Shown: piece after piece, positions 1 to 64,000 of the stretch
Numbering within the stretch: the stretch's first letter is position 1
Layout of the letters: the number at the start of each line of letters is the position of its first letter
Assembly (NCBI GenBank): GCA_008632985.1
Contig: QPGO01000111.1
Coordinates: 62,001 to 126,000, forward strand
Reading direction: 5' to 3'
Length of the DNA stretch: 64,000 nucleotides
Source: Psammoneis japonica
Lineage: Eukaryota
Made by a program: the position numbers and the translations under genes
Notes under the pieces: generated by a model
What the model was told of the DNA's origin: nothing
Databases searched by the model: none
Seen by the model: the letters and a program-made list of their open reading frames with translations, nothing else

Positions 1-3000
1 GTTGTAATGTGAGTTTGAAATGTTATGCGCAAAGTGGATTCGTCTCTTTATGAGAGAACATTGAGAAAGAAAAGAAAAGAGGAAGAGAAATCTTTCGAGT
101 TTCAAGTTGTTCGTGATTGATGATTCGTGACACCTGACACCGTTTCTTCGAAAATCTATTTTGTGTGTGTCGTCAGTCGGATTCGGCCGTTGTGTAGCAT
201 CTCTGTAATGACCCTACGTAGGAATGGAATCATGCATGATTGAGTTGAGTCAGTCATGCCTGATGACGATGGAGCCGATCTTTTTGAAAATCTATCGGCA
301 TGCAGCACAGACCGCAGGCCGAAAGGGTGCAAATTCCCTTGTTTGCATGGCATGTGTTTGCAAAAAGCATCAAAACAGCTGATGCTTTTAAATCATTTAT
401 GACACAATCATGGAAAAAATGCCCCCAAATGCTCTCTGCCTCTGCACTCGTCTCGCTCCACAAACAACATGAGACGGCAACGGCAGAAATGCCGCTCGAG
501 CTCAATGGAGGTGGGGCAGCTGGCACCTGCCTTCACAACATCGCTTGTGACACAAAAGCCTGCCACATTGTGAAGACAGATGCCAGCCACCCAACTGCAA
601 TTTTGTGAATGAACGAAGCATTTCTGCCATTGTCGCGCGTTGTTTGCATGGTGAGAACAGAATGCAGTGGGACATTTTTCCCACAATTGCGCCGCAAATG
701 ACTGGAGCAGCAGCAACATTTGATGCTTTTGCAAGTGCACATCATGGGGACAAAAGGGTTTGCATCCTCTCAAAGGTTTGGGAGGGGGGGGGGATGTGGC
801 AATGAGAGCTGGGGAGCCCGCTGACTAAAAACATGTGTGTGCCCAGCTTTTGGCGAGCACTGCCACGCTGCCACATGACAAAACTGGCTGTCCCGCTGAT
901 TCTGCCCCCTGAACCTTCAAGCCTGGCAGACTGAGCTGCTCTCACCATCTGCTTGCCACCTCCTCAACCCATTTTTTTGCAGCCATGTTGCAAGCTACAA
1001 AGTGAGCATGGCTCAACTTTGACACCTTTGCCCGCCCAAGCAAGGACAAACAAGCACCAGCAAGCTGGGTGGATGCCAAGGTGGCTCCCAATGGCAGGAC
1101 TTGCAAACTTGCTGCACACCAGCAGCTCACACTTCCAGCTGCAAAAGACAGTGGTGGTTGGCTGGGGCTGCACTCAATTTGCTCCAAACCTGGGGGCATC
1201 TTGAGAGCTCTGCACAAGGCACAATGTGCTCAGCATCTTTGTTGAAAAACTGCACATGATCTCTGGCTCACTTGCTCCACCAAAACCCTGTGCACAAACC
1301 CTGGAGCACACTGCAACAGAGGCAAAGATTTTGTGGTGGCAGCAGTGCCACCAGCAATTGCAAGTGCCTCAAATCCAGGAGTCAAAAATGGGCGCAAGCA
1401 GCCATTTGAGAGGGCTGCAGCTCTCTGGTCTTTAAAGTGATCATGCCGCCATCCTTGCTGTGCAGCTCCTGATGCGGCACACCAAGCTTTCAGAGCAGCC
1501 TTCCCCTGCACTCCTGTGCCTTTTGTTGGCTTGGACCCAACTGGGCTTGAGTCCAGCCAGTCCAGCAGAAAATGAAAACTGAGCTCCTGTTGCCAGAGAA
1601 GGGAGAAAGCATGGCAGGTTTGGTGGCGGACAAAATGTCCAACCAAGATGGCATGGTCCAGTGTGATGCCATTGACAAAAATGCTGCCCTTGCTCAAAAT
1701 GACATTTCTGATGATGATGCAAGCACCTTCTCCAGATGCCAGTGCTGCTCATGCAATTGCTTTTTCTTGACCTTGTGTTGCTTCTGACAAGCCACCAGCT
1801 GCACCATGACTTGGCCTGGTGTGGCAGCCTCTCAACAAAAAAGCCATGGCCTTCGTGCACTTTGGTGACACCACCGTCAACATGGTGTGCAAGCAAGAAA
1901 GCTCCAAACAAAAAGAAAAAGAAGCTGACATTGCAGAAGAAGAAAGCAGGTCATTGTGCACACCTGACAGCATGGTGCCCAGCTTGTGGTCATCAATGCA
2001 GCTTTCAAGTGTTGTCTTTCTTGTGGTGTTTCAGCTTGATTTCCAAGTTTTTTGCATCATTTCAAAACCACCAAAAAGTTGCTAGAGAGCACAGCACTTG
2101 CTTTGTCAGCTGCATTGTCATCATTGTCTGACTGTGTCCTGTGCCAACTCAACAAGAGCCAGTGCAACAAGCAGTGATTTGACAACTGCAGTTGGGGCAG
2201 CCATGTCATTTTCATTGTGTCTCTTCACAGCAAAAAAATGTTCCACATTCTTGCTGGCATTGCAGTGGCAACCCACCACCACAATGAAGTGAAAGACAAG
2301 TGCAGCACCACAAGGGGGTGTGAAAAAAAATTCCAGGGCCGCAGAGTGCTGAATGTGCAGCAACCATGAACGAACAAAGGGCTCTCAGAAAGAAGCCTTG
2401 CAGATGCTGACTTTTGTCCCCTGCTCACAAAGTTCTTGGTTGTTTTGGTTGCAAATTCTGCTGCCTTGTCTTGTTGGACACAGTCAGGGCCTCATTGCTC
2501 TCCAGCAGATTGCACACAAGCAAACATTTGTCCAGCACCCCTCAGCTGTTGTGTGCTTTGTGCAAGCAAAGAAAAGCAGCCACTCTTGTCACATTCCAGT
2601 GCTGAAGTGTGGTGCAATCCACCCACACATTGGAGGCTGTTTCTAACAGCAGAAGAGCTCTGCAGCTTGCACCCAATGCTTTCAGGGCACTGAAGGGGGC
2701 AGGAGAAGTGAACTTCTTTCCCACCCGGCTTTGTCCTCAGCCCTTTTTTTTTTGCCAAATCAAGTTGTTGTTTTTTTTTTTTGCTGCCAGCTCTGCCACT
2801 GAGAATGGCGGGCACATCATGACATGAAAAGTGGCATGCCATCATCTTGACGCATGACTCAGTTTTGGCACAAATTTGCCATTGGTGCACTGCAGCCAGA
2901 AACCACCTCACCATGGCGGCTCTCTGCATCAGAGCGTGCAATGCAGTGGTCATTGCACATCTTTTCATTGTGATTTTTGTTCCTTTCACAGATGAATTTT

Positions 3001-3316
3001 TTGTGGTTTCAAACCTCATCAGCTGTGCAGCTGGCAATGACATGTCAACTGTGACAGACCAACATTTTGTGCTGTGGGATCAGACCCCCCCTCCCTGTGA
3101 GAAAAAATGTTTCACCATGAAACAGGGGCACGTTTTCCCCGTGAGAGTGCCCACCCTCTGTCCCTGCAAAACCTGCAAATTAAAATCATTTGCATTGTGC
3201 CATGAACATTCTGTTTTGTTGTTTGCATTCAAACCAAATGACGCCGACAGAGACAACACCCCAGAGTCTGCAGCAGCAGCTGCAGCTCACTTTCTTTAAG
3301 TGCCACTGCTTGCAGC

Positions 3317-3935
3317 CACCTTGTTCATTGCCAAAAAAGTGCAGAATGCATTGTGAGAGTGCAATGTGGATGAACTGACACCACCAACAGGAACAGCAAC
3401 ACAGACTTGCCGGTGCATCCGGCACTGCCGATTCTGGAGCAGGCGAGTTTGCAGCAGCTGCTGCAGCTCTCTTTCTTGAAGAGCCGCCGCCAGCACCAGC
3501 AGCCACCTCATTCATTGCCGAATGGTGCAGAAAACGTTGTGAGAGCACAACAAAGATGAACCAACCACAGCCAATGGAGACGTCAATGTGCGGACATGCC
3601 TGTGCATCCAGCACCGCTGACTCTGGACCAGGTGAAGTGACACTGCTCTGATCCACCTCATTCATTGCAAAGAAGTGCAAAACACTTTGTGAGAGTGCAC
3701 AGGACAACAACAGCAACCAATTGAAACCACAACACAGACTTGCTGGTGCATCTGCCATGGCCCATTTGGTTGCTTCTGCCGCCGGTTCCCGACCCCGCAA
3801 AGCCGATTCAGGACCATGTGAAGCAACATTGCTCTGATCCACCTCATTCATTGCAAAGAAATGTGAAATGCTTTGTGAGAGTGCACAGGACAACAACAGC
3901 AACCAATTGAAACCTCAACGCAGACTTGCAGGTGC
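3317..3935 (-). repeat. Four degenerate tandem units (~150-186 bp), possibly repeated exon-intron modules
   Basis: ccacctcattcattgc...ttgtgagag recurs at ~3317, 3503, 3653 and 3839. Confidence 0.75.
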
Positions 3936-4129
3936 GCCCGCCTCTGCCGATTCGGGAGCTTCTGCCGCCGGTTCCCAACCCATCGACATGGAGTTGGCAG
4001 CTGCTGCGGTTGTTGCAGTCAACCCCCCCTGCTGCTCTTGACCACAAACAGCAGAGAGATTTGGGAAGCCTTTAAAAATGAGCCCAACAACTCAGGCAAC
4101 CTCCAATGGGTTGCCTCCCCACTCTCCAC

Positions 4130-4450
4130 CTCTGCAGTCTTTCTGGATCTGGGTGCAGAAATTGGAGACGACGGACGCAACGCAAGTGAACACATCAAAA
4201 ACAAGTGAAGCTCTTTTTGTGCATGCCTTTTTTGAAGAGTGTCACATGTGGCAAAGAACTTTTCATGTGTGTGATTCTGAGAGCTGCAGGAACAAGCACC
4301 GCCTGCAGTCTTTCTGGGTCTGGACACAGAAATTGGAGAAGATGGATGTGTTGTTGGCGAATGTGTCAAAAACCAACGAACCTCTTTTTGCACATGCCTT
4401 GTTTGAACAGTGCAATTTGTGGCAACTTGTGATGATTCTGGGTGCAAAAC
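4130..4450. repeat. Two-copy tandem repeat, ~170 bp unit
   Basis: ctgcagtctttctgg...cagaaattggaga...tcaaaaac...ctctttttg at ~4131 and ~4303. Confidence 0.75.
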
Positions 4451-7400
4451 TCTGACATGCGCGATTGTGACAACGCTGCAGAAAAGTGAGTTTGTGACGT
4501 GCGTGCACACAACACACAACAACACTCCAGCAGCTCAGCCTTCTGGATGCAGTGGATTTGTGACAGCACACTCGTGATTGCAAAATTCAAGCTGCACCCA
4601 AATAAAACCCCATCTTGACCAACCAGAAGGATGGCAGGTGTCACCATGCGTTGAGCTGCTGTCATCGGCCAATGGGGCAAAGTCTTTCACCGCGACCACA
4701 CGCAGGATCCGTGTGAATCACAACAGCACATGCTCTCATTTTTCAAACTTTGGGGAGAGCGTGCTGCAGAAAGAACAAACAGGCATCAGACGCCAGTTTC
4801 CTGGCATTTTGCCGGCAAAACAATTGTGTGGAAATTGTGCACAATTTTAAAAAAGAGATGAGGTTGGATCAAAAAATGTGACAGAGACACACAAAAACGC
4901 GACAAAATGCAATGCAACACAACAAGCAACAACGGCAACCATGTGGGGATAAAAGCCACATCCATGCTAATTTCAGGCATGCTGAAGCAACAAGACAAAC
5001 ATGATGAGTGCAGATGATGCAACATTTGGCTCACTGGTGTCCATCCAACAGCTCCAATTGATCATTCGAGATGATGCCATTGTCATCAATGTCCCGCATT
5101 GTTGCTGCACGTAATTCACGTAGAAAATCGCAAAAAAAAAGCCATCGACAATGATGCTCTGAAATCAACCACAAACTGCATCCAGAGTCAATGTGGGCAC
5201 ACATCTGTGCTCATTGCTTGCCATGAGATGCATCCAATGCATTTTGTCTCACAAAAATCAGTCAACAGCGTCACCGGCGGCATGCCATTGTCAGCATCGA
5301 ATGCCACACAAAAAGCACAGGGACGACGGAAATCGACTTCTTCTGTCGCATTTGTCTGTCCATCACCCGTTTGTCTCGTAGAATCTGTGAGAAAGCTCCC
5401 ACACATTTTGCGGTCTGTCCATGCTTCATCTGACGCCTGTTTGTTCCTGACAGCCGTTTGTTCTGCGTGCGGCGTGCACTGTTGTGAAATGTGCAGAAAA
5501 TTGCGCATGCAAAACACATGCTGAAAATGCCGCAGACCAACAGGCTGCACAAAAGTGAAGAAAAATGAAGGTGGGTCATGTGCGTGCGTGAAGTGATGCT
5601 GCAGACTGCACACGTGCAAAGACACACACACGTGAGCGAGGAGGACAAAGTCAAAGCCAAGTTCAAATTGATTGCGGTCAAAAGGAAACCAAACCATGCA
5701 CAACAAAAAACAGATTTTGTTCCCAATTGAACCAAATCAATGGCAATCTTTCACGCTGCAGAGTCATTTGCGCAGAAATGTGTGGAACAGCACCAAGACA
5801 ATCATTGAAAAGTCTGTCTGTCTGTCCTCAGTGAATTTTGACTTTGCGAAAAATGGACTTGACTGTTTTCTGATCAGGTGCATTTTTCTTCGACACATTT
5901 GCAAAAACGCACCTGACCCGATGACAGTCAAGTCTGTTTTTGCACAAATTGTGTGGGCACAACAGCCTCAGCACAAAAACGTGCAGATTCTGCAGGCGTC
6001 CACAGTTGTTTTGTGCTTTTTACGTCACGGGTCATTTTTGAAAGATTCCCCATTGTTGCGTGCATTTGATCAAAGCTTGTGCAAGAAAAGTCAATGAGAC
6101 ATCAGACAAAATGCAAAAAACAGCTTCATTTTGTCAAGCACTTTTGCTGGCATTTTTTAAGCTCTGCTTGTTGACAATTTTAACAGCGCACGCTCAAAAT
6201 TTTACAAAGGAAAGTGAGGGCCACTGTGTTGCCACCTCTGATGCAGCAGTCATTTTCTCAACTGGACTGCCTTCAAGAGCCACAACAATTGACACAGCAC
6301 ATTGCACCTCATGAACTCATGTGTGGCAAATTTGACACATGAGAGAGCACAGCAAGCTTGTGTTGTTGTCTTGCACAGTCGAAAAGTGAGCTGCAAAAAA
6401 TTGAACATTTCTGCTGTTTTCACTGCAATTGATTGACATTTCAAAGCACAGCAAGCCATGTGCATGTGAAATCAAGCGCAATCTCTGTCAACACATGCCA
6501 GCATCATGGTGAGCTCATGGTTGTCAATGGAGCATGTTTCACTCGTGGTCCACTCCCCAGCGTTCGGAAGAAAGAAAATGCTCAGACACCAACAAATTTC
6601 ACACACAAAATTTAACACCGAGGTCCACATGTGTGCAACCTTGTGCGGCATTGGTGTCTGAGCTCTTTCTCCCTCCAGAGTTCAAGACACTTTTGGTCGA
6701 TTCAAGCCGGCTCAAAATGCTTTTTGCAAAAAGGCCAAATGATCAACAAAATTTTTTCCACTGCCATGCAACTCAGCACCTGACAATGACATCATGCTGG
6801 CGCAACTGCAAGGGCCAAAAATTTGCTGAAACAAACACCACAAAAGGAAGTGAGCACCGCAATGCTTCTGTTGACAAAGTCCGCATCAACAAACATTGAA
6901 ACAGATGGAAACAACACAGCAGAATCAACTCTTGCCATCAGTGTGAAGAAATGCCGCCCAACAATCTTCAATGAGACACAAGAAATCTGCTCGAACCGCG
7001 ATTGACCGTGGCCATGGCACACCAATCACAAAAACACAAACGCAATGATCAGAGTGCTGACTCTGGTTGTTCTGACAATTGTGCCATGTCCTCATTGATG
7101 CAGAAGATCAGATTGTCCATCAAAATCTTGTCCAAAAGCAACACGGCGAATGCAAACCAGCCGCCATGTTTTCTCTTGTTGTGAAAGTGCAGAGTTTTTT
7201 CAAAATGGCTTGATTTGTGAAAAAGCGTCTTGAAATCTGGGAGGGAGTCAGAGGTTGGAGGTTGCAAGAGATGTTGTGCAGAAATGTGCCAAGCATTCAT
7301 TGCACAGATTTCTGCGCAGCATCAAATTGTCTCCACATGTGTGGACCTCTGCACTCCTGAATGCTGGGGAGTGACTTGTGGCCACCATTGTCACTCCATT

Positions 7401-10400
7401 TTGACAAGTCATGGAAAATTTGAAATGTCAAACATTGTTGTTTGAAGGAGCACAGTTGAGTGCAGGTTCTTCACATTCAACATTTTTTGCACAAATGGCA
7501 GGTGCATTTTTTCACTCATTGCAACTCAAAAATGGATGGGTGTGCACTGGCCTTGACTGCCAAACACAACATGTGCCAATGTTTGGACATGAACATTGGG
7601 CTTGCCACCACAAAAAATTGATGCAGGGCAAAATTTCAGTTGGGGGCTTTGTCCCCAGTGCGAGGGGCACATTCTCAAAAAGAAAGACAGAAAAAAGCGC
7701 TGGAGACACAACAGCACACAAGTGCCAAAAGCAGAGCTTTTTTTCATTTTTTCTTGTCAACAAATGCCAGCACTGTGGGGTGTCACCCGATGGTGACAAA
7801 GAGCATGCAATCATGGTGCCAAGAGAGAGGAGCACAGGATGGAAGACCTTGTGTCAAAAGTCAGTGGCCAAGATGCAGCACCACAGTGTTTTGCTCAATC
7901 TTGGTGCAAACAGCGCTTCCAAAAGAAACCAAGACAAGCAAGAGCTGCTGCAGCTGTTTTCTTCAACAGCAGCGCAGCACATGCACTCCCACTGCTTTGT
8001 GCTGGGGGTGCTCCTCATGTGTGTGTTCTTCATCAGCCAGTTTTGTTGCCCTCAAAAGGGCTTTGGCAGGTGACGTGTGACACACTCCAGCTCCAGGCGG
8101 AACTTTTTGTGACATTTGCCTCATGGACTTCTACGTGCAAGCTCTGCACTTCGTACTTTGGTCAATGGACACATTTGTGTTTCACATGAAATGAGCGACC
8201 AAGTTCACGGCACACACGCCCCTGTGTCTGCTCAAAGCTTTGGACAATTTGCCTGCCCTGCGCCATTTCTCAAGACATTTGAGAATGGCGTGCAGTCTGC
8301 TTGCTTTATCGCGCACTTTTTGGCATGCACCCTCTCTGTGACATGTGCTAAAAATCCTGCCTGACCCCTCCAACAAAGGTCAGAAGTCCCTGTTGATGGA
8401 CAGACTGACAGACCATGTCACAAATCCATGATGCGACTGGAGTTTGAGGCAATGAAACCATTGAGACAACACTTGCAACAACTGCAGACACCCTTGTTGA
8501 CCATTGTTTGCCTCCAAGAAGTGGCCCTGGGCTTCTTTGCACCTGACAGGACCAAAAAACTGATGAAGGCAGGTCATGAGTTTTTTCAAAAAAATGCAGC
8601 AGTGGCCACACGAACGTGGCCCCAAAGCATTGTGAGTCATGAGGGAGAAGTGCAAGATTTCAAACCAAAAGCAAATCTTGGCACTGACTGATTCTGCGTG
8701 TGTGGCAAACACACGCACTTTTGCATGAGGATGCAATGACATGTGCCCTCTCCACAACATGTGCTCAAGACTTGTTTCAGACTTGGGTGGTGCGCTCATG
8801 CCCGTTTTTGCACAAAAATGAACATTTGATGCTTCTTTCAATGTCGTCGACATTTTGTGATCACATCAACTGCCTTCAAGCAAAACAAACTGAGCAAATT
8901 TGAGCCCCAACAAACAGCCAAAACGGCCATGGCTTTCAGTGACCATGATGGCCAGCTTTTTTCAACCTCATGGAAAATTTGGTGTCATGATGAGGACCGC
9001 AGCATTTAATGTGGTCTGTGGCATCTGCCACAATGATGGAAATGCTTGATGCAGGCTGCAGCATGGCACAAGAAGACTTGGTCTGTCAGCCCCAAAACAA
9101 CCGAGCCTCAGCTCACTCACAGTTTGCCTCCAAGGTGCATTTCTTTTCCATTTCCATGTGTGTTTCCTCCATGACATGGACTCACGCAAGTGTGCCAGTC
9201 ATTTGTGCTGACAGAGCAGTGAAAAAGGGTCCAAAGTCAAAATGCCATTGCACGCGCTGAGCTTCACTTCTTCTCACGTCTTCTGAAACTTGTTGATCAA
9301 CACATGTTTCATTCAATCCATTGAGACCAACTTGCACACAAACAAGCAGACAAAACATTGTTTGTGTCACATTCAAGAACACATTGGCACACAAGAGTGA
9401 CGATCAATGTTGTTTGTCAACACATGAAAACAGCCACAAATTGCTCATCGGAAAAAAGAGCTCTCATCTTGTGGCGCAATTTGGCGATCAACAACTTGGT
9501 CCATCCTCAGTTTCTCATGCATGGGCACACACACGAGACCTTTCTGCATGCACCCATGATGACACATTTCAAGATCATCACATTTTAACTGTTGAAAATT
9601 GCGCCGTAAGTTTGGGCTGTGCGCTCATGCAAAAAGGGGCATTTTTTTTTGCGTGCATGCACACCCAAGTCTGGAACAAGTCTCAAGTGCAGCATGTGCG
9701 CCCCCAGCACATGTCAACGCAAGCAGACTGCAGAAGAAAAAATGTCAAAAGTTGTTGAGTGGATCTCCCAATGATTGCGCTGTAAAATCGTGCAAAATGC
9801 AGCCAAAATCACGCAGAAATGTGCGTGCGTGACATGCGACGCCATTCAGAAAACTGTCGATGTCACAGCTCAGCAGTGCAAGGTCCCACCTGCCAGACCT
9901 GGAAACATGTTGTGTGAGAGATGGCAGCACTTTGTGTGAGATTTGCTCTTTTTTGCAGAGATGGCAGCCATTCTGAGATGTGGTGTGATGGCAACAACCC
10001 CAGCAGAGAAGCCAAGCTGTGCATCTTGTCTCTTTCTGCAAAGTTGAAGCCACCCATGTTTGCTCTGACAAGTCAAGCAACACACACTTGTGTTTTGTTG
10101 TCTCTTTTCAATCAGAACAAACTGCATTTTTGCCTTTTTGTCAGATGAGGACATGACAGTGCTGCCCCAACACAATGAAGTGAAGAAAAAATGCAGCAGG
10201 AAAATGCACGTGGCATGTGTGGCTCCTGCTTGGAGGAGGGAGCACATCGGAAAGGCAGACAGACAAATGGCACAAGGCGCTGATGGGTGCAGATGGACAA
10301 CACGAGCTGGAGATTCCATGTGATCTTCATGAACATGTCTCTGACCATTTTTGCTCATCTGTGCAGCTGCCATGATTTGGTGCCATGCTGAAGTTTTGAA

Positions 10401-11739
10401 ATCACCCATTTCTTTTTGCAAGGTGTCCTTCTTTTTTGCTGGCGGCAAGCCTGGTGTTTGCACATGGACATTTGTGAGTGTCACACTGGGCAGTGCCAAT
10501 GCCGGCGCATTGTCTGTGCACTGATTTTTCACATTGAACATGTGAAAAATGCAAATGCTCTGCACATTGAGCAATCTGCAATGTGAAGAACCTGCAGCTG
10601 ATGAAACACCTGCATGCGCGAATGTCCACAGACTCGCCATGACACTGACATGTGTCAACAGTGTGCACTTCATTTCATGTGCACATGCCTCACTGTGCTT
10701 TGACATTGATTGATCACAGTGAAAACAGCTGAAATGTTCAATTTTTTACCCGTCGCTTTTCAACCGCACAAGCCAACAATGAGCCCGTTGCACTCTTGTG
10801 TGTCAATTCTGCCACACACACAAGTTTGCAAAATGCAAAATTGTGTTGATTGTTGTGGCTCTTGAGCGCAACACCATTGAGAAAATGGCAACCACAGAGT
10901 TGCCATGGTGTGGTGGTTTCTGCGGTTTCCGGCTGTGGCGCGCCAGCTGCGAACTCACAGCACTGAAACTGAGTTGTGCTTGACGAGTTAGTGTGGCTGC
11001 AGCTTTGCACATCATGTGCCCACCATTCTCAGTGGCAGGGCCTCCAGAAAAATGGACATTTGGCAGAAAAAAAATGGCTCAGGTTTTGAAAGAGCTCCGC
11101 CAAAGCCCTGTGCACACCTGTTGGAACACACTGCAACAGAGGAAAAGACTTTGTCTGGAAAATGTCATGGCTCTTGTTCAGAACTCGTTTTGCTCTTGTC
11201 AAGAATCCTGTGTTCTCAACAAGTGCTCATCAATTGTGTGCAAAGCGATTTTGACAATTGCCCCAACATTCCAGGTGGGATTTAATGCTTGATGAAAATG
11301 ACTCTAATTCTTCATTTAATCTTGACAAGATTGCGACCACAATGATTTTGAAATTGCTCAGTTTACACTCACAATTGGTGCAACCTTCCAAGCAGGAGAT
11401 GGTTGTCCGTCAATGAAACTTCTCAACAAGGGTGCAATTGTGTGGCTGCTTTGCAACACCGCTCATTTCTGACAACTGCAACATTCATTCATCACATTGA
11501 GATGCTCGCACATTGGCTGGCTGTGTGTTCCTTGCAATGTGATTGTGCCAGCTGTGTCATGTCATTTCTGCAGTGAACTTGTTTTGTTTCCTGCTCTTCC
11601 CTCCTTGGCTTGTTCCTGTCTCCTGCTGGTTCTCCCATGCCGCAGTGATGGCATGATGCTTCACTCATTTCGCTGACCCTTGCTTGCATCCACTCTCACT
11701 TGCCATGCACAATCCTGTCGTTTGCTCGTGTTGCGACCT

Positions 11740-11980
11740 TGTCTCTTTTGCTTGTCATGCCAGATTGCCAAAGCTTGACCCGCAAAAGAGAGAAAAGAGC
11801 TTGCAACAGATCAGAGCATTGCGTGTGTTTTGTTTTTTGAGTGGGCTTGTCTTGACAAAAACAGTGCTTCTGCTCACCTTTGCACGCAACCATGTCTCTT
11901 TCGTGCTTTGCACCAGTTTGCCAAAGCATCACCTGCAAAGAAGAAAAAAGAGCATGCAACAGATGAGAGCATGCGTTTGC
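11740..11980. repeat. Two-copy degenerate direct repeat, ~153 bp spacing
   Basis: gtctcttt...ccag.ttgccaaagc...gaaaagagc.tgcaacagat.agagcat at ~11741 and ~11894. Confidence 0.7.
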
Positions 11981-12839
11981 ATTGTTTTGAATGTGCTTGG
12001 TGCAAACGCTGTTTCTGCCCAGCTTTGTGTGGCCCCTGCAGGGCCGTCTTCCCTTCTGGCTCCCCTCGCATGTCATCAAAATCATGTCTGAGTTGAAAGA
12101 CTGGCAAAAACATCAGTTGCTTGCATTGTTGCCCAAGCTCCGTGCACTCACTGGCTCAGTTCCTGCCTCTCTCTTGCCTTGTGTTCCACATTGTCCTCCT
12201 CCCCCTGACGTGCTCTTCTGTTGCCTTCCCTTGCTGCTGACGTCATTGTCACAATGTTTGATGAGCCTTGTGTTTTGTGTTTTGCATCTTGTGAGGAAAT
12301 GATGGTTCATGTTTTTGCAGCAATGTTGAGCCTGTCTGCCTGGTGATTCCTGTTGGCATCATTTTTAAGTGACAATTTTGTTTTAAAATTCCGTGCTCAC
12401 ATTCAGTTTTGAAGGTTTGAAGCCATGATGAATCATCCAGTCATTGAGGTTTTGCATGTGTGTTGGCAGTTGGTCGATTCCTCATCTTTCATTGTGTCAA
12501 TGTGTTCTTGTCAAGATGCAAAATTTCACAGCCTTGCTGCACAGTTTTCATCGTGTCAATGTGTTCTTGTTAAGATGCAAATTTTCACAGTCTTGCTGTG
12601 CAGGTTGAGCTGGCAAATCTCAACCTCAATCTCAGCCACAAGAGCTCAGCAGCAGGAGCCCTCAGAGAAACCAAGGCTCTGCTGCTGGAGCTGCTGCAGC
12701 GCTGGCTGATGGTCTAAACCCAGCAACCGCCACCACTCCTGCTGCCTCTACAATGACAAAGCCACTGTGCACCATGCCAATGTGGGCCTCTCCAGCCACT
12801 GCAACCAAAAATCTTGAATTTCTCATGCACTGGCACAAA

Positions 12840-14660
12840 GTTCACATGATTGTTGTTGCATGCCCTGGCACCCAATGGAGTCTCCTCCCACAGTCATCCC
12901 AAGACAACTGGCTGCTTGTGCCGTCACACAAATGGCTTGATGATGGTCTCTGCACAGGTGTGCCAGCTGGGCCAAAGAAGCCCCCAGTCATGTCAGAAAG
13001 AAAAGGGGCAACATTGACACAAGACAAGCCTTTGCTCCCCAACCAAGGTTGTTGTTGGCTCTCCTGGGATGCAATGGAATCACACCCAAGGTCAGCAAAA
13101 GACATCTGGGCACTTGCGCTGTCTGCAGAAAGCTCCCTTGCCTTTGCAGGTGGGATGGTGGCTTGGTCGCCAAAGCAAGCCGATCACATCAGAAAGAAAA
13201 GAGGCTGCATTGGCCCAAGACAAGGCTTTTCCTTCCCAACCACCATTGTTGTTGCCTCCTCCTGGACCCAACAGAGTCTCTTGTGCCCATCCCCAGACAA
13301 CTGAGTGCTTGCACTGTCACACAGATGGCTCCCTTGTCTTTCTTGCAGGTTGAGCCACCAAAAGCCATCCTGAGACAACGGAGTGCTTGCGCTGTCACAC
13401 AGTTGGCTCCCTTTTCTTTCTTGCAGGTTGAGCCACTAAAGCCATCCTGAAACAACGGAGTGCTTGCACCATTGCACAGATGGTTCCCTTTTCTTTGCAG
13501 GTTGGCTGGTGCCTCCACACCTTGTGCAGCTGGGCATCTTCTTGAGTGGAGGAGTCATGCAAGGGGCTGCTGCTGCTGCCCAAGACAAGGCTTGCAGCTT
13601 CCAAAATCAAAAGTGCAAAGACACCACAGTTGGGCCAAGAACCCACTCAACAAATGCAGGCTGAGTGCATTCTTTGGGGTCCATGCCATGATGCAGGTGG
13701 TGGCAGCAACTCAAGCCAATGTGCATTGATGGTGATGATGATGATCTGGCTTGGCATTTGGCAAATGTTTGCTGGAACATGGGGGCACCACTGCTGCACG
13801 CTCTGCTTCAGTTCCTTGAGTGGCCTTGACCTGTGCACCATTCATGCTCTGTGCACTGCTCGGCAAGCCTGTTGCTCCAGTTGGAGACACCAAGACATGC
13901 AACCAAACTCACAGCCAGACAAGGCTTTTCCTTCCCAACCACTGTTGTTGTTGCCTCCTTGAGGACCCAAATGGAGTCTCTTGCAAATGTCCCAAGACAA
14001 CATGGAGTGCTTGCACTGTGCCACACAGACAGCTCCCTTGTCTTTCTTGCAGCAGGACGGTTCTTTGATGGGCCAAACCCAGTCATGCCAGGGAGACAAG
14101 GTGCCGCACCAACACAAGACAAGGCCTTTGCTTCCCAACTGTCATTGTTGTTGCATTCTCTGGGACCCGATCAAGTCATCCAAGGCCGCCCCAAGACAAC
14201 AGAGCACTTGCACTGTTGCGCAGATGGCTTTCTTGTTTTTGCAGGTTGGGCGGCTGTGCCAAGAAACCCAGTCATGTCAGAGAGACAAAGGGCTGCGTGG
14301 ACACAAGACAAAGCCTTTGCTTCCCAACCATTGTTGTTGTTGCATCCTCTGGGACCCACTGGAGTCCTCCAATGCCATCCCAAGAGAGCTGCAAACCTCC
14401 TTTGCCACATCTGTGGGTGCGGTGCTTTCACACCTTGTGAAGCTGGGCATCTTCTTGTGTGGAGGAATCATGCCTTGGGCTGCTGCTGCTGCTGCTGCTG
14501 CCCAAGACATGGCTTGCAGCTTCCCAAATCAAGATTGCAAAGACACCACACTTGGGCCAAGAACCCACTCAACAAATGCAGACTGAGCGCATGTCATGCA
14601 GGCGGCAACTCAAACGAGTGTGATGCATTGATGGTGATGATGATGATCTGGAGCACCGCC
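12840..14660. repeat. Complex degenerate tandem repeat array
   Basis: caagacaagg...ttcccaacc...tgttgttg...ggaccc recurs at ~13020, 13215, 13915, 14115 and 14304. The block 13515-13750 is repeated at 14430-14650. Confidence 0.75.
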
Positions 14661-17600
14661 ACATGTTCCATTTTAGTTTCTCAAGTGGTGCTGGCCTGTG
14701 CATCATGCACCATCCCCCACAGCCAGTTTGTTGCTCCAACTGGAGACACCAGCAAGACATGTTGTCAAACTTGCCACCAGAGTGAACTCCTTGGAACTGA
14801 GGATGTGTGGCTGATGAACTCTGGCCATTGTCTTCATTTGCAGCAATGGCAAGAGGGAAGAAGATGAGACATTCATCCCAGTCTCTGTCATCTGGCAATG
14901 GCTTTCAAAGCAGTGGTGTTGTTGCTTGCTTCATGAGATGCAAAGACATTAAATCTGAGCAACTCTTCCTGCTCTTCCCAGTGCTTCTCTTCCTGCAGTG
15001 CTGGGTGTGGTGTGCTTGCCAAAGTCATTGTCAGGGTTCAGGCCAAAATGGAGAAAGAAGAGCACTGGAGATGCCTTTGAAAATGTCTTTGGAGAGTCAA
15101 GAAAATGTCAAACAAGAAGAAGCAGGATGATGTGGACTTTGTCAATCAATGAAGGACTCTTGCTGCGGTGGTGAATCCCAAAACGTCCACTGCCGCCATC
15201 TGTAAAAATGGTCAGGCTGACATCACATGCAGTGCACTGCATGTGCTTTAAGATGTTGCTTGGCCCATTTTAGCCACTGTCCTTTCACTCCAAGCAGCAA
15301 GCACCTGTCAGAGAGCAGTGAGCTGGTGGAGGCTGCATGACACCCAGCTGCAGTGCTCAGCAGAAATCCAACAGCACATGGATGAAAACAATGGACGGCA
15401 ATTGCAGGCCAGGTCCTGAGCAGGACAAGCCATGTCATTTGTGAGACACTCTCCAACTCGGCATCCAGGCTCAATCCATTGTCACAGCAATTGAGCCAAC
15501 CATGGGCATCAGATGGAGTCAGCATGCACGCACATTCCATGGGTGGAGAATGGGGCATTTCTGCCAACAAATGTCAACGTCGACAATTTGGCGGAAAACA
15601 CACCACCCCACCGCAGTCCCAAGCAGCAGTTCTGGCAGCAGGCTCAGTGCCAAGTGCCTTTCTCATGTGCGCCAAAGCCTTCTCCTCACTTCCAAGGACA
15701 CATCTTTCCCATTTGTCTGATCTGTTGGACACCAATTGAGTCACAAAACAGATGGCAATGCCAAACAAATTCTTCCGTTGTCCGAAGCTGTTGCTTCCTC
15801 ATTTTCGTTGGCAGCATCATGCACCACACTCCTTTGGCCGGTGTCTCTCCGAATTGACGACAGTGTTGACACACTTGATGATTGTCCTGCACTTCATTTT
15901 GTGGCATCCAGAAGCTTCTTTGGCCACTTTGACTGTCCTTGTCATTTCATTGCATCGTCCCCCACTCTTGCACCAACAGCTCCAAGCTTTGTGGCCCAGA
16001 ATCTCAAGTGCCTTGTTGATTGCCTCACATTGGATCTTGTGGTCATCACTGACACTGCCATCTCGGGTGTGCTCCCCACATTGGCAGTGGACACCTGACA
16101 AAGAAAACGCACTCTCTCTCTTCATGCTCAAGATCCCGGTTCCTGGCTTCCAACGCACCCACCACCTCGGTTGAAAAGCGCATTGCCACAACAGCTGGGA
16201 AAGCCAGGAGAAGGCTTTGGCGCACGCCGCAGTTGGCATGAAACACCCTTGCTCTTCACAGACCCCACCAAAAGCGAACACAAGACAAAATGATCTTTTC
16301 AAAACCACAAAGAAGAGATCAGAAAAAAGAAATGTGAGCAAAGAAACAAGATGGGCGAATGAACATCAAAGCATGGGTCAGCAACAATTGCAAATGGCTG
16401 ATGCAAGACTGCACAAGTGTGAGACCAACATTTCTCACCACAAATCAAGCACACAGCACAAACAAGATGACGTGGGGGACACTTTTCTTGCATCTGCAAT
16501 GAAGAGACAACAGCAATGGCACGCAAGAGAGGAGATGCATTGAACGAACACACACCAAAGCATGGGTTGTGTCAATTCCATGTTTTTTGGTGTTTTTCTT
16601 GTTGACACGAGAGAACGATGTTTCTTGACACAGCTCCCACCCACAACACACCCGCCAAGACATGTGACACCTTTCATGACTGTGGCGAGTCAACACCAGC
16701 AAAGGGAGTCATCAGAGGAATTGAAGTGCATGAATCACATCATTGCGGCTGTTGGTGTTGATGTGGTGTGTGGTGTGGTGTGAAAAAATGTGCGTCTGCT
16801 GACCGTGAATCGGGCCATGCAGGTGAAAAATGGTCAAATTGTTTGTGGCTTGACATTTGCAAAAAACACACAATTGACAGCTGGACAGAGTCGGCACTTT
16901 TGGATGTGTTTTCAACCCAGGCGGGTCACTTGGGGACAATGCACCAGGTTCTCCGCACATTTCTGTGTGGCACGAACTTTTTGCACCACAGTTGCATGCA
17001 AATTTTGAGCTCCTGCACGATGTCATCTTTTTTCATGTCTTGTCCACAAATCACGCACACCAAAAATGGCCCCATGCCACCACCATGAACTCAACCACCC
17101 TCACACCGACGCCCGCAATGACAAAGAAGACAAGAATGGCAAAATGGGTCAATGAGACTGCGCTCAATGCAGTGATGTGGTTGAAATTTTGGTGTTTGCC
17201 GTTTGTTGCATGTCATGGATGGCCTTTCGTCTCACGACATTTTTGATGCCTCTTTTGCTCATCCTCAGATTGCAGTGCAGCATTGTTCAAAATGCAAGGC
17301 TCCATTGACTTGACACTTGATGCAAGCAACAGAATGTGTCATCATGATGCGTCAGCATGCTTTTGTGAAGCATTGAATGCACTTTAAGTTTGTGCGGACT
17401 GCGCTTTTGGGCAGTGCACAAACATCAAACATTGGCGCTGACAAAAGATTGATTCTGCACTCAGCTGTGAGGGTGCATGGGGATTGAGAAGCAACTGGAT
17501 GAATCTGACAGCTGCAATGTTGTAAAATGGAACAACGCTTTTAGCAACATCTGTGTGTTGCAGCCATTTTGCTTCGTTCCAAGGCAGAGCCAGTCAATTG

Positions 17601-18339
17601 AGTGTTGAAATGCTGTCAACATTTCATTGTCACCTCTGCTTCTGCTCATCAAATGACTTGGTTGCTCTGCACTCACCAAACTTTGATGCCAAAATTTCAA
17701 TGCCAGCATGTGGCTGACTCAAGACTCCCACACAGGTCGAAAAATCAGTCGATCTTTGAAGCAGCGGATCGCACAAAAAATGCACGTGTGAAGTCAGTTC
17801 CCCCAAATTTCACATGCAAAAAATGGAGTTAGAACGCCATTCTTTTTTGGTGTGAGCTCTTTGCACAACAGAGAATGTGGACATCCTTTCAAAACAGTCA
17901 AACCGGATGAAAGAAGCAGAGAAACAGTGACTCAAAGTCATTTGGAAAACTGCCGCGTGCAGTTTCCCGTCATTTTGAGACCAAAAAATTGACTTTGAAA
18001 GAGCTTTCTCTTGTTGTCTGCACCCTCCAACAAACAAAGAAGGCGGCCGGTTCATGAAAACAATCAGAGCATGAGCTTGGATGAGATTTTTTTTCATGCA
18101 AAAAGCACAGTGACGGAAAACAGTCGGATGCAATGTCACACCCTTGCGTGCACTCAAGTGACCCACCTGGGATGAAAACACATCTTTGCAACAATTTTGT
18201 TTGTTGACAGGTTTCACAATCAAATTAAAATGTTTGTGAGAATGCACAATCAACAAGTGAGAAAATTGAAGATTGGTGGACAGAAATGGCGCGCATGTGA
18301 GACAATTTTGTTTCTTGAGGCATTCACACAATGAGCTGA

Positions 18340-20820
18340 TGGATGGCAAGACAACTGGAATTTCTGATTTTTTTGCGCTGGAAACTCCATGCGTGCTGCA
18401 CACATCACTGTTGAAAATCGGTGACATGACGGTGGTGCATTGCATGACAATGGCAATGACAGCGACATGTCCCAGAGTCTTTTGTCATTGTGGACATTTG
18501 GTTTGTCAAGTTTGAGAATGTGTTTGGCAATGAAAGTCCCCAGGAGCAATCTCCGTTCGAAAGCAAAACGTCACACCAACACAGAGCTCTGTTTCCAACC
18601 TGTCGCTTTTGTGCATTCATTGTTGAATGATTGGGACTTTGTCAGGGGGACTTTCTTTGCACATTTGTGCTCCAAATGGTGCAGCCGATCATCTCATTGT
18701 GACAAGTGCCCATTGCAAAGTCATCCTGCATGAGCTTGAGAAAAATGTCATTGTCGTCATCGGCGTTGAAGGCAGTTTGTTGCGCAAATCACAAAAAATG
18801 CATGACTGTCATCTGTCTGACATTGCGCAGCTGTGCGCTTGTTGTGCACACACCTTGACAAGTTTCATTCTTGAGGATGGATCATCTAAATGAGGTGCTT
18901 TTTTGGTTGGCTTGTGATTTTGCAATTTTCTCTTGCTTCGCCCGCGTCATTTTGCGATGCCTCTGAGCACCCCCAAACACTTGTGAGTGTGCCCAGCCCC
19001 CACCAGGGCTGTCAGACCTGCATGCGAGCTGCACACTTCAACCTTCAAATGCCAATTGTCAGATTTGGTGCAGTTGTCATGTTCGACAATCCACTGTTTT
19101 GTCCAAAATCACACTTCTTGTGGGAGACAAGCCACAGCTTTCCAGGAAACACCAACAGTTGGCACTTGACTGGCTGTGGACATGTCTGCAGTCATCAAGC
19201 TAAAGATCGCGCATGGCCACAACCATTGCCAGCACATTCCATGATGTCTTTCGACACGTTCCAGATGCAGGTGGGAATCTGTGTGACATTGGGCCCGCAG
19301 AATTCTGTGTGCGAGCTCTGCAGTGAAATTGTCAGGCAATTGACACGCCAATGATCACCAACAGAAAATGAGGCAATTTTGCAAATGCACAAACTCGTCC
19401 ATGATTGAAGCGCATCAGCTTCTGCTTGGCCAGGTGCGTTCTTCAGACATTGAAGAATGCACCTGGCCTGTTTGTGTTTCTGTGATTTTGTCAAATGAAA
19501 CGTCTGGGGTTTTGCAGAACAGCAAGTCTGGAACAATTTTTTGAAATGTCACATGCAGAAATGCACGTGCAAAACATGCGACGGATGACAAAAAACAATT
19601 GTGTCACACATCAGTGCTGCGAGCTCCCACCTGGGCCTGGAACACATCTTTCAAAGGGACAAAGTTCGACCCATCGTTGAAAACATTTTGTTGGCACAAG
19701 TGCGCGCATCCAGTGTGAGAAATCCGGGTAAAAGCTCGCCGAAACAGACCTCATCTGGACAATCCACCCTTGAGGTGGTTGCAGAACCGTGAAAGAGATG
19801 ACAAGATGATTCAACTTTCTGACGTGCTCCAGCCGCACGTGAACCAAATCGTGCACAAAAACCACATCTGCACAATTTTTGCATGGCCCCCAACTTGCGA
19901 TCGATCTTTCACCACCAAAAGCATGGATTTGTGCAAATGCAAATGTTTTGCAACACCAACAAGACTCGTGTGAGTGTTGCAATGTCATTGTTGTTGTGCC
20001 ATCTCTGTTTTTCATTGCGCCAAAAGATTCGCAATGCAACGGATGATTTTCGGTGAAAATGTTGCCGTTGTTTGGATGTCACCCAAGTGCATCTTTCTGT
20101 GATGCTGCTTGGCAGGTTGTCCACCTGCAAATAAATCTCAGCACAAATCTGCTGAGGAAGTTTGTGACACACATCCCATGAGGACTTGAACACCCCAAAA
20201 AAAACTGTCTAAATGCACACACTCTAGAAGCCCATGAAAGTCAATCCGTGCAAGCATTTTGTGTGAAAATGCTGCACGCACTGAAAGACACACAAATTGC
20301 GCTCAAAATCGATTGTCATTTTGTGCATCACCTGGGACTGGAGCACGTCTTCTGATTTTTTTTGCACTGGAAACTTTGTGCGTGCTGCACGCATTGTCGT
20401 CAAAAATTGGCGACATGATGATGGTGCGTTGTCACAACGACATCGACAACAACGACGTGTCCTTGACTGTCTGGGCATCATGGACACTCAGTTTGTTGAG
20501 TTTAAGAGTGCACTCAGTCATGAAAGTCCCTGGGAGAAGCCTCCGTTCGAAAGCAAAACATCACGCCAACACCAAGCTCAATTTTTCGACCATCGTTTGA
20601 TGTGCTCGATCATGGAACGATTGAGAGTTCATCCGGGGGACTTTCTTGACGCACACGTGTTCTTAAGAGCATCATTGACACAGTCATCAAGTGCCAGTTG
20701 CGAGGTCTTTCTCTACGAGCATCGCAAACGTGTCATCGTCATCGTCGGCGTTGAACGGCAATTTGTCGTGCAAATCGCGAAAATGGCACGGACTGTTGTC
20801 TTCCGACATTCAGACACTGA
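18340..20820. repeat. Dispersed direct repeat, ~480 bp (18340-18825 and 20335-20815)
   Basis: Both copies share tctgattttttt..gc.ctggaaact, tgaaagtccc...ctccgttcgaaagcaaaac and gtcatcg.cggcgttgaa. Confidence 0.75.
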
Positions 20821-21259
20821 CAGACGGACAACACACACAGAAGAGATTTTATTCATCTAGATCGACAGATAAAATTTTATGCTGTTAACGGCAATAAATG
20901 CCAATGACGTCTAAATTCACAATAAAGAACATAGCGAACTTCAACACCCAAGATAATGACGCTCCACGTTCTGTGATTGGTTCTCTTGACACCTTTGGAG
21001 TTCGCATTCTGACACCCCCTCTGGTACGATCTGTCGTGCATTCTACAACGCACGTAGAATTCATACCACGAGTGGTTGTAGTTGCAGAGAGGATCGCTTT
21101 TCCATTCCTCGTAGGATTCTACGACAAGATCGTACGGATTAGTCATTTTCGAAATCCACCACACAACCCACGTTGCGAACCCCAATTTTTTGCTCCTCGG
21201 CATTGGATTCTCTCACAAAAAAACAAAAACAACAACAAGAAGAACAACAAAACAACAAC

Positions 21260-24090
<2,831 letters not shown>

Positions 24091-24279
24091 AGAGAGCTTC
24101 ACGCCCCTTGGCGTTGCTGAAGAGGTCTGTTTTGCAATTTTGCCTTTGTAGTGCTGATTGCAGCCTTGAAGGCGCTTAGCGATAATGTGTGCATGTATTT
24201 GATGGACGAAACCTTGGACGAACAAATCACGGGGTATATTTTTTAGTGTCCATAATATATTTACTTTTTACTTCGAGAG

Positions 24280-25370
24280 AACTACCTACCTCGTTTGTCT
24301 AATTTAGCTACTTTAGTATTTACACAATTGCCACAAATTATCAGTTGAGTCGCTGTCGCTTGCGACTGCCCGGGTCGTCGCTTGCTGACGGAACCGCTCC
24401 TAATGCATGAAGCTCTTCAAAGCACCGTTCGACGTCTCTCAAATTAAATGGCTTGGGGAGAAAAACACAAGACCCACTTGCTTCCGCCTCTGCTTCAAAA
24501 TTGTTTGCCACGTGGGCCGTGACAAAGGCAACTTTGGGTATCGGGTGGCCACCTTGCCGTGCCACAATCAAGCGGCACGCATCAATCCCATCCATGACGG
24601 GCACTTGCATATCCATCAGTACCACGTCGTATGGCTTGGCGGCTTCTTGATCGACGGCCTTTTGTCCATTGTCCACAACATCAACCTGCGTGACACTCAG
24701 TCGCTTGAGCATTCGAACAATAATCTTTTGATTAATGGTGTTGTCTTCGGCGACAAGCACTCGAAACTCCGAAAACGGAACTGCTTCGGTAGGCAAAGGC
24801 GGAATAGAGGCTTCCGCGACAGGAGGCAAAGTCGAGCTATCAAACAGAGCAAGCATGGAACGCATCAAGACGGACGGAATCATTTGCGTAAAGCATCGAA
24901 AGTGCCCGTGCTTCTCTTCCACACAATACTTTCGCCCGACTGTAACCAACACGGTTGCAGTCTTGGCTGCCAAGTTCCGATACGGATCAGCCTGAAACAG
25001 GTCTTCGTCGCAAAAGCAAATGTACCGTCCCTTCAAAACAACACCGCTAGCGACATGGGCATCCATGTCTCGCATGCACTTGAATCCGCGGTGCTTGATA
25101 TCGTACTGGGAGCAAATCTCTTGGAACCGGGCAGCTGAATTGCGATTGGAACCATCGTTCGAATCCTTCAGCACAGAAAAGATGGTTACATTCTGCATCT
25201 TGCGCGTCATGTCCGCAACGTCAACAGGAGTACCCGAGAAGGGAAAATCAACGACAAACTTGGACCATTCGCCCTTTTTGCTATCCACCGAGATTGACCC
25301 ACCAAGCGCTTTGACAAGTTTTAGGGTAATCGACAATCCGAGGCCTGTGCCACCGTAAATTCTTTCCGTG
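24280..25370 (-). pseudogene. 1,091-bp tandem duplicate of the 3' end of the hybrid histidine kinase (end of HATPase + receiver domain + 3' UTR)
   Basis: 24280-25370 aligns with 25371-26461 at high identity. It has no HisKA domain or 5' end of its own, and carries changes such as AEDNA>AEDNT and MDMQM>MDMQV. Confidence 0.85.
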
Positions 25371-25431
25371 AACTATCTACCTCGTTTGCCTAATTTAGCT
25401 ACTTTATTATTTACACAATTGCCACAAAATA

Positions 25432-27944
25432 TCAGTTGAGTCGCTGTCGCTTGCGACTCGCCGGGTCGTCGCTTCCTGACGGAACCGCTCCTAATGCATG
25501 AAGTTCTTCAAAGCACCGTTCGACGTCTCTCAAATTAAATGGCTTGGGGAGAAAGACGCAAGAACCACTTGCTTCCGCCTCTGCTTCAAAATTGTTTGCC
25601 ACGTGGGCCGTGACAAAGGCAACTTTAGGTATCGGGTGGCCACCTTGCCGTGCCACAATCAAGCGGCAAGCATCAATCCCATCCATGACGGGCATTTGCA
25701 TGTCCATCAGTACCACGTCGTATGGCTTGGCGGCTTCTTGATCGACGGCTTTTTGTCCATTGTCCACTACATCAACCTGCGTGACACCCAGTCGCTTGAG
25801 CATTCGAACAATGATCTTTTGGTTAATGGCGTTGTCTTCCGCGACAAGCACTCGAAACTCCGAAAACGGAACTGCTTCGGTAGGCATAGGCGGAGTAGAG
25901 GCTTCCGCGACAGGAGGCAAAGTCGAGCTATCAAACAGAGCAAGCATGGAACGCATCAAGACGGACGGAATCATTTGTGTAAAGCATCGAAAGTGCCCGT
26001 GCTTCTCCTCCACACAATACTTTCGCCCGACTGTAACCAACACGGTTGCAGTCTTGGCCGCCAAGTTCCGATACGGATCAGCCTGAAACAGGTCTTCGTC
26101 GCAAAAGCAAATGTACCGTCCCTTCAAAACAACACCGCTAGCGACAAGGGCATCCATGTCTCGCATGCACTTGAATCCGCGGTGTTTGATATCGTACTGG
26201 GAGCAAATCTCTTGGAAGCGGGCAGCTGAATTGCGATTGGAACCATCATTCGAATCCTTCAACACAGAAAAGATGGTTACATTCTGCATCTTGCGCGTCA
26301 TGTCCGCAACGTCAACAGGAGTACCCGAGAAGGGAAAATCAACGACAAACTTGGACCATTCGCCCTTTTTGCTATCTACCGAGATTGACCCACCAAGCGC
26401 TTTGACAAGTTTTAGTGTAATCGACAATCCGAGGCCTGTGCCACCGTAAATTCTTTCCGTGTCAGCACTGGCTTGATGAAAAGGGAGAAAGATGTTCTTG
26501 AATTCTTCCTTGTTGATTCCGTGGCCATGATCAATCACGATGAATCGAAGCACCTTGTCTGCGTTGTTGACTGGTAATGCAGACTCTTGGGTGCTATCAT
26601 CATCGCACGTAGTGCCGATCGAGTCTGATGAGGAGCGACGAGGGGCTTTGTGAAAGGGGCATCTCGACGGTATATCCCCATTGGACTCATTGTCCAGCCG
26701 CTCCGCGTCATTCATTTTTTCGGGGGCCTTTCCCTTGTCATCATTCCCTAGATTGCATAGTTGTACCTTGAGGTCCATTACACCATTTTCTGGGCTAAAC
26801 TTAAGCGCGTTTCCCAAAAGGTTGTAAAGAATCTGTTGAAGGCGTCGGCTGTCGGTGTTTACGAACTTGGGGAGCAGTGTATCAAACGTTGTACGGAGTT
26901 TCACGTTCTTCTCCACGCCCTTGTTTTCAATGGAATGCACAATGGTATTTATTGTGTCTTGCAGGTTGCTTTCTTTCATGACAATGTCCACGTTCCCTGA
27001 CTCTAACTTCGAGTAGTCCAAAACGTCATTGACCACGGTAAAAGCAGGTCACCACTAGCTACAATCATACCCAGACTTTCTCGCTGTTGGGGGTTCAGCG
27101 GAGTGTCTCGCAGGAGACTTGATAGCCCAATAATACAATTCAACGGAGTCCGAATCTCGTGGCTCATACTTGCAAAGTGCTCTAGCTGCTGAGCTGATGC
27201 TCGAACAACCTTGCGATTTGCGTCTTCCAGGCTCCGATTCGCCTGTTCTAATTCTTGCGTCCGCTCCGTCACCTTGTGCTCGAGCGTGTTGATCAAGCTT
27301 ATGTTTTGCTGGATCTGGAAATAGGCTTGAATGAGGTTGCTGCAAGTGACCGTAAATGGCTCTAAGAAATCTATATCAGCTTGTGAATACCCGCCGGGTT
27401 TGTTGGCTATTCCTACCATGCCGTTCATTTCTCCTCCCTTCTTTGTAAAGAATGGGATTCCCAAAAAGTGGTGAAGCGGTGGATGTCCTTTGGGAACGCC
27501 ACAGGCACGAGTGTCTGTGGAAGGGTTGTTACTTATGACACATGCCTTGGTTGTCATTACCTTTCCAAACAAAGTGTTCATGTTGTAAAATTTGAGACCC
27601 GAGTCGACATTCTCGTCATAAAAGGTTCTCGTTGCTGCATCCCAGGCAATGTTGGTAATCGCGTGTGTCTGTAAGAACATTGTACCATCCTGGTCATGCT
27701 TGACTTCTCCAATGAAGCCATACTCACTGTCCATGAGTTTGAGCAGGCCTTCCAGCAAGCACCCAAACACAACTTTGGGACCCTCGCTTTGCAAATACTG
27801 TCGCTGAACACGTGAAATTATGTCCAGCAAGTTCAACTTTTGAGCATGAGGTCGAGATTCTATCTTGAGTGCGGATAGCGAATCTTTTTCTTTTCTGATT
27901 TTCATAGCCCCATAATTTTCTCCTTGTAATGGGAAAACACCCAT
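25432..27944 (-). CDS. Hybrid sensor histidine kinase (GAF - HisKA - HATPase_c - receiver)
   Basis: GAF-like ([26 protein letters not shown]), H-box [14 protein letters not shown]-box [17 protein letters not shown]-box [34 protein letters not shown]. One 1-bp frameshift at ~27038 joins ORFs 27003-27944 and 25432-27036. Confidence 0.93.
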
Positions 27945-28578
27945 TCTTTCAGGATCTCCTCGGTTGATTCATCCGGCGGAGAGTCTGGCCCGCTCAGGTC
28001 GAGTTGCAGCTCTAGATGATCGATTTCGGCGAAGATCATCGTTGGTTGAAGTAGCGTGTATGGTAGCAGAGATTTTAGGCTTCACGGGAATAGATCCCTG
28101 TCAGGAGACTAACTTAGTGTAAGAAGAGTACTGTAGCGAGGGAGTTATCCTGCAGGTATTGGCCATTCGCGTTGAAGTCAAGCAGTTGGCAACTGCGGCA
28201 CCAACTGACGCTGCAGATCACGCCACGCCGCCGATCGCTCGCGTGCCGGGTGGCGGGAAATTGTGGATGTCTGTGCCGCGTCACACGGGTTTGAGGATAC
28301 TGAGAGACATCCTGTAGCATCTGAGTAGAAATGACAAACGGAGAAATTAATATTGTCCGAAGTCTCATGTTCAGTAGGTAAGTCGTAGAAATTATACCGT
28401 GTGGTACACAACCGTAGATTTCCACGTATGCTTTCTTACAGTATTCTACAGTAGCAGACAGACCGCCACTGCGATTTTCCTTGCATGTGGTGACACCCAA
28501 GTTGCCGACTGCCGCCGACATCAAAGATGCATCTTGTCGATACAGCGAAGAGCAAGAGGGTGCAGCACATATTGCACC

Positions 28579-29035
28579 ATGAGTTTAGCCGAGAAAGCAA
28601 CAGAACTTGCAGAGAAATGGGGAGCTTCGCTCACCAAGGGTGCCAAGGACGGAGATTTTTCGGCTTTTGAAGAGCTCTTTGTGAAGGATGAGCCGGTTTA
28701 TGTCGTTCTACAAGATTCCCAAGGAAATGAAATTGAATGCATTGTTGAAGATGATGGAGACGAGAATTCCTTCACTTGGAAGGAGCCAATTGATTTATTC
28801 AAGAAGGACACAAGCGCTGATGTGAACCATTTCAAAACGGAAAGCGACTGTCTCGGAGTCTTGGGCGATCGCATGATTGTGGAATCTTGTCGTTTCAACA
28901 AGGATGGCAAAATCTACCTGGCAGCCTTCTCCATTCTAACTTTGAATGAAGACGGAAAGGTCAAAGAGCACGAAGCCTTTTCGGAGCCGCAAGCAGAAAA
29001 ATTTGATGGCTGCTTCTTCTGCAAAATTAGCTCAG
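28579..29035 (+). pseudogene. Hypermutated paralog of 38328-38783 (SnoaL/NTF2-like)
   Basis: Near-identical to copy B but with many TA>CA/TG changes, a frameshift at ~28997 and the stop TAG changed to CAG at 29033. Confidence 0.88.
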
Positions 29036-29082
29036 CTTTGATGCTTGGTTTTAAAAATTCTCTTTCTTTCGCATTTACATTG

Positions 29083-32000
29083 TACAATGGCCATCCAGCA
29101 GTTCCTCACATCCAGCCACGGTTGCACAACAAGTGGGATTTGTGCAGCAGAATTCGTTGAAACACACTGTGCGACGTCAGCAAGAACATGTGTCTGGCAC
29201 GCATCCCACACATCTGTTGCACTTGGCAGCAGATCGAGACATGAGGCGTCACAGTCGTACAAACGTCGTATGGTCGTAGTGGGTAGAACCGACTTCAACT
29301 ACGAGACACATCATCGCACATTGAACTTCCACAAGATGTCGTTCCCGCTGACGTTCACAACCTCACCGGTGTGATGCCGCTGCTGTTTTGGCAGCACATC
29401 CCAATGCAGAACGCACGAGCGAACGATGACGTGTCAAGCAAATCGAGACGAGCGATCTACAGCGTGTCGGGTCCGTCAATCATGCACGGAAGTTTGCTTC
29501 AACCCTCATTTTTCATGAGATCTGAACTTTTGCAAAGGAAGACTCTCCAGCCATCTCGACACAAAGCATCGCCAGTTGCAGCTGAGACAATGTCTGCGGG
29601 GACCAGAGTGCACTGGTCGCAGAGTCTGCAGAGACCGGGAAACACCGGTTGCAGATTTGTCACATCGCGTTCATTGTCATTCATTGTGCTCTTGATGTGC
29701 TGAAGATTTGTTGCACACACTCGTCTGCTGAGTCCAGAAAACACTGGAAGTGGACCCTGCAGTGACTGGGAACACCAGTTGCAGGTCGGATCATCCACCA
29801 TCCATTGATCATGTTGACTTTACTCAGATTGTTCTCATTGCAAGTCTCATGGGTCGTCGTGTTATCTGGTGTGCACCTGTTGCTGCGTTGTTGGTTCAAC
29901 TTGTCTTTGCGCAGTGTGAGCCTGCCGCTCCACAAGCTGTCTTATGGATGACAGCAACACCAGGCACCGAGACAACACAAACAGACGTTTTGAGAAGCTT
30001 TGTTGCAGGAATGGAAACGAGTGCGTCCCTTGGGTTTGTTTGGTGTGTGACAGATTGTCAAAACCGTCTCAGACTGCTCGACTTTCTGTCAACAAATTGA
30101 AAGAAGCCAGACACCTGTTGACTCCATCTGAATGGAACCAAGTGTCGGAAGACCTGCACGATTGTTGTCGCATCGATGACGACCACATTCCACGGGATTG
30201 CCGATGGATTTCCGACCTGTCACTTTCGCCAAGAGCTCGACACATTGTTCCGAACGACAACAGAAGGTCTGAAGGATTCACTTGTTGCAGGCCTTGTAAA
30301 AGGAGTCTCTGCACTGCTTCCATGCCTCCACACGCAACAGCAAATAATTGCTGTTTTGGAACACCACCACCTGAATTATCGTGTCTTACCGAAGTGGAAC
30401 CAGCTTTTGTTGACACCTGTGAAAACACATGGCTGCTGCTTCAGTTTTGTCGGTGGTGAACAGAAGAAACTGCAAGGCAGTCTTTCCTGTTACAAGATAA
30501 ACACAAAGAGCATCGCCCGCACCATTGTGCACTTTGACGTGTTGAACCTTCATCAAAATGTGGTTGTGTTGGCATCCGGCAAAATGACACCAGAGCAAAG
30601 GCGAATGGCCAGACAAAAGAACAAAATCAGGACTCACTGTGTGATGAGAGCACTGGAATGGCTCACCCATCACCACGAGAATTAGATGAATCAAGACATC
30701 GATCTAGAGGAAGTGCGAAGTAATTTACAGAATCCAGTTTTAGTGGACAACAGCAGTTCAGACGAAAGCGAAAATGCAAACATTGAAACCACAGAGTCCC
30801 ACAGTGTTTGTTTCCCCGATGGCACCGTTTCTTCAACAACTGGTGGACAACGCAATTTAGACAACTTCAAAGACTTGGTGCACGATGCAGCTGCAAGCGG
30901 TTTTGACATTGAATTCAAAGCTGATCTTTTGAAAGAATCAGTCAGTGACTTCAAGGACAACAACCTGGCAAATGCTTGCTTGCTGCAATTTCCTTGTGGG
31001 CGTGGCGGCATTGATGAAACAAGAATGAAAGAAGACGGGAGTCTTGCCGACTGTGCAAATCTAGCACATTGCGCAGATCACTTGGCCCGCATTTCTCAGC
31101 CCCATTTCCACAAGCAACTCTTTGTTCTGACCCTGTGCAATCTGACTGTGAAGCAACGAATGGTGCACAGTGCTGGATGGAAAGCAAGAGACAAAAATCA
31201 AGCCAGACAATTCTCAAATGAACTGACACAAGACGACGTCGACCGTGCCATGTGTGACAGACAGACCGGTGAACGCAGGAATTGCGCATTGGGACATCGT
31301 TTCTTGAGTGCAGTGGATGTGGTGTCGGCATCTGTTCCACATGCAAATGAAGCAGCAAAAAAAATGAGAAGAAATGCTGAAACCCACCAACACCACTTTG
31401 GACAACCTGGAGCATTTTTAACGACAAGCCCCGATGATGCCAATTCCTTTTTAGTTCAAATTTATACGGACATGCTCATCGACAAAGGCAGAGATGTGAC
31501 AGAAATGTCGGATGAAGAACCAACCGAAAAGGCTGAGGCAAGAAACGAGCTTCGTGTGGAGCACCCGGGTGTCACGGCTTTTGCATTCGAAATGTCATTG
31601 GAAATCGTCATAGAAGAAGCAACAGGATGGGACTTAAAAAGGAATTCACCCAGAGAAGATTTTGAATTCTACATGGGGAGACCCTCCGCTTTCACAGCTG
31701 CAATGGAAGAACAAGGTAGACTCTCGGCACACGGTCACATTCAGGCATGGTTTGAAGACACAAACACAGCAAGAGACAATCTGCATTCTGACAACAGAGA
31801 TTTTAGGCGTGATGGTAAAAGAACACTGTCCAAACTGACCAGTCGGATCTGCACAACTGGGTTGACATGTTTAAAGGACCCAACCCAACAGATGACAGCT
31901 GAGGAAAAAGAGAAACACATGCTCGGACTGAAAGCAACCCAATTGCCATTCATGACAAACAATGCGACTGCAGGACACAAGCTTCAAGGAAGCGGTGTCG

Positions 32001-32749
32001 ACAATGTGTTTGTGCACAGCTGGAGCCACACACAAAACTGGGCACATGTCATGCTCTCCAGGGTTAAGACCAGAAATGGTCTGCATCTTCGGCAACCGCT
32101 GAAGAGAGATTTAAGTCTGTGCAGACTGCCGGACGGGTGCAACACCCTGCTCCGGTTGATGGAAGGAAAAAGTGTCACACACTTCACCAACGAACAGCAT
32201 GATGACATTTTGCAGTCCAATTGACACACAGAACATTTTGACACTGCATGTGGGAATTATTTCTACATTTTGGAAAATGTTCCAAGCTTTGTGCGCGGGC
32301 TTGCAGGCGTGCCCGGCAACAACCGATAGAAAACAAAGGGTCCAATCTAATGGGTCGATGTCAGTGCATTGTTGCAATGACAGACACACTCAGCAACCAG
32401 TGATGCACAACGTCAGGACAGTTCTCTTGTCATCCACCATAGAACGATCACACCAGAATTGTCAAAAAGGGGAAACCCACGTCTCTTCTTGTGGCACATC
32501 CACACACGAATGCAAGAATTAAATCGCCATTTTTTGACACAACATTAAAACACAAATGTGGAATTGCGTCGCACATTAATTAATTGCGAACCCATCATTT
32601 AAGCGTGCGAATTTTTTAAAAAATGATTGGTGGCAAGTGAAGATCAAAGCTCTAAAATTTGATGCTCGCGCGCATGGCAATCCAAACCAGCCCGGGTTCC
32701 ACACCTCCTCACTTCGTGTCCAGAGTTCCCACCACAAAGGAGGAACCAA
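29083..32749 (+). mobile_element. Internally deleted Helitron-like rolling-circle transposon
   Basis: Absent from duplicate copy B. Encodes CxxC..MPPHATANN..GTPPPEL (DUF6570-like), LLQFPCGRGG, Rep motifs GQPGAFLTTSPDD and EEQGRLSAHGHIQAW, then jumps to PIF1-helicase C-terminal motifs AGHKLQG and HVMLSRVKT. Confidence 0.85.
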
Positions 32750-32796
32750 TGCTCCTGTCGTTTGTACCTTTCTTGCAAACATCACAGTCCCGGCCT

Positions 32797-33420
32797 TCAA
32801 TGACGACGACGGCAGGCACGGCGGGCCTGTTGGCGGCATCCCAATCCGGTCATGGCTCCTCCAGCAGCTCCGGTGGCTGCTCCCATCTTGGCTCCTTTTC
32901 CGGCGTCGCCGGCAATGGCCCCAGCAACTGCTCCAACGACAGCACCTCTTAGAGCTCCTTGAGCAGCTCCCTTGACAACGTGAGGTTCATTTCGATGTTG
33001 AGGAGGAGGTGCATGTTTCTTGGCAGGAGGGGGCACAGGCTGCGGAGGCGGAGGAGGCGCGGCCTGAGGTGCGGGAGCTTCTTGCTTGGGTGGCTCGCGA
33101 TTTTTGAGCTTTTTGTTTTCTGCCTTGAGTTGAGCATTCTCTTCTTCGAGTTCCTTGACACGTTTTGACATTTCCGAATCTTCACCACCCCCACCACCTT
33201 GAGCGAGACTTTGCACAAAATCAAGTCCCTTTTTTACTCTCTTTGCATCGAGGCCAGACAATCCAAGATCAACTTTCATGTCCTCATCTGACAGCTCTGC
33301 CAAAAGGCTTCCGTCAACCGAATTCTCACGAAAGGCATCTTGCTTCTTACCGAGACCAATGGCAACTAAGAAGAGACAGACTTCATTCACAGTGTAATCT
33401 TTCGGCTCTTTCACTGCCAT
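32797..33420 (-). pseudogene. Mutated paralog of the SAM/glycine-zipper gene (frame still open)
   Basis: Aligns to 38883-39500. Terminal TAT>CAT (Y>H), several CG>TG/CA changes. Lies inside the mutated domain; functionality unknown. Confidence 0.7.
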
Positions 33421-33659
33421 GGCTGGCTTTCTAATTCTTTGCGTCGCGAAGCAGTGCCGCGCGGGGATCGACGGCCAGTCGCGCGTCTCTCTGGGGGGAG
33501 TGAGTGCGAGTGCCGGCAAGTTTGTCCCGCATTCGAAATTCAAAAAATCTGGTCAGATGCATGACGGGTGGGTGACAGGCGAGGTGAGACGATGAGATGT
33601 GATCGATCGCGACGGGAAACTGGAGATTCTCTCGAGTGGCTTGTGCCTCGGATGCACGT

Positions 33660-34720
33660 GAAAAAGAGGAACGGCCATGAGCTTAGAGGCAGCATTTTTC
33701 AGAAAATTGAGGAAGCCATCAACACAAGACAGGAGATCTTTTGCGCCCTCGGAGAGAGATTGCTTTCAAAATGATTTTGGGGACAAGCCAAGTCAGATTG
33801 CACAATGGTTCATGATGACTGCCAACATTCAGCACCTGCACTTCAAGGTGGTGAGTAAAATAAAAATGAAGATGGCAGCATGATTGCAGGGAAAATGTCA
33901 TTTCGATGGGCTGATTCCACGAGCCTCAGGTGTCAAGGAAGTTCGACTCTGCAGTTTGCCGTTTGTGACACTTCGCTCTGTTGTGTGAAAATCAGTGAAC
34001 CAAACAGAATTTGGCCAGACTTTTTAGTTGGTTTCCAGCTCAGCAAGGGACAATTTTGTCTGACATTCATGCCAGCAACTCATCCTGTTCAGATCAACAG
34101 TGAACGAATGGCCTGTGATCATGCCTCAGACACATCATCCTTGGATTTAAGGAAGAATTCCCCTGAGATGGTCGCTGATGTTGCCACATGTGGGTTGGCA
34201 TTGGTCAAAGTGTTCTCCACCAAAAAAACATGTTGATGCTGCCATGTGCGGATTGGCATTGGTCAAAGCGTTTTCAAACCAAAAAAAATGTCATGCTGAC
34301 ATCAAACAGAGCAATGTGATGCTGGAAGGGGCAACAGGAAAAACGGCAGTGACGATTGACCTTGGATCCAGTGTCCTGCACAGCAAGAGCATGACAGAGC
34401 TCTCTTTTGCTTTTGGACTGGAATGTGCTCCCACAGGCTCCCTCAAGCATGACATGACCCATCTGGCAGTTTCTGTTGTGCATGTGATGACTTCGACAAA
34501 TGATCCACTGAGGGAAGAAGTGACGTGAGCTGGGCTCTCACGTGCCATCAGAAAACCGCAAAACATTGCTTCAATTGAAGAAGGTTGCAAAAGCTTGTCT
34601 GACAGAGGGCAAGAACATTGATGAAATGTGGGAAGAGGCCAAAGAGTTCATAAAAAGCGAATGTGAACATGCGGAATTGCTTGTTGACTTGAGCACATGT
34701 GGCCACGGACAACCCACTCT
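33660..34720 (+). pseudogene. Hypermutated paralog of the kinase-like sequence at 39720-40722
   Basis: CHADIKQSN and VTIDLGS retained. Tyr replaced (GYDM>KHDM, EYG>ECE). Stops, frameshifts and a small internal duplication at ~34175-34290. Confidence 0.8.
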
Positions 34721-35905
34721 GTTGCATGATGAATCAAAGCATGGACCAAACTCTTCCTGTGTCTGTCTGCGCAACTCTTTTGCCATCTGTCAGTGGAGTG
34801 GCTGCCTCTTCACTTGTTCTCCTGTGGTTGTTGTCTCCTTCTTGACTCTCTTGCTCTTTGTCCTGCAGTGTTGCTCTTGCATTGTGTTGAGATCATTTTG
34901 GAGCAATCGTTGTCCTTGTCAGTTGTCTCTGCCAGAATGTTGGCATGTGGTGAAAGAGACAAGTCTGCAAGGCAGGGTCCCAACTTCCTTTTTTCTTGTC
35001 TTCAACTGTGCCACAAAGTCTTCAGCCTTGATGTTGCCCATGCCAGCACCTGCGGGAGTTTTGAAAACTCCATTGTCAAGCCTGGTGCATCTTTCATGAT
35101 CAAGATGCACACCAAGCCGGGTCTGAAATGGTGCTGTGGCAAGTGCATCTGACATTGAGTTGGATGCACTGACTCTCTTTGCCTGCAAGGAGACTGTTGT
35201 GTTGACTTGATGTTCTTGCTTTGTAGCTTGCTTCAATTCATGGGCATTTTGACATTGCTGAAATGCTGTGGGATTGCAGAGCCAGCTTGAACACAGGCAC
35301 CAAAAATGCAGATTGATGCTGTTGCTTCACATGCTCAGAGAGATTGCTTCCTTGTTGCTTGCTTTGCATGCACGCATTTGCATCTTGCAAATGACAAAAA
35401 GCACAGCACTGTTTCTACAGAAGAAGTTCTTCTTGTTGAGAGAAGCTGCTGTGTTGTCAACAACAGACCAGACTGTGCTGTCATCAAACTGCTTCATTCC
35501 ATGAGTCACTCTGCTCTCTGCAGACCAGCTCTTGCATCATGAAATCACAATTGTCCAACCTGTCAAAGAAGCTCCAAGTTTTCATCTTCTTCATCTTGGT
35601 GGACTTCTTCTGACTGCAGCTGAGTCATCAAATCTTTTGCATCCACCAAGCATTTTTTACAAAGCACTGGCAACTGACACTGTGCTGTGGACAGAAGATG
35701 CTGAAGTCATGCCACACTGCCGATTGTGAGCGACACACCAAAAATTGAAAGATGCTGCTGAGAGATTTCCTGCAGGGCCCTGCTCTGGCTGGCACCTGAG
35801 AGCAGACCCAACTCAAACTGTCTTGGACAGAAGGTTGTGTGGATGAATGAGAAAGTGCAAAATGTGAGCAGCAAAAATGACCGCCACTGTGATTTTCCTT
35901 GCATG

Positions 35906-38213
35906 CAGCAGCTGCGCCACTTTTCTTGTTTGTCCTCGGCGGTGATCTTCTAAGCTGGTGGGCACAATTCAGGGCCAGGCAATCCAAGCAGGAGTGGAGT
36001 GGGCTTTGCTGGTGCACAAACTGCACTTCTCCAAAAACAAACCCAGGCTGGACAGCAAGGGGGGCAGAGGGCAGGAGAGGTGGGAGTGTTGAAAACCATC
36101 TGACCGGCTTGCTGTTGTTGTCTCAAAAAGAATGAGAGAACAATGGCCGGATGGAATGAAATCCCAAAGAAGTTCGAGCACTTTCAATGGAGTTGGGAAT
36201 CTTGCCTTGCAGATTGCTCAAGGACAGCAGCTGCACCGCTTTTCTTGTTTGTCAGCTTTCCTCGTTTGTCCTCAGCAGCAATCTTCTAAGCCAGTGGGTG
36301 CAATTTATGGCCAGGCAATCCAAGCAGGAGTGGAGCGGGCTTTGCCAGCGCACGAACTGCACTTCTCCAAAAACAAACCCAGGCTGGACGGCAAGGGCCT
36401 CCAGCCACCTCCATGTGCTGTGCATGTGCTGCAAATGGCACAGTGGAGGCAAGTGATCTTGGGTGGGAGAGGTGGGATCACATGGTGGACGCGTTCCAGC
36501 CCTAGGTGGGAGCTCGTAGTACTGACGTGTGACACAAATAATTTTTATCATCCGTCGTATGTTTCGCACGTACATTTCTACGTGTGATATTTAAAAAAAA
36601 TTGTCCAGACTTGCTGTTTTGCAAAGCCCCAGACGTTTTACATGACGCATTTATAGAAACAATAATGCGCCAGTTACATTCTTCAATGTCTGAAGAATGT
36701 AACTGGCTAAGTAAAAATCGATGTACTTCCATCATGTGCGAGTTTGTGCGTTCGCAAAATTGCCTCATTTTCTGTTGGCGAACATTGACATTCTAATTAC
36801 CGTATAATTTTACTACGGAGCTCGCACGTAGAATTCTACGTGCCCAATGTCACACGGATTCCCACCTACGTCTGGAACGCGTCGGTGGGCTGTGGTGATC
36901 ATGGCATGTCAGCGGCAAGGGGAACTTCAGCACTGGGATGAAGGACAAAGTTGCCACAATGATGGGCTCTGCTTGTGGGTGGAGCCATTGGAGCATTTTG
37001 TCAGATTGCCAGCGGCCCAAGAGACAAATGATGTCAGTGTCCACTTGAGCACACACAGCAATCCCATGGCACCTGCGGCTCGAAGGCAACATGCAGAGAC
37101 AATCAGTGGGAAAAAATCCAAACCCTTGGTGAAAACATGCTGACAGGGATGTGTCAGGAAGGATGCCAAAGGCGTGCAGATGAGCAATGTGGCAAATTGC
37201 TGCTTTAACAGGGCAGAGCTGAGGGTGGCCGGAGAGACCGAGGCCAGTGACCTCACCACATGCGCCACTCTTCTGAGTGGCTCGAAAGCAACATGATTGC
37301 AGCTGGCATCACGTCATCACTCAACACACATGCACCGGCTGGTGCAAGCTGCATGAGTTTTGTGGGATGTTGAGTGACTTGGTGTTGGTCATGTGCAAGG
37401 TTGCCAACTGTGCCATGGCAATGGCCGTCCCATGGTTGGGGATTTCCCAAGACGGCAATGGGGCAAGTCGACACGCAGTGCAACACTTGAATCTGTCCGG
37501 GATTGTTGACAAGTCCCAGTGCACAGCAGTGAGTGATCACAGAAACAGGTGCATCATGCCCCAATGCGGCAGTGACACGGTCAAATGACGCAACCGGGCT
37601 GTGTGTGATTGCCCGTTGACCACAGCTGCTGCAAAATCCGCCATCGGTTTCACGTGCACTCCATGGTTCAGATCCAATGCTGGGGTCCCATGAAAGTCTG
37701 TGCGGGTCCTCATGGCATGTGGAAGTGCCGGCCTGGCCATTGGGGGACCCTGACAGGGTGCATCAGGCTGTCTGCCGGCTTGTGCTGGTGATGCAGTGCT
37801 TGTTGGGGGATCGCCGCGCGGCTTGTGGCGGCTGTTGCTGCACTGGTGGCTGCCCTGGCGGTGCTCCCTGAAGTGGCACCTGCACTGGTGCAGGGTGCAC
37901 CAGGGGCTGCTTGGCGTTCTTCGGCGGTGGCTGCCCTTGTGCGGGTGCTCCCTGATCATCAACCTGAAGCCCACCTTGTGGGTTGCTTCAGTGCACATTT
38001 GCAAGTGTCAACATTCTGCCATTCAAACGAGAAACCAACAGCGGCGGGAGGCATCCTGCATCAGAACAACAGCGTTAAAAACTATCTAACCAGCTTGCTG
38101 TTGTTGTTTCAAGAAGAATGAGAGAACAACGGCCGGGTGGAATGAAATCCCAAAGAAGTTCGAGCACTTTCAACGGAATTGGGAATCTCGCCTTGCGGAT
38201 TGCTCGAGGACAG
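35906..38213 (-). mobile_element. Degenerate non-autonomous tyrosine-recombinase (Ngaro/PAT-like) element with split direct repeats
   Basis: YR C-terminal relic LRAAGAMGLL/CAQVDTDIICLLGRWQSDKMLQWLH at ~36970-37110. In element orientation the repeats are A1 (38073-38213) - ORF - B1 (36226-36398) - A2 (36088-36228) - B2 (35906-36063). The empty site is visible in copy A at ~28487. Confidence 0.75.
36492..36870. repeat. TA-retaining island with two palindromes; inverted homolog of 19340-19645
   Basis: 17-bp-arm hairpin at 36669-36707 and perfect 20-bp palindrome gcacgtagaattctacgtgc at 36824-36843. The reverse complement of 36492-36790 aligns with 19345-19645. Confidence 0.8.
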
Positions 38214-38327
38214 TGTCGCCCACGTTCCCGACTACCGACTGCGCGCGCCGACATCAAAGCATCGCATCTTGTCGATACAGCGAAGATATCATAACTCTAA
38301 AAAAGAGGGTGCAGCACATATTGCACC

Positions 38328-38783
38328 ATGAGTTTAGCCGAGAAAGCAACAGAACTTGCAGAGAAATGGGGAGCTTCGTTCACCAAGGGTGCCAAGGACG
38401 GAGATTTTTCGGCTTTTGAAGAGCTCTTTGTCAAGGATGAGCCGGTTTATGTCGTTTTACAAGATTCCCAAGGAAATGAAATTGAATGCATTGTTGAAGA
38501 TGATGGAGACGAGAATTCCTTCACTTGGAAGGAGCTAATTGACTTATTCAAGAAGGATATAAGCGCTGATACGAACTATTTCAAAACGGAAAGCGACTGT
38601 CTCGGAGTCTTGGGCGATCGTATGATTATGGAATCTTGTCGTTTCAACAAGGATGGCGAAATCTACCTGGCAGCCTTCTCCATTCTAACTTTGAATGAAG
38701 ACGGAAAGGTCAAAGAGTATGAAGCCTTTTCGGAGCCGCAAGCAGCAAATTTGATGGCTGCTGCTTCTGCAAAATTAGCTTAG
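38328..38783 (+). CDS. 151-aa acidic protein, probable SnoaL/NTF2-like fold
   Basis: Intact ATG-TAG ORF with normal composition. N-terminal helix + FEELF and C-terminal LTLNEDGKVKEYEAF pattern resemble the NTF2 superfamily (fold is inferred). Confidence 0.8.
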   Translation: MSLAEKATELAEKWGASFTKGAKDGDFSAFEELFVKDEPVYVVLQDSQGNEIECIVEDDGDENSFTWKELIDLFKKDISADTNYFKTESDCLGVLGDRMIMESCRFNKDGEIYLAAFSILTLNEDGKVKEYEAFSEPQAANLMAAASAKLA

Positions 38784-38882
38784 CTTTGATACTTAGTTTT
38801 AAAAATTCTCTTTCTTTCGTTTTTACATTTTACTCCTACAGTAAAGTTTGTCGCTTTCATACAAATATCATATTTCCGGCCT

Positions 38883-39500
38883 TCAATAACCACGACGGCG
38901 GGCACGGCGGGCCTGTCGGCGGCGTCCCGCTCCCGTCATGGCTCCTCCAGCGGCTCCGGCGGCTGCTCCCATCTTTGCTCCTTGTCCCGCGTCGCCTGCA
39001 ATGGCACCAGCAACCGCCCCAACGACGGCACCTTTTGCAGCTCCTCCCGCAGCTCCCTTGACCACGTGATGCTCATTTCGATGTTGAGGAGGAGGTGCCT
39101 GTTTCTGTGCGGGGGCGGGCGCAGGCTGAGGAGGAGGCGCGGCCTGAGGTGCGGGAGCTTCTTGCTTGGGTGGTTCGGGATTTTTGAGCTTGTTGATTTC
39201 TGCCTTGAGTTGAGCATTCTCTTCTTCGAGTTCCTTGAAACGTTCTGAAATTTCCGAATCTTCACCACCACCACCACCTTGAGCGAGACTTTGCGCAAAA
39301 TCAAGTCCCTTTTTCACTCTCTTGGTATCGAGGCCAGACAATCCAAGATCTACTTTCATATCCTCATCTGACAGCTCTACCAAAAGGCTTCCGTCAACCG
39401 AATTCTCACGAAAGGCATCTTGCTTCTTACCAAGTCCAATGGCAACTAAGAAGAGACAGACTTCGTCCACGGTATAATCTTTTGGCTCTTTCACCACCAT
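38883..39500 (-). CDS. SAM-domain protein with coiled coil, Pro-rich linker and C-terminal glycine zipper
   Basis: YTVDEVCLFLVAIGLGKKQDAFRENSVDGSLLVELSDEDMKVDLGL (SAM) and GAAGGAAKGAVVGAVAGAIAGDAGQGAKMGAAAGAAGGA (glycine zipper). Confidence 0.88.
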   Translation of the reverse strand: MVVKEPKDYTVDEVCLFLVAIGLGKKQDAFRENSVDGSLLVELSDEDMKVDLGLSGLDTKRVKKGLDFAQSLAQGGGGGEDSEISERFKELEEENAQLKAEINKLKNPEPPKQEAPAPQAAPPPQPAPAPAQKQAPPPQHRNEHHVVKGAAGGAAKGAVVGAVAGAIAGDAGQGAKMGAAAGAAGGAMTGAGRRRQARRARRRGY

Positions 39501-39719
39501 GGTTGGCTCTTTCTAAGAATTCTTTGCAAAAACGCGTGGATTATAAATATGGCATCGAGATCTTTCGCCGCGCGCATCAGTCGCGCTCGCGTCGGGGGGA
39601 TGCGTGATGCTCAATGCGTGTGGTGCGTCGTGCGTCATGATGGCTGGGAGGTGATAGACGATGGTGACGGGAAGCTGGAGATTCTCTCGAGTGGTTTAGG
39701 CATCATTGTACTGGTACAC

Positions 39720-40722
39720 ATGAAAAAGAGGAACGGCCATGAGCTTAGAGGCAGTATTTCAGAAAATTGAGGAAGTCATCAAGAGAGATCTTAGATCTTA
39801 CGCTGTCGGAGAAGGATTGCTTTCACAATTTTGGGGACAAGCTAAGTCAGATTGCGCAAGGGTTTATGACGATTGCCAACATTCAGCGCCTTCACTTCAA
39901 GGTGGCGAGTAAAATAAAAACGAAGACGGCAACACGATTGCAGGGATAATATCATTTCGATGGGCTGATTCCAGGAGCCTCAGGTCAAGGAAATTCGACT
40001 CTACAGTTGCCGTTTATGGCACATCGCTCTGTTCTGCGAAAATTAGCGAACCAAGCAGAATTTCGCCTGAAATTTCAGTTGGTGTCTAGCTCAGCGACGG
40101 TCAAGTTTGTCCGACAGTCATGCCAGTAATTGATTCTGTTCAGATCGATAGTGAACGAATGTCGATGATCACGCCCTATTACCCGCTAGACGTATCATCC
40201 TTGGATTTGAGGAATTCCCCTGAGACGGTCACTAATGCTGCCATGTGCGGATTGGTATCGGTCAAAGCGTTTTCAAACCAAAAAATATGTCATGCTGACA
40301 TCAAACAGAGCAATATGATGCTGGAACGGGCAAGAGGAAAAACGGCAGTGACGATTGACCTTGGATCCAGTGTTCCACACGGTGAGAGCATCACGGAGCT
40401 CTCTTTTGCTTTTGGACTGGACTGTGCTCCCACAGGCTCCCTCGGATACGACATGACCTGTCTAGCAGTTTCCATTGTGCATACGACGACTTCGATAAAT
40501 GATCCACTGAGGGAAGAAGTAACGCGAGCTGGGCTCTCACGTGCCATCGGAAAACCGCAAAACGTTGCTTTAAAGGTTGCAAAAGCTTGTCTGACGGAGG
40601 GTAAGAACATTGATGAAGTTTGGGAAGAGGCCAAAGAGTTCATAGAAAGTGAATATGGAAATGCGGAATCGCTTGTTGACTTGGAGTACATATTGCCACG
40701 AACGACCTATTCCGTTGCATGA
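39720..40722 (+). pseudogene. Protein kinase-like sequence; C-lobe open (40120-40722), N-terminal part interrupted
   Basis: Catalytic-loop-like HADIKQSNMML and DFG-equivalent IDLGS. Upstream frames contain stops/frameshifts. Confidence 0.65.
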
Positions 40723-41514
40723 CGAATCAAAGTAGAGGGACAAACTCTTCCCATGTCTCTCTACGCAACTCTTTTGCCATCTATCAGTGGAGTCGCGATC
40801 CCTTCACTGGTGCTCCTGTGTTTGTTGCCTCCGTCTCGACTCTCACGCTCTGCGTTCTACGACTTTGCTCGTGCATCGTGTTGAGATCATTTGGGAGTAA
40901 TCATTGTCCTTACCAATTATCTCTTCTAGAACAACAGCATACGGTGAAAGACACAAGTCTGCGAGGCGTGGTCCCAACTTCTTTTTGTCTTGTCTTCTAC
41001 AATACATAATTCTTCGGCCTTGATACAACCTTTGCCAGCACCTGCTGGAGTTTAAAACTCTATCATCTAGCCTAGTGCGTCCTTCATGATCGAGATGTAC
41101 AATAGCTTGGTCTATGAAATGGCGCTACGGCGAGTGCGTCCGACATTGAGTTGGAGATACCAACTATCTTTGCCTCCAAGGAATGTTGTGTTGACACAAT
41201 GTTGCTTCGATTCATTTCGATTCATGGGCATTTTGACGTTGCTGAAATGCTCTTGGATGATGGAGCCGGTTCGAGCACTGGCGCCAAAACGCGGATTGAC
41301 GCCGTTACTTTAAATGCGCAGAGAGATTGCTGCCTTGTTGCTGACTTTGGGAACACGTATTTGCATCTTACAAAGAACGAAAAGCGCAGCACTGATTCTA
41401 GAGAAGCTCTTATTGTTGAGAGAAACTACTGTTTTGTTAATATCCAGACTGCAGTATCATCGTAGTACTTTTTGGACAAGTCATTCTACTCTCTAGACTA
41501 GTTCTTACATAAAA

Positions 41515-43578
41515 TCACAATTGTCCGACCTGTCGAAGAAGCTCCAAGTTTTCATCTTCTTCATCCTGGTAGACTTCCTCTAGTTGTAGCTGAATCAAAT
41601 CCTTTGCATCCGCCATGCCATTTTTTTTACAAAGCACAGCGTTGCATGCGCTCTTGTACATTTCTCCGCCGTATTCACTAGACACCAAGCTCCAAAACGA
41701 GTACAGCTTCTGGTTTGTTCGTTGCACGTACATGAGAATCATGTTCAAGGCTCTGGCAGCCTCCAACACAATGACCGTCTTTTCTGCAAGGACCGAATGA
41801 TAAAATACTTGAACCAACAAAGCAATCCCCGACTTTACTCGTATGCTACCAACTTGGTCATGATTCCTATTGGTTGAGTTGGTCGTTGATTCTTCCGTGG
41901 CGTTTGCAATCATCTGAGTTCGAAGCAATGCGATTCCCTCGGATGTTTGACAGTACAAAATTGAAAAGAGACTCAGCAACTCCACACACAACGCATCGAG
42001 TCCATAATCGTCAGCCGCGTTTGCGTCACTTAGATAATCCCCGAGAACCCTATAGTCCATAATGTCGAGAATCAATGCCAACAGTCGACGGGAGTAGTTC
42101 CCGTTCCCATATAAATCCAAGAATTCCTTTTGATTTGACAGGACGAGCTTCTTCATTACATGAAAAGCACTCGTGCAAAGGTCCATGGCCTCTTCAAATT
42201 GCGCAGAAGCTAGATCAATTGTGGCGGCACCAGATACGCTTCCCTCGTACAGGGCACGATGAAAGCGGTGTTTCGTCTTCTTGTTTAGGCATGAATGAAA
42301 GAAAGGCTCCAACAAGACGCACATGATACATTCGCCGCAGTAGCTGTTCTTGTCGCAAAAGATGCCTTGCTTTTTCGGAAAGTAGATGTCTTGCCACCAC
42401 CTAATTGAAGAGTCGTTGGATGAAATCAACAAGGATAGAATTAAAAGAGATTCGCGTGCCAACTTCAAGGAGCTATCCTTGTCGCCGACGAGTGCCTGCT
42501 TGACAAAACCAACGAGCCTGGATATCACGTCACGACTTGTGTCCACTCGATACAGAGCATTCGATGTAGCGCTACCAGTCATGGAAGCGTCAGAGCCCAG
42601 CAGTGTTTGCGCGAGTTGTCCCAAACCATTCTCGCTAGACGATATCTCGCCGTCCTTGACGAATCTTATGCGACTGCGCTTTCTTGATGGCCTTGCTCGC
42701 ATAAAGTCATCTCGTCCGGGTTTGCTCCACAGCAAGATCTGATAGAAAACTTTAAGTGCTATGACTTGCTCTGTCTGGTTCTGGAGACACGATTGCGTAC
42801 GCTGAATGATCTCCCAGACAAAATCCAACTCTGAAATGGTATTGCTACACTGTCTGACATGGGACAAAAACTGGTATAAATCTTGCAGTTTACTGTCAGT
42901 AACGTCCCGAGGAAGTATCGTTGAAAGAATATGAGAAGCGAGTCGTTCGACAGTCCCATAATCGCGACGAGTAGCCTGTATTGGAACGTGATGATGAACA
43001 ACGATTGTTCTCGTCTTTGTAACGACACGAGGAGGAGGCGGAGTAGGTGTAGGTGGTAGAGCAGCAGCAGCGTTTGGTGAAACTGAGTGACTAATCAATG
43101 ACGCATTGGGATGATGCTGTTGGTGTTGCTGCTGCTTTTGGTGCTGTTTGAGTCTCGCATGAGCGAGATTAGCTTCTTGCTGAGCGCGACGCAATGCCTC
43201 CTGAGTTTGATGCAATTTCTGTCTTGATTCTTCTTGTACCATTTTGACGGAATGGCTCGTTTCTGCCTGAACCGTCGCCAAGGTAGCTGATAATTCAAAG
43301 ACCTGATCATCTTTTGCGACGAGTTCCAATCGTAATTGTTGAATCTAGAGAGAGAAACAAACATACCTGAGTACACAATGTCGAAAAGCAGCGAAAAAAT
43401 GCCGTTCGTGAAAACATACCTGTCGTTGTAGTTCTTCCTTTTCGCGCTTATCAGCATTATCATAGGAAGGAGGGATCAAGGGAGGATGATTAGAAGCTTG
43501 TTCGTGATAGCCATTTGTTCCGGGCGCGGATGAAGAGCCGTCGGTAGTCCACGCCATTTTGTCTTTGGACTGTTGCAT
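41515..43578 (-). CDS. Uncharacterised ~660-aa protein, N-terminal coiled coil and helical C-terminal region, 2 exons
   Basis: Exon 43420-43578, GT-AG intron 43345-43419 (cag|gtatgt...ctctag|att), in frame with the long ORF ending at 41515. Normal codon composition. Confidence 0.85.
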
Positions 43579-43744
43579 GTTGCATATTTTTGCTACAGTA
43601 TCGTATCGCGGCGCTCGCGGCGCTCGCTCGGCGGCGTTTCGCCGCGGTTAGTTCGCTCGCTTCTGCATTGGGCGCGTTGACTGCTGACGCAGCCTGCGCT
43701 GCGCTGCGCTGCCTGCGCGCTGCCTGCCTGGAATTCGATCGAGT

Positions 43745-43817
43745 GAATTGATTTGATTGATTGAATTGATTGATGGATGGATGGATTTCATTGAGATGTT
43801 TGAATTGATTGATTTGA
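43745..43817. repeat. Imperfect (GATT/GATG)n microsatellite near the domain boundary
   Basis: tgaattgatttgattgattgaattgattgatggatggatggattt... Confidence 0.7.
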
Positions 43818-44905
43818 CATTTCCATTGTTCTGCCGTCGGCAAATTCCAAAGCCCTCTCTAGAGAGAGAGACTGCGGTGCTCCAAGCTGGTGCTTTTGTC
43901 CTCTCTCTGCTCTCTCGAACATCCAGCTCATTGGCTTCTCTCTTTCTTCTGTGTCCCAGCACAGTTCAAGAGAACAACAACTCAACTTTTTGTTCATCAT
44001 GTGGTGAAATGATGTTGCTTGTGTGGGCTGGTGAAAGGCTGATGCAGAGGCAAAGTGGTTAGAGACAGCTGGCTAAAAAAATGCAAAATGCAAGAAAAAC
44101 GATTGTGGTGCAGCGACACTGGCCACCATGAGACAGCTCTGTTCTTCTCTCATTGTGACCTTGGTCGGCACCTGTCATTGATGTGTGACAAAGGCCGCTG
44201 CATTTAGATCCCACCTGATGGCACCACAAGAGCTTTGAGTGCCATGTGGTGGGTGCTGATTTCTGTGGAAATTGGGACAAAACAATCACATGACAGAGGA
44301 TCCCAACGCAGCAAAGTCGTGCAGCGGCTCTGTGTCATCAAGCATGGAGGAGCCCCTCTCTGTTGGTCATGAAAGTTGCAAATTAATTTGCTCTCAGCAG
44401 CAGTGAGAGTGAGCATTTGGCCCTCTGTCAGCTGTCACCAGACATGTCAAGGCACCTCTGTGCATTTGCTGGAAGAAGTCAACAAACTTTTGCAACATGC
44501 GTTGTCATGTGCGCACCACATGTGCATGTCCACATGTCAAATAAAAGCACATTTCAATCGCACGTCAATCGTGGGTTCGTACGAAGTGCAGATCAGTCAC
44601 ACAGAAGTGATTGGATGTCGAGAATCGCAAATGCGATCGTACGATGATGTTGACATCTCATGTGTCAATGTCAATCGCATCCGGACAATCTGTCGTCACG
44701 ATCATATTCTCCGAAAGGCCTTTTGTCTGCAGGAGCAGCACAAAAGGTTTAGGCCATTGAGAACCCGTTCGGAGAAACCCAAAATGATTGCGCAGAAATG
44801 GTTCTCATAATTTTCACTTTTTGAACTTCATTCTACTTTCGTTTGCACTCGTTCTTCGAGCACAGTGCATTGTGCATACACACCACAGAAGGCAACAAGT
44901 TCAAG

Positions 44906-46060
44906 ATGAAGCTTTCACCTCATGCAACCAACGCCAAAACTTCGTCAAGGCAGGAGAAAATCGTCCCTCAACCGCTGGAATCGAACTCCGAGCCGAAGAG
45001 CCTCAAACCGAGCCAGCACCTCAAGATGGAGCAACGTTTTCATCCCGAGAAGAAGGACAGCCGCACCTGCACCATCAATGTTGAGTGCCACAAGAAACAA
45101 GGTGTCCCCAAGTTCATCGAATTTCTCAAGAGCTACGATCAACTTCCAGTGGGCCAGAATGTCAGGAAGCAATCTGATGAGTTTCGTCTCATGCACACGT
45201 TGCTCCAAGGAGACGCCCTGCGTGCTTTCGAGAATGCGGCAGCGAACCTTGAAGACGAATCTGCGGAAGGAAGCTTCGAGAAATGCCTGCAACATCTCAC
45301 GAGGCATGTGTTTCCCAAGAACGCACTTTCGGTGCAGAAACGTCATTTGCGTCGTGATCTCAAGAAGCCGGAGTCCATGAAAGTACGCGAAATTGCTGCT
45401 TGGGTCCAGGAAGTCAACGAAGACCTCAAGTTCCATCCTCCCTTTGGGAAGGAACAGAAGATCGAGGACGACGAGCTCAAGGACATCCTCTTCAACCTTG
45501 CACCTCGAAAGTGGCAGCGTCAGTCGACCGTCCAGGGTTTCGAAATTTTGAAACACACCCATGACGAGCTGGTTGAGTTCTTGGAGCGCCCAGAGGTCGC
45601 AGAAGACACATTTGATGGCATTCATGCCAAGGCTGATGGCAGTGGCGGCACTGCATCAAAAGCCAAGAGTGGTTCCCAACGTGGTTCCAAAAATGGTCAC
45701 CAACATGGTGCCGAAAAATCTCAGTCCGAGAAGTGGTGCATTTCATGCGAGAAATCCACTCACAACACGGACAAGTGCTGGTCGATCAAAAGACTTGCGA
45801 AAGAACGCCGTGGGAACTGTGAACCCGACCCGAAACGGCACCGTTCAAATGGCAATCGCACGTGGTCTCGTCGCGACAACGATGACGCCACTCGCAAAGA
45901 AGAGTTGAATGCTGTGGCGATCCAAGCAGTTCAAAAAATGCTCAAAGCGAGTTCTTCGAACAATGATGAAAAACACAAGAGCAAAGATTGTGATTCTGAC
46001 ACCCTTGACGAGGAAAATTGTCAGTTTGAAAAAATGACGCGCAGTGATTCCGAGGAATGA
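44906..46060 (+). CDS. gag: Gypsy Gag (hypermutated)
   Basis: Long ORF right after the 5' LTR with zinc-knuckle-like CISCEKSTHNTDKC. Confidence 0.85.
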   Translation: MKLSPHATNAKTSSRQEKIVPQPLESNSEPKSLKPSQHLKMEQRFHPEKKDSRTCTINVECHKKQGVPKFIEFLKSYDQLPVGQNVRKQSDEFRLMHTLLQGDALRAFENAAANLEDESAEGSFEKCLQHLTRHVFPKNALSVQKRHLRRDLKKPESMKVREIAAWVQEVNEDLKFHPPFGKEQKIEDDELKDILFNLAPRKWQRQSTVQGFEILKHTHDELVEFLERPEVAEDTFDGIHAKADGSGGTASKAKSGSQRGSKNGHQHGAEKSQSEKWCISCEKSTHNTDKCWSIKRLAKERRGNCEPDPKRHRSNGNRTWSRRDNDDATRKEELNAVAIQAVQKMLKASSSNNDEKHKSKDCDSDTLDEENCQFEKMTRSDSEE

Positions 46061-46156
46061 CTTGCACCGCAAGAGGAGTCTTGCGCTCCACTGGACATTG
46101 GGAAGCCCAGAAAAAGGGCCAAAGTAATTCATGCTAGTCCAGCAGTCGTCGCCCAT

Positions 46157-49100
46157 GTGAATGCTTCATTGGGCAAGGCGAAAAATGAGCCTCTACGCGT
46201 TCTCCTCGACAGCGGAACATCGTCAACCATAATTTTGCGCAAATTCACGCGGAAACTCAGAACAAAAGCATCCGCCACCAAACTCTGGGAAACCAAAGGA
46301 GGGCTCTTCACGACTGACAGTCGATGTAAGATCCAATTCTCCTCACCCGAATTTGACAAACATGAGATGATTGAAACAACGGTGTGTGTTGACAACTCCC
46401 CTTCTTCTTCGAGTCGTTATGACATGATCATGGGACGCGACTTAATGTCAAGTCTTGGGATGATGTTGGACTTCTCGAATGAAGAAATTAAGTGGGAAGA
46501 TGCAACTGCTCCTGTGAAGAATGTTGGCACACTCTTCGATGCCGATGTTTTTAAGTTGATTGCCGATCACATTGAGGAATCTCATGCAGTGATTGGTCTT
46601 AATGACAGGGTCAATCGGATCCTTGACTCAGACTGTCACGCTGCAAACCTCAACAATGTGACCGCAGCAGCCACTCATCTAACTCCTGAAGAGCAGAAGC
46701 AGCTGAACTTCCTCTTAAAAAGATTTGAAAACCTTTTCGATGGTTCTCCAGGCAAATGGACCGGGAAACCGGTGGATTTAAAGTTGAAATCGGGCGTGAG
46801 TCCGTATCATGCCAAACCATTTCCCGCGCCACAAGCCTTGGAGGCGACCACTCGTAAGGAGGTTGAAAGACCATGCAAGTTGAAAGTCTTAAGAAAAATA
46901 AATTGTTCTGAATGGGCGGCTCCAACCTTTGTTCAACCCAAGAAAAATGGCAGAGTTCGGTTCTTGTCCGACTTTCGAGAGCCAAACAAGAGGTTAATTC
47001 GCACTCCGTTTCCTCTGCCCAATGTTCAGGACATGCTACAGAAGCTTGAAGGCTTCATGCATGCAACGTCCCTAGATTTAAACATGGGACACTATCACAT
47101 CGAATTGACGCCGCATGCACGTCGGTTGTGCACGATCGTCATGCCTTGGGGCAAATGTGAGTGCTGTAGACTCCCGATGGGAATCTGTGGAGCTCCAGAC
47201 ATTTTCCAAGAGCACATGAGTGAGCTCATGGCAGGTCTGGAGTTCGTCAGAACTTACATTGACGACACATTGTGTCTTGCAAAAAGTGATTTTCAAGACC
47301 ACCTCAAGAAGCTTGAAACGGTGTTCTCACGCCTAGAACAAGCCGGATTGAAGGTCAATGCCGAGAAGTCCTTTTTCGCTAAACCCGAAGTAGACTGTCT
47401 GGGCTTTCATGTCACCCGCAAGGGCATCAGTCCGATTCCAAAAAAAGTAGAAGCGATTCACGCGATCGCAACTCCTAAAACTCGCAAGGAATTGCGACGC
47501 TTCATCGGTGTGATCAACTGCTGTCGAGACATGTGGCCTCGACGATCTCATGTTTTAGCTCCCTCAGCCAAACTCACTTCCACCCAAGTAAAGTGGCAAT
47601 GGACCGAAACAGAACAAAAAGCCTTCGAAAATGTGAAGCGCATCATCTCCAAAGATGTGCCATTGTCATGCCCGAATTTTAACACACCCTTTGAGATGTA
47701 CACCGATGCTGGTAAATCTCAATTGGGGGCGGTTGTCACTCAGAAAAACCGACCAATTGCCTTCTACAGCCGCAAGCTGAATGGAGCGCAGACGCGTTGT
47801 GCCACAACGGAAAAAGAGCTGTTGTCCACAGTGGAGACGTTAAAAGAGTTCCGAAATGTGCTGTTTGGCCAACAGACAAATGCATGTGCGGATCACAAAA
47901 AATCTCACACACAAAAATTTCACAATGGACAGAGTCATGCGTTGGCGTCCAACAATGGAAGAGTGCAGTCCCGAAACAATGTGCCTTGAGGGCAAGGCAA
48001 ATGTTGTCGCAGACGCGATCAGCCGACTTGCTGTGAAGAAAATAGAACCTGTGGAAACCCTCAGCACAGAAGAGCTGGCTGAAAAGGTCCTGCCAAAATC
48101 CTGCGACAATGTCTTTCCGTTAAATTACAAAGTTCTTGATTGTGAACAAAAATGGGATAAAGACATTCTCTCCCAATTGTCAAACAAGACGTTTCGTGCG
48201 AAGACTTTTCGTGGAGGCGAGCGAGACCGGTTGCTCATGTGTCACAAGGACAAAATTGTCGTCCCGAGGACGTTACAAAAGGCAGTGACAGATTGGTGTC
48301 ATGCATGCCTTCTTCACCCTGGCATAAATCGAACAGAAGAAACAATCTCACAACACCTGTGGTGGTCCACCTTGCGTGAAGACATACGAAAATACGTGTC
48401 GAGATGTGAGACGTGCCAAAAATTCAAAAAGAAACACAAGAAATGTGGACATTTACCTCCTGAGTGCGCAGAATCCGCACCATGGGAACGACTGTGTGTG
48501 GACCTTGTTGGGCCATACAAAATGCGTCGTAAGGGAAAGAAAAAACCCCCAGTCCTGAAATGTTTGACCATGATCGATCCAGCAACCGGATGGTTTGAAG
48601 TTGTGGAAATCCCAAATGAGGAGTCCACAACTGCAGCTGGACTGTTAGAACGAACATGGCCAAGCAGATGTCCTTGGCCATCGTCAATTGCACATGACCG
48701 TGGAAGTGAGTTCATCGGACACCAATTTGGAGAAATGGTGCAAGATGATTGTGGCGTTGAAGTCAAGCCCATGGCTGCACGAAATCCACAAGCAAACGCA
48801 ATTGTTGAACGCGCACATCAAGTGCTGGGGAACATGCTCCGTGCGTTTGATTTGCAACACACACCTCTAGATGCTGAGGATCCTTTCGCTGGAATGCTGT
48901 CAGCAGTGGCATTTGCGGTGCATTCCATGTGTCACACCACTGCGCAAGCTACACCAGGACAACCAGTCTTCAACAGAGACATGACATTTAACGTCCAACA
49001 TGTCACGGACTGGAAATCAATCCAGCAGCGAAAACAAGAAATCACAAATAAAAACAACGCTCGAGAGAATGCTCGACGTGCTCCTCACACGCACAGAGCA

Positions 49101-49241
49101 GGAGAAAAGACACTGCTCGAGAAAGACTCGCAAAAATTAGAACAGCCCCATGTTGGACCGCATGCAACAACAACGGCACATGCTGATGGCACAGCACAGA
49201 TCAAACGCAGTAACGTCATTGACACTGTCAACATTCGTTGA
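46157..49241 (+). pseudogene. pol: Gypsy Pol: protease, RT, RNase H, integrase (hypermutated; frameshift ~47900)
   Basis: LLDSG, SLDLNMGHYHI, LPMG, YIDD, YTDAG, TTEKELL, HPGINRT..CETC, CVDLVGP, DRGSEF, NPQANAIVER. Confidence 0.93.
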
Positions 49242-51820
49242 ACAATGCCGTTTAACGACTGACTCCAATGTGCAATTAGGGAGGCGAATGCAACATGCAT
49301 TGTCATGTGCGTGTTGCACATGTGTGTCCACACATTAAATAAAAGCACATTTCAATCGCACGTCAATCGTGGGTTCGCACGAAGTGCAGATCAGTCACAC
49401 AGAAGTGATTGGATGTCGAGAATCGCAAATGCGATCGTACGATGATGTTGACATCTCATGTGTCAATGTCAATCGCATCCGGACAATCTGTCGTCACGAT
49501 CACATTCTCCGAAAGGCCTTTTGTCTGTGGGAGCAGTGCAAAAGGTTTAGGCTGTTGAGAACCCGTTCGGAGAAACCCAAAATGATTGCGCAGAAATAAT
49601 TCTCACAATTTTCACTTTTTGAACTTCATTCTACTTTCGTTTGCACTCGTTCTTCGAGCACAGTGCACTTTCTTGCCGAGTGAGGACCCCACCCACAATT
49701 TTCTGCAAGCTTTTTGAGGACAACTTGGCAGTGCTTGAAACAGCCAAAGTGCCCAAGATGAGGCCCAGAACATGCCACATCAACAATGTCCACCACCACT
49801 TCCACTCAGAGGTTGCCGGTGGACGTTTGCTGATTGAAGTTGTTGGCACCAAGCTCCAACAGGCGGATTTCTTGACAACCAAAATGCCCAACCTGTCAAC
49901 ATTCTTGCACAATCATCTGTCTGTGCAGGGATGGCAACAACTTGGACCTTTCGGCATGAGGGAGTGTGACATCATGTGCACATTTGTGTGTTCAACATGC
50001 CTCAAGCTGCAAGAATGACTTGTTGCTGTGACCACCATCAACAACTGAACCACCTGCAGATCAATCAATGCAAACCCAATCAAGAATTTTGAGGCTCAAA
50101 TCAAGAAGAGAGTTCACTTTGTTCTTGTTCTCACACGAACAAGAACTTCTTGTTTGTGTCAAGTCTTTGACCCCTGTTCATCCATGTTGCCTTCAGTGCA
50201 TCTTTTGGTCACTTCTTGTTTCTTTGCAGCTCTTGTTGGTTGCAGAGCAGCACAATTCATGTTCTCACAATTTGGAAATTGGTGAAAACCAAACACTGCA
50301 TGATTGTCTGTGTCAATGCTGTTTTAAGTCTCTGTGGCCCAAAACTCCACACACCCACAGAAGGATCTCATCAGTGCATCATTTGTGGAGCTTGTCAGCT
50401 GACCCCTTGCTTGACAATTGAGGGAGTGGAGCAACATCCTTTCTGGTTGATGCGTCCACAGAAGACCTCTGAGAGTTTAGTTGCTGACCCAAAGTTTTGG
50501 TGCACCGCCGCGCAGTGCACCGGCAGCAAATCTGCTTGCTCTGTGAGACAAGACAGTTGTCCACAACAAAATTGTCACAGCTCACAATGCACATGCATCA
50601 ACAGCATTTTCTTGCATGACATTGAGTGGTCCAAGTGTTGCCTTTGGGAGGAAATGAAAAATGAACGAGAAATTTGGCACAAACACTCTTGCAAGAACCA
50701 GCATCATCACTCAACTTGCCAAATCTTGCCAACCAACATTTTGCAAAAATTGATCAATTCCACACAAACTGGGGGCACACTGTTCTCATGTGGAGTTTGC
50801 AGCAATGGCATGTGCCCCTGTTTTCCAAGGAAGAGAGAGAACACCACCACAAAAGCCTGTCAGGTGAACAGCATCAATGAGCTGCAGTGTTTGTGTGGCA
50901 CGATTTGTGTTCTGAGTGGCAAAATGGCTTGACAGTGTGCAGAATTGTTGCGGTGCATGGGCCTCTGTGCAAGCAAATCCATTTCCAGGGCATTTCACAT
51001 GCAGCCATTGTGGTGGTTGATGTTCAACAAAGGCCGAAAATGCATCTCATGTGACAAAGAGACAACATGTGAGAATGCCCAACTCCTTCTTCAGATTTGC
51101 CCCTTGGCTCAATTCACACAACCAAATGTTTGTGTGGAGGCCCCTGCTCATGGGTGGATCTGTCCAGCATTCCCAAATGCCCAATCGCGCTGATCAACAG
51201 ACTGTTTTTGCACAAACCGCAGCTGCTGCATGTAAATTTCTTCAACAGTCTCACTTCCGAAGGCGCCCCCCAACACCAACCCATGACACGGGCAGACAGC
51301 AGACCTGTTTTGGCAACTGAGGCAAGTGCGTGGCTGCAGGAAGTGGTCAGCCCCGCACACTTGTGACTTGGAGCTTTCTGCGGTGAAAATTGCGCACCCG
51401 ACCCGACACTGACAAAAACAGTCAGACAACTTCCGCTTGCCACAATGTGAGCTGCGTCTGATCAACAATTTGTGCAGAACAAGGGGCAACAGACAAAAGC
51501 CAGAACAAACATGTTTTGTGTTTGAAGTTGTTCAATGTTTTCAAACATTGTTTGAAGTGTTCAATTTTTTGTTGCAAATGTGTTGCTCTCCTGGGTTTTG
51601 CCCTTTTGGTCATTTCAAACTCATTCTGACAAAGTTTGAACTTGTTCCAACAAGCTTGATTGAAGTTTGGAACAGCATGTGCACAGTTGCACAAAAACAG
51701 CATTTTTTCTCTTGTTGCCCGGTGGGCAATGACAGAATTCTAAGAAGAGTTGAAGGTGCATGTCACTCTCTGGCTGAAACATGTGTGACCATGTACAAAA
51801 AGCCTGTCAGTTTGAAGAAA

Positions 51821-51884
51821 GCGGTAAATGGTTTAGTCGGTAACCGGTTACAAGAGGACCTAGGTTCGATTCCTGGGTATCGCA
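51821..51884 (+). ncRNA. tRNA-like Pol III unit in TRIM 5' LTR (no normal anticodon arm)
   Basis: A-box tggtttagtcgg, T-arm ctagg-ttcgatt-cctgg (B-box), acceptor-like gcggta/tatcgc-a, followed by TTTTT. Confidence 0.7.
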
Positions 51885-52321
51885 ATTTTTCAGGTTGATG
51901 GGTCGGATTTAATCGAGTTGGTCAATCTTGTTTAAATCCTGTCATGGTGCGAGGACCGTTGATGATTTGAACCCAGGTGTGTGTGCTCCTTCAAGATGAC
52001 TCTAAAACTGAGGAGAGGCTGCGGTGAGACAGACCGACGATGCACATAGTGCTCTTATTAGGGATGCCGAGGCCGGAATGGCCGCCCAATTATCAGTTCG
52101 CCGGGGAGGTCATGACATGTGCAGAAAAATGTGGCCCAGGTAGAAGGGGAGCTGTGAGAAGTATCATTGTCCAAAGAAAGGAACGTCAGACAGCTTCGTG
52201 ACGTCAGACAGCTTCGTGACATATGGGGAGTGACAGAATTCTAAGAAGAATTAAAGGTGTATGTCACTCTCTGGCTGAAACATGTGTGACTATGTACAAA
52301 AAGCCTGTCAGTTTGAAGAAA

Positions 52322-52385
52322 GCGGTAAATGGTTTAGTCGGTAACCGGTTACAAGAGGACCTAGGTTCGATTCCTGGGTATCGCA
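52322..52385 (+). ncRNA. tRNA-like Pol III unit in TRIM 3' LTR
   Basis: Identical to 51821-51884. Confidence 0.7.
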
Positions 52386-52446
52386 ATTTTTCAGGTTGAT
52401 GGGTCGGATTTAATCGAGTTGGTCAATCTTGTTTAAATCCTGTCAT

Positions 52447-55400
52447 TGACAGAAATTGAAGGCAAATGGCAAGAATTCAAACAACAACTCCTTGCTGCTG
52501 TCCAAATAGCAGATGAGTCTCCGCTCAGAGACCGTTGCAGGAGCCGAAAGACGTGTAAGTCGGTGTGATCGGGCTACTGTTGTCATTCTTGTGAACCTTG
52601 TGGCTCGAAAGCACACTGCATCGCGCGTGAACGCGCGGAACTGAAGCACACAAAACTGTGCACGGTGACTAAACAGCGCGCGATGCTTCGCGCGCACCTG
52701 AATCCTGCTCAAATCCTGTCACTCCCCAGTTTGCTTGAGGAGCCACAGAAACAGATTCGACTTCGGATGGAATGAAGTTCCAGAACATGAGGGGGCGGAG
52801 AAGGTCCCAGATTTGGGACAACCCCAATGCTTGCTGAGAATGTCAGCAGGGTTGCGGGAGCCTTCGATGAAGTGGAGCTCAAGGCAGCCAGAGGCAATTG
52901 CCTCACGCGCATGGTGGAACGACAGCGCGGCATGTCGCTTGTGCAACTTGGAGTGCGGGATGGTGGCACTGTCTGCAACCGACTTGTTGTCACCGAACAT
53001 GCAGCTGACGTTGCGGATCGGGACGCCAAGGCAGCGCAGGGTGATGCGCAGGTCGACAATCTGCTCAACACAAGTCCTTGCGGCAACAAATTCAGACCCG
53101 CAGGTCGCAGTCTCCACGGTGGCTTGTTTCTCAGAGAACCAATCAGCCGGGAATTTGTTGAGGAAGTGGAGCATTCCCATGACAGAGCGCCCGGTGAGCA
53201 TGCAATGGCACAAGTTTGCATCGACGCAGTGGGTGGTGGCGACGAACTTGCCAAGGGGCGGTGGAGCGTCCTTCGGGATCATCTCTTCTGCTCCACCACA
53301 CACGGAATGCATCCACCCACAGGCCGGAGCAGGGAGATCCGAATGGCCGGGCTCTTCCGTGCGACGCGGAGAGCACCGTGTCGCATCTTGGAGAGGTGCC
53401 CACAGACGCGCTTGGCACGATCCAAGTGGCCTTGACGGGGCGCAGCTCGGAAGCTGGAGAGTGACATGACGGCCGCGGCAATGTCAGCTCGACCAAGGGA
53501 CACTGCCCATTGGAGTGAACCAACAAGAGACTGGAACTTGTGATGCCATCGGGTCCCAGCAGTTCGGAAGTGTCCAGCTCGGGGTGGTCACCCTTCTCTA
53601 GAGGTGACAGGGCGTTGGTGGTGGGTTTCTCCCCAAACAGTCGGGCACAGCTGTCAACCATGCGCTCGATGTGCTTGCGCGGAGACAGGCACAAGGTTCC
53701 GTCGGGTTCCCGGGAAAAGTCGCAACCCAGATGGAACTCAATGGGTCCCGCACCCTTGAGCTTGAACTTGTGCTTTTCCGTGAGGGTGTCGACGAAAGAT
53801 TGAGGGTCCTTCATGGCAATGGCCAGGTCATCCACACAAACGGCAATGTGTTCACAGTGGTCGCCGTTCCTGCGCATCCAAATGTCGGGTTCGGCGCGGC
53901 AGGGGAAGAAGCCTTCAGCTCGCAGGCAGTCGGCGAAGCGCTCGTGCCAGCGGAGACCGGAGCTGCGCAGTCCATGCAGTGCCTTGTGGATGACAAGGAT
54001 GTGTCCTTCGAGTTTGCCGAACTCGGGTCCAGCTGCAATGTAAAGCTTCTCCTTGGTGGTGGCTTCAAGGTGGGCATTGCCAATGTCGGTGGCCCATGTC
54101 TCCAACTCGTTGAGTTCGGCCAGGAAAATCATCAGCCGAAGGCCACGGAGGGAGACTGCTCCGGAGTGGACACTGTCGACAGGTGCGTCCGTGAGGTGCC
54201 CGTCGGCTGCGAGTCGTGCCTTGTGGCGACCGTCGTGTTTCACGTCGCACACCAGGTGCACTCGGATCTTCTTGTGTCCCGCAGGAGGAGTGGAAGACTT
54301 GAAGGGCCCGCAGTCATGGAAGACTTCGCATTCGTCGAGTTGGTCCATCTCGAGATTAGTTGCGTCTCCCCACTTGCGGTTGCCGTTGCGTTCGTCTGGT
54401 GACATGGCGTGTTTGCAGTTCCGGGGAACTTCGCATCCATGCTTGCAGCGAGGTGCAGTGCGGAAGGAGCGAAGCTTGGCTTGGTTGGCCATGCGAAACA
54501 GCTTCTTTTGGCGCCTCGCGATGGTGCGGAACCGCTTCCAGCCATCCGTGTCGAGGAGTCCGATCTCTCGTGCATGGATGGCACAGGTGACGGGGTCGTC
54601 CTTGGCGATGATGGCAAGAGGCTCGGACGTGATCTCCCCACTTTCCCATTCAAGCATGATGTTGTAGCTGGAGCCTTTCCAGGTTGGGTCGTGAGGCTTC
54701 AGAGGTCCTTCGTGTGACACGATGCGTCGAAATTTCCAAACAGTGGTGTCTTCGTCTTCTTGCTCAATGTGATTCATGATGTCATTGCAGGCAAGGACTT
54801 CCTCGCATTCGTCATTGTTGACAGAGCAGACGAACTCAGTGAGCTCGGGATTGCCGTTCACTTTCCATTCGTGGTCTTCGACGGCCTTGACGATGCGAGC
54901 TCTGTGGCGTTGTCCGTCCTCTTGTGGCTGCATGAGGAAGGTGCGTCCAATGATGTCTTGCGGATCGAAAACTGGCATCTTGGGTGTCCTGATCTCCCCA
55001 TCAGGAGAGTCGACGGGGTTGTCGTCATGGCGAGATTTGATGATGGGTTCAGGTGGCTCCCCATCAGGAGGATCAAGACGCAGGTTTCGGACAGCAGGAT
55101 CGGGGGTGGCGGAGCGGACGTTGGACCGGCAGAGGATTTTCTGATTCTCGTCAGATAGAATCTTGAAGGTCATCTGGTGGCCGACGTGCTCAGCAATGCC
55201 AACGAAGCGTCCACGCAACTCACGGGATTCGGACGGCCAATCGGAGTCATCGAGGTGGAAGCACACGGGTTCCCACCAGTGAAAGCGAAGCAATGGGCTG
55301 ATGTCCGGGGTGGAGCCAGTGAGAGTCTCAAGGGGCGTGCGCCAGTGGAGACGTGGGGACGCTGTGTGGTTGAGCATGAAGCACACGCACATGAGCGCCA

Positions 55401-58400
55401 GCAGCCATGCATGGGCGGGCGAACCAAAACGATCCATGACAGTGTTCGCCATGCGCTTCACGGTCTGGCATCGACGCTCGGCAAAGTTTTGGTGTTGCTG
55501 GTGAGGCTCACTTTGCCAGCTAGAGATGAAGAGGGCGCGCAGGAGCCCGAGCACTTTGTTGCTGATCTCAACTTGAGCACGGTTGCTGATGAGTTTGGAT
55601 GGGGCACCACGTTCACGGATCTGATCCTCGAGTGTGTTGACAAACTCTTTGTCCGTCTTGGTGCCACAGACGTCAGTGACGGTAGACTCGGTGCCAACAA
55701 ACAGTTGGGCGCTGGTGCAACCAGAGTCAACGGCCGGGGTGTCGGCACAAACGGTGTCAGTGGCGATGGGCTCGTTGCGGCGGTGCACATTAAGGGCGGG
55801 GTTGGGTGATTTGCAGGCCTTGCGAAGGTGTGTACCGGCGGGCATGCGGGCGCACTGCGTGGTGCAGTCAAAAGTGCGACGGACCGCATCGGCAGGTGGG
55901 AAGCCAAAGCAAGGCCGAAGAGACTCGAAGGGGGGGTCCTTGGGCTGTGCAGTGCGCTCCGGAGGTGGAACATCATCGCCCTGGGGGCCAATCGCATGCA
56001 GATGACACTCGTAGAACACGTCGTCGTTCGGAATGAGGTGATCATCGAGGGCGGACGCGTGATCGGCAGACAAGGAAGCGGACATGATGGTCTCGTTGAC
56101 AACGACACGATGACGGCAGTTGCCGCATTCGTCAAATGGGTTGGCAGTGGGATCGTCCTGCAGGTCAGAGATCGCATCGCACCACTGGTCGTCGTCAGTG
56201 ACAGAGTGATCGAGGACGGAAGGGTCCCATGTGTCATCACCGGTGAGGATGACATGGGGCAGGGTGTCCCATTCGGCGTCAGTGCAAGGTCGCATGGCAA
56301 CATGAGGCAGGCCAGCCTTGATGTCAATGGGGATGACACAGCCATCAGGAGTGGCAGTGCGTTGCAAGCCGTTGGGCACCTTGACAGAGCGATCGTTGAC
56401 ATCCTGTTTGTGCCATTCGAGCTGGCCGCAGGAATGGATGGTCTTGCCCTTGCCCGTGCATGCGTGCTGATGGAGTGTGGCGATGACGGGACCACGCTGG
56501 GTCTCAATGACGGCACCAGCGGTGACAATGGGGATGTCCACCAATTGATGATCGTCAATGCCCTGAACGTCGACTTGGCGAGAGGTGCGTGCAATGACGC
56601 GAACGTCGTCGCCAGCAATGCCGCCGTTGGCCCCACGATCGACTAGAGCACCAGTGCGTGTGGAGCGATGAGCAGAAGCAGAGCAAATGACATTGTGGTT
56701 GTCAACGCGGCGGTAAGTGCGACCGTCAAGTTCCATGTCATCTGCAGAAGCTGGCGGGGTAGAGGAAGCGGCGGATGGCCCCGGTCGACTGGCATTGGGG
56801 GCTTGGTTAGGAGACAACAGACGTTGCAGATCACCGGGTGGCAGTGGCTTGTGCTTGGTGAGGTGCGCCAGGATGGGATTGTCCGAAGTGGCGTCCACAT
56901 GTGGAGCGGAGTCACCAGAGTCAGCAGGAGTCGTGTTGGACAAGTTGACATCACCGTCACTCCCAAGGCGTTGGTCGTGAAGGTTGGCCGTAACAGACTC
57001 ATGGCAGTTGCTGGCTCGCGGGTTGCGGGGAGGTGGACGAGAATGCTCAAGGATGATCGCCTTGGAGGAATCGGGCAACGAATCCCAGAGCCGTTGGTGG
57101 TCGGGAGGGAGACGTCTCCATTGGACACCGGCGAGGCTGGGACCGCGGGTGCAGGCAGCATTGGCTTGAAGGACGTCAACGTCGCTGTCAATGTCGTAGA
57201 ACACATCGTCGGACGGTTCCTCGGAGTGGACGTCGTGTGCGCACATGGCGCGTCGGGGAGCTCGAGGTGTCGTCTTGGGTTGAAACGTGCTGTCGTGCTG
57301 AGCTGCGGCGGAGAGGAGCAAGCCACAGCATTGATCGTATGTGAGGCTCTTGCCACTCTGCGCACGATGCTGATCAGCTTGGTTCTTGACAGCACGGAGT
57401 TCCTCGACAGGGTGCACGGCATTCTCGAGCATGACGCGCTTCTGTCCTTCAGAGAAGTGGTCACTGGCCGGGATGAGTGCCTCGCACTTGCGCAACTGAT
57501 CTTGCCAATGAAGGATGAACCCGTGGGTCGGACCTTTCCAAGTGCCATCACCAAGACGCGCGGTGGTGAGGTGCGTGAGCAGGGTGGAGGACTCGACAGA
57601 TGCGCGGGTGGAGGCAAGCGCGCACTCAGACAAGGAGCGGCAGACGGTCTGTGCATCAGAAGACCCCACATTTTCGCGAATGAGAGCCTTGCCCTTGTCG
57701 GTGAGAAGGATGCGTTCGAAGACGGCGAACATGCACTTTTGCTGTTCAGCAAAGAGCAGTTTGTCTTCGGGGCTGGTCGGTTTGTACGACGAGTCTAGAA
57801 TGCACTCGACGTCTTGGGCACGGGCTTGTGCCACAAGTGAGGTGTGCCAAGTGTGCCACTGCTTGTCGGATTTGAGAGCCGTGAAAGCGGTGGGATCACG
57901 CTTGATGCCTCGCTTGAAGTCCCGCACCGGGTCGCGTGCCTTGGTCGGGTTGGTGACATGTGGAGGTGCAAGGGGTGAGCTGCCGATGGACACAGAAGAC
58001 ATGCAGTCGGGGCTGAGGCGGCAGGCAAGGAACTCGTCATGCGTGAACAAAGAGGAGTCGTTGGCAACGTCAAGACCTTTGTGTGCTTTGACAATGTGCA
58101 GACTGACCAGTGCTGCTAACATGTTCTTACAACCATGGGGCAAAGGGATTGCATTGGTGCCGTTGTCGTGCTCAAGCGAGTCGATTTGGGACGGTGTGAA
58201 CGTGAATGGTTCCTGATGCGAGTCCGTGCCGTCTTGGGCCAAAGCCAAACGAAGAGGACTCCCAGCACCTTGGGCAAGCACGGTTCCAACCACGTGCTCA
58301 AAAACCATCGGTTTGTTGCTGACGAGTGAGAACCATGGCAGACAAAGGTGGTGTCAGGACAATCAATTCTGGTTGGGAAGCGAAGGTGGACTCGAAACTT

Positions 58401-59554
58401 GGGTGAGAACAGACTTGACTTGAAATGGACTTGACTTGAAATCTTGAACTGTCTTAAAATCAGAAGTCGCCGGGCTTTGTCATCCCGTTCGTTGTTGAGT
58501 GCTAAACTTCCTGTCCGGTCCGTAGAGTTGTGCCGGCACGTCCGAACCCGCAGCCAGTGGCGCTTTGGGTTGCTTACGAGCGGAGTAGCGGGTTGTAAAC
58601 CCCTGCAGGCAAGCTGACTAGAGGTGGACAAGACCCCCGAACCGTTCTTGTTTTATGTCGGTTGGATTTCCCGATCAGGCTGGCCAGCTGATGCAGGCGT
58701 CAGGCGCTGTGGACGAACGAACAAACGCGGGAAAGCACCCTCGCCCCAACGCAGGCTGTGATCACGGCCACCTGCTCTCACAGTCGTCCTCGTGGACCTA
58801 GCAGAACTGTAGAGCACCAGCAGTCCGGGGTGGATCAGGTGCAATGGACTCGGTGTGCTTGCAGAGTGGCAGCAAAACCGAAGTCCGAAGAGTGGATAAA
58901 GGTTCTTGGCCGTGAAGACATGCACATGTACACACATGTCTTCAGCGACGAAGATCCTTGAACATGCAGGGTTCTTGACCGTTAACCGAGGAACAGGCAC
59001 ATCAAGGGATGTTGATCAAGGATGGGACTTGGACATGACCGTTGAATGTAAGTCTTCAGCGATCAAAGGCAGCACAATCAATCCAGATATCCAGCGGTAA
59101 GGAGACTTGACGGTGACGTTAACTTCCTGCCGATGCCCTGGTGTTGAATGCGCGTAGACTTGCCGATGTATGTAGAACACACACGGAGGTCCACGTAGAA
59201 TTGAAATAGCGTCGTTGGTAAATCAACGACGACGATGGCGGTTGCTCAATGGGTTGACAATGAGCAAGACTGTTAATCTGACAGAAATTGAAGGCAAATG
59301 GCAAGAATTCAAACAATGACTCCTTGCTGCTGTCCAAATGGCAGATGAGTCTCCGCTCAGAGACCGTTGCAGGAGCCGAAAGACGTGCAAGTCGGCACAA
59401 TCGGGCCACTGTTGTCATTCTTGTGAGCCTTGTGGCTCGAAAGCAAACTACATCGCGCGTGAACGCGCGGAACTAAAGCACACAAAACTGTGCACGGTAA
59501 ACTAAACAGCGCGCGATGCTTCGCGCGCACCTGAATCCTGTTCAAATCCTGTCA
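52447..59554 (-). mobile_element. Full-length Ty1/Copia (CoDi-like) LTR retrotransposon
   Basis: ~275-bp LTRs at 52447-52721 and 59279-59554, PPT actggggag adjacent to 52721, domain order gag-PR-IN-RT-RH, ~1 kb 5' leader. Confidence 0.95.
52719..58336 (-). pseudogene. Copia Gag-Pol polyprotein (hypermutated; frameshifts near 58310, 53540, 53330)
   Basis: LVDRGANGG (PR), EPHQQHQNFAER (IN), DVKHDGRHKARL, DIGNAHLEA, KALHGLRSSG, AVCVDD (RT; YVDD>CVDD), VDANL, ETATCGSEF, NPADILSK (RH). Confidence 0.93.
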
Positions 59555-59559
59555 GGCAA

Positions 59560-62500
59560 TGCTGCACCTGTCCCACTTGTGCTTTGCAACCATCAAGACA
59601 AACCATGCACAGCTGAATCCCAATGTCATTGCAGCACTGCACACAATCCTTCATGGGTTCATGGACAAGTTGGGGTCATCTCGCAGCAGCGCCAACATGT
59701 CGTTGCATTGGAAGCGGCAGCATTTTGGTCATGGCAACATGGTTTTGTTCCACTTGTTTGTGCAAGTGCTGTTGGGGTCATGTCATTCCCACCTGATGAC
59801 ACATTGTTTCCTCATGGACATTTGCTTGTTGTCACTTGCCAGAGGACACAGACAAATCATTTCAAACAACTTCAAACACTTTGAACAATCTCTTGGGCAA
59901 TGTGAAGGGCAACAGAGACAGAAACCTCCAAATGTTTGAAGCTTTTGTCCATCCCACACAATGTCCATGTGGAGACACATTGACAGGAATTGGGAATCTT
60001 CCACTTCTTTTTCAAACCTTTGATGTTTCCTGGATCACCCATGAGCACAATTGATGGAAAAAGGAGGGGAGCAGCAGAGCAAGGTGCCAGGCATGTGGCT
60101 GTGGTGCAGCAGCTGCCATTGAGCATTGGCCCTCTGGCTGACTGTTGACACAATCAGAAAGAAGTGCCCAACAGACAAGTGCCAGCTGCTGCAGCATGTC
60201 TCTGGAGGTCTCTGGAACATTCTTTTGATTTGTTGGTGCAACTTGAGTTGCGGCGTGCAGCTCAAAGTCAAGGGGAGGGGGAACAGGGGGGGGCAAGAAA
60301 TGGCGCACTGGTGCACAGAAGACACAGGAGCAGCAAGGCATCTGCAGGAACCACAGCTTTTGCTGTTGAAAAAACAAAAGATTTGCATTCTTGGACAGTG
60401 CCATGGTTGCCATGAATTGCAAGTTTTTGGAAGGAAGTTTGAGTGCCACACAAGTTGCATCATGTGAAAAGGTGAAGTCTGGTCACAAAAATTCTTGCAC
60501 AGAAAGAAGCACAAAGTGAAAAGCAAAGAGGAGGGTCTTGCAGGATGAGCTGGTTGTTTGTTTTGCAGTGGGCTCAATTTTGACATTCAAGCAGTTGAGA
60601 GAAGCAAACTCCAGGTGCAGTTTTGACATGAAATGGCCAGCTTCTCAAAGATTTTCTTTCACCCAGTTTGTGCTGTGGCACAGGTGCCGTGTGGACAGCA
60701 GCTGCAGCTTGGGGGGCAGCGACAGGTGGCAATCCAGACACACCAGCTTGCTGTTTTGAAAAAGCTGCAGTTGCAACCCAACAAAGCCAGACAGCAGTTC
60801 CCAGAAGCAAACCTCTTGCATGAAGTTGGGCTGTTGCCACTGAGATGCTTTTGGATGTGAGGAAGGGAAACAAGAGAGCTCATTTCCAGCTGCTGGCTGG
60901 GCTGGATGTTTGTGAGTAAAAGCAGGCATCATGCTGCAGCTGGCACAAGCAAAGTCACTGGAGATGACTCAAACTGGGGTCACGTGCATCATGATGTTGA
61001 AAAAGGGGAGCAGGAGCATTGGATCAAAAGGAAACAGAAAAGGCACTGCAAAGGCAAGGGCACCCCCACTGAGGTTCTGAAAAGCATGCCAAATTTGCAA
61101 CCCAGTTGCCCAGCAGCATCCCTGTGAAAGAGTTTTGTTGTTGCTGCATTTCTGTCTTGCACTCATCATCCAAGTTCAGGAGTGTAAATTGGTGAATTGG
61201 AGAAGCTGATGATTTGATCAAGGTGCTGAAGCAACACAAAAGGTTGAGTGTGTGCAGGGCAGCAAGCCACATTGCAAGCCTGTGCAAGTTAAAATCACAC
61301 ACAGATGAGCCATGGTGAGGCACTGAAAAGAGTGACAAAACAAGCTGGTGGGGGGACAAACTGTGAAGCATGCTCATGGTGTGCAAGCACAAAGCTCTTT
61401 TTCAGCATGCTGCATTTTTTAGGCACTGGCCAGAGGGCTGCAGCCAACTCTCTTTTCAACCAGGTTTCAGTGCTTCTGTCTCTTGATGTCTCAGTCTTTG
61501 CTTCTCATGAAGTGTGATGAGGGTTCCAATGCAATGACATGGAGTTGTCATGTGTTGGGGCCCCACAATCCATGGCACAGAGATTTGGGGACAACATGAA
61601 ATGAGTGTGCATGACATCATTGATCAAAACAGAGTTGCGCTTGGGGTGCATTTCTCTTTCATTGGCACCAGCACAAAAGGATGATGATGAGCAAAGGAAG
61701 CAGCTGAGGTGCACCCCAGACATTGCCTTCTTCCAAACCATCACAATGTTCCCACTCAGCACTGTCACTTGGGCTTCAGAGTTGGGGCCTGGCAGCTGTG
61801 ATGTGACTCCATCTTGAGCTGCTTGCAAGCAGTGACTTCACAGACACAGCAGCAGTGAGGGCCTGGAGGCAGCTCAATGAGAGTGGATGACAAAAGCAGA
61901 CATCAGAAGACATGTTGCACATGCTCACAGAACAGCTCAATTGGGGACCAATGAGCAACCTCTGATCAAAAACAACCTTGCTCAGCAGCAAATGTCAGTT
62001 TCAAGGGTTTGAAGCAGCAGCAGCAAATGCTCCAGTCTAGGTGCTGCATGCACCACAGATTCTTTGGTGGAAAGACAGAACGAACCAGTGCTTGTGCTCT
62101 CTGTGCATCTAAAAAAAACTTGCTGAGCAAAGGCAGGCAAGACAAAGGCTGCATCATGCACCTTGGGCACATGATGCCTCAGCTGCCTTTGAACTTTGGC
62201 GCCGGGCATGTGCACTGGTTTCTTGCACCCCTCCCATCCCTTGGTGGTGAGAACAAAACCAACTTGACCTGACAGACAAGCTGGAATGGTGCTGTGCCAG
62301 CACAAGCATGCCTGAGATTGGTGTGGAGGTGGAGGATGTGGATTGAATCAAGAGATGAATCAAATTGACATGAAGTCACATGCACTCACCTTGTGCACAG
62401 ACAATGCTGTCCTTGTGTGGACACCAAGACTTGTTTGGGATTCACTTGGTGACTTGAATGACGCCATCCAACACCAAGAAATTGCTGCAATGGGTGGATT

Positions 62501-64000
62501 GAAAACACAAGTGCATCTTGAAACTTGGAGTGGCTGTGGTGCAAGACCTTTTTGACTTGCTTGCAATGCCAGCTGCACTGGAAATGTGTTCATTCTCACC
62601 TCTTCTTGCTCATGAAGCCAGCCATCAATGACAAGATCCGCGCCACTGTGTCAGGATGCAAGCATGAAGAAGAAACAAAACAGCAAGGAAACAAGCTCAC
62701 ATGCATCCTCAGAGCATGCTTTGACTGCCAACTCTGCTTGATGCTGACTGTGGCATGGCATCTGACAACTTGCTTTGGGCCCACGGGAGGATCAGAGCTT
62801 TTGGTGCTGCACGTGGTTGTTGTTGTTGGATTGCAGTTGCTGTGTTGTTGCCTTTGACATTGGCACCTCCATGCCACAAAAGATGTGACAAACTCTTTTA
62901 GAAACTTGAAACACAAGACTGGTGGGGGATGTCTCCAGCCAGCTGCTGGCTGAAAAAATCTGCCTGTCAATGCATTTGATGACAGACTCTTCCAGCACCA
63001 ATTCTGCACACAAAATTCTTCAGCCAGCAGCTGGCTGGAGACTTCCTCCAAGACAGAGGATCCAGTGATGCAGCTTTGAAGAAGCCCTGCCACATCAAAA
63101 GAAACATGGCGACTCCAAAATTCAAACAGTGAAATGTCTTTGGCCTGTTGGGGGCAAAGGTGCTGGTGGTGGAAGTCTGTGGATTCCCATGGGGATGCTC
63201 AGAGAACATCAGTGCTTTGGTGATTGCACCATGACGATGTGCGATGGAGTGTCAAAAATCAAGAAAAACAGTTGGTGCCACAGCGCTGCAAATTGCTGAG
63301 CAATTGCATGATTCACTGCCTGAAGGTCAAGTGTCATTGCCTGGAGCAACATTCTCCCTTCGTGCAGATGTCCATTCTGCATGGCACATGGCATTGAAAA
63401 TCTCATTGCAGCTGCATGAGGCACAGTCCAGGCAATTTCATCAAATGACCTCTTTGGTGCACTGTGCTGTGTGATCTACACACATCGGACATTCTTGAAT
63501 GCTGGTGCATTTTCTGCAGTCTCCACATGCATGAAGCTCAAATTTTGTGCCTGAAGGAACAACCACCCCCTTTGGGCACGCAAATCACACAATTGTTCAG
63601 CAATTTGTGTTGAGCATTTAAACACCCCACATCACAGAAAGCTGCGCACAGGCAGATGCGTGTCACACTCATTTTCATTTTTCTGGGGATTTTGCCAGTT
63701 GCCCATCTGCCCAAAATCAACCACTGTCAGACCAAGCCCTTCAGCTTCTGTGGTGCTTTTGCAATGACAAGAGCACAAATGCAAAAATTGCCAATGGCAA
63801 AACTGGCACTCATCTCTGTGATGCTCATTTTGAAGACAATCAGCTCCACACCACCAACAACCCCAATCTTGTGACTGACATGCGTCATGACATTGTGGTG
63901 AGAAATTTCATTGTGTTCAGTTGTGTTTGTGCACCACATGGTGCAGCATCATGTTTTGATGTTTTTTGGGGTGTCACCTGTCCTTGTTTTGCTCACAGTC
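59560..64000. other. TpA- and CpG-depleted degenerate domain, contiguous with 50000-51729 before the TRIM/Copia insertion
   Basis: Almost no TA and little CG. Shared GGCAA TSD at 51725-51729 and 59555-59559. No recognisable domains. Confidence 0.75.

Follow-up and report, generated by a model that had tools for sequence, protein, structure and literature searches.

Results

Genes, transposable elements and TA-poor blocks

The window, a stretch of 64,000 nucleotides from the diatom Psammoneis japonica (GCA_008632985.1, QPGO01000111.1:62001-126000; positions are counted from its first letter), is a mosaic of gene islands and blocks poor in the dinucleotide TA, whose content is given below as an observed/expected ratio (o/e). 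Its features are as follows:

401..20800: largest TA-poor block, degenerate, with internal repeats; 59 TA in 20.4 kb
19252..19643, minus strand: old copy of a MITE-like element, same family as 36488..36883
20801..29300: gene island; TA o/e 0.50, CG 0.96
exons ~21414-23806, plus strand: H+-pyrophosphatase gene, in the gene island 20801..29300
24341-27968, minus strand: hybrid histidine kinase, in the same island
24279..26461, minus strand: direct tandem duplication within the kinase gene, 1,092 bp, 96.9% identical; an internal control
28505..35667, plus strand: hypermutated copy of a non-transposon duplicated segment, in three pieces with a Helitron between
29968..32215, plus strand: Helitron, internally deleted; matches residues 12-650 and ~1799-1904 of its homologue
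36488..36883: MITE-like element, intact; apparent 12-bp terminal inverted repeat, 4-bp target duplication
36901..38000: TA-poor single-copy block; 1 TA, o/e 0.02, GC 57%, depth 53
38235..41637, plus strand: unmutated partner of the duplicated segment, in a gene island; TA o/e 0.52-0.57, CG ~1.05
38883-39500, minus strand: SAM-domain gene, in the unmutated partner
44491..49667, plus strand: Gypsy LTR retrotransposon; LTRs 44491-44869 and 49289-49667, TG..CA ends, target duplication CTTT; interior with a possible gag, RT-RNase H and integrase
49601..51700: TA-poor block; 4 TA, o/e 0.03, CG o/e 0.29
52447..59554, minus strand: Copia LTR retrotransposon; LTRs 52447-52721 and 59279-59554, coding region 52765-58308
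59501..64000: TA-poor and strongly CpG-poor block; 10 TA, TA o/e 0.03, CG o/e 0.13

Dinucleotide counts per kb, together with a two-state segmentation of the window, delimited the TA-poor blocks (401-20800, 29301-30300, 30801-31400, 32701-36500, 36901-38000, 43701-44500, 44901-46100, 49601-51700, 52601-58500 and 59501-64000). These add up to 41,400 bp with 130 TA (o/e 0.02-0.09), as against 552 TA in 15,100 bp of normal-TA sequence (o/e 0.50-0.85, with values of ~0.5 in the gene islands), and in them TG and CA rise to o/e 1.3-1.9 while GC is unchanged or higher. The depletion recognized in a preliminary description of this DNA is thus real, as is the normal TA content of the gene islands. The five depleted intervals that it listed are correct in outline, with an exact boundary at ~28780, but 'nearly eliminated' overstates the case for three parts in which TA is merely lowered: the Helitron at 30301-30800 and 31401-32700 (o/e 0.27-0.28), the Gypsy pol at 46101-49600 (0.26) and the Copia leader with its LTR at 58501-59500 (0.48).

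The largest block (TA o/e 0.04, CG 0.38, TG 1.88, CA 1.75) ends a few hundred bases upstream of the H+-pyrophosphatase gene; it has no recognizable protein domain, and a Pfam search with 14 of its ORFs returned nothing credible. The Helitron, which lacks the helicase, since its match is confined to the two stretches of the homologue listed above, is present in ~12-31 copies by depth; its TA is partly to strongly depleted (o/e 0.05-0.28) and its tyrosine content is 0.4%, comparable figures for the Gypsy element being 0.2-1.0%. We found no clean target duplication for the Copia element. Its coding region (TA o/e 0.09, CG 0.91, GC 58%) has lost ~95% of its TA, whereas the 5' leader and LTRs (TA o/e ~0.48) have kept about half; a simple whole-domain model leaves this contrast unaccounted for.

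Direction of the change

That TA was the ancestral state, and TG or CA the product, is shown by three lines of evidence: paralogues that escaped mutation, LTR pairs and tyrosine codons at conserved positions. First, the 140 TA sites of four unmutated copies read 57 TG, 48 CA, 21 TA and 14 other in the mutated copy, such that 105 of the 119 lost TA turned into TG or CA, and the double change to CG is seen once in the 140 sites; the correspondence of TA in one copy to TG or CA in the other, as originally described, is borne out. The three pieces of the hypermutated segment (28505-29085, 32760-33442 and 33593-35667) have lost 11/23, 9/12 and 71/77 of their TA, and the old MITE-like copy has kept none of 28 (15 became TG, 9 CA and 4 other). 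Second, the LTR pair of the Gypsy element differs by 24 substitutions, all of them transitions, with 21 at TA-derived sites, 8 of them TG/CA mismatches.

Third, the tyrosine codons act as an outgroup and agree with this polarity. At 39 columns with a tyrosine conserved in 25 Copia homologues, the copy in the window has retained it at 2, with Cys at 19 and His at 14. Residues of the other classes, where 20 or more columns were available, are mostly retained, from Val (29/42) at the lowest to Pro (41/43) at the highest. The motifs CVDD, DIGNAHLEA and KALHGL singled out earlier are indeed present in the Copia ORF, where the 25 homologues have tyrosine, and QFPCGRGG occurs in the Helitron at 30989 on the plus strand in place of QFPYGRGG (16 Y, 5 F and 3 H among 25 homologues). 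Likewise, the 72 tyrosine positions of the homologue P0123 read 7 Y, 31 C and 16 H in the window; in 78 metagenomic relatives the combined share of Cys and His at these positions is 0-9%. The TA-loss signature is absent from all 78 of these Copia relatives, and TA o/e spans 0.35-1.02 across the 79 related loci.

Sequence specificity and strand use

Counted symmetrically over both strands, A>G changes affect 107 of 273 sites in TA (0.392) as opposed to 32 of 619 in AA (0.052), 29 of 489 in CA and 20 of 521 in GA, with rates of 0.038-0.059 after 5' bases other than T. The A:T>G:C conversion is therefore almost exclusive to 5'-TpA-3'. A confinement of A:T>G:C transitions to certain domains could in principle come from error-prone synthesis or repair specific to heterochromatin, be it of the Pol-eta type (WA>WG), one of the candidates proposed at the outset, or a mismatch-repair bias, with no dedicated base-modifying enzyme. 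However, AA is not raised along with TA, as Pol-eta would have it, and the strict requirement for a 5' T, the preference for a 3' C set out below and the near-saturation better suit an enzyme that reads sequence, leaving such synthesis a distinctly improbable source.

The two strands are used about equally (57 TG versus 48 CA; 19 Tyr>Cys versus 14 Tyr>His), and outcomes do not cluster in tracts (36 runs, 31.9 expected). The choice of strand nevertheless depends on context: sites with TAC on the top strand only gave 23 TG versus 2 CA, and those with TAC on the bottom strand only gave 6 TG versus 16 CA (Fisher p=5e-6). Directly 3' of the edited A we counted 11 A, 44 C, 18 G and 24 T, which corresponds to relative strand-choice rates of 6.4 for C, 1.6 for T, 1.3 for G and 1 for A (p=3e-5), and over whole blocks the gain of TGC/GCA is twice the expectation for an even split. 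The preferred target is hence the A of 5'-TAC-3', with an approximately six-fold preference for a 3' C. Among the residual TA, the rarest context is TAT/ATA and not TAC; and at the +2 position of the edited A there is no preference for G (A 23, C 26, G 26, T 22). From the LTR pairs and the loss of tyrosines, the mutation rate at TA comes to ~120-390 times background, or roughly 100-400 times.

The same alignments reject fungal-type RIP: C>T at CpA is not raised (0.047, equal to CC and CT), TpA is destroyed and GC is the same or up, in line with the original exclusion of this process.

A separate, slower loss of CpG

In the older blocks CG has also turned into TG or CA, at 90 of 186 CG sites, a change overlooked in the preliminary description. 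C>T reaches 0.244 at CG versus 0.043-0.057 elsewhere, and CG o/e in these blocks falls to 0.13-0.44. The LTR pairs, on the other hand, have kept all their CG (22/22 in the Gypsy pair and 20/20 in the other) while ~60% of their TA is gone. The decay of CpG is thus a separate and slower process. It may well be the ordinary decay of methylated CpG, as diatom transposons are reported to be CpG-methylated (PMC9998398). Such decay matches the CpG part of the pattern alone: it offers no route to A:T>G:C at TpA, and here it lags far behind the loss of TA, which upholds the earlier view that deamination of 5-methylcytosine does not account for the latter.

Action on integrated DNA, independent of repetitiveness

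The mutation took place on chromosomal DNA after integration, because the two LTRs of a single Gypsy insertion have diverged from each other by the TA signature. It affected retrotransposons, the Helitron, the MITE-like element and the non-transposon duplicate alike and thus needs no RNA intermediate. This bears on A-to-I editing of transposon transcripts by an ADAR- or ADAT-like enzyme with fixation through reverse transcription: while a 5' U preference is common to RNA adenosine deaminases and retrotransposons are heavily affected in the window, the LTR divergence, the near-equal use of both strands and the inclusion of DNA transposons and of a non-transposon segment contradict it. We reject editing at the RNA level, to which we leave a vanishingly small probability.

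Nor is duplication the trigger. The duplicated segment, at least 3.4 kb in length, is mutated in one copy only, itself single-copy with a k-mer depth of 63-72, and the mutated tract sets in at ~28,780, about 280 bp into the segment: to the left of this point 5/5 TA are kept, while to the right 11/18 are lost. In general, the boundaries between TA-poor blocks and gene islands are sharp, within ~100-300 bp, and do not follow homology. The tandem duplication in the kinase gene underwent no TA-directed change, since 32 of its 36 TA are common to both copies, and the intact MITE-like copy retains 28/28 TA (o/e 0.85) in the midst of a TA-poor block, although its k-mer depth of 14,000-56,000, versus ~64 for single-copy DNA, indicates a family of hundreds of near-identical copies. 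Conversely, single-copy DNA is among the TA-poor blocks. The process is therefore independent of repetitiveness, and the 'repeat-domain' target first suggested has to be given up; a mutator coupled to domains of silenced DNA, as proposed with it, fits the sharp boundaries that are independent of homology. The intact MITE-like copy further implies that the process is episodic or slow.

These observations also weigh on a RIP-like mechanism in which homology sensing, perhaps during a sexual phase, would expose repeats to mutation, with TpA as the target in place of CpA. In its favor, most of the TA-poor DNA comes from transposons present in multiple copies (Gypsy, Helitron and Copia), 15 sites with TG/CA mismatches between the paralogues might reflect a brief mutation of both copies, and DNMT4, a relative of fungal RID whose function is given as unknown, is described from many diatoms (PMC9998398). 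The spared paralogue with its internal boundary, the untouched tandem duplication, the intact MITE-like copy and the mutated single-copy DNA all run counter to it, and we hold homology sensing to be very unlikely.

Support from sequencing reads

We further considered whether the pattern is an artefact of sequencing or assembly, in which G or C is called wrongly where silent DNA carries a modified base at TpA. In nanopore data, base modifications can lead one purine to be called as the other, and likewise for pyrimidines, and the only runs come from one sample with no library type on record. The read check used Logan k-mer contigs of the public run X1 (~64x), which may share its sample with the window and is not of orthogonal chemistry. 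These contigs span 33322-36048 and 36856-38167, both TA-poor and single-copy, with 0, 0, 15 and 13 differences; in total there are 28 in 4,058 bp of such contigs versus 0 in 5,550 bp of island contigs. The TA-poor sequence is reproduced by these independent k-mer contigs. Beyond this, the outcome at each site is fixed as TG or CA and dependent on context, whereas miscalls on both strands would yield many CG and TA calls, and TA>CG was seen in 1 of 140; one TA-poor block encloses a MITE-like copy that is unmutated; and the older a mutated copy, the more transversions, indels and CpG decay it also bears. An identical signature is also reported to have arisen de novo in Illumina data from Bigelowiella natans (10.64898/2026.01.13.699255). 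An artefact is accordingly barely credible.

Discussion

A probable adenine deaminase acting on silenced DNA

The window records a post-integration hypermutation at TpA, at the level of DNA, in sharply bounded domains that are transposon-derived and probably silenced. We consider it probable that it was brought about by domain-targeted, TadA/ADAT-like adenine deamination. Here, a deaminase related to TadA or ADAT2 would convert adenine to inosine, which is read as G; it might be recruited by marks of the domain, such as heterochromatin or small RNAs, and would act in episodes. The TadA/ADAT-like candidate of the preliminary description gains support from the 5'-TAC-3' preference.

Alternatively, the mutated base could be the thymine. 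TA being palindromic, A>G in TAC is indistinguishable from T>C in GTA. If silent chromatin carried an epigenetic thymine mark on TpA (5'-GTA-3'), for instance 5-hydroxymethyl- or 5-formyl-uracil made by a dioxygenase of the TET/JBP type, this might mispair with G and result in T>C, with the decay of TA as a by-product of the mark, as the decay of CpG is of 5-methylcytosine. Base J and the 5hmU of dinoflagellates prefer T before A in silent or repetitive DNA; moreover, the losses of TA and CpG share the same blocks, and both dinucleotides are palindromes that could bear a maintainable mark. Against this stand the lead of TA loss over CpG loss, evident in the Copia coding region and in the fully retained CG of the LTR pairs, and a rate that is high for a by-product; also, we know of no such thymine modification in diatoms. 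The bursts confined to some B. natans lines, as described in the preprint, likewise resemble episodes of an enzyme (10.64898/2026.01.13.699255). On balance, a thymine mark is unlikely.

No new stop codons arise from the process: all tyrosine codons turn into those for Cys or His, and TAA and TAG are erased as well, such that dead elements retain long false ORFs. In practical terms, long ORFs in TA-free DNA are to be distrusted, and transposon proteins without tyrosine offer a simple marker of further affected genomes. The LTR pairs and the pair of mutated and unmutated paralogues constitute clean natural experiments for measuring the process, and the 5'-TAC-3' preference narrows the search for the enzyme.

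Comparison with known systems

Like the diatom process, fungal RIP inactivates transposable elements in the genome through a high load of transitions in a given dinucleotide context. However, RIP changes C to T at CpA, makes TpA and stop codons, lowers GC and is triggered by duplication with both copies being hit, whereas in the diatom TpA is destroyed, GC is raised, no stops are made and duplicates are not the trigger. The AID/APOBEC and ADAR enzymes provide precedents for hypermutation by deaminases as a defense against selfish or viral nucleic acids. The APOBECs, unlike the activity seen here, change C to U (G>A) on cDNA, as opposed to A:T>G:C on integrated DNA. ADAR is an animal enzyme with double-stranded RNA as its substrate; the changes in the window lie on both DNA strands and include DNA transposons. 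TadA and ADAT2-ADAT3 come closer, in converting A to I with an obligatory 5' U/T, a preferred 3' C and Tyr (UAC) to Cys as the typical recoding; TadA is described as editing mRNAs within UACG, with Tyr UAC>UIC as the typical event (PMC11472039). Their natural substrates, though, are RNA loops, and TadA requires the G at +2 for which the window has no preference, making the match to UACG a partial one.

The closest parallel is the chlorarachniophyte B. natans. The preliminary description knew of no account of such a system; a 2026 preprint reports de novo TpA>TpG/CpA mutation in this alga, and 'undescribed' therefore no longer holds. According to the preprint, 230 of 231 de novo mutations in two regions of Illumina-sequenced mutation-accumulation lines were A>G or T>C, all 230 of these lay at TpA, and rates reached ~1e-7 to 1e-6 per site per generation in some lines only; TpA-poor coding sequences in the genome are enriched in reverse-transcriptase and DDE domains, and Mettrop et al. 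propose an ADAT2-like deaminase (10.64898/2026.01.13.699255). Its main text does not contain the words 'CpG', 'TAC', 'trinucleotide' or 'diatom'. Our literature search returned this single rhizarian report of the TpA signature, and none for diatoms, for a 3' C preference or for saturation across transposon DNA.

We take the diatom process to be of the same kind. Going by the preprint, both show A:T>G:C only at TpA, with TG or CA depending on the strand, and both are restricted to foreign or selfish regions, exceed the background by orders of magnitude and look episodic. The regional confinement matches, but the targets in the window are transposons and their neighbors rather than viral insertions. 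The hosts, too, are a rhizarian and a stramenopile, respectively. Further, the reported B. natans targets are mainly giant-virus and virophage insertions with a mild TpA depletion (Rho 0.45), compared with an o/e of 0.02-0.09 here, and the mutations were seen arising de novo, whereas in the diatom they are read from their products alone. The diatom case, at saturation, makes the phenomenon more than a quirk of a single species or data set, and widens it from viral insertions to ordinary transposons and the DNA beside them.

We tentatively raise the possibility, which we regard as less than even, that diatoms and chlorarachniophytes share an old defense, in which a TadA/ADAT-derived deaminase acts at silenced chromatin on chromosomal 5'-TAC-3'/TpA. 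To our knowledge, no natural DNA adenine deaminase acting on its own chromosome as a genome defense has been characterized. Should such a defense exist, the tyrosine-free Helitron proteins that we found in public data would be its footprint in further genomes, and all tyrosine codons of transposons and integrated viruses would be erased without the creation of stops. Nature would then have a DNA adenine base editor of its own, and fungal RIP a counterpart working in the direction A:T>G:C.

Loss of TA and its redistribution into TG and CA

Counts per kilobase place the observed/expected ratio (o/e) of TA at 0.00-0.08 across most of 1001-20000, 34001-36000, 37001-38000, 50001-51000 and 60001-64000, and those of TG and CA at 1.7-2.1 in the same TA-depleted kilobases; the gene-bearing intervals 21001-29000 and 38001-44000 have TA at 0.41-0.63 and CG at about 1. 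Two-state segmentation of the window delimits ten TA-poor blocks that total 41,400 bp and hold 130 TA, as against 552 TA in normal sequence, which covers 15,100 bp; the edges of these blocks lie no more than a few hundred bases from gene starts. Added together, the o/e values of the four pyrimidine-purine dinucleotides remain constant (3.93 in the gene island 20801-29300 and 4.05 in the block 401-20800), which indicates that TA and CG have been redistributed into TG and CA. Most of the stretches that the preliminary description had presented as nearly devoid of TA are indeed close to zero; the depletion is less extreme in parts of the Helitron (0.27-0.28), the Gypsy pol (0.26) and the Copia leader with its LTR (0.48). 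The elements and copies relevant here are:

44491-49667, plus strand: Gypsy element
52447-59554, minus strand: Copia element
29968-32215, plus strand: Helitron
36493-36884: MITE-like copy, paired with the old copy 19252-19643
38235-41637: unmutated copy of a duplicated non-transposon segment
28505-29085, 32760-33442 and 33593-35667: pieces of the diverged copy of that segment

By the same segmentation, the near-zero-TA blocks range in CG o/e from 0.13 to 0.97, and none of the segmented blocks of the window is CpG-poor yet TA-normal. TA loss therefore comes first, with CpG decay following later and more slowly. Diatom transposons are reported to be CpG-methylated (PMC9998398).

No credible Pfam domain was found in 20 long ORFs of the TA-poor DNA, which returned two sub-threshold hits only, and 401-20800 gave no tblastn match to the Copia or Helitron homologues; hence, this block is regarded as transposon-derived by analogy only. 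Degenerate tandem or dispersed internal repeats, 69-87% identical, occur within this 20-kb TA-poor block at 12753-14867 and 3298-3981, where the absence of TAA and TAG alone accounts for long ORFs in several frames.

TA as the ancestral state and its loss after integration

Three independent lines show that TA is the ancestral state: the comparison of mutated with unmutated copies, the Copia outgroups and the LTR pairs. First, the 140 TA sites of the unmutated copies correspond in the mutated copies to 57 TG, 48 CA, 21 TA and 14 other dinucleotides, and 21 of the 25 TA present in the mutated copies are common to the partner. Both strands are therefore hit, with TG and CA outcomes randomly mixed (36 runs vs 31.9 expected in a runs test) and strand-coordinated tracts absent.

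Second, at the 39 columns that have Tyr in 80% or more of 25 Copia homologues, the Copia of the window has kept only 2 Tyr, with 19 Cys, 14 His, 3 Phe and 1 Arg in the remainder, a split between Cys and His that again points to both strands. The other residue classes with at least 20 columns are largely retained, from Val (29/42) up to Pro (41/43). Tyr accounts for 7 of the 1,721 residues of the ORF (0.41%), as opposed to 3.0-5.0% in the 120 listed homologues, and the 72 Tyr positions of one homologue, P0123, are occupied in the copy of the window by 7 Y, 31 C and 16 H. Across 78 related metagenomic loci the Cys plus His share is 0-9% (median 3%), and the 79 related loci that were fetched have a TA o/e of 0.35-1.02. 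The motifs CVDD, DIGNAHLEA, KALHGL and QFPCGRGG, which had been put forward earlier as instances of Tyr loss, are all present as claimed.

Third, the Gypsy element has TG..CA ends and a 4-bp target duplication, CTTT, from which it follows that both its LTRs were identical at insertion. Over 379 bp these LTRs now differ by 24 substitutions, every one a transition, and 21 of these are at TA-derived sites (5 cases of TA against TG or CA and 8 of TG against CA), with all 22 CG unchanged. The mismatches of TG with CA, together with the intact CpG, imply that an ancestral TA was lost separately in each LTR. The Copia LTRs, for which no clean target duplication was found, likewise have 11 TA-related changes among 15 substitutions and have kept 20/20 CG. 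Divergence within LTR pairs means that the process acts on integrated DNA, and retroelements are not its only substrate: the MITE-like element, a Helitron with an internal deletion and the non-transposon paralogue are affected as well.

When TA survival is set against how far the same LTR pairs have diverged at non-TA sites, our own arithmetic has TA mutating roughly 220-310 times faster than other sites in the Gypsy element (13/34 TA copies survive vs 3 other substitutions) and gives a ratio of roughly 120 in Copia (7/18 survive vs 4 other substitutions). The survival of 2/39 conserved Tyr in the Copia coding region gives a ratio of roughly 390, and the (TG+CA)/TA ratio of the oldest block corresponds to at least about 90-fold, if it is at equilibrium.

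Sequence context and probable chemistry

A>G substitution by preceding base, strand-symmetrised, mutated vs unmutated copies
TA: 107/273
AA: 32/619
CA: 29/489
GA: 20/521

Besides the excess of A>G after a 5' T, the same comparison gives C>T at 90/369 in CG and 0.043-0.057 in the remaining contexts. By trinucleotide, the A>G rate is 0.65 in TAC, 0.35 in TAT, 0.31 in TAG and 0.22 in TAA. This preference for TAC is visible in the choice of strand: sites with TAC on the top strand only became 23 TG and 2 CA, and those with it on the bottom strand only became 6 TG and 16 CA (Fisher p=5e-6). In 97 edited-strand contexts the base at +1 of the edited A is C in 44, T in 24, G in 18 and A in 11, with no preference at +2; a paired-choice model gives relative rates of 6.4 for C, 1.6 for T, 1.3 for G and 1 for A (likelihood-ratio p=3e-5, n=99). 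Over whole blocks the gain of TGC/GCA is 15.1 per 1,000 trinucleotides, as against ~7.2 for an even split. TAC makes up 47/130 of the surviving TA vs 288/552 in normal sequence (p=0.001). Against this, the preference is not visible in loss as against retention of TA, which shows no significant dependence on TAC (p=0.33), and the least frequent context among survivors is TAT/ATA; in the Copia Tyr codons it has the expected direction without reaching significance (p=0.16).

The best reading of these patterns is that A in 5'-TA(C)-3' of chromosomal DNA would be converted to inosine by a sequence-reading deaminase, a candidate enzyme that would be brought to silenced domains and work episodically. 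The main rival is a thymine-centred chemistry, namely T>C in GTA, which would fit equally on sequence alone, TA being palindromic. For an adenine deaminase, a likeness is offered by TadA, which is reported to edit RNA within UACG, with UAC>UIC (Tyr>Cys) as a typical recoding; the 5'-T and 3'-C are in common with the process in the window, while the +2 position of TadA is unmatched here (PMC11472039). The remaining readings (a RIP-like process, RNA editing, a polymerase, an artefact) are each contradicted by a particular test.

A consequence that follows from the genetic code is that the process creates no new stop codon: TA-poor DNA has 1.5 TAA and 0.9 TAG per kb, vs 8.8 and 7.8 in normal sequence. 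Every Tyr codon is converted as well. With stops removed and Tyr codons converted, dead elements retain ORFs of great length (1,721 codons in Copia, for example), and because of this stop-free decay the length of an ORF is no evidence of function in such DNA.

The TA-poor sequence and sequencing artefacts

Were the TA-poor sequence made up of miscalled bases, the choice between TG and CA would have to be explained, which is context-dependent; TA>CG is seen only once in 140 sites, and the mutated copies have transversions and indels in proportion to age, all of which speak against miscalling. The Logan k-mer contigs of the public sequencing run X1 (mean word depth ~64; a single sample, possibly the source of the window, rather than a second chemistry) match TA-poor single-copy DNA without a difference along 362 bp (apart from 1 gap) and along 680 bp, and depart from it at 15 sites of 1,704 bp and at 13 of 1,312 bp; along 5,550 bp of gene island they have 0 differences. 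This agreement indicates that the TA-poor sequence was not made by the assembly pipeline; the contigs of two further runs, X2 and X3, do not cover TA-poor DNA. Within 34345-38167 there are 28 X1-contig differences in 3,016 bp of single-copy TA-poor DNA, which are mostly transitions among those listed and include TA/TG, TA/CA, CA/TG and CA/CG pairs, suggesting alleles or culture lineages that diverged within hypermutated DNA.

What is targeted

Repetition is not the trigger. Mutation of the duplicated segment is confined to one of its two copies, and in the piece 28505-29085 TA is kept 5/5 at 28541-28709 and lost 11/18 from 28787 onward, which places a tract edge inside duplicated DNA. A tandem duplication in the kinase gene (96.9% identity) has kept 32/36 TA. 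The TA-poor DNA at 33313-35968 and 37297-37960 is single copy, with a k-mer depth of 53-72 vs about 64 in the island.

The MITE-like element at 36488-36883, which has a GGTG target duplication and what looks like a 12-bp terminal inverted repeat, has kept 28/28 TA inside a block that lost about 95% of its own, whereas the old copy at 19252-19643 has kept 0/28. Spared and hit copies together indicate that the mosaic tracks insertion age and position in the domain; the process must be slow or episodic. With a k-mer depth of 14,000-56,000 in X1 vs about 64 for single-copy DNA, this family probably ranks with the elements of the genome that are most abundant and were active most recently.

At 58309-59554, the 970-bp 5' leader and LTR of Copia have kept about half of their TA, as opposed to a loss of about 95% in the coding region next to them. 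A younger insertion, which would explain the retained TA, was searched for in the leader (58309-59278) and none was found; possibly, a dead copy was mobilised in trans with its cis-acting parts kept under selection.

Genes and further elements

Besides the Copia, Gypsy and Helitron elements, the window contains a hybrid histidine kinase gene and an H+-pyrophosphatase gene with introns. Among the homologues of a pyrophosphatase exon that have an organism name, Triparma (a bolidophyte) is the one exception to an otherwise all-diatom set, with a best identity of 90%, and this assigns the window to a diatom; a protein search of Atlas with the kinase gave bacterial look-alikes only, which are uninformative on taxonomy. 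The 1,092-bp direct tandem duplication of the kinase gene (24279-26461) repeats the receiver-domain region, and its overlapping or abutting ORFs suggest short introns or frameshifts:

24341-25372, minus strand: kinase ORF
25432-27048, minus strand: kinase ORF
27003-27968, minus strand: kinase ORF

Two 223-bp direct repeats with normal TA (51723-51945 and 52224-52446, 97.3% identical) adjoin the Copia LTR and have the same terminal bases; a related, younger element may have left them as partial or solo LTRs. The Helitron at 29968-32215 has a deletion of the part matching homologue residues ~650-1799, including the helicase. Its k-mer depth points to about 12-31 copies, likely of a non-autonomous derivative. 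In the normal island, a 604-codon ORF at 41515-43329 on the minus strand has no Pfam domain, and a set of 5.8 billion proteins contains a single weak relative (E=6e-10, 22% coverage).

Spread and comparison with known systems

The TpA signature is absent from all of the 120 Copia homologues listed and from all 78 metagenomic Copia loci scored. Of the Helitron representatives drawn from a library of 1.84 billion proteins, 115 could be scored, and these include five (P0285, P0247, P0358, P0261 and P0387) with 44-67% Cys/His at reference Tyr positions and 0-4 Tyr left there, and a sixth, P0357, with 36% Cys/His; the Tyr content of all six is zero or nearly so. Their mutual identity of only 25-49% means that several Helitron families are affected, and they may come from P. 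japonica or from other species. Tyrosine-free transposon proteins could be a cheap marker with which to screen other genomes for the process.

The preliminary description had posited an undescribed, domain-coupled TpA mutator. Its observation is confirmed and its inference is largely sound, but the process is not undescribed: a full-text search located one matching description, a preprint in print since 2026, in Bigelowiella natans (10.64898/2026.01.13.699255). There, mutation-accumulation lines are reported with 231 of 302 new mutations in integrated giant-virus and virophage regions; 230 of the 231 are A>G or T>C, all 230 at TpA; the rate is about 6e-7, and the mutations arise in some lines only. 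The preprint also lists 324 TpA-poor coding sequences enriched in reverse-transcriptase and DDE domains and proposes an ADAT2 homologue as the enzyme; in its main text the terms 'diatom', 'CpG', 'TAC' and 'trinucleotide' are absent. The cluster of X1 differences at 34345-38167 resembles the raised SNP density reported for the B. natans hypermutable region (10.64898/2026.01.13.699255). The window itself is not from B. natans: its genes resemble those of diatoms, and TA makes up 2.5-4.6% of dinucleotides in its islands as against 6.0% reported for the B. natans genome (10.64898/2026.01.13.699255). The literature searched, with subscription journals and bioRxiv supplements outside its reach, holds no report of TpA depletion or hypermutation in a diatom. 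The kind of process is therefore already in print, in an alga that is only distantly related. Relative to the literature searched, it is new that the process occurs in a diatom, saturates transposon-derived DNA, acts after integration (proved by an LTR pair), does not depend on duplication, is separate from CpG decay and prefers 5'-TAC-3'.

Follow-up and report, generated by a model that had tools for sequence, protein, structure and literature searches.

One of two paralogous copies of a small host gene in the window (the whole 64,000-nt stretch of DNA analysed here) reads CA or TG at half of the TA dinucleotides that its partner, about 9 kb away, retains. We consider it probable, at roughly 0.6, that this copy (copy A) straddles the left edge of a silenced block, about 9.3 kb long, in which TpA and CpG dinucleotides decay according to position. 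The block would extend roughly from 28.79 to 38.07 kb and comprise, besides the remainder of a tandemly duplicated host segment, a Helitron-like insertion, debris of repeats and a young MITE. Of copy A, the final 300 bp would lie inside the block and the first 230 bp, on the promoter side, outside. Two mutational processes would act in this block by position, whether the DNA belongs to a transposon or is host-derived: a fast, TpA-specific A>G change (T>C on the other strand), which turns TA into TG or CA, and a slower decay of CpG to TpG or CpA. For the chemistry we infer a DNA adenine deamination by an ADAT/TadA-like enzyme, as proposed for Bigelowiella natans, and for the targeting silent chromatin, with CpG decay probably reflecting 5-methylcytosine; the Helitron-like insertion may either have drawn the border into the gene or have landed at a border that already existed.

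At the level of single bases the observation holds, as does its direction, and the pattern is highly non-random. Polarity, TpA specificity, one-sidedness (copy A changed, copy B not), sharp domain edges and concurrent CpG decay are all directly visible in the data, and a weak point is the contrast between the 5' and 3' parts of the gene, which rests on four unchanged sites (p=0.09). The pair amounts to a natural experiment, in which one sequence is present both within a mutagenic domain and, 9 kb away, outside it, with outgroups to supply the polarity, and it points to a TpA mutator that is aimed by position, outruns CpG decay and can rewrite a host gene.

The gene pair and the direction of change

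The two copies are located as follows:

28579..29080, + strand: copy A, a small gene of the NTF2/SnoaL/ketosteroid-isomerase fold (by alignment to copy B; fold predicted from the model of copy B)
38328..38783, + strand: copy B, the ancestral-like reference, 151 residues plus a TAG stop at 38781-38783

A local alignment pairs 28505-29085 with 38235-38833, and in its ungapped core (28554-29085 against 38303-38833) the copies are 95.5% identical. A Pfam search with both copies returned no family; the nearest database relatives of the gene are labelled 'ketosteroid isomerase-like', and the top PDB matches of an AlphaFold model of copy B (pLDDT 81, pTM 0.72) are all NTF2-like, SnoaL-like or KSI (E about 1e-5, TM 0.4-0.6). 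On the basis of this model, the host gene product is predicted to adopt the cone-shaped alpha+beta fold of the NTF2-like, SnoaL and ketosteroid-isomerase proteins. On its 5' side copy A shares a promoter region with a divergently oriented histidine-kinase gene; a promoter and terminator scan of 28300-29300 yielded 0 sites, its models being of bacterial type and inapplicable to a eukaryote.

As assembled, copy A carries one extra base in an A-run at 28997, which shifts the frame so that it reads through. Contig data on depth and differences come from three runs, representing one sample and one study and all used as contigs, of which run X1 is probably the window's own sample and serves as a check of the assembly, not as independent biology. 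The extra base is absent from the sole X1 contig that covers the spot, and the frameshift may be an assembly error. Once the base is removed, copy A has an open frame of 153 residues with a TGA two codons past the former stop, and the change of that stop from TAG to CAG at 29033 extends the corrected frame by two codons only.

The copies differ at 23 of 529 aligned bases. Eleven of the 22 TA dinucleotides of copy B read CA (7) or TG (4) in copy A, while each of the 11 TA sites of copy A is shared by copy B, which gives a polarity of 11:0 (sign test, p=0.001). Although TA accounts for 8.3% of positions, it takes 11 of the 23 substitutions (binomial p=7e-7). At CG sites, 2 of the 20 in copy B have become TG or CA in copy A, and one of the 19 in copy A is TG in copy B. 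The changed TA sites are 28787, 28809, 28811, 28822, 28828, 28872, 28879, 28969, 29033, 29043 and 29047, and A>G and T>C changes are intermixed along them on both strands. An earlier note on this DNA had estimated about 11 such changes relative to 38328-38830; the count is indeed 11, every example listed there is present, and 28822 and 28872 are additional to its list. Among their coding effects in copy A are two Tyr>His replacements, Met>Val, Leu>Pro and stop>Gln.

The direction of change was set with nine outgroup proteins, 45-55% identical, which were aligned to both copies; a metagenome scan for a closer outgroup found no relative. The informative residues are (residue; copy B; copy A; outgroups):

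70; Leu; Pro; Phe in 9 of 9
78; Ile; Thr; Leu in 9 of 9
84; Tyr; His; Tyr or Phe in 9 of 9
101; Met; Val; Met in 7, Leu in 2
111; Glu; Lys; Glu in 6 of 9, Lys in none (a CpG>CpA change)
131; Tyr; His; Tyr in 1 of 9, the others Val, Phe or Leu, His in none
18 (non-TA site); Phe; Leu; Leu in 8 of 8, matching copy A

Outgroup proteins also terminate at most three residues from the stop of copy B, in the frame of copy B. Since six residues and the C-terminal frame and stop support copy B, copy A is the derived one at the TA sites, and the direction TA>CA/TG given in the earlier note stands; agreement of the outgroups with copy A is confined to residue 18, a non-TA site.

The reverse polarity, a RIP-like one in which copy B would have undergone CpA>TpA and copy A would be the unmutated sequence, involves the same CA/TG versus TA classes as fungal RIP, and residue 18 of copy A, not of copy B, matches the outgroups. 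However, it is contradicted by the six residues at which the outgroups side with copy B and by their C-terminal frame and stop, by the repeats of the window, which are TA-free and not TA-rich, and by the Tyr codons of a Copia reverse transcriptase that have turned into His or Cys (see below), and copy B is otherwise undegraded. We reject it as extremely improbable.

The mutated block, the insertion and the duplicated segment

Along copy A the changes are distributed over two parts:

28554..28786, + strand: unmutated 5' portion of copy A, all four TA sites retained, three ordinary substitutions
28787..29047, + strand: mutated block of copy A, all 11 changes including the stop TAG>CAG, 11 of 15 TA sites changed

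Written in gene order, with U for an unchanged and C for a changed site, the 22 TA dinucleotides give U U U U C U C C C C C C U U C U C C C U U U. The four 5' sites at 28570, 28586, 28699 and 28709 are unchanged, as are those at 28796, 28915, 28937, 29028, 29052, 29076 and 29083 within or beyond the block. The earlier note placed all changes from about 28786 toward the adjacent Helitron and described the 5' TAs as spared; both statements hold, but seven TAs in or beyond the block are spared as well. Its reading of the pattern as a gradient is not borne out as stated: changed and unchanged sites are not distributed differently along the gene (Mann-Whitney p=0.79), the 5' versus 3' split of 0/4 against 11/18 gives p=0.09 (Fisher; best-split permutation p=0.088), and the three sites closest to the insertion (29052, 29076, 29083) are intact, two of them in the favoured TAC context (see below). 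At the 3' rate of 11/18, finding 0 of 4 has a probability of about 0.02, with a split that was chosen post hoc, and 'unchanged at both ends', likewise post hoc, is the sole nominally significant pattern (p=0.0125). Copy A thus displays a block at 28787-29047, not a demonstrable gradient; the case for a gradient is weak, and a 'gradient from Helitron' over-reads 22 sites. Sequence context was considered as the cause of the unchanged sites and rejected, as favoured TAC occurs among the unchanged sites at both ends of the gene.

Beyond copy A, self-comparison and junction alignments delimit a tandem segmental duplication, with paralogon A at 28505-29085 and 32760-35667 and paralogon B at 38235-41637. 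The elements to the right of the gene are:

29086..32759, + strand: Helitron-like insertion of 3,674 bp, absent from paralogon B, multi-copy, TA o/e about 0.2
30122..32224, + strand: reading frames with DUF6570 (30122-30685) and Helitron_like_N (30686-32224), by domain matches
32760..35667, no strand: remainder of paralogon A, of host origin, with heavy TA and CG change when compared with paralogon B
36900..38070, no strand: TA-free right end of the mutated domain, with a sharp edge just before paralogon B
38846..41637, no strand: rest of paralogon B, normal TA and CG content

That a Helitron-like insertion adjoins the gene, as the earlier note had said, is borne out by its DUF6570 and Helitron_like_N domains and by its multi-copy nature. 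The Rep (HUH) domain is present (Helitron_like_N, E=9.4e-11, 42.7 bits against a cut-off of 28.9) with DUF6570 just upstream, and a PIF1-type helicase gave no match in the Helitron_like_N reading frame or in 11 of the 22 other stop-to-stop reading frames of at least 80 residues in the insertion. Being only 3.67 kb long, the insertion is presumably truncated or non-autonomous. Its junctions, read against the empty site in paralogon B, display neither 5'-TC and 3'-CTRR ends nor insertion at A^T, and folding of 32685-32760 revealed no subterminal hairpin better than shuffles (z=0.27); the ends may have been altered by TpA mutation. Depth over the insertion is 773-1633, against about 51-85 in single-copy bins, and corresponds to roughly 14-30 similar copies in the source sample.

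Two further features of the duplicated region are worth recording. A SAM-domain/glycine-zipper gene is present in two intact copies, at 32797-33420 and 38883-39500 (both on the - strand), of which the former, inside the mutated domain, is still open and has a dN/dS of 0.29 relative to its partner. A unit of about 142 bp recurs, in copies that are 87-90% identical and about 165-171 bp apart, at 35920-36397 (right end of paralogon A) and at 38071-38213 (just upstream of copy B).

A comparison of both paralogons by segment gives the following counts (sites of paralogon B that are changed in paralogon A):

Gene: TA 11 of 22, 11 of these to CA/TG; CG 2 of 20
32760-33442: TA 9 of 12, 8 of these to CA/TG; CG 18 of 42
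33604-34245: TA 20 of 23, 17 of these to CA/TG; CG 21 of 32
34246-35667: TA 50 of 53, 43 of these to CA/TG; CG 53 of 65

For the right arm of paralogon A as a whole, changes relative to paralogon B number 68 against 3 in reverse at TA, and 78 against 8 at CG. In the far right arm, CA/TG flips between the copies (10 + 3) fit the expectation that any new TA quickly resolves to CA or TG. The mutagenic process thus enters host-derived, non-transposon DNA, as the earlier note had proposed, and its edge is defined by position. Copy B, which is identical by descent, is untouched about 9 kb away, so that targeting is not by sequence.

The other two claims of that note, a reach of a few hundred bp and the Helitron as the source, fare less well. 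Under such a model, the Helitron would nucleate a heterochromatin-like mutagenic domain that spreads over a few hundred bp and leaves a distance gradient in the gene. All 11 changes do lie in the 300 bp nearest to the Helitron, and the 230 bp farther away have none; the insertion is depleted in TA and present in many copies; the 3' part of the gene and the insertion are alike in their TA and CG loss and unlike the older-looking right arm (CG 2/20 versus 18/42, p=0.01); and leakage gradients of this kind are known from fungal RIP, according to the available part of a study on it (PMC2973834). However, a monotone trend is missing from the gene (p=0.79), where the three nearest TAs are intact, and the load on the other flank increases with distance from the insertion for 2.9 kb. 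The insertion (TA o/e 0.17-0.25, CG o/e 0.65-0.80) is also less depleted than the DNA further right, at 34-36 and 37-38 kb (TA 0.02-0.06, CG 0.16-0.45), and domain edges elsewhere in the window are steps, not slopes (e.g. at 20.7/20.8, 36.4/36.5, 36.8/36.9, 43.6/43.7 and 51.7/51.8 kb, at a resolution of 100 bp). As the insertion is less decayed than these two stretches, the deepest part of the domain, presumably also the oldest, lies beyond the Helitron, and on that side the process extends over kilobases of host DNA. We regard spreading from the Helitron as an unlikely, though not a negligible, explanation.

Our preferred reading of a border inside copy A raises the question of its age. Loss of CG is lower in the gene than in the DNA directly to the right of the insertion (2/20 versus 18/42, p=0.01), while loss of TA is similar in the 3' part of the gene and just right of the insertion (11/18 versus 9/12, p=0.69), so that the 3' part of the gene and the insertion have a common profile of much TA loss and little CG loss. 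Judged from these counts, the profile would fit a late entry of the 3' end of the gene into the domain, maybe after the insertion, but a reset by gene conversion would fit it equally well. The gene pair carries about five times fewer transversions than the neighbouring paralogous segments (5/529 against 31/675, 33/624 and 70/1393), for which a reset by gene conversion or a more recent duplication may be responsible; this complicates the timing of the border's arrival at the gene.

The same deficit (0.9% transversion divergence against 4.6-5.3% in adjacent paralogous DNA) would be accounted for if copy A had been mutated throughout and its 5' part, or the whole island of 580 bp, had then been restored from copy B, yielding a conversion mosaic; that the homology island is bounded by the insertion would agree with this. 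Background differences (non-TA, non-CG) are, however, similar in both parts (3 in 233 bp in the 5' part, 6 in 299 bp in the 3' part) so that nothing suggests that the 5' part was converted separately and recently, and the unchanged 3' end holds three other differences in 39 bp and thus was not recently converted. A mosaic of this kind seems to us improbable, more so than spreading from the Helitron.

TpA and CpG depletion across the window and site preference

The depletion seen in paralogon A is a property of much of the window. Over all 64,000 nt, o/e values are 0.20 for TA, 1.55 for CA, 1.56 for TG and 0.64 for CG. Repeat-rich kilobases reach 0.00-0.08 for TA and 0.1-0.5 for CG, with CA/TG at 1.7-2.1, while the genic stretches at 21-29 and 38-44 kb remain at about 0.5 for TA and about 1 for CG; TA density is 2.9 per kb in depleted zones versus 35.6 per kb in genic zones.

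The Copia reverse transcriptase carries the same signature at the protein level. There are 10 columns in which at least 70% of 20 homologs have Tyr; here six of them read His and four Cys, among them the catalytic motif, which reads CVDD, and Tyr makes up 0.33% of the residues of this reverse transcriptase versus 5.0% in the homologs. The TA depletion of the repeats, their CA/TG excess and these Tyr>His/Cys replacements together lead us to conclude that a TpA>CpA/TpG mutator exists here. Erasure of TA also removes TAA and TAG stops and accounts for the many long overlapping open reading frames on both strands.

Several repeats and duplications may be noted in this context. The Copia-type element (52447-59554) has LTRs of 275 bp that are 94% identical and a frame of 1721 residues at 58-60% GC that is still open, although each conserved Tyr examined has become His or Cys; just left of its LTR, a pair of direct repeats of 223 bp (51723-51945 and 52224-52446, 97% identical) lies in a TA-normal island. 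A Gypsy-type element at 44491-49667 (reverse transcriptase, RNase H, integrase), with LTRs of 379 bp that are likewise 94% identical, has TA o/e values of 0.03-0.27 and an intact YIDD motif. Within the GAF/histidine-kinase/receiver gene region, a tandem duplication at 24279-26461 (96.9% identical) exhibits an ordinary substitution spectrum, with 2 versus 2 changes at TA, and is a useful internal control.

One element stands apart from its surroundings:

36493..36884, no strand: MITE-like element, young and very high-copy, with normal TA, inside a TA-free domain

It measures about 392 bp, has terminal inverted repeats and normal TA and CG content, and its depth is 23,000-52,000 against about 55 for single-copy DNA; an Rfam scan of 36200-37200 gave no match. 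An old copy at 19252-19643, which is TA- and CG-decayed, is 82% identical to it, and between old and young copy there are 26 TA>CA/TG changes with 0 in reverse, and 13 CG>TG/CA changes with 2 in reverse. The polarity thus receives independent confirmation from this MITE pair and from the Copia reverse transcriptase. Retention of TA in a MITE inside the domain means either that the element is very young or that the process is not continuously active.

These data also bear on an RNA-level origin, by ADAR-like A-to-I hyperediting fixed via a retro-copy, or on relaxed constraint in a dying paralog. ADARs typically prefer a 5' U, as the available text of a recent preprint has it (10.64898/2026.01.13.699255), and copy A is altered at conserved residues. 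However, A>G and T>C changes occur mixed together on both strands, the signature also extends to non-coding host DNA, to a MITE and to a DNA transposon, and copy A retains promoter-side homology and its genomic neighbours and hence is not a retrocopy; relaxed constraint, for its part, cannot yield 11:0 at one dinucleotide. The mixture of strands and the non-retro targets lead us to reject the ADAR and retrocopy model, and we consider this whole group of explanations scarcely credible.

Not all TA sites appear equally prone to change. In four paralogous segments, the changed adenine was followed by C, in preference to the adenine on the opposite strand, in 27 versus 6 paired choices (p=3e-4), and TA surviving in depleted zones is T[A]A in 55% of cases versus 22% in genic DNA (chi-square p=5e-20). 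Paired choices and the surplus of surviving T[A]A give an order of preference that is roughly TAC, TAT > TAG > TAA. Such a site preference, as read from the sequence comparisons, would suggest that an enzyme is at work and not chemistry alone. TadA/ADAT naturally acts on A34 of tRNA, which follows the near-universal U33 and, in tRNA-Arg(ACG), precedes a C. By analogy, a TAC preference would fit a deaminase of the TadA/ADAT family.

Relation to known mutational systems

The named relatives of the histidine kinase and the H+-pyrophosphatase of the window are all diatoms (Cylindrotheca, Nitzschia, Seminavis, Entomoneis, Epithemia, Amphora), with up to 90% identity between the H+-pyrophosphatase and its diatom relatives. 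A literature search, conducted largely at the level of titles and beginnings of abstracts, retrieved no report of TpA-directed hypermutation in diatoms, and for TpA-specific hypermutation in general it retrieved only a 2026 preprint on B. natans. According to the available text of this preprint, two integrated viral regions acquired de novo A>G mutations, restricted to TpA, in mutation-accumulation lines, the rate per site and generation being about 6e-7 (Mettrop et al., bioRxiv 10.64898/2026.01.13.699255). The same text describes TpA-poor, CpA+TpG-rich clusters and proposes an ADAT2-like deaminase (10.64898/2026.01.13.699255); TpA-poor genes are enriched in reverse transcriptase and DDE domains, and some of the coding sequences are likely of host origin (10.64898/2026.01.13.699255). 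It contains, in the part available, no mention of CpG, flanks, Helitrons or diatoms (10.64898/2026.01.13.699255).

As far as that text permits comparison, the two systems share TpA>TpG/CpA changes that are restricted to defined regions and one-directional (here 11:0 in the gene, 68:3 in the right arm and 26:0 in the MITE), a long-term TpA depletion with CpA+TpG enrichment, and an affected reverse transcriptase. They differ in the host, which is a chlorarachniophyte there and a diatom (stramenopile) here, and in the depth of depletion, with a TA o/e of 0.2 for the window and 0.00-0.08 for its repeats against 0.45 for the NCLDV region reported in the available text. Compared with the foreign targets described there, the affected DNA here consists of Helitron-like, Copia, Gypsy and MITE elements plus about 3.2 kb of duplicated host DNA. 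Moreover, TpA loss is here coupled to CpG decay, and the signature is read from sequence and is not a measured mutation rate.

The effect on a host gene has its closest parallel in RIP leakage into adjacent single-copy genes of Leptosphaeria maculans and Neurospora crassa, for which a gradient is documented in the available part of the source (PMC2973834). There, too, a repeat-directed hypermutation hits host genes beside degenerated transposons, in dependence on proximity and with many amino-acid changes (PMC2973834, same part). The chemistry is the opposite, as RIP converts C to T at CpA and thereby makes TpA, while here TpA is destroyed. RIP furthermore needs a duplication and mutates both copies, whereas here only the copy in the domain is mutated and TA and CG in copy B are normal; and the gradient documented for RIP leakage in that part of the source (PMC2973834) is not demonstrated here, with 22 sites and p-values of 0.79 and 0.09. 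Similarly, the CpG decay known from methylated transposons resembles the CG class of changes (CG of paralogon B to TG/CA in paralogon A, 78 versus 8; repeat CG o/e 0.1-0.5), but explains this class only, since in the gene 2 of 20 CG sites have changed against 11 of 22 TA sites.

Tentatively, and at somewhat less than even odds, we propose that diatoms possess a chromatin-domain-targeted defence by DNA adenine deamination, carried out by a TAC-preferring, ADAT/TadA-like enzyme, that erases TpA about twelve-fold in silenced DNA, ahead of CpG decay and by position, not sequence, with collateral editing of host genes at domain borders (Tyr>His/Cys and stop-codon loss in paralogs). If true, this would be a mirror image of RIP leakage and make diatoms the second eukaryotic supergroup lineage with such a system. 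If general, it would extend to diatoms a defence that is in print so far for one chlorarachniophyte (as a preprint), and would explain long spurious open reading frames in diatom repeat DNA by erased TAA/TAG stops. The site preference (TAC>TAT, TAG>TAA), the sharp borders and the candidate enzyme class offer testable handles.

Finally, two observations concern differences between the window and the contigs. At 32866-37578, among the 23 listed of 49 differences between the window and contigs of single-copy depth, 10 oppose CG to CA/TG, three oppose TA to TG/CA, and a CA/TG flip occurs once. Such differences may be allelic products of the TpA and CpG processes, and as a sign of ongoing mutation in the domain the TA- and CG-type differences are only suggestive. 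One-base indels relative to contigs of run X1 or X2 occur at 27907, 27909, 28047, 28997, 30405 and 33493 and are typical of homopolymer assembly errors.

Follow-up and report, generated by a model that had tools for sequence, protein, structure and literature searches.

A probable TpA-specific hypermutation of silent and transposon DNA in a 64-kb window from Psammoneis japonica

How could the two long terminal repeats (LTRs) of a single Ty3/Gypsy element come to differ almost only where they read TA, CA or TG? We address this question in 64,000 nucleotides of Psammoneis japonica DNA (GCA_008632985.1, QPGO01000111.1:62001-126000; hereafter the window), together with the public run X1, which may be the source sample of the window assembly and supports its letters rather than representing an independent individual. 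The original prediction, made from the sequence alone, was that the TA sites of this element were mutated after insertion, in DNA and on both strands. On the evidence of this one window and run X1, we consider it probable (about 0.78) that silent and transposon DNA is subject to chromosomal, both-strand and TpA-specific hypermutation, in which TpA is converted to CpA or TpG.

The Gypsy element and the differences between its LTRs

The 5′ LTR (44491..44869, + strand) and the 3′ LTR (49289..49667, +) are each 379 bp long with TG..CA ends, and are bordered by identical 4-bp copies of the target site CTTT (44487..44490 on the left, 49668..49671 on the right; no strand assigned). Between them lie a gag-like ORF (44906..46060, +), which ends in TGA, shares the frame of pol and gave no Pfam match; pol part 1 (46061..47989, +), with RVT_1 and RNase H; and, in a different frame, pol part 2 (47844..49241, +), with the zinc-binding domain and the core of an integrase. 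One base of part 2, at 47897, is absent from most of the Gypsy family depth in run X1. The LTR ends, the short target duplication and the domain order RVT_1, RT_RNaseH_2, Integrase_H2C2, rve are those of Ty3/Gypsy elements, and a purine-rich tract lies directly upstream of the 3′ LTR. TA density within the element is uneven, at 2 per kb in gag and 15–18 per kb in pol. The insertion target is a TA-free tract (49668..51700, no strand assigned; 3 TA vs 145 expected), with 0 TA in the right flank from 49668 to 50170. Run X1 also contains an empty-site allele, a contig in which just 3 letters separate 44489 from 49674. Because of this allele and the identical 4-bp duplication, the two LTRs can be regarded as one sequence at integration, as had been assumed.

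An ungapped comparison over the 379 positions gave 24 mismatches, comprising 24 transitions and no transversion. They fall into eight CA/TG doublets (16 positions), four TA/CA sites, one TA/TG site, one CG/CA site and two other transitions, so that 21 of the 24 positions are TA-type. Alignment and classification of the mismatches thus bear out the predicted restriction to TA, CA and TG, and the example strings offered for it all occur as written. When 24 random transitions were dropped on the LTR in 20,000 simulations, TA-type positions averaged 5.8 with a maximum of 14 (0 of 20,000 reached the observed 21), and there were at most four doublets compared to the eight observed. Four TpAs are common to both LTRs. 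CpGs are largely shared, again as predicted: 22 are common to both copies and one differs (1/23). The K2P distance of the pair falls from 0.068, with every site counted, to 0.008 once the TA-type positions are set aside; LTR ages are inflated about 8-fold by the TpA process, and the warning that LTR dating would overestimate the age of the element holds.

The sequence evidence favours TA, not CG, as the ancestral state at the discordant sites, in agreement with the original prediction. TA is retained in one LTR at five sites compared to a single site with CG in one LTR, and a one-rate likelihood for the eight doublets places TA ancestry ahead of CG ancestry by 22 lnL units. With 40 of the 486 variable places of the Gypsy family listed, the family state at discordant LTR sites is readable only at 44538 and 44801; at 44538, 81% of the family depth in run X1 has T, i.e., TA. 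The protein provides a further record. Using 30 homologues, and taking a column as conserved when at least 80% of them carry Tyr, we obtained 25 conserved Tyr columns in Gypsy Pol, where Tyr is kept in 7 and replaced by Cys in 13, His in 4 (17 of 25 for the two together) and Thr in 1. Pol part 1 accounts for 16 of these columns (5 kept, 8 Cys, 2 His) and part 2 for nine (2 kept, 5 Cys, 2 His). Conserved columns other than Tyr are kept in 388 of 483 cases, including 22/23 for Phe and 34/34 for Pro.

The Gypsy family has a summed depth of 5,000–25,000 in run X1, vs about 55–65 for single-copy contigs, and its 486 variable places comprise 453 transitions and 33 transversions. Among the 40 places listed, 10 are CpG-type, three are TGG-versus-TGA differences that depart from a strict TpA rule, and at no fewer than six doublet sites the other form accounts for at least 80% of the family depth. 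Because of these sites, part of the TA loss is attributed to inheritance from already mutated progenitors. The claim that the mutation is post-insertion therefore stands in so far as the two LTRs disagree, but does not extend to all of the TA loss in the element.

TpA loss in other elements and in host DNA

A Copia element carries the same type of differences. Its LTR copies (52447..52721 and 59279..59554, no strand assigned) have 15 mismatches, 14 of them transitions, with three CA/TG doublets and five TA/CA or TA/TG sites, and share 20 CpGs with none differing (0/20). The internal region (RVT_2; 53143..58353, − strand) is a stop-free frame of 1736 codons containing 0.4% Tyr, 3.3% Cys and 5.1% His, at a GC content of 0.57–0.60. 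Taking the two young LTR pairs together, about 70% of TA sites are mutated per LTR and 42 of 43 CpGs are untouched. Since about 70% of TA vs 1/43 of CpG sites have changed, TpA loss is separate from CpG decay and much faster.

A MITE-like element and a duplicated segment allow the change to be polarised. The unmutated MITE (36488..36883, +; 396 bp, with terminal inverted repeats of about 23 bp) has an observed/expected ratio (o/e) for TA of 0.85 over 36493-36884 and lies within TA-free DNA, its flanks being at 0.06–0.07. The older copy (19252..19643, −) has 0 TA remaining, and of the 25 TA sites that can be aligned, 24 have become CA (9) or TG (15). Two readings fit the intact MITE: a very recent arrival, or a process that acted in a past burst or targets elements rather than whole regions. 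Copy B of the duplicated segment (39645..41637, +) is likewise unmutated (TA o/e 0.54 and CG 0.97 over 38235-41637); compared with it, copy A (33593..35667, +) has lost 62 of 68 TA and 61 of 84 CG. The lost TA sites read CA in 29 cases and TG in 33, with one change in the opposite direction (62:1). TA loss in copy A climbs toward the TA-free tract (11/23, 8/11, 62/68), and graded TA loss in the polarised pairs tracks CpG loss.

About 25 kb of the window has 0–5 TA per kb. Further TA-free tracts, without assigned strand, span 1001..20000 (TA 51 vs 1298 expected; CG 383 vs 1079) and 60001..64000 (TA 9 vs 267 expected; CG 25 vs 232). In TA-free tracts the o/e per kb is 0.00–0.08 for TpA and up to 1.8–1.9 for CA/TG, and CpG o/e is 0.1–0.5. 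Pfam domains are absent from the 20 ORFs of tract 1001..20000, and none of 29 ORFs in TA-free tracts has a credible Pfam match; 'transposon-restricted' is for this reason a partly composition-based description.

The spared host genes at 21461..27968 encode an H+-pyrophosphatase (+) and a hybrid histidine kinase (−), with a TA o/e of 0.53–0.58 at codon boundary 3|1. A T-to-C change at this boundary is always synonymous, and the ratio there is 0.53–0.63 in three host genes vs 0.00–0.21 in transposons. Overall TA o/e is also below 1 in host genes (0.45–0.63), and reaches 0.79 in the spacer between the H+-pyrophosphatase and kinase genes (23807-24340) and 0.90 in a second host-gene spacer. The sparing of expressed host genes and short spacers has boundaries sharper than 250 bp. 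A tandem duplicate within the kinase gene (1092 bp, 96.9% identity) keeps 32 TA and has TA-type changes at 4 of 34 differences, a single case that may be selected or very recent; because it is untouched, duplication alone may be no trigger. Finally, among 80 related metagenomic Gypsy loci the TA o/e ranges over 0.43–1.18 (median 0.76), compared to 0.21 for the present copy. Since the related loci are less depleted, the depletion belongs to the host and not to the element clade.

Proposed process and alternative explanations

Both strands are affected, as had been predicted: in the best polarised pair, the duplicated segment, CA and TG outcomes are about equally frequent, and strand runs are absent (36 runs vs 31.8 expected). 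On each strand, A-to-G changes affect 62/147 adenines after a 5′ T, compared to 6–8% after other 5′ neighbours. On few data, TACG changed in 17 of 21 cases and TAA in 12 of 62. Of the 70 TA that survive in TA-free tracts, 60 sit within TAA/TTA. The order of preference on the mutated strand is T-A-C(-G), then T-A-T and T-A-G, and far below these T-A-A, with TTAA almost immune. The TpA process outpaces other substitutions by about 100-fold or more.

We take the data to show that in chromosomal transposon copies TpA becomes CpA or TpG through A-to-G change on one or the other strand, every site and copy being mutated independently, and that the process goes on after integration. Its reach is limited to transposons, duplicates in decay and long tracts devoid of features, where CpG is lost too, more slowly. 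It is unable to make stop codons; what it removes are Tyr codons, TAA/TAG stops and motifs resembling TATA. The driver may be an enzyme activity linked to silent chromatin. Our tentative first choice of chemistry is that adenine in TpA is deaminated directly in the DNA to hypoxanthine, which pairs with C. Somewhat weaker as a candidate is a mutagenic modification of a base in the palindromic TpA, such as oxidation of the thymine so that it mispairs with G. It is conceivable, again tentatively, that diatoms or this lineage possess a chromatin-targeted enzyme, either an adenine deaminase or a thymine-modifying or -aminating enzyme, which changes A:T to G:C at TpA in double-stranded DNA as a transposon-inactivating defence.

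CpG decay is evident in copy A, in the TA-free tracts, among the listed family differences and at the one CG/CA site of the LTRs, and doublets could in principle stem from ancestral methylated CpGs deaminated on opposite strands in the two LTRs. We hold this origin to be extremely unlikely: with 22 LTR CpGs intact in both copies and one mutated once, eight double changes need extreme rate heterogeneity; the likelihood, the residual TA and the replacement of Tyr by Cys or His in Gypsy all oppose it; the Copia LTRs have doublets yet keep every CpG; and the raised GC of Copia is in the direction of an A:T to G:C change. Editing during retrotransposition, by ADAR-like A-to-I conversion on RNA or by deamination of cDNA before integration, is improbable. 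A preference for 5′ U/T in A-to-G change recalls RNA adenosine deaminases, the Gypsy family passes on mutated states, and a deaminase acting on completed linear double-stranded cDNA could reach both strands and both LTRs independently. RNA editing, however, predicts sense-strand changes that are the same in both LTRs, whereas CA and TG occur about equally often and the two LTRs differ. The claim that the LTR pair excludes pre-integration editing is thus upheld for sense-strand RNA editing and falls short for finished double-stranded cDNA, for which the pair alone is insufficient; editing of finished cDNA is unlikely because the MITE, which is a DNA transposon, the duplicated segment with its positional gradient and 19 kb of featureless TA-free DNA share the signature.

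A genome-wide neutral bias against TpA, with genes keeping TA by selection, would account for host-gene ratios below 1 and for TA-free tracts that lack recognisable transposon domains. We find it very unlikely given the difference between host genes and transposons at the synonymous 3|1 boundary, the TA content of the host-gene spacers and the intact MITE between depleted flanks. Slightly harder still to credit is an artefact in which modified TpA in silent DNA is miscalled as CA/TG by a long-read basecaller, even if restriction to silent DNA and a random CA or TG at each site fit strand-dependent miscalls at a modified palindrome. The proportion of sampled 31-letter words of the window exactly present in run X1 is 0.59, and X1 k-mer contigs of depth 64 and 66 agree with the two unique, TA-free flanks at every one of 213 and 259 bases, without the splitting expected from competing miscalls; graded TA loss following CpG loss resembles ageing rather than miscalling. 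Recombination or gene conversion with differently mutated copies could also have made the LTRs differ, as converted tracts from an abundant, transition-varying family would show TA-type differences too, and 13 of the 24 differences are packed into 38 bp (44501-44538). The chance of this is, in our view, close to negligible. The cluster coincides with the highest density of CA/TG/TA dinucleotides in the LTR, the other 11 differences are isolated TA-type sites spread over 230 bp with no further markers of a foreign tract, and the matching 4-bp duplication and empty-site allele point to an unrearranged single insertion; conversion would, moreover, still require a process giving CA and TG from one site.

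Comparison with known systems

A literature search found no precedent for transposon hypermutation from TpA to CA/TG; we compare the proposed TpA process with related systems. With the decay of 5-methylcytosine at CpG it shares a palindromic target, change on either strand, CA/TG products, silenced DNA, growth with age and, here, the same tracts. It is unlike CpG decay in that the target is TpA and the change A:T to G:C, and in that the young LTRs have so few CpG differences (1/23 in Gypsy, 0/20 in Copia). Clustered transition hypermutation of LTR retrotransposons that becomes fixed in the genome is a trait shared with deaminase editing, by APOBEC on cDNA and ADAR on RNA (PMC4866542). In contrast to such pre-integration, single-strand and retroelement-only editing, both strands are affected, the LTRs disagree, and the MITE and the duplicated segment are included. 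ADAR-type RNA editing was rejected on these three grounds, and APOBEC-type cDNA editing, which gives G-to-A on the plus strand at a C-context of the minus strand, because what is seen at TpA here is T-to-C and A-to-G.

The tRNA adenosine deaminases TadA/ADAT convert A to I at an adenine after U/T and before C-G, with a tRNA loop as natural substrate. The best context here, T-A-C-G (on the few data given above), is shared with these enzymes and their base-editor derivatives, but the target is chromosomal DNA. 5-Hydroxymethyluracil in dinoflagellate DNA is said to favour TpA and TpC, and is genome-wide. As an algal thymine modification at TpA that is in principle mutagenic toward T-to-C it resembles what we propose, whereas TpA loss in the window is transposon-restricted; to our knowledge, 5-hydroxymethyluracil is not known in diatoms, nor are we aware of a report of TpA loss arising from it. 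The parts of bioRxiv 10.1101/2024.10.28.620566 that bear on these modifications mention 5-hydroxymethyluracil in dinoflagellates, and place eukaryotic 6mA at ApT in active genes, as a seemingly barely mutagenic mark not found in Phaeodactylum. For these reasons, and as far as that account goes, 6mA is disfavoured as the cause.

A close formal parallel is fungal repeat-induced point mutation (RIP; PMC2621366, PMC7882544, PMC9998398), which changes CpA/TpG to TpA (C:G to T:A), lowers GC and creates stop codons. The shared traits are action on post-integration DNA, dinucleotide specificity, transitions only, both strands and independent copies, as well as skewed dinucleotide composition, sharp boundaries and degraded coding capacity. 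Chromosomal action on both strands and independently in each copy is seen here in the LTR discordance, the 29:33 ratio and the absence of strand runs. The direction is the reverse of RIP: TpA is depleted, CA/TG and the GC of Copia are raised, and the polarity comes from the LTR doublets and Tyr codons. Unlike in RIP, A:T becomes G:C, GC rises, stop codons are impossible, and the host is a diatom-like stramenopile rather than a fungus. Sequence duplication as such triggers RIP, and may not do so here, to go by the one kinase-gene duplicate. RIP depends on an enzyme of the RID/DNMT type in a premeiotic stage, and a deaminase resembling a cytosine methyltransferase cannot perform the chemistry from TpA to CpA/TpG. 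If our reading is true, the TpA process would be a chemically inverted counterpart of RIP, one that removes Tyr codons and TATA-like motifs yet creates no stop codon.

LTR differences of a single young Gypsy insertion

The Ty3/Gypsy element in the window is bounded by two LTRs of 379 bp each (44491-44869 and 49289-49667), both starting with TG and ending with CA. They enclose a gag-like frame (44906-46060) that terminates with TGA, a pol frame with RVT_1 and RNase H (46061-47989) in the same phase and an integrase frame (47844-49241) in a different phase. The base at 47897 is absent from most of the family depth (i.e., the Gypsy family copies as seen in the read depth of a public sequencing run, X1), indicating a frameshift in the window's copy. 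One copy of a CTTT target-site duplication lies on each side of the element (44487-44490 and 49668-49671), and an X1 contig of depth 53 represents the empty allele, in which three letters separate 44489 from 49674. The matching duplication and the allele without the element imply that both LTRs were one sequence at integration. X1 also contains the left flank (44200-44490) in another haplotype, again lacking the insertion and with 17 differences and 8 gaps in 184 bases, so the genome is either highly heterozygous or carries two diverged subgenomes at this locus. Inside the element TA loss is uneven, with 2 TA per kb in the gag part (45001-46000) and 15-18 per kb in the pol part (46001-49000); CpG is close to expectation in both.

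Alignment of the LTRs reveals 24 mismatches in 379 positions, all of them transitions: eight CA/TG doublets (i.e., CA in one LTR and TG in the other), four TA/CA sites, one TA/TG site, one CG/CA site and two other transitions. The original observation that the LTRs differ almost only at TA, CA and TG sites is confirmed, with 21 of the 24 mismatched positions being of TA type (doublets plus TA versus CA or TG). When LTRs were simulated 20,000 times with 24 random transitions, TA-type positions averaged 5.8 and reached at most 14, and there were never more than four doublets. CpGs are mostly common to both LTRs, again as first observed (22 common, one differing), and four TpAs are common to both. 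Thirteen of the 24 differences are packed into a 38-bp patch (44501-44538) rich in CA, TG and TA, which may once have been a TATA-like region; AATAAA is retained in both LTRs. The K2P distance is 0.068 over all sites and only 0.008 without the 21 TA-type positions. The insertion is therefore young, and dating by LTR divergence overestimates its age about eightfold, an error that had been anticipated.

The sequence letters of the window are genuine. In X1, which is possibly the same sample as the window's assembly and so supports the sequence rather than being an independent isolate, 0.59 of sampled 31-letter window words are present, and contigs over the two unique Gypsy flanks (depth 64 and 66) show no differences in 213 and 259 bases. 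The right flank (49668-50170) contains no TA. Miscalling of modified TpA, with CA called from one strand and TG from the opposite one, is an unlikely explanation because it would split the X1 contigs at each hidden TA. Two further public runs of the same sample, X2 and X3, yielded nothing in the same comparison.

TpA as the ancestral state

A CA/TG doublet requires an intermediate, either TA or CG. That TA was the ancestor of the discordant sites, as proposed, is borne out by the fit of a mutation model, by the Pol protein and by the family. We fitted a one-rate model to the classes that can be observed, namely sites left intact, sites hit a single time and sites hit twice with discordant outcomes. 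With the doublets assigned to TA, p is 0.72 for each TA site in each LTR and 0.02 for each CpG; assigning them to CpG makes the fit poorer by 22 lnL units. The ancestral candidate survives in one copy as TA at five LTR sites and as CG at one, and position 44538 is T, i.e., TA, in 81% of the family depth. Gain of TA, as in RIP, is incapable of producing CA/TG doublets between LTRs.

Tyr (TAY) is a single transition away from both Cys (TGY) and His (CAY). We compared the Gypsy Pol with 30 homologues of the protein collection (50-60% identity), taking as conserved Tyr columns those with Tyr in at least 80%. At the 25 such columns the element encodes Tyr 7, Cys 13, His 4 and Thr 1 times. The other conserved columns are kept at 388 of 483 (Phe 22/23, Pro 34/34). 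Further common changes in Pol are consistent with TA loss, namely Leu to Ser/Pro, Ile to Met/Thr/Val, Thr to Ala and Lys to Glu.

The family itself varies at 486 places in X1, with 453 transitions and 33 transversions. Among the best 40 of these 486 family-versus-copy differences, 22 rows are of TA type, 10 of CpG type, 6 are other transitions and 2 transversions. The TA-type rows consist of 8 with TA in the family and CA or TG in the window's copy, 2 of the reverse and 12 that form 6 doublets. At these 6 doublets, within the same best 40, one mutated form accounts for at least 80% of the family depth, which indicates that mutated progenitors kept transposing. The claim that the TA mutation is post-insertion is supported for the discordance between the LTRs, but part of the TA loss of the window's copy was inherited from such progenitors. 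The window's copy carries TGG at 44801, 46527 and 48774, where TGA is the majority form in the family; at 44800-44801 the two LTRs have TGG versus TAA. These differences may reflect a second, weaker A-to-G context after the first hit, or background change.

Distribution of TpA loss across the window

The Copia LTR pair (52447-52721 and 59279-59554) shows 15 differences, 14 of them transitions, including 3 doublets and 5 TA singles. None of the differences falls on a CpG, and 20 CpGs are common, long CGCGCG runs included. Directly upstream of the LTR at 52447 lies a 223-bp repeat of 97% identity (51723-51945 and 52224-52446), and the sequence immediately before the LTR start is similar to an LTR end; this suggests that LTRs are nested or arranged in tandem there. 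An intact MITE-like element of about 396 bp (36488-36883), with terminal inverted repeats of about 23 bp and an internal palindrome, has an observed/expected TA ratio (TA o/e) of 0.85, and its flanks 0.06-0.07. An older copy (19252-19643) lacks TA altogether; of the 25 aligned TA, 24 have changed, 9 to CA and 15 to TG.

A duplicated segment encoding a SAM-domain/glycine-zipper ORF is present as copy A (28505-35667), split by an insertion of about 3.7 kb with a Helitron-like ORF (30686-32224), and copy B (38235-41637). Losses in copy A climb toward the adjoining TA-free tract, from 11/23 TA and 3/26 CpG (28505-29085) through 8/11 TA and 13/37 CpG (32760-33442) to 62/68 TA and 61/84 CpG (33593-35667). 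In this last block TA of copy B became CA 29 times and TG 33 times in copy A, with one change in the opposite direction, and CG became CA 31 and TG 30 times, with seven in the opposite direction. TA is down to 0-5 per kb in about 25 kb of the window, and 1001-20000 contains 51 TA versus 1298 expected. Composition changes sharply at several places, for example near 20.5 kb, 28.5 kb, 36.5 kb and 44.0 kb. A Pfam search of 29 ORFs from these TA-free tracts gave no credible match (two weak ones fell under the cut-off), and an Rfam search of the whole window gave no match.

Editing before integration was held to be excluded by the LTR pair. This holds for RNA editing, which does not fit; editing of finished double-stranded cDNA, on the other hand, is compatible with the LTR pair alone. 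It is the MITE, the gradient of loss in the duplicated segment and the large TA-free tracts that favor a chromosomal process over finished-cDNA editing.

Host genes are spared. The window contains an H+-pyrophosphatase gene and a hybrid histidine kinase gene (24341-27968, minus strand) whose best named relatives, at 37-48% identity across most of the query, are from Entomoneis, Epithemia, Amphora, Seminavis, Nitzschia and a Bacillariaceae MAG, so that a diatom is the most likely host. TA o/e of host genes is 0.45-0.63. At the codon boundary 3|1, where T-to-C is always synonymous, three host frames give 0.58, 0.53 and 0.63, compared with 0.21 for Gypsy pol, 0.00 for Gypsy gag and 0.11 for Copia. 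Non-coding spacers reach 0.79 (23807-24340) and 0.90 (27969-28504). A 1092-bp tandem duplicate in the kinase gene (24279-25370 and 25370-26461, 96.9% identity), which repeats the HATPase-receiver part, keeps 32 TA in both copies, and TA-type changes make up only 4 of its 34 differences, although this is a single case and possibly an assembly duplication. The process is therefore no bias that acts genome-wide, and duplication by itself does not seem to be the trigger. The process tracks transposons and surrounding silent DNA, and the same silent DNA also loses CpG (CpG o/e 0.1-0.5). A 609-codon open frame at 41515-43344 (minus strand) lies in gene-like DNA with TA o/e of about 0.6 and has no Pfam match.

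A metagenome scan with a single Pol protein gave 32 pattern matches, none confirmed; a scan with a 17-sequence alignment yielded 593 Gypsy relatives. In the best 80 of these 593 loci TA o/e is 0.43-1.18 (median 0.76), none being below 0.43, and in the window copy it is 0.21. With these relatives above the window copy, TA depletion is a property of the host and not of the Gypsy clade.

Mechanism, consequences and relation to known systems

When the four polarised pairs are pooled, A-to-G after a 5' T far exceeds every other context; per strand, the largest pair shows 62/147 with 5' T versus 6-8% otherwise. The 3' context also matters, hits being found at 17/21 TACG, 27/49 TAC with A, C or T as the next base, about 30% of TAT and TAG, and 12/62 TAA. 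Surviving TA in the TA-free tracts are in TAA/TTA context in 60 of 70 cases, and TTAA survives there about as well as in gene-like DNA. From p = 0.72 and 2-3 other differences per 379 bp, simple arithmetic places the TpA mutation rate about two to three orders of magnitude above that of other sites. CA and TG outcomes follow each other in random order along the sequence (36 runs versus 31.8 expected), so sites are hit singly and not as strand-coordinated stretches. The counts of 29 CA and 33 TG in the duplicated segment uphold the claim that both strands are affected. These data show a process that acts on DNA, on both strands and independently at each site, that is specific for TpA and changes A:T to G:C, and that is limited to silent DNA.

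We infer that an enzyme linked to silent chromatin drives the change, and we favor direct deamination of adenine at T-A-(not A). T-A-C-G, the context hit most often, resembles the U-A-C-G loop that tRNA adenosine deaminases recognise, which is a lead rather than a test. A processive single-strand deaminase would need strand-coordinated clusters, at odds with the observed runs, and ADAR- or APOBEC-type editing is not what is seen. The main alternative to direct deamination would be a modified base within the palindromic TpA that is mutagenic, for example an oxidised thymine pairing with G. 6mA is an unlikely cause: according to a preprint (bioRxiv 10.1101/2024.10.28.620566), eukaryotic 6mA lies at ApT sites in active genes with little mutagenic sign, and none was found in Phaeodactylum.

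The process has consequences for annotation. TpA change turns TAA into TGA or CAA and nothing else, so new stop codons cannot arise and TAA and TAG are removed; 1001-20000 contains 35 TAA and 8 TAG (43 together) and 463 TGA. It follows that the long stop-free frames seen on the two strands of mutated DNA are artefacts of composition. Very long frames, often overlapping on both strands, occur in 1001-20000 and 52700-58650, and a 1736-codon Copia frame (53143-58353, minus strand) has 0.4% Tyr and RVT_2 as its sole Pfam match. Gene callers would over-predict frames of hundreds of codons in TA-depleted DNA, fully converted transposon copies would escape homology-based annotation (compare the ORFs of the TA-free tracts), and LTR-divergence ages in such genomes would be inflated. 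If the process is real genome-wide, eukaryotes would have a second type of hypermutation directed at transposons, and it would point to a new DNA deaminase or mutagenic DNA mark in a major group of marine primary producers. To our knowledge, no natural DNA-level enzyme acts from A:T to G:C at TpA; a natural double-strand DNA adenine editor, if real, would be of interest to genome engineers.

We found no description of TpA-to-CpA/TpG hypermutation in the openly accessible main texts of the literature. The accessible parts of PMC2806351, PMC3145265 and bioRxiv 10.1101/2025.10.24.684338 (diatom transposons and a review of stramenopile epigenetics) do not mention a TpA process, and that of PMC9998398 mentions RIP only alongside DNMT4. 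The original observation is confirmed and its interpretation supported, and the phenomenon appears to be new in kind. Like RIP, it is post-integration, dinucleotide-specific and independent in each copy, and it skews composition; RIP's defining chemistry and direction are, however, not those seen here. With CpG decay it shares a symmetric target and the same products, yet 42 of 43 CpGs are intact in the two young LTR pairs (Gypsy and Copia).

Follow-up and report, generated by a model that had tools for sequence, protein, structure and literature searches.

A probable Helenus-type TRIM with a tRNA-derived unit in its LTRs at the end of a copia element in a diatom

Anatomy of the TRIM and of the adjoining copia element

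The window, which is the whole 64-kb stretch of diatom DNA analysed here, contains a 716-bp element on the plus strand (51730-52445) that encodes no protein. The raw direct repeat (51723-51945 / 52224-52446) was trimmed to its TG...CA ends, giving two 215-bp LTRs, here LTR-A, with the termini TGACAG...CTGTCA. They are identical at 211 of 215 positions (4 differences, 98.1%). The primer site, TGGTGCGAGGACC, directly follows the 5' LTR, and a purine tract directly precedes the 3' LTR (Table 1). The repeat, the TG...CA ends and the border motifs confirm the first-pass annotation, which had placed a TRIM with 215-bp LTRs and a PBS at 51730..52445. Two short LTRs, a PBS, a PPT and a non-coding interior in less than 1000 bp are expected of Helenus/TRIMp3 TRIMs, and all of these are present in the element. 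A Pfam search of the one long frame over the TRIM (51437-51898) gave no match, and the Rfam search returned no ribozyme family in the TRIM at E up to 10. Within the 64-kb window the internal domain has no match elsewhere, nor is there a second copy of the TRIM.

Table 1. Positions in the window of the TRIM, its tRNA-like units and the adjoining copia element
Feature	Position	Strand	Remark
GGCAA, left TSD copy flanking the TRIM-copia composite	51725..51729	.	same 5 bases at right
5' LTR of TRIM (LTR-A)	51730..51944	+	215 bp, TGACAG...CTGTCA
tRNA-like unit, 5' LTR	51821..51884	+	64 nt
box A, 5' LTR unit	51829-51840	+	10/11 to the consensus, by our own count
box B, 5' LTR unit	51863-51873	+	exact
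T5 run, 5' LTR	51886..51890	+	begins 2 nt downstream of unit
PBS-like TGGTGCGAGGACCG	51945..51958	+	TGG-type, directly 3' of 5' LTR
internal domain, non-coding	51945..52230	+	286 bp, no similarity to copia interior
18-bp unit, 2.1 repeats	52183..52220	+	TGACGTCA in each copy
PPT-like TGGGGAG (GGGGAG purine tract)	52224..52230	+	directly 5' of 3' LTR
3' LTR of TRIM (LTR-A)	52231..52445	+	215 bp
tRNA-like unit, 3' LTR	52322..52385	+	64 nt, then T5 at 52387-52391
single T joining TRIM 3' end to copia LTR end	52446..52446	.	
copia 3' LTR (LTR-B)	52447..52721	-	adjoins the single T
copia open frame, 1721 aa	53143..58308	-	sole Pfam match: RVT_2, residues 1342-1552
copia 5' LTR (LTR-B)	59279..59554	-	
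GGCAA, right TSD copy	59555..59559	.	

A minus-strand Ty1/copia element (52447-59554) adjoins the TRIM tail to tail. Comparison of LTR-A with the LTRs of this element, LTR-B, reveals that the first 8 bases and 18-19 of the last 21 are common to both. Furthermore, TGGGGAG also precedes the copia 3' LTR (52722-52728, read on the minus strand), a match of 7 bases with the TRIM. The ends of the gypsy LTRs in the window are unlike those of LTR-A and LTR-B. At the copia PBS position the sequence differs from the TRIM PBS, and the two interiors have no similarity; consequently, the neighbouring copia may not belong to the actual helper family. The lack of similarity also rules out the TRIM interior as a deletion derivative of this neighbour.

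The tRNA-like unit and its copies

Each LTR holds a 64-nt tRNA-like unit in sense orientation, the same as that of the PBS and the PPT. The alignment of the unit to Rfam RF00005 spans model positions 1-71, the full length of the model, and scores 17.0 bits in both LTRs, which lies below the gathering score of 29. The corresponding E value is 1.9 for a search of 1 kb on 2 strands against 4227 families, equivalent by our own arithmetic to about 4.5e-4 per kb for the tRNA family alone. In this alignment, 17 model positions of the anticodon arm are replaced by 8 nt in the unit. Box B (GGTTCGATTCC) occurs at just two sites in the 64-kb window, both in the LTR units, against 0.05 expected per shuffled window. 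The sequence of box A, TGGTT..CGG, departs from the Helenus motif TRGCY at a single base (C to T). The two T5 runs are the only sense-strand runs of four or more T in the TRIM; they possibly represent a Pol III terminator or the copied oligo-U tail of a pre-tRNA. Collectively, the 17-bit alignment, the exact box B and the T5 run bear out the earlier description of a 64-nt tRNA-like sequence with A-box, B-box and oligo-T in each LTR, and the missing normal anticodon arm was likewise described correctly. The covariance-model comparison proposed at the same time is favourable in its full-length alignment and unfavourable in its sub-threshold score.

ARAGORN with default settings calls no tRNA gene. 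Relaxed settings return odd spans in the LTR, yet they also produce 38 (-ps80) and 227 (-ps70) calls across the window, and this output was therefore rejected as uninformative. At minimum free energy the unit does not adopt a cloverleaf, and folds that are at least as good are reached by 9 of 200 shuffled sequences. Thus neither a cloverleaf with an anticodon arm nor a call by a tRNA finder, the marks of a functional tRNA gene, is found, and because the anticodon arm has been lost the unit cannot be a working tRNA.

The copy data consist of DNA contigs from one sample (three contig sets). Contig depth, which is not copy number, is 62 across the unique flank vs 385 and 424 inside the TRIM, and may hint at more than one copy; Helenus elements form interspersed multi-copy families. 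One diverged LTR-A contig, with 21 differences, matches up to exactly 52445 and has a different flank beyond it. Among the contigs listed, 3 variable sites lie in the 64 nt of the unit vs 7 in the 151 nt of the remaining 3' LTR. The unit thus has variable sites at least as often as the 3' LTR outside it, so that no selective constraint on the unit is visible among these contigs. None of the listed contigs shows a variant at ≥5% of depth inside box A or box B. On the conservation of the boxes, named earlier as a point to be checked, these contigs do not set the unit apart from the surrounding LTR. The D-arm...T-arm pattern gave 0 matches in the metagenome scan, and strings of the TRIM gave 0 matches each in viral contigs and in prokaryote genomes.

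These data also bear on the reading in which the tRNA resemblance is due to chance and the repeat pair to a local duplication, with no retroelement involved. Such an explanation would agree with the negative ARAGORN result, the sub-threshold Rfam score and the absence of a TSD of its own from this copy. It is nevertheless extremely unlikely, taking into account the alignment over the full model with its low per-family E value, the rarity of an exact 11-base box B in a window of this size, and the TG...CA ends, TGG site and purine tract at the exact LTR borders. Local duplication is further opposed by the contigs, which suggest other copies with other flanks.

Regarding the primer, a metagenome scan for tRNA 3' ends complementary to the PBS gave at least 120 stretches, 80 of them listed. 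ARAGORN was run on 60 stretches, and in 35 its call coincides with the matching site (31 Leu, 2 Lys, 1 Glu, 1 Gly); 1 further stretch has a tRNA only elsewhere and 24 have none. The matching tRNAs look like prokaryotic genes of mixed isotype and, for this reason, do not assign the diatom primer tRNA.

Relation to known elements and possible transcription

TRIMs that bear a tRNA have been named Helenus (TRIMp3) by Kojima (2024, Biology 13:119; PMC10886601). They are described as TRIMs of <1000 bp whose LTRs contain a sequence derived from a tRNA, with conservation of box A (TRGCY..YGG) and box B (GGTTC), and most units are non-functional as tRNAs; the fungal families have 5-bp TSDs and are copia-dependent (PMC10886601). 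According to Discussion 4.1 of that paper, Pol III transcription of Helenus has not been validated. The hosts in its Table 1 are fungi, six animal phyla and Selaginella only, and no diatom, stramenopile, oomycete or protist is named in its main text or Table 1, to which the supplementary tables may add further hosts. Our literature searches, made partly by title and abstract, found no report of a diatom TRIM, SINE or Helenus. In the text of Maumus 2009 (PMC2806351) covered by a term search, TRIM, non-autonomous, primer binding and tRNA are not mentioned.

The element was initially proposed as a tRNA analogue of Cassandra. Its anatomy is as described, but it is not a new class: it corresponds to the published Helenus/TRIMp3 (PMC10886601). 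It shares with Helenus the PBS and PPT and the sense-oriented, tRNA-derived LTR sequence that keeps boxes A and B without functioning as a tRNA; by analogy with the fungal families, a copia-type helper and a 5-bp duplication would be expected. Unlike the published elements, it resides in a diatom, it has lost the anticodon arm altogether, and this copy lacks a TSD of its own. Furthermore, the LTR termini and the PPT are common with the neighbouring copia here, whereas the similarity described in PMC10886601 concerns the PBS and internal sequence, not the LTR. What is new is the TSD-less placement, the idea of a tRNA-bearing TRIM itself being already published.

If confirmed genome-wide, the element adds diatoms to the fungi, animals and lycophyte in which Helenus/TRIMp3 is known, and a diatom Helenus agrees with a repeated origin of these elements. 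Some of the tRNA-like matches in diatom genomes may in that case be LTR-borne relics. What is known of how such elements work is unchanged by these findings.

Other classes are more distant. The plant TRIM Cassandra likewise is non-autonomous and carries in its LTRs a small-RNA gene unit with internal Pol III promoter and terminator, but this unit is 5S rather than tRNA, and transcription from the 5S promoter is reported for Cassandra (PMC10886601), whereas transcription from the present unit is putative. The tRNA-derived SINEs (SINE2) have a comparable tRNA-derived head in which boxes A and B form the internal promoter; however, they lack LTRs, a PBS and a PPT and depend on LINE machinery for their movement, and in the present element the tRNA-like unit and the T run are accompanied by neither a SINE body nor a SINE tail. 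Retrozymes, as characterised in PMC5680766, are TRIM-like and likewise encode no protein; each of their LTRs bears a small structured-RNA motif, but theirs are hammerhead ribozymes, in contrast to the lack of a ribozyme family match here.

As judged from the retained box A, box B and oligo-T run, the unit may still recruit TFIIIC and Pol III. If it behaved as TRIMp3 in the full sense, it would be an active Pol III promoter making the genomic RNA of the TRIM. Such an RNA would have its 5' end just upstream of 51821 and its 3' end at the T5 of the 3' LTR, some of the transcription passing through the first T5, and the tRNA-like unit would be the R region. The sense orientation, the near-intact box A and exact box B, the T5 at the position of a tRNA-gene terminator and the absence of listed variants at ≥5% of depth in either box agree with this arrangement. 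Yet, since the unit of the 5' LTR is also immediately followed by a T5, a genomic RNA would need read-through; unless that T5 is leaky, the transcript would end at ~70 nt. The spacing of boxes A and B affects transcription, and by our own count a normal tRNA gene has ~10 nt more between them than the unit does. The lack of any T≥4 run between the two T5 runs, which would suit such a transcript, is not unusual (658 of 2000 shuffles also have none), and in an LTR this young and little diverged the boxes do not stand out by their conservation. Even with the precedent of the reported transcription from the 5S promoter of Cassandra (PMC10886601), active promotion of the genomic RNA appears rather unlikely.

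The unit could instead be an inert passenger, the fossil of a retro-inserted pre-tRNA or of a tRNA pseudogene, with Pol II or read-through transcription as in ordinary TRIMs. The lost anticodon arm, the weak fold, the sub-threshold score and the absence of visible excess conservation are in line with this reading, as is an imperfect direct repeat (10 of 13 bases) around [AAA + unit + ATTTT], of the kind that retro-insertion leaves; 62 of 2000 shuffles reach it. An inert passenger would not account for the sense orientation, nor for boxes and a T run kept while the middle decayed, which is what promoter use preserves, and many Helenus families show this pattern independently of one another (PMC10886601). 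This reading is quite possible, if somewhat doubtful.

Insertion at the copia LTR end and proposed mobilisation

The TRIM itself is flanked by GGCAA and TTGAC and thus has no TSD of its own, so that the 4-6 bp duplication typical of Helenus is absent from this copy. This absence counts against a canonical integration of this TRIM copy. The TRIM plus one extra T sits exactly between the copia element and copia's left GGCAA. A nested insertion with a hidden TSD was considered in either order and rejected, since the flanks do not fit unless two further events are assumed. A literature search for published single-TSD composites found nothing useful.

The two elements differ clearly in their TpA content. 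The LTR pair of the TRIM has lost 3 of 26 TpA site-copies and that of copia 11 of 18 (Fisher p 0.0009), and the observed/expected ratio of TA falls from 0.59 in the TRIM to 0.15 in the copia interior and to 0.02-0.03 in both flanks. Differences between LTR twins outside TpA (1/215 in the TRIM vs 4/276 in copia, p 0.39) do not distinguish the pairs. The far lower TpA mutation of the TRIM than of copia suggests its later arrival; this copy is young and probably entered after copia by a non-canonical route.

An alternative is that TRIM and copia co-integrated, their cDNAs joined tail to tail with the T as the joint and inserted by one integrase acting through the two U3 ends. A single GGCAA duplication surrounds the pair while neither element has its own, a specific 5-base match that arises by chance with a frequency of about 1/1024 (about three such comparisons were made). 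The outer ends of both elements are TGACAG, and their arrangement is tail to tail. Co-integration would make the locus a direct fossil of trans-mobilisation. The difference in TpA loss, however, fits a later arrival of the TRIM, unless the mutator is patchy at this scale, and the TRIM is an island of high TA ratio amid DNA at 0.02-0.15. Co-integration is accordingly improbable.

Taken as a whole, the locus is probably best explained as a Helenus-type (TRIMp3-like) TRIM with a tRNA-derived LTR unit, copia-type mobilisation and a late entry without TSD. A copy of a tRNA gene, or a retrocopy of a pre-tRNA, would have entered the ancestral LTR in sense orientation, and retrotransposition would then have carried it into both LTRs. 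The anticodon arm would have been lost since, the near-intact box A, the exact box B and the oligo-T run being kept. For its copying the TRIM would depend on reverse transcriptase and integrase supplied by an autonomous Ty1/copia-type element, and this helper would use the same LTR ends (TGACAGAA...AAATCCTGTCA) and the purine tract TGGGGAG. The shared LTR ends and purine tract thereby offer a concrete candidate helper lineage, which is rarely at hand for TRIMp3. For the late entry, the TRIM would have been placed exactly at the copia LTR end without making its own TSD, possibly when a 2-LTR circle crossed over at the 8-base terminus common to both elements, or through a half-site integration completed by end joining. 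A TSD-less TRIM at the LTR end of another element represents a small case of non-canonical retroelement insertion.

The TA ratio of the TRIM could also be related to the unit itself. The unit might be kept because TFIIIC and Pol III on it act as a chromatin barrier that shields the TRIM from a repeat-directed TpA-to-TpG/CpA mutator, which would have depleted TA in the surrounding DNA. This is a highly unlikely reading under which the escape from silencing proposed earlier would be literally true.

The neighbouring histidine kinase was also examined for host taxonomy. The ESM Atlas gave only bacterial histidine-kinase clusters, which were not informative. Among the 120 listed relatives of the kinase, 8 bear an organism name, and all of these are diatoms, in line with a diatom host.

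Anatomy of the TRIM and its tRNA-like unit

The 716-bp element in + orientation at the centre of this analysis is a TRIM (terminal-repeat retrotransposon in miniature), as the first-pass annotation had proposed. This assignment follows from its anatomy: two 215-bp LTRs (LTR-A), a primer-binding site (PBS) of the tRNA 3'-end type, TGGTGCGAGGACCG, immediately 3' of the 5' LTR, a short purine tract, TGGGGAG, immediately 5' of the 3' LTR, and an interior without a Pfam-matched frame, the single long frame crossing the element giving no Pfam match. The LTR-A twins differ at 4 of 215 positions, and both copies start with TGACAG and end with CTGTCA. The 286-bp interior shows no similarity to any other part of the window. 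Each copy of its 18-bp tandem unit contains the palindrome TGACGTCA, a CRE/bZIP-type site through which Pol II transcription of the TRIM could be regulated.

Features of the window and TpA content (observed/expected)
Feature	Position	Strand	TA obs/exp	Remarks
Hybrid histidine kinase (GAF/HisKA/HATPase/receiver)	24341-27944	-		split across three frames
Helitron-like frame	30686-32224			
Gypsy element	about 44491-49588		0.21	
Left flank of TRIM, 1.7 kb	50000-51729		0.02	
Direct repeat	51723-51945 / 52224-52446			repeat search of window
TRIM	51730-52445	+	0.59	
LTR-A pair, 215 bp each	51730-51944 and 52231-52445	+		cut back to TG...CA ends
tRNA-like unit	51821-51884 and 52322-52385	+		Rfam RF00005 match
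18-bp tandem unit, 2.1 copies	52183-52220			TRIM interior, just upstream of purine tract
LTR-B pair	52447-52721 and 59279-59554	-		second LTR pair in window
Copia interior	52722-59278		0.15	
Copia frame, 1721 aa	53143-58308	-		between LTR-B copies
Right flank of copia, 1.9 kb	59555-61500		0.03	

The 64-nt tRNA-like sequence described for each LTR (the unit) is likewise present, with box A, box B, 6 of 7 acceptor positions paired and a T5 run beginning 2 nt past its final base; 8 nt replace 17 anticodon-arm positions of the RF00005 model. The covariance-model check gave 17.0 bits on both units over model positions 1-71, a similarity to RF00005 that stays under the gathering score of 29, at an E value of 1.9 (1 kb, both strands, 4227 families); restricted to the tRNA family, the value becomes about 4.5e-4 per kb and, over the whole window, about 0.03. 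Box B, GGTTCGATTCC, is exact and occurs in the 64 kb only at the two LTR-A sites, with 0.05 expected per shuffled window. Box A, in canonical register TGGTTTAGTCGG, deviates by one mismatch (C11 to T) from the box A consensus, TRGCNNAGTNGG. A working tRNA is ruled out: default ARAGORN called no tRNA in the TRIM (relaxing it to -ps80 yielded 38 calls across the window, which are noise), and the minimum-free-energy fold of a 70-mer with the unit is not a cloverleaf (-19.7 kcal/mol, z -1.9; 9 of 200 shuffles at least equal). Collectively, the sub-threshold RF00005 match, the exact box B and these negative results identify the unit as a decayed sequence of genuine tRNA origin, and the first-pass observation holds in all its details.

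As RNA, LTR-A is predicted to fold at -69.7 kcal/mol (z -4.9; 0 of 200 shuffles equal), with the unit capping an 18-pair stem, 7 of whose pairs have to be G-U. A second hairpin is predicted at about 51756-51796.

Relation to Helenus and possible use of the unit by Pol III

In the main text of Kojima 2024 (Biology 13:119, PMC10886601), Helenus is defined as TRIMs of <1000 bp whose LTRs carry tRNA-derived sequence, and TRIMp3 joins it with Cassandra and Ajax (both 5S). The same text describes conserved boxes A (TRGCY and YGG) and B (GGTTC), units mostly nonfunctional as tRNAs, Pol III transcription as not yet validated and, for fungal Helenus, duplications of 5 bp at the target site (TSDs) and an apparent dependence on copia elements. 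Its Table 1 hosts are fungi, six animal phyla and Selaginella, and the terms diatom, stramenopil-, oomycet- and protist are absent from its main text; among the matches listed for the Helenus retrotransposon literature, no title was that of a diatom study.

The present TRIM likewise stays below 1000 bp and bears a tRNA-derived unit in each LTR. It differs in that this copy has no TSD of its own, whereas fungal Helenus families make 5-bp TSDs, and in its probable diatom host, a group outside the main-text host list (PMC10886601). By its sequence features, the TRIM is a new Helenus/TRIMp3 member, from a probable host group that is new relative to that main text. The earlier interpretation as a tRNA analogue of Cassandra was correct in anatomy and putative in function, and the concept of a tRNA-bearing TRIM is already published and not novel. 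The PBS opens with 8 bases (TGGTGCGA, 51945-51952) that would pair with the 3' end of the unit (51877-51884) given an added CCA, which is probably a coincidence of tRNA-end composition; no PBS/LTR-unit complementarity of that sort is described for Helenus in the main text of Kojima 2024 (PMC10886601).

Active use of the unit by Pol III seems rather unlikely, as it would require read-through of the T5 run in the 5' LTR, and the spacing from box A to box B is about 10 nt below that of a normal tRNA gene. Apart from the T5 behind each unit, the TRIM sense strand has no run of T>=4; the absence of internal T-runs is uninformative on Pol III, since 658 of 2000 shuffles likewise lack them. Under Pol III use, a genomic RNA of about 570 nt would result, with the unit as R and the LTR's final 54 nt as U5. 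The unit may quite possibly be an inert relic, a reading that we hold tentatively. As to its origin, the unit could have entered the LTR as a retro-inserted Pol III transcript, or as a tRNA gene captured along with its terminator. An imperfect direct repeat (10/13) borders the segment AAA + unit + ATTTT, giving a weak hint of retro-insertion because 62 of 2000 shuffles reach it.

Adjoining copia element and order of insertion

The second LTR pair (LTR-B) bounds a minus-strand Ty1/copia element; RVT_2, near the C-terminus of its 1721-aa frame, is the sole Pfam match even at E up to 1. The middles of LTR-A and LTR-B are unrelated, while 8 bases at the start (TGACAGAA) and 18-19 of the 21 at the end are common to both, and TGGGGAG lies immediately 5' of the 3' LTR in each element in its own orientation. 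The gypsy LTRs of the window have ends unlike either. These common ends and purine tract point to a helper from a copia lineage of matching integrase and PPT specificity, by which the TRIM would have been trans-mobilised. The actual helper may be a sister family of the adjoining copia, because the sequence following the copia LTR is dissimilar to the TRIM PBS and the two interiors are unrelated.

Between the end of the TRIM and the copia LTR lies just one base, T at 52446. GGCAA at 51725-51729 and 59555-59559 forms a single duplication around both elements, and neither has matching 5-bp flanks individually; a given 5-base match would arise by chance about 1 time in 1024, and about three comparisons were made. 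CA and TG are in excess in the extremely TpA-depleted DNA around the TRIM, and the differences between LTR twins are mostly TA versus CA or TG, some sites having CA in one twin and TG in the other (TpA-type, 3 of 4 differences in LTR-A and most of 16 in LTR-B). Inferred TpA site-copies lost between twins amount to 3/26 for the TRIM versus 11/18 for copia (Fisher p 0.0009); non-TpA differences do not separate the pairs (1/215 versus 4/276, p 0.39). The TRIM copy in the window is young.

The simplest reading is that copia came first and the TRIM later. Copia would have produced the GGCAA duplication, and the TRIM, making no duplication itself, would have arrived afterwards exactly where GGCAA meets the copia LTR end. 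One crossover joining a TRIM 2-LTR circle (junction CTGTCA-T-TGACAGAA) to the copia LTR end, where TGACAGAA recurs unchanged, would yield the observed sequence exactly, extra T included; half-site integration completed by end joining would fit too. Co-integration of both elements as two end-joined cDNAs would account for the one duplication around them, the single intervening T and the lack of individual TSDs, but it is disfavoured, since the TpA contrast between TRIM and copia opposes it unless TA-to-TG/CA mutation acts patchily over such distances. The TSD-less placement of this TRIM at a copia LTR end is unusual.

Copies elsewhere and other features of the window

Three DNA contig sets (one sample), one set possibly being the window's source sample, were compared with 51500-52900. 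The contig joining the unique left flank to LTR-A has a depth of 62, and two contigs within the TRIM interior have depths of 385 and 424. Summed contig depth, which is not a copy number, is 197-2622 in TRIM bins and 45,000-770,000 in LTR-B; this suggests a modest number of TRIM copies and a vastly commoner copia LTR family. A 634-nt contig differs from 52323-52445 at 21 positions and its match ends at 52445, which confirms this LTR-A border by a second, diverged copy with a different flank.

Counting variants at >=5% of contig depth in the 3' LTR, among the rows listed, at least three fall in the unit (52352, 52353, 52379) and at least seven in the remaining 151 nt. Boxes A and B are intact in the copies seen, with no listed variant in either, but among these rows the unit shows no measurable excess of conservation over the surrounding LTR. 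At 52352 nearly all contig depth (750/784) has T; the TA-to-CA change there in both LTRs is therefore private to the window copy.

TpA loss erases TAA and TAG stops, so that long open frames in the window are no evidence of intact genes; several further long frames gave no family match. The gypsy LTR repeat runs past 300 bp (44491-44860, 49289-49650), its copies being alike still after 44790 and 49588. For the histidine kinase, 8 of at least 120 relatives are organism-named among the matches listed, all diatoms at 30-42% identity (Entomoneis, a Bacillariaceae MAG, Epithemia, Amphora, Seminavis twice, Attheya and Nitzschia), which makes a diatom host probable. Two 243-aa opposite-strand frames in the kinase region lie exactly 1091 bp apart (24407-25138, 25498-26229), which suggests that its receiver-containing part is tandemly duplicated.

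Follow-up and report, generated by a model that had tools for sequence, protein, structure and literature searches.

Introduction

Linear DNAs joined end to end, with blunt or scarred junctions, are familiar from several settings, including 2-LTR circle junctions, in-vitro two-donor concerted integration, in which the ends of two molecules are used in one event, and the co-integration of separate T-DNAs, which is also cited in PMC11624286. Among LTR retrotransposons, Sabot and Schulman (2007, PMC1950507) described pairs of elements that share a 5-bp TSD and arise within a single replication round; both belong to one family and lie in the same orientation, with three LTRs, a shared middle LTR and identical outer LTRs. 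End-to-end and inverted pairs of LTR elements were reported in Drosophila by McGurk and Barbash (2018, PMC5932611), with same-family partners and a copy of the target in the junction. Multi-LTR structures with one TSD and inter-family chimeras also exist among sugar beet TRIMs, and were ascribed to recombination between the LTRs of non-autonomous elements (PMC13570524); end-joining to a complete autonomous partner is not the cause given.

The closest described counterparts of the small element studied here are the Helenus (TRIMp3) elements (Kojima 2024, PMC10886601), a group defined by structure: less than 1 kb long, with tRNA-derived A and B boxes in both LTRs, a PBS, a PPT and a 5-bp TSD. 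That text reports Helenus from fungi, animals and one plant, ties fungal members to Copia elements priming from the anticodon loop, and treats anticodon-arm (half-tRNA) priming as known for Copia-superfamily elements. The words diatom, stramenopile and Gly do not occur in its main text, its authors found no complementarity between the LTR tRNA and the PBS, and its accessible portion describes no fusion of TRIM and helper. For the large element, the CoDi Copia elements of diatoms (Maumus 2009, PMC2806351) are similar in having a Ty1/copia RT, TG...CA LTRs and terminal inverted repeats of up to 8 nt; TRIM and non-autonomous do not occur in the available text.

Here we describe a TRIM joined end to end to a Copia element under a single TSD, and its recurrence in the same genome. 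The parts are of known kinds; the frequent fusion of a TRIM with its apparent helper in one integration scar seems to be new. In the literature searched, made up of main texts with few subscription papers, no report was found of a TRIM end-joined to an autonomous element under one TSD. Unlike in 2-LTR circles, two-donor integration and T-DNA, the joined molecules here are a parasite and its apparent helper, and the joining appears to be frequent in the germline.

Structure of the composite

The window, by which we mean the whole 64-kb stretch of DNA analysed, contains a composite of 7.8 kb, consisting of a TRIM of 716 bp (51730-52445, plus strand) and a Copia element of 7,108 bp (52447-59554, minus strand), with the following features.

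51725-51729, no strand: left-hand GGCAA of the 5-bp TSD common to both elements, read from the sequence
51730-51944, plus: TRIM 5' LTR, 215 bp; 4 differences from the 3' LTR, 3 of them TA>TG/CA
51821-51884, plus: tRNA-Gly-like segment in the TRIM 5' LTR; best match host tRNA-Gly(CCC)
about 51829-51840, 51863-51873 and 51886-51890, plus: putative A box, putative B box and T5 run in the TRIM 5' LTR
51945-51952, plus: core of the TRIM PBS, TGG type, abutting the LTR; 8 nt common to subfamily B
51945-52230, plus: TRIM internal region, 286 bp, with the PPT GGGGAG at its end (52225-52230)
52231-52445, plus: TRIM 3' LTR, with a second tRNA-like copy at 52322-52385
52446, no strand: junction, a single T, no TSD
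52447-52721, minus: Copia 3' LTR, 275 bp
52722-52727, minus: Copia PPT, GGGGAG
52722-58353, minus: Copia gag-pol; main frame 53146-58353, RNase H end in other frames
59260-59278, minus: Copia PBS for half-tRNA priming, pairing with the anticodon arm of host tRNA-Asn(GTT)
59279-59554, minus: Copia 5' LTR, 276 bp
59555-59559, no strand: right-hand GGCAA of the same TSD

The order GGCAA, TRIM, T, inverted Copia, GGCAA was confirmed directly from the sequence, in agreement with a preliminary description of the locus, as were the absence of a TSD between the two elements, where only the T at 52446 is found, and the presence in both of TGACAG/CTGTCA termini and a GGGGAG PPT. The same description had considered a chance match of the two 5-mers. 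This doubt was set aside: two random 5-mers drawn from the window match with a probability of 0.0015, and the shared TSD is not due to chance because exact shared TSDs recur at independent composites (CTTCT at C40, TTTCA at C6 and GAATG at C96/C423; the window locus is C113).

The TRIM and its primer

The smaller element shows the hallmarks of a TRIM, i.e., two LTRs of 215 bp, a non-coding sequence of less than 1 kb, a TGG-type PBS and a GGGGAG PPT. Both LTRs carry A and B boxes, predicted as tRNA-like (RNA polymerase III) promoter features, within a segment of 64 nt that is followed by the T5 run. Among the host tRNAs recovered, this segment aligns best with tRNA-Gly(CCC); it has no proper anticodon arm, lies below the thresholds of ARAGORN and Rfam and was called by neither. 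Of the box motifs of Helenus (TRIMp3), it has GGTTC in the B box and YGG in the A box, the TRGCY part being unmatched. Judged from these sequence features, the TRIM fits the structural definition of Helenus and is assigned there by structure, not by descent.

The TRIM PBS forms its best duplexes with two partners, host tRNA-Gly(CCC) and the tRNA-like segment of the TRIM LTR itself, both of 8-9 contiguous pairs and on a par in energy; for Helenus, in contrast, no complementarity between the LTR tRNA and the PBS was found (PMC10886601). Among the matches listed (100 of 120), drawn from a recovered host set that lacks, for example, Gly-GCC, Ile and Tyr, no tRNA paired beyond 8-9 contiguous Watson-Crick bases. 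We consider it doubtful that the TRIM would be primed by the tRNA-like RNA encoded in its own LTR. An autonomous element with the same PBS was not found, all 17 of the 17 PBS hits lying at loci of TRIM subfamily A or B.

The Copia partner and the swapped ends

The larger element has an RVT_2-type RT, LTRs and a 5-bp TSD (found in all 39 scoreable copies), as expected for Ty1/Copia. Its frame matches Pfam RVT_2 (PF07727) at E=1.9e-21 and has 858 homologues, which carry no lineage names and of which the top hits are 60-71% identical. No Pfam match to an integrase domain was obtained at E<=0.01; the stretch upstream of the RT looks integrase-like by eye, on the basis of a motif that we take to be characteristic. 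The resemblance to CoDi elements is likewise our assumption, and is the basis for calling the genome diatom-like. The copy is frameshifted and TpA-hypermutated. Its PBS matches the anticodon arm of a host tRNA-Asn(GTT) (L107) in 18 of 19 nt. At least 407 Copia PPT-LTR junctions, i.e., 3' ends, are present in the genome.

The primers of the two elements thus differ: Copia would use one half of a tRNA-Asn, the TRIM the 3' end of a tRNA resembling tRNA-Gly. The ends of the TRIM LTR are those of the Copia in swapped position: the TRIM 3' end matches the Copia 5' end in 19 of 21 nt, and the remaining pair is identical over its first 8 nt. The preliminary description had mentioned neither this swap nor the different primers, nor the putative tRNA-like promoter in the TRIM LTR. 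A third TRIM family (5 loci) combines the TRIM-type orientation of the ends with a Copia-type (tRNA-Asn) PBS, seen in 3 of the 5, and one Copia relative has an inverted 3' LTR; from these two cases, the two ends seem to be interchangeable in this lineage.

Recurrence of the composite

A genome search with the TRIM gave 34 matches, of which 15 loci at least 92% identical were reduced to 13 events of subfamily A, since C96 and C423 are the halves of one composite and a second hit at C40 duplicates the first. These comprise 6 TRIMs end-joined to Copia, 4 solo copies, 2 captured inside Copia (C152 and C401) and 1 unclassified (C51). The search for such junctions at other loci, proposed in the preliminary description, brought the independent TRIM-Copia loci to six, each under one TSD, and that for solo TRIMs with a TSD of their own yielded four, exact at C75, C71 and C246 and with one mismatch at C41, indicating independent movement. 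The end-joined loci are as follows.

C113: tail to tail; junction T; TSD GGCAA
C40: tail to tail; junction AA; TSD CTTCT
C76: TRIM tail to Copia head; junction 0 nt; TSD TTTAC/TTTGC
C96/C423: tail to head; junction 0 nt; TSD GAATG; halves joined across two contigs by inference
C6: head to head; deletion on both sides of the junction; TSD TTTCA
C4: head to head; 4-nt overlap, deleted junction; TSD GCATG/GTGTG; Copia internally rearranged

The C96/C423 composite is nested in an older Copia (TSD TTCAG) and interrupted by other DNA. Of the six shared TSDs, four are exact and two differ at TA steps only; such mismatches, confined to would-be TA steps, are also found at an ordinary Copia (CAAGA/TGAGA).

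As a control, 60 Copias were examined (20 best-scoring and 40 pattern-picked), of which 21 were unscoreable. The copies scoreable at both ends, 19 of the 20 and 20 of the 40, all had their own TSD (39/39, including 3 read beyond a mutated end and 1 with a TA-type double change), and no TRIM hit was detected at the 40 pattern-picked copies. Of the 10 TRIM-A events scoreable at both outer ends, 6 share one TSD with a Copia, whereas none of the 39 scoreable control Copias lacks a TSD of its own; the Fisher p is 1.5e-5, or 4e-4 with exact TSDs only. By chance, an insertion would fall 3 nt or less from a Copia end with a probability of about 6e-5.

A genome-wide pattern for end-to-end junctions, which misses variant ends such as that of C40, gave 13 sites, of which 3 were TRIM-Copia and none Copia-Copia; a control pattern gave 10 hits. 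The other sites were dropped: C88 is a Copia whose TSD by chance reads as an end, two are a Copia relative next to unrelated sequence, and seven are unrelated.

The partner Copias are 12-31 transversions apart over 4-7 kb and, except for C423in and C6, are not mutual nearest copies, the nearest copy being mostly an ordinary Copia. The composites therefore arose independently.

Probable co-integration from one Copia particle

The preliminary description had suggested that two cDNAs were joined and co-integrated. This is the best-supported reading of the six independent loci, and we consider it probable that the cDNAs of one TRIM and one Copia come from one Copia particle, that integrase acts on one end of each, and that the inner ends are end-joined. 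In agreement with this, the end-joined loci show three orientations, and the outer junctions are precise in all six while the inner ones are scarred (T, AA, 0, 0 and two deletions). Further chimeras under one TSD point the same way, including C152 and, for the older TRIM subfamily B, C73, joined to a related Copia within GGTTT, as does the third TRIM family with its Copia-type PBS.

The best sign of contact at the RNA level is C401, in which bases 1-80 of the TRIM internal region lie inside a Copia in the same orientation. The captured piece stops exactly at the edge of the PBS, where a primed RNA would end after RNase H, and the return to Copia is by microhomology. Such a pattern is expected if RT switches to a co-packaged RNA on which priming has already begun. 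C401 is the only locus to resemble a template switch of the type in PMC1950507; the end-joined loci, with two unrelated elements, four LTRs of two kinds, unrelated outer LTRs, any orientation and end-joining scars, do not.

In the proposed sequence of events, the TRIM would be a non-autonomous passenger of the Copia family, its RNA being packaged with Copia RNA. Each RNA would be reverse-transcribed into its own cDNA, since the primers differ and there is no R region in common. The two cDNAs offer near-identical attachment ends to integrase, which would join one end of each to the target and so leave a single 5-bp TSD. The inner ends would be sealed by end-joining, either blunt or through microhomology, and this step may shortly precede or follow strand transfer, with the same product in both cases; the composite would be a dead end, newly made each time. 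The T and AA in the junctions fit a non-templated A added by RT, as in retroviruses and Ty1; the T may alternatively be the first PBS base left by a tRNA primer. The dependence of the TRIM on this Copia family, also proposed earlier, is supported indirectly by the fusion of 8 of the 13 events and by the shared ends, while the PBS types differ.

Alternative explanations

The most serious alternative is that a TRIM cDNA or 2-LTR circle was added later, exactly at the terminus of a resident Copia, either because integrase cut at its LTR end or because the terminal bases common to both elements recombined. The TRIM would then inherit the Copia's TSD, and the inner scar would be the circle junction; the matching ends suit such a route, which likewise predicts a scarless outer junction. 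No reaction of this type is known to us, and none was found in the literature searched. The outer Copia termini, which are the free ends of the cDNA, were used in 6 of 6 cases and the inner LTR boundaries, of the same sequence, in none (p=0.016), against the expectation for a late addition. A Copia-specific terminal variant in C40 limits any crossover to at most 3 bp, and in C6 and C4 both elements are truncated at the inner junction.

The main evidence in favour of a late addition, and against co-integration, is mutational. Non-genic DNA in this genome loses TA to TG/CA. The TA odds are 0.03-0.1 over much of the window and about 0.5 where it looks genic, and the differences within control LTR pairs comprise 226 transitions and 2 transversions; the loss resembles a process described in the available part of bioRxiv 10.64898/2026.01.13.699255. 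At the four clean junctions the TRIMs have lost 5/35, 1/35, 0/35 and 0/18 TA sites and the partner Copias 131/183 (C113), 108/184, 108/182 and 82/132, i.e., 0-14% against 59-72%. Between the two LTRs of an element there are differences at 2-4 of 215 sites in the TRIMs and at 12-17 of about 275 in the partner Copias (4 differences and 15 substitutions, respectively, at C113), and every Copia LTR pair sampled has at least 6 differences. By the TA measure these TRIMs look younger than their partners, which keeps a late addition in play.

Co-integration needs TRIMs with an intact 5' LTR to be shielded from TpA mutation, and such shielding could explain the difference. TRIMs without a 5' LTR have lost 24-57% of their TA sites. 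The half of the Copia LTR beside the TRIM at C40, unmutated against the expectation for a late addition, keeps 8 of 8 TA sites, where 23 other 3' LTRs keep 1-5, as though protected from the time of insertion. Against shielding, solo C41 has both LTRs and yet lost 20 of 34 sites, and the C113 Copia keeps only 3 of 8. Because of these two cases, we hold a late addition to be unlikely but still to be reckoned with. A DNA transposon adjoining the TRIM, taken as an age control, was ambiguous (0/75 and 13/75 TA sites lost).

Free cDNAs from separate particles might also be ligated by NHEJ in the nucleus and integrated as one molecule, with no co-packaging. Junction scars of the end-joining type and all three orientations are allowed under such a ligation; random pairing, however, should give far more Copia-Copia than TRIM-Copia joints (at least 407 against about 13 copies), while no clean Copia-Copia junction was detected by the junction pattern, and the breakpoint of C401 at the PBS edge points to contact between RNAs. 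We regard this origin as improbable. The absence of Copia-Copia dimers may perhaps reflect only instability or assembly collapse of inverted or tandem 7-kb repeats.

Two insertions into one target site, followed by loss of the TSD between them, are a further alternative; tandem and inverted TE dimers are documented to arise by double insertion (PMC5932611). A copy of the target would then be expected between the elements; the four clean junctions have 1, 2, 0 and 0 nt there, neither terminus being truncated, the partners are different instead of same-family, and no TRIM-TSD-Copia junction was detected among the 13 events. We give this route very little weight.

An assembly artefact or chance 5-mer match is about equally improbable. 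The inner junction was not seen among the listed pieces of Logan contigs, which come from one sample, possibly the source, and the ends of the two elements share 6-8 nt. Matching TSDs at independent loci argue against an artefact, as does a short-read contig (51157-51789) that runs, at flank depth, across the left TSD into the TRIM. The right-hand Logan contig reaches just 21 nt into the Copia, under the 31-nt bridging rule, and no joint skipping the composite was found among 15 of the 22 joints listed for the same sample.

The remaining idea, also raised in the preliminary description, that the composite itself is the mobile unit, is hardly credible even though the arrangement recurs (tail to tail twice, tail to head twice), because TSDs, junctions (T against AA), orientations and partner Copias differ from locus to locus, and because unrelated outer LTRs leave no R repeat and no terminal repeat for reverse transcription.

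Implications

Which element helps a TRIM is usually a guess based on PBS or LTR similarity. Here the TRIM is found physically fused to its apparent helper, within one integration scar, at six loci; a search for matching PBSs would have overlooked this helper, since the primers differ and the ends are swapped. The structural assignment would extend tRNA-promoter TRIMs from the fungi, animals and one plant covered by the accessible text of PMC10886601 to a diatom-like genome. Caution is needed, as LTR-pair dating and TSD-based annotation mislead in this genome.

If TRIMs were added late, there would be an undescribed targeting of resident LTR ends. If co-packaging is true, the genome records the number of cDNAs per particle, and integrase pairs the ends of two cDNAs in vivo. 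We propose tentatively, as a possibility not far from even, that this piggyback route is regular: a particle with one Copia and one TRIM RNA would make two cDNAs, and one intasome would integrate one end of each. About half of the TRIM insertions would then arrive fused to the helper, recording its identity.

Other TRIM families and a Copia relative

A third TRIM family was found at five loci of the same genome (G000). The older subfamily B and a rearranged Copia relative also occur.
C2:434511, C4:788744, C28:266472, C73:313528 and C197:27303 (G000; copies L215, L216, L217, L219 and L220): third TRIM family
C33, C110, C498, C272 and C502 (copies L131-L133, L015, L019 and L026): TRIM subfamily B
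C53:345856 (G000; copy L218): Copia relative, 3' LTR and adjoining pol piece inverted relative to the PPT

The third family carries LTRs of about 490 bp in the TRIM-type end orientation, together with a Copia-type PBS for tRNA-Asn (seen in three loci), and shares a 60-bp piece with the Copia LTR. One of its copies, L215, contains an inverted LTR. Several loci of subfamily B (about 78% identity) share both their flanks and the TSD GTGTC, indicating a single insertion that was copied as part of a larger repeat. At C33, subfamily B is present in tandem form with three LTRs.

TA-rich DNA and other repeats

A young TA-rich element is joined to the TRIM through a 7-nt microhomology, and contains a long ORF (more than 1100 aa), transposase-like by its motifs. 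TA-rich DNA also cuts three further TRIM ends, at C423, the C40 duplicate and C51.
L083:1-3592 and L077:517-2442: TA-rich element joined to TRIM
Window 24279-26461: tandem duplication, 1.09 kb, 97%
Window 32760-35667 and 38846-41637: diverged multi-kb duplication
Window 44491-44869 and 49289-49667: 380-bp direct repeat pair, which may represent a further LTR element
C310:35097-37228 (G000; L114, L122, L125): clustered, near-identical tRNA-Ala/Thr-like copies, several with TA erosion

In the window (1-64000) and the Copia copies L155-L214, repeats showed post-insertion hypermutation of TpA to TpG/CpA, the 5' LTRs being frequently less TpA-mutated than the 3' LTRs.

tRNA-like segment of the TRIM LTR

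In each TRIM LTR the tRNA-like segment is followed by a T5 run (window 51821-51890), and the predicted Pol III product is therefore an RNA of 64 nt, barring read-through. The 3' end of this RNA could base-pair with the PBS of the same TRIM.

Follow-up and report, generated by a model that had tools for sequence, protein, structure and literature searches.

The closest structural relatives of the element described here are the Helenus, or TRIMp3, elements: short non-autonomous LTR elements of 311 to 1263 bp, reported from fungi, animals, and one plant, that carry a tRNA-derived sequence in each LTR together with a PBS and a PPT (Kojima 2024, PMC10886601). All of these attributes recur in a TRIM within the window (the 64,000 nucleotides of contig QPGO01000111.1 of the diatom Psammoneis japonica that we analyzed), as do the conserved box B (GGTTC), the YGG of box A, and a likely Copia partner, as proposed for fungal Helenus (PMC10886601). 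Helenus elements have a 5-bp TSD (PMC10886601); here a duplication of that length flanks a TRIM and Copia composite and not the TRIM alone. The present case further differs in its host, a diatom; in its tRNA-like part, which has no anticodon arm and is directly followed by a T5 run; and in the physical joining of the TRIM to the Copia, probably by co-integration, under one TSD. Among the matches listed in a literature search on Helenus/TRIMp3, the titles and abstract openings do not mention diatoms. The Cassandra TRIMs of plants likewise have, in each LTR, part of a small-RNA gene of the Pol III type, but theirs is 5S-derived rather than tRNA-derived, the host is a plant, and the available parts of the Cassandra literature describe no link to a mutator.

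The locus also bears the marks of a mutator that erases TpA. Fungal RIP offers a likeness, in that dense, context-specific transitions kill transposons and leak into neighboring DNA. Its chemistry, however, is opposite: RIP turns C to T at CpA, raising TpA, and affects both copies of a duplication, whereas in the window TpA is lost and a single duplicate copy is changed, which places the present process outside RIP. To date, a single preprint has described a mutator that erases TpA; its subject is another alga, the chlorarachniophyte Bigelowiella natans, whose integrated viral DNA undergoes TpA hypermutation (Mettrop et al., bioRxiv 10.64898/2026.01.13.699255); among papers on diatom TpA and retrotransposons, none by its title concerned a TpA mutator. 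As in the window, the changes in B. natans are almost exclusively A:T to G:C at TpA, fall on both strands, and are confined to particular regions, and reverse transcriptase is overrepresented among the TpA-poor genes of that alga. In B. natans the mutator strikes viral inserts, one of which is silent and present in a single copy, and the accessible text of the preprint does not describe element-by-element selectivity, LTR-pair dating, or the escape of a neighbor (bioRxiv 10.64898/2026.01.13.699255).

A third point of comparison comes from yeasts, in which tRNA genes and TFIIIC sites form barriers to heterochromatin (PMC2040200, PMC4502379). Our locus resembles these in having a putative B-box Pol III unit at one edge between affected and unaffected DNA; it differs in that the other edge is an element junction, the readout is mutation and not silencing, and the unit is known from sequence alone.

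The TpA mutator in the window

Between the two copies of a segmental duplication (33593-35667 versus 39645-41637), 62 of the 68 TpA sites in the genic copy read CpA or TpG in the other copy (33 TpG and 29 CpA), with only 1 change in the reverse direction. The Copia element listed in Table 1 tells of the same process at the protein level: at 32 conserved Tyr columns (those with Tyr in at least 80% of 40 homologues), it encodes 1 Tyr, 17 Cys, and 11 His, while other conserved residues are kept at 76 to 100%. Observed/expected TpA falls to 0.02 to 0.06 in converted tracts, versus 0.45 to 0.63 in the genic DNA of the window. The TpA-to-TpG/CpA mutator in the window is therefore real, converting A:T to G:C at TpA on both strands; its chemistry is probably adenine deamination in DNA. 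A minor class of ApA-to-ApG changes is also present, in both the Copia and the TRIM LTR pairs. The Copia LTRs share 20 CpG and have no CpG/TpG or CpG/CpA pairs, so their three CpA-versus-TpG sites derive from TpA and not from CpG. A RIP-like reading, in which the 3′ LTR would have been mutated from C to T, was rejected, as the direction of change across the window is the opposite.

Unconverted and partly converted DNA occurs elsewhere in the window as well. A 392-bp TIR element (36493-36884) keeps 28 TpA (observed/expected, 0.85) between flanks at 0.02 to 0.06, and Rfam returns no tRNA match on it at E-values up to 1. Partly hit DNA shows sharp converted clusters of 40 to 100 bp with no tRNA-like sequence nearby, and at 28787-28878, 7/8 sites are converted amid retained ones. 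Across the whole window, ARAGORN calls no tRNA genes, and Rfam at its gathering threshold finds no tRNA or other Pol III genes.

A TRIM joined to a Copia element

The TRIM (Table 1) is small, has two LTRs and no coding capacity, and carries a PBS-like segment after its 5′ LTR and a PPT-like segment before its 3′ LTR. Its A box (TGGTT...CGG) matches TRGCY at 4/5 positions, and its B box, GGTTCGATTCC, is exact in both LTRs and constitutes a candidate TFIIIC site. Judged on these sequence features, the element is a Helenus-type TRIMp3 in a diatom genome. The Rfam tRNA match to the tRNA-like unit spans the full model at 17.0 bits (E, 2.3; gathering score, 29), with 8 nt where the 17-nt anticodon arm belongs, and ARAGORN calls no tRNA on the unit. 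Because the anticodon arm is missing, the A and B boxes lie ~9 nt closer together than in a tRNA, and because the T5 run directly follows the unit, any transcript made by Pol III would probably run to just ~70 nt and not be the genomic RNA.

Table 1. Positions of the TRIM, the adjoining Copia, and their parts within the window
Feature	Position	Strand	Description
TSD, left copy (GGCAA)	51725..51729	.	Left of TRIM; matches 59555-59559
TRIM	51730-52445	+	716 bp; two 215-bp LTRs, PBS, PPT
TRIM 5′ LTR	51730..51944	+	215 bp, TGACAG...CTGTCA; 211/215 identical to 3′ LTR
Mutated cluster, sole one in TRIM	51749..51790	.	4 A:T-to-G:C changes: 3 TpA, 1 ApA
tRNA-like unit, 5′ LTR	51821..51884	+	Rfam tRNA match; fold energy -19.7 kcal/mol, z -1.88
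A box, 5′ unit	51829-51840	+	Read from sequence
B box, 5′ unit	51863-51873	+	GGTTCGATTCC; read from sequence
T5 run, 5′ unit	51886-51890	+	Read from sequence
TRIM internal region	51945..52230	+	286 bp, 8 TpA
TRIM PBS-like segment	starts 51945	+	TGGTGCGAGGACC; read from sequence
TRIM tandem duplication	52183-52218	+	18 bp; internal region
TRIM PPT-like segment (GGGGAG)	52225-52230	+	Just before 3′ LTR
TRIM 3′ LTR	52231..52445	+	215 bp; 13/13 TpA intact
tRNA-like unit, 3′ LTR	52322..52385	+	Identical to 5′ copy
A box, 3′ unit	52330-52341	+	
B box, 3′ unit	52364-52374	+	
T5 run, 3′ unit	52387-52391	+	
Single T at tail-to-tail junction	52446	.	Between terminal CA of TRIM and terminal TG of Copia
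Copia	52447-59554	-	Tail to tail with TRIM
Copia 3′ LTR	52447..52721	-	PPT-like CTGGGGAG adjoins; 4 TpA retained
Copia polyprotein frame	53143..58353	-	1736 codons open, RVT_2 domain; conserved Tyr now Cys/His
Copia 5′ leader	58354..59278	-	Comparatively TpA-rich
Copia 5′ LTR	59279..59554	-	
TSD, right copy (GGCAA)	59555..59559	.	Right of Copia

The two TRIM LTRs are 98% identical, and their four mismatches over 215 bp (5′/3′: 51749 G/A, 51752 G/A, 51759 C/T, and 51790 C/T) all lie within the first 61 bp of the 5′ LTR, with retained TpAs on either side (51741 and 51794). At three of the four, TpA of the 3′ LTR stands against TpG or CpA of the 5′ LTR; the remaining one is a change from ApA to ApG. 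From 51791 on, the LTRs match without exception, tRNA-like part included. The initial annotation had recognized the element at 51790..52445, which proves slightly too narrow (the true span is 51730-52445); it had described LTRs that are identical over the tRNA-like part, and hits restricted to the outer ~60 bp of the 5′ LTR, and had raised the case of a TSD common to TRIM and Copia, all of which agree with what we find (no differences between 51821-51884 and 52322-52385, four differences within the first 61 bp, and GGCAA at both 51725-51729 and 59555-59559).

Neither element is flanked by a duplication of its own (GGCAA versus TTGAC for the TRIM, and likewise without a match for the Copia); the 5-bp TSD surrounds the composite, where the match is 5/5, with a probability by chance of ~1 in 1000. 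A single integration event is the simplest reading of one TSD around the pair, and the two elements were likely co-inserted. The Copia cDNA and the TRIM would have entered in one integration, the two outer U3 ends being inserted to give one 5-bp TSD and the U5 ends of the two elements being joined with one extra T. The terminal sequence AAATCCTGTCA-3′, common to both, implies that the same integrase probably handled both. A check for self-priming found no exact complementarity of at least 8 nt between the LTR and the 40 nt that follow the 5′ LTR in either Copia or TRIM.

An alternative history, in which the TRIM is much younger than the Copia and its lack of conversion is merely youth, would have GGCAA arise from a second event at the Copia edge, either by end-joining capture of TRIM cDNA at a break or by reuse of the target followed by a small deletion. 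Young short inserts do sit unconverted in converted DNA, as the TIR element illustrates, and background LTR divergence is compatible with such an order: differences outside TpA and ApA (1 transversion and 1 indel in 275 bp for the Copia LTRs and 0 in 215 bp for the TRIM LTRs) are too few to tell the ages of the two elements apart. This route would, however, need a break at the precise boundary of TSD and LTR end, and it leaves the composite match of 5/5, next to elements without matching flanks of their own, to coincidence; we consider it very unlikely.

Sparing of the TRIM and the edges of conversion

The TRIM keeps 31 TpA (observed/expected, 0.59, with genic DNA of the window at 0.47 to 0.63 in this comparison) between near-empty flanks holding 3 TpA versus 126 expected and 4 versus 130 expected, bearing out the initial annotation, which had noted that the element retains many TAs. 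Its companion statement, that the adjoining Copia is almost fully converted, holds for the coding part (1/32 Tyr left). Each Copia LTR has lost ~70% of its TpA since insertion, and in the leader observed/expected TpA is still ~0.25 to 0.63 (58400-59280); 25 of the 45 internal Copia TpAs lie within 58455-59274. In many copies of the Copia family the same sites read CpA or TpG, and the coding-region loss may thus be partly inherited, which makes the LTR comparison the only clean measure of conversion after insertion.

By this measure, 3/26 TpA in the TRIM LTRs have been converted since insertion, all within a single cluster (42 bp) of the outer 5′ LTR. The Copia LTRs have 6/14 sites converted by a conservative count and 12/20 by an inclusive one (Fisher test against the TRIM LTRs, P = 0.044 and P = 0.001, respectively). 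The per-copy conversion estimated by maximum likelihood stands at 0.12 in the TRIM LTRs, at 0.70 in the Copia LTRs, and at 0.72 in the Gypsy LTRs. Two elements 1 bp apart, and very probably inserted simultaneously, therefore differ about six-fold in per-site rate. The sparing of the TRIM beside a converted Copia is confirmed; the further step of the initial annotation, a protective role for the tRNA-like part, is conjecture from one locus. At the right-hand edge, the last TpA of the TRIM (52434) is intact, conversion is already seen at the first informative site of the Copia (52485-6), and the junction lies between them; a change of rate within 51 bp means that mutator targeting works at the scale of a single element.

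Might the mutator act in sporadic tract bursts that simply missed the 716 bp of the TRIM? Hypermutation in B. natans appeared in just some experimental lines (bioRxiv 10.64898/2026.01.13.699255), and in the window partly hit DNA is converted in patches and the Copia unevenly, its leader less than its coding part. Yet the probability of at most 3/26 conversions is 4e-7 at a per-site rate of 0.6 and 6e-4 at 0.43, and it stays under ~1% with clustering into ~7 blocks; moreover, a conversion edge coincides with an element junction. Chance of this kind is highly improbable.

At the left-hand edge, 3/4 TpA are converted in the outermost 61 bp of the 5′ LTR, which is the level of the Copia LTRs, and conversion then stops within 4 bp (51790 converted, 51794 intact); the hits end 31 bp upstream of the 5′ tRNA-like unit, with an intact TpA at 27 bp. 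Conversion is thus bounded 27 to 31 bp upstream of the 5′ unit on the left and at the element junction, 61 bp past the 3′ unit, on the right, where both TpAs outside the 3′ unit on the Copia side (52411 and 52434) are intact.

The position of the left edge fits a Pol III barrier: TFIIIC and TFIIIB, seated on the A and B boxes of both units, would keep ~650 bp open and shut out the mutator, along with any silent chromatin that recruits it, and the captured unit would serve as a counter-defense. Consistent with such a role, as with the yeast barriers, are the exact B box, A-box-like segment, and T5 run in both units, identical between the LTRs, and the confinement of all 4 hits to sequence upstream of the 5′ unit, in a segment hit as heavily as the Copia LTRs. 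The right edge, by contrast, follows the element junction and not the tRNA-like unit, and the intact sites at 52411 and 52434, within the 60 bp outside the 3′ unit, argue weakly against a barrier, since their survival at the Copia LTR rate has a probability of ~0.09 to 0.16. The TIR element forms an equally sharp unconverted island with no tRNA-like match, small sharp converted clusters arise elsewhere with no tRNA-like sequence nearby, the Pol III competence of a unit with no anticodon arm and shortened A-B spacing is putative, and the case rests on one locus. A barrier is unnecessary to explain the sparing of the TRIM, and we regard it as quite unlikely.

Renewal of the TRIM after mutation would account for the same step. 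Under this scenario, the TRIM was co-inserted and mutated and was then mostly overwritten through recombination with a younger TRIM cDNA or copy, leaving as original sequence the outer ~60 bp of the 5′ LTR alone. In yeast, cDNA-mediated conversion of resident Ty1 copies is known, and here the passage from 3/4 converted TpA to 0/22 LTR TpA within 4 bp, the remaining edge at Copia LTR level, and the identity of the LTRs over 155 bp past the step all agree with an overwritten element. The right-hand exchange, though, would have to fall within the last 12 to 68 bp of the TRIM, beyond which only a donor that was itself this composite would offer homology; a blastn search of the window did not reveal a donor TRIM copy, and no difference outside the mutator's own marks the two parts of the TRIM as different in origin. 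On balance we think it unlikely.

The account we prefer, although we hold it at somewhat less than even confidence, is that the cDNAs of TRIM and Copia co-integrated and that the mutator was then aimed at recognized elements or segments rather than at the whole neighborhood, with the TRIM going unrecognized. After insertion, conversion reached ~0.7 per TpA in either Copia LTR, took in nearly every coding TpA, and stayed at ~0.12 per TpA in the TRIM LTRs. A silenced Copia from an enormously abundant family would be recognized, and a TRIM that is short, noncoding, and low-copy would escape; the 42-bp cluster in its outer 5′ LTR would be one stray short tract, as in other partly hit DNA, and the tRNA-like unit would be a hallmark of the TRIM family and not a shield. 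The 3/4 outer TpA hit and the 4-bp step speak against a uniformly low rate over the TRIM, and both are predicted by a barrier or by later renewal.

Family abundance was gauged from summed contig depth in 4 sequencing runs of one sample, in which single-copy contigs stand at ~62, the TRIM bins sum to 418 to 1548, and the Copia bins sum to 62,000 to 295,000. The Copia family is roughly 1000-fold more abundant than the TRIM in summed depth, which is not copy number, and the TRIM depth equates arithmetically to ~10 internal-region equivalents, with the same reservation. The best-supported 40 of 479 read differences are all in the Copia. Within the window, blastn found no second TRIM copy, returning just the two LTRs, and a blast on purine/pyrimidine-recoded sequence yielded nothing beyond short noise hits (E-values being meaningless for a two-letter alphabet). 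Metagenome contigs were scanned with two patterns drawn from the tRNA-like/B-box region, in which YR stood in for TpA so as to admit converted TRIM copies as well, and gave 0 matches. The trigger must be something more than copy number or homology, because just one of the two copies of the segmental duplicate was converted and because a single-copy viral insert is hypermutated in B. natans.

Implications for mutator targeting and TRIM biology

The TRIM and Copia pair, one locus read from sequence data, amounts to a natural experiment on the choice of targets by the mutator, the two elements contrasting in Pol III unit, copy number, and length. A smaller result of the locus is the occurrence of a Helenus-type TRIM in a diatom, for which one TSD and common LTR termini are physical evidence of travel with a Copia partner. 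Should tRNA-like Pol III units hold TFIIIC and TFIIIB and so spare the TRIM the silent state by which the mutator is recruited, a possibility we rate as low, a captured tRNA promoter would be a transposon counter-defense against a DNA-editing genome defense, and this could also account for the repeated capture of Pol III units by TRIMs.

Structure of the TRIM-Copia composite

Direct reading of positions 51000-53500 and 59100-59800, with a repeat finder, pairwise alignments, and a coordinate check, places the TRIM (a tRNA-bearing mini-LTR element) tail to tail with the adjoining full-size Copia retrotransposon (U5 end, T, U5 end; 51725-59559). The initial annotation had made an equal age of the two conditional on a shared target-site duplication (TSD), and GGCAA is indeed common to both. 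Later, separate insertion of the TRIM is very unlikely and conflicts with the flanks, as only the composite has matching 5-bp ends, and neither the TRIM alone nor Copia alone does. The 3′ end of the TRIM, AAATCCTGTCA, is the complement of the Copia 5′ end at 11/11 positions. The simplest account, and on these features a very probable one, would be a single event that integrated a pair of distinct cDNAs: each cDNA would have entered the target by its U3 end, with the U5 ends joined to each other through one extra base. The tail-to-tail pair under one TSD and the matching LTR termini look like one event and provide physical evidence that the TRIM uses the Copia integrase.

Features of the composite and of the comparison loci (window coordinates)
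Feature	Position	Strand	Remarks
Left TSD copy	51725-51729		GGCAA; read from sequence
TRIM	51730-52445	+	716 bp; repeat finder, alignment
TRIM 5′ LTR	51730-51944	+	
TRIM internal part	51945-52230	+	starts TGGTGCGAGGACC (PBS-like); ends GGGGAG (PPT-like)
TRIM 3′ LTR	52231-52445	+	
tRNA-like units	51821-51884; 52322-52385		64 nt each, one per TRIM LTR
Single T	52446		separates TRIM and Copia
Copia	52447-59554	-	
Copia LTRs	52447-52721; 59279-59554	-	
CTGGGGAG		-	next to Copia left LTR
Copia open frame	53143-58353	-	1736 codons; RVT_2 domain, E 1.9e-21
Right TSD copy	59555-59559		GGCAA; read from sequence
Non-TpA transitions	51749; 52595; 52708		partners 52250; 59427; 59541
Gypsy element	44491-49667		
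Gypsy LTRs	44491-44869; 49289-49667		
Segmental duplication, genic copy	38235-41637		
Segmental duplication, copy in repeat-rich DNA	28505-35667		
TIR element	36493-36884		392 bp
Second TIR element copy	19252-19643		

The truncated tRNA-like unit aligns to the Rfam tRNA model over the entire model (17.0 bits, E 2.3; gathering score 29), and 8 nt replace the 17-nt anticodon arm. Its B box (GGTTCGATTCC) is exact, and it also has an A-box-like motif (TGGTTTAGTCGG), a T5 run starting 2 nt past its end, and a modest fold (-19.7 kcal/mol, z -1.88); ARAGORN calls no tRNA at either unit, and ARAGORN and Rfam (at gathering threshold) find no tRNA genes in the 64-kb window. The internal region also carries a perfect 18-bp tandem duplication (52183-52218) directly before the PPT.

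TRIMs with tRNA-derived LTR sequence have been described as Helenus, within "TRIMp3," from fungi, animals, and one plant, the fungal families being thought to depend on Copia elements (Kojima 2024, PMC10886601, in excerpt). By its sequence features the TRIM has the structure of Helenus/TRIMp3 and is a diatom member of this known kind, unlike the hosts in those excerpts; diatoms are absent from the titles and abstract openings of the Helenus/TRIMp3 literature among the matches listed. Every named homologue of the neighboring hybrid histidine kinase gene is from a diatom (37-46% identity; Entomoneis, Epithemia, Seminavis, Amphora, Attheya, and Nitzschia). This gene holds a 1091-bp tandem duplication (24279-26461, 96.9% identity) of normal TpA content. 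The 64-kb window contains no second TRIM copy, and scans of metagenome contigs for the TRIM gave 0 matches. In a second run of the sample containing window DNA, a 1183-nt contig agrees with 51880-52061 (182 bp, 1 mismatch). The matched stretch runs from the LTR tail through the PBS and takes in the initial 115 bp of the internal region; beyond it the contig diverges, so there is a TRIM relative that is variant or rearranged.

Direction and signature of the mutator

The mutator is real and turns TpA into TpG or CpA. TpA stands at 0.20 of expectation over the whole window and CpA/TpG at 1.55; kilobase blocks reach TpA values of 0.00-0.06 with CpA/TpG up to about 1.8-1.9, and genic blocks have TpA at 0.45-0.63. 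A segmental duplication (three blocks; 95%, 90%, and 83% identity) serves as an internal control for direction: its genic copy retains TpAs that the copy in repeat-rich DNA has lost. In the longest block, 62/68 genic-copy TpA sites are changed in the partner (33 TpG, 29 CpA), only 1 site shows the opposite direction, and CpG has decayed at 61/84 sites in the converted copy. The process thus differs from RIP, which strikes both copies, since here the genic copy is untouched. A frame with a Helitron-like N-terminal domain (30686-32224, E 9e-11) interrupts the converted copy.

The Copia polyprotein bears the same mark. At 32 alignment columns with Tyr in at least 80% of 40 homologues (the first with length 1780-1960 among 120 matches listed), it retains Tyr at 1 and reads Cys at 17 and His at 11, and the remaining conserved residues are retained at 76-100%; CVDD stands in place of the YVDD motif. 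Because Copia and Gypsy have lost most TpA but keep CpG at 0.8-1.1 (old tracts: TpA 0.00-0.06, CpG 0.02-0.3), TpA is lost much more rapidly than CpG decays. The non-TpA transitions between paired LTRs, three in all (1 in the TRIM, 2 in Copia), are without exception ApA to ApG on either strand and thus belong to the same process, which suggests that T is preferred far more than A as the 5′ neighbor. This resembles the ADAR preference reported by Mettrop et al. (bioRxiv, in excerpt). Their account of A:T-to-G:C hypermutation restricted to TpA, in viral DNA integrated in Bigelowiella natans, is the sole published description we found, and the signature in the window matches it.

Unequal conversion of the TRIM and Copia

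The contrast in TpA content that was first observed between the TRIM and Copia is confirmed. The TRIM LTRs differ at 4/215 positions (51749, 51752, 51759, and 51790), all upstream of the tRNA-like part, over which the LTRs were correctly described as identical; three differences pair a 3′ LTR TpA with TpG/CpA in the 5′ LTR, and the fourth is ApA to ApG, with direction inferred from that of the whole window. As the initial annotation had it, the TRIM keeps many TpAs (3/26 LTR sites converted, 13/13 intact in the 3′ LTR), and the changes are limited to the outer ~60 bp of the 5′ LTR, where flanking TpAs 51741 and 51794 are intact. Its description of Copia as almost fully converted holds for the coding part (TpA 0.0-0.2 of expectation) and not for the 5′ leader (0.25-0.63) or the LTRs (0.25; about 70% converted).

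The Copia LTR pair has TpA in both copies at 1 site, in a single copy at 6 (including one beside an indel), and CpA versus TpG at 3. These last three descend from TpA, since 20/20 CpGs are shared and none has decayed in a single copy. A simple likelihood model on LTR pairs puts conversion since insertion, per copy, at 0.70 per TpA for Copia, 0.72 for Gypsy, and 0.12 for the TRIM; Fisher tests of TRIM 3/26 give p = 0.044 against Copia 6/14 and p = 0.001 against 12/20. Pure chance conflicts with these numbers and is highly improbable. The 8 CpA/TpG discordant sites of the Gypsy LTRs split 6:2 by direction, indicating strand bias per LTR copy. Background divergence is too small for dating, amounting to a single transversion plus a single indel between the Copia LTRs and to no change between those of the TRIM. 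CpG is near-normal in both elements (0.8-1.1) against 0.09-0.27 in the flanks, making both far younger than their surroundings.

Part of the Copia coding-region loss may be inherited from damaged, trans-mobilized progenitors, because many family copies bear CpA or TpG at identical sites (best 40 of 479 differences); the LTR-pair comparison is free of this problem. Among contigs of the single sample containing window DNA, aligned at at least 80% likeness, summed depth, which gives an order of magnitude and not copy number, is about 62 for single-copy pieces, 418-1548 for TRIM bins, and 62,000-295,000 for Copia bins. The two families are thus vastly unequal in abundance.

What sets the edges of conversion

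We tentatively favor a mutator that targets recognized elements or segments: Copia would be recognized and the short, non-coding, low-copy TRIM passed over, its cluster of changes being one stray short conversion tract. Partly hit DNA does show sharp conversion clusters of 40-100 bp (e.g., 28787-28878, 7/8 sites, with retained sites around), and the Copia-side edge tracks the element junction, as TRIM TpAs 52411 and 52434 survive and 52485-6, the first Copia site that is informative, has been converted. Counting against this reading, copy number by itself is not the signal, because the segmental duplication is converted in one copy only and the hypermutated DNA of B. natans is likewise present once (Mettrop et al., bioRxiv, in excerpt).

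Also counting against recognition, the outer 61 bp of the TRIM 5′ LTR are converted at 3/4 TpAs, which is the Copia LTR level, and the step beyond occurs within 4 bp. Both features are predicted if a younger copy or cDNA later recombined with the TRIM and overwrote most of it, which is unlikely, and likewise if the captured Pol III unit shields the TRIM as a counter-defense, a testable minority reading that we consider quite unlikely. A barrier at the unit would expose 52411 and 52434, which fall outside it, although their joint escape at the Copia rate has a chance of about 0.09-0.16, making this a weak argument. Nor is a barrier needed for an unconverted island: the TIR element (about 22-nt terminal inverted repeats, starting CGCGTTCCAG) keeps 28 TpAs (0.85 of expectation) amid surroundings at 0.02-0.06, and an Rfam search of it at E up to 1 yields no tRNA match. 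Unconverted islands thus occur without tRNA-like sequence; the second TIR element copy is converted at TpA and CpG alike.

The mutator has barely been described so far, and the TRIM-Copia locus addresses how it selects targets: co-integration combined with a six-fold rate contrast across 1 bp amounts to a natural experiment on its target choice.
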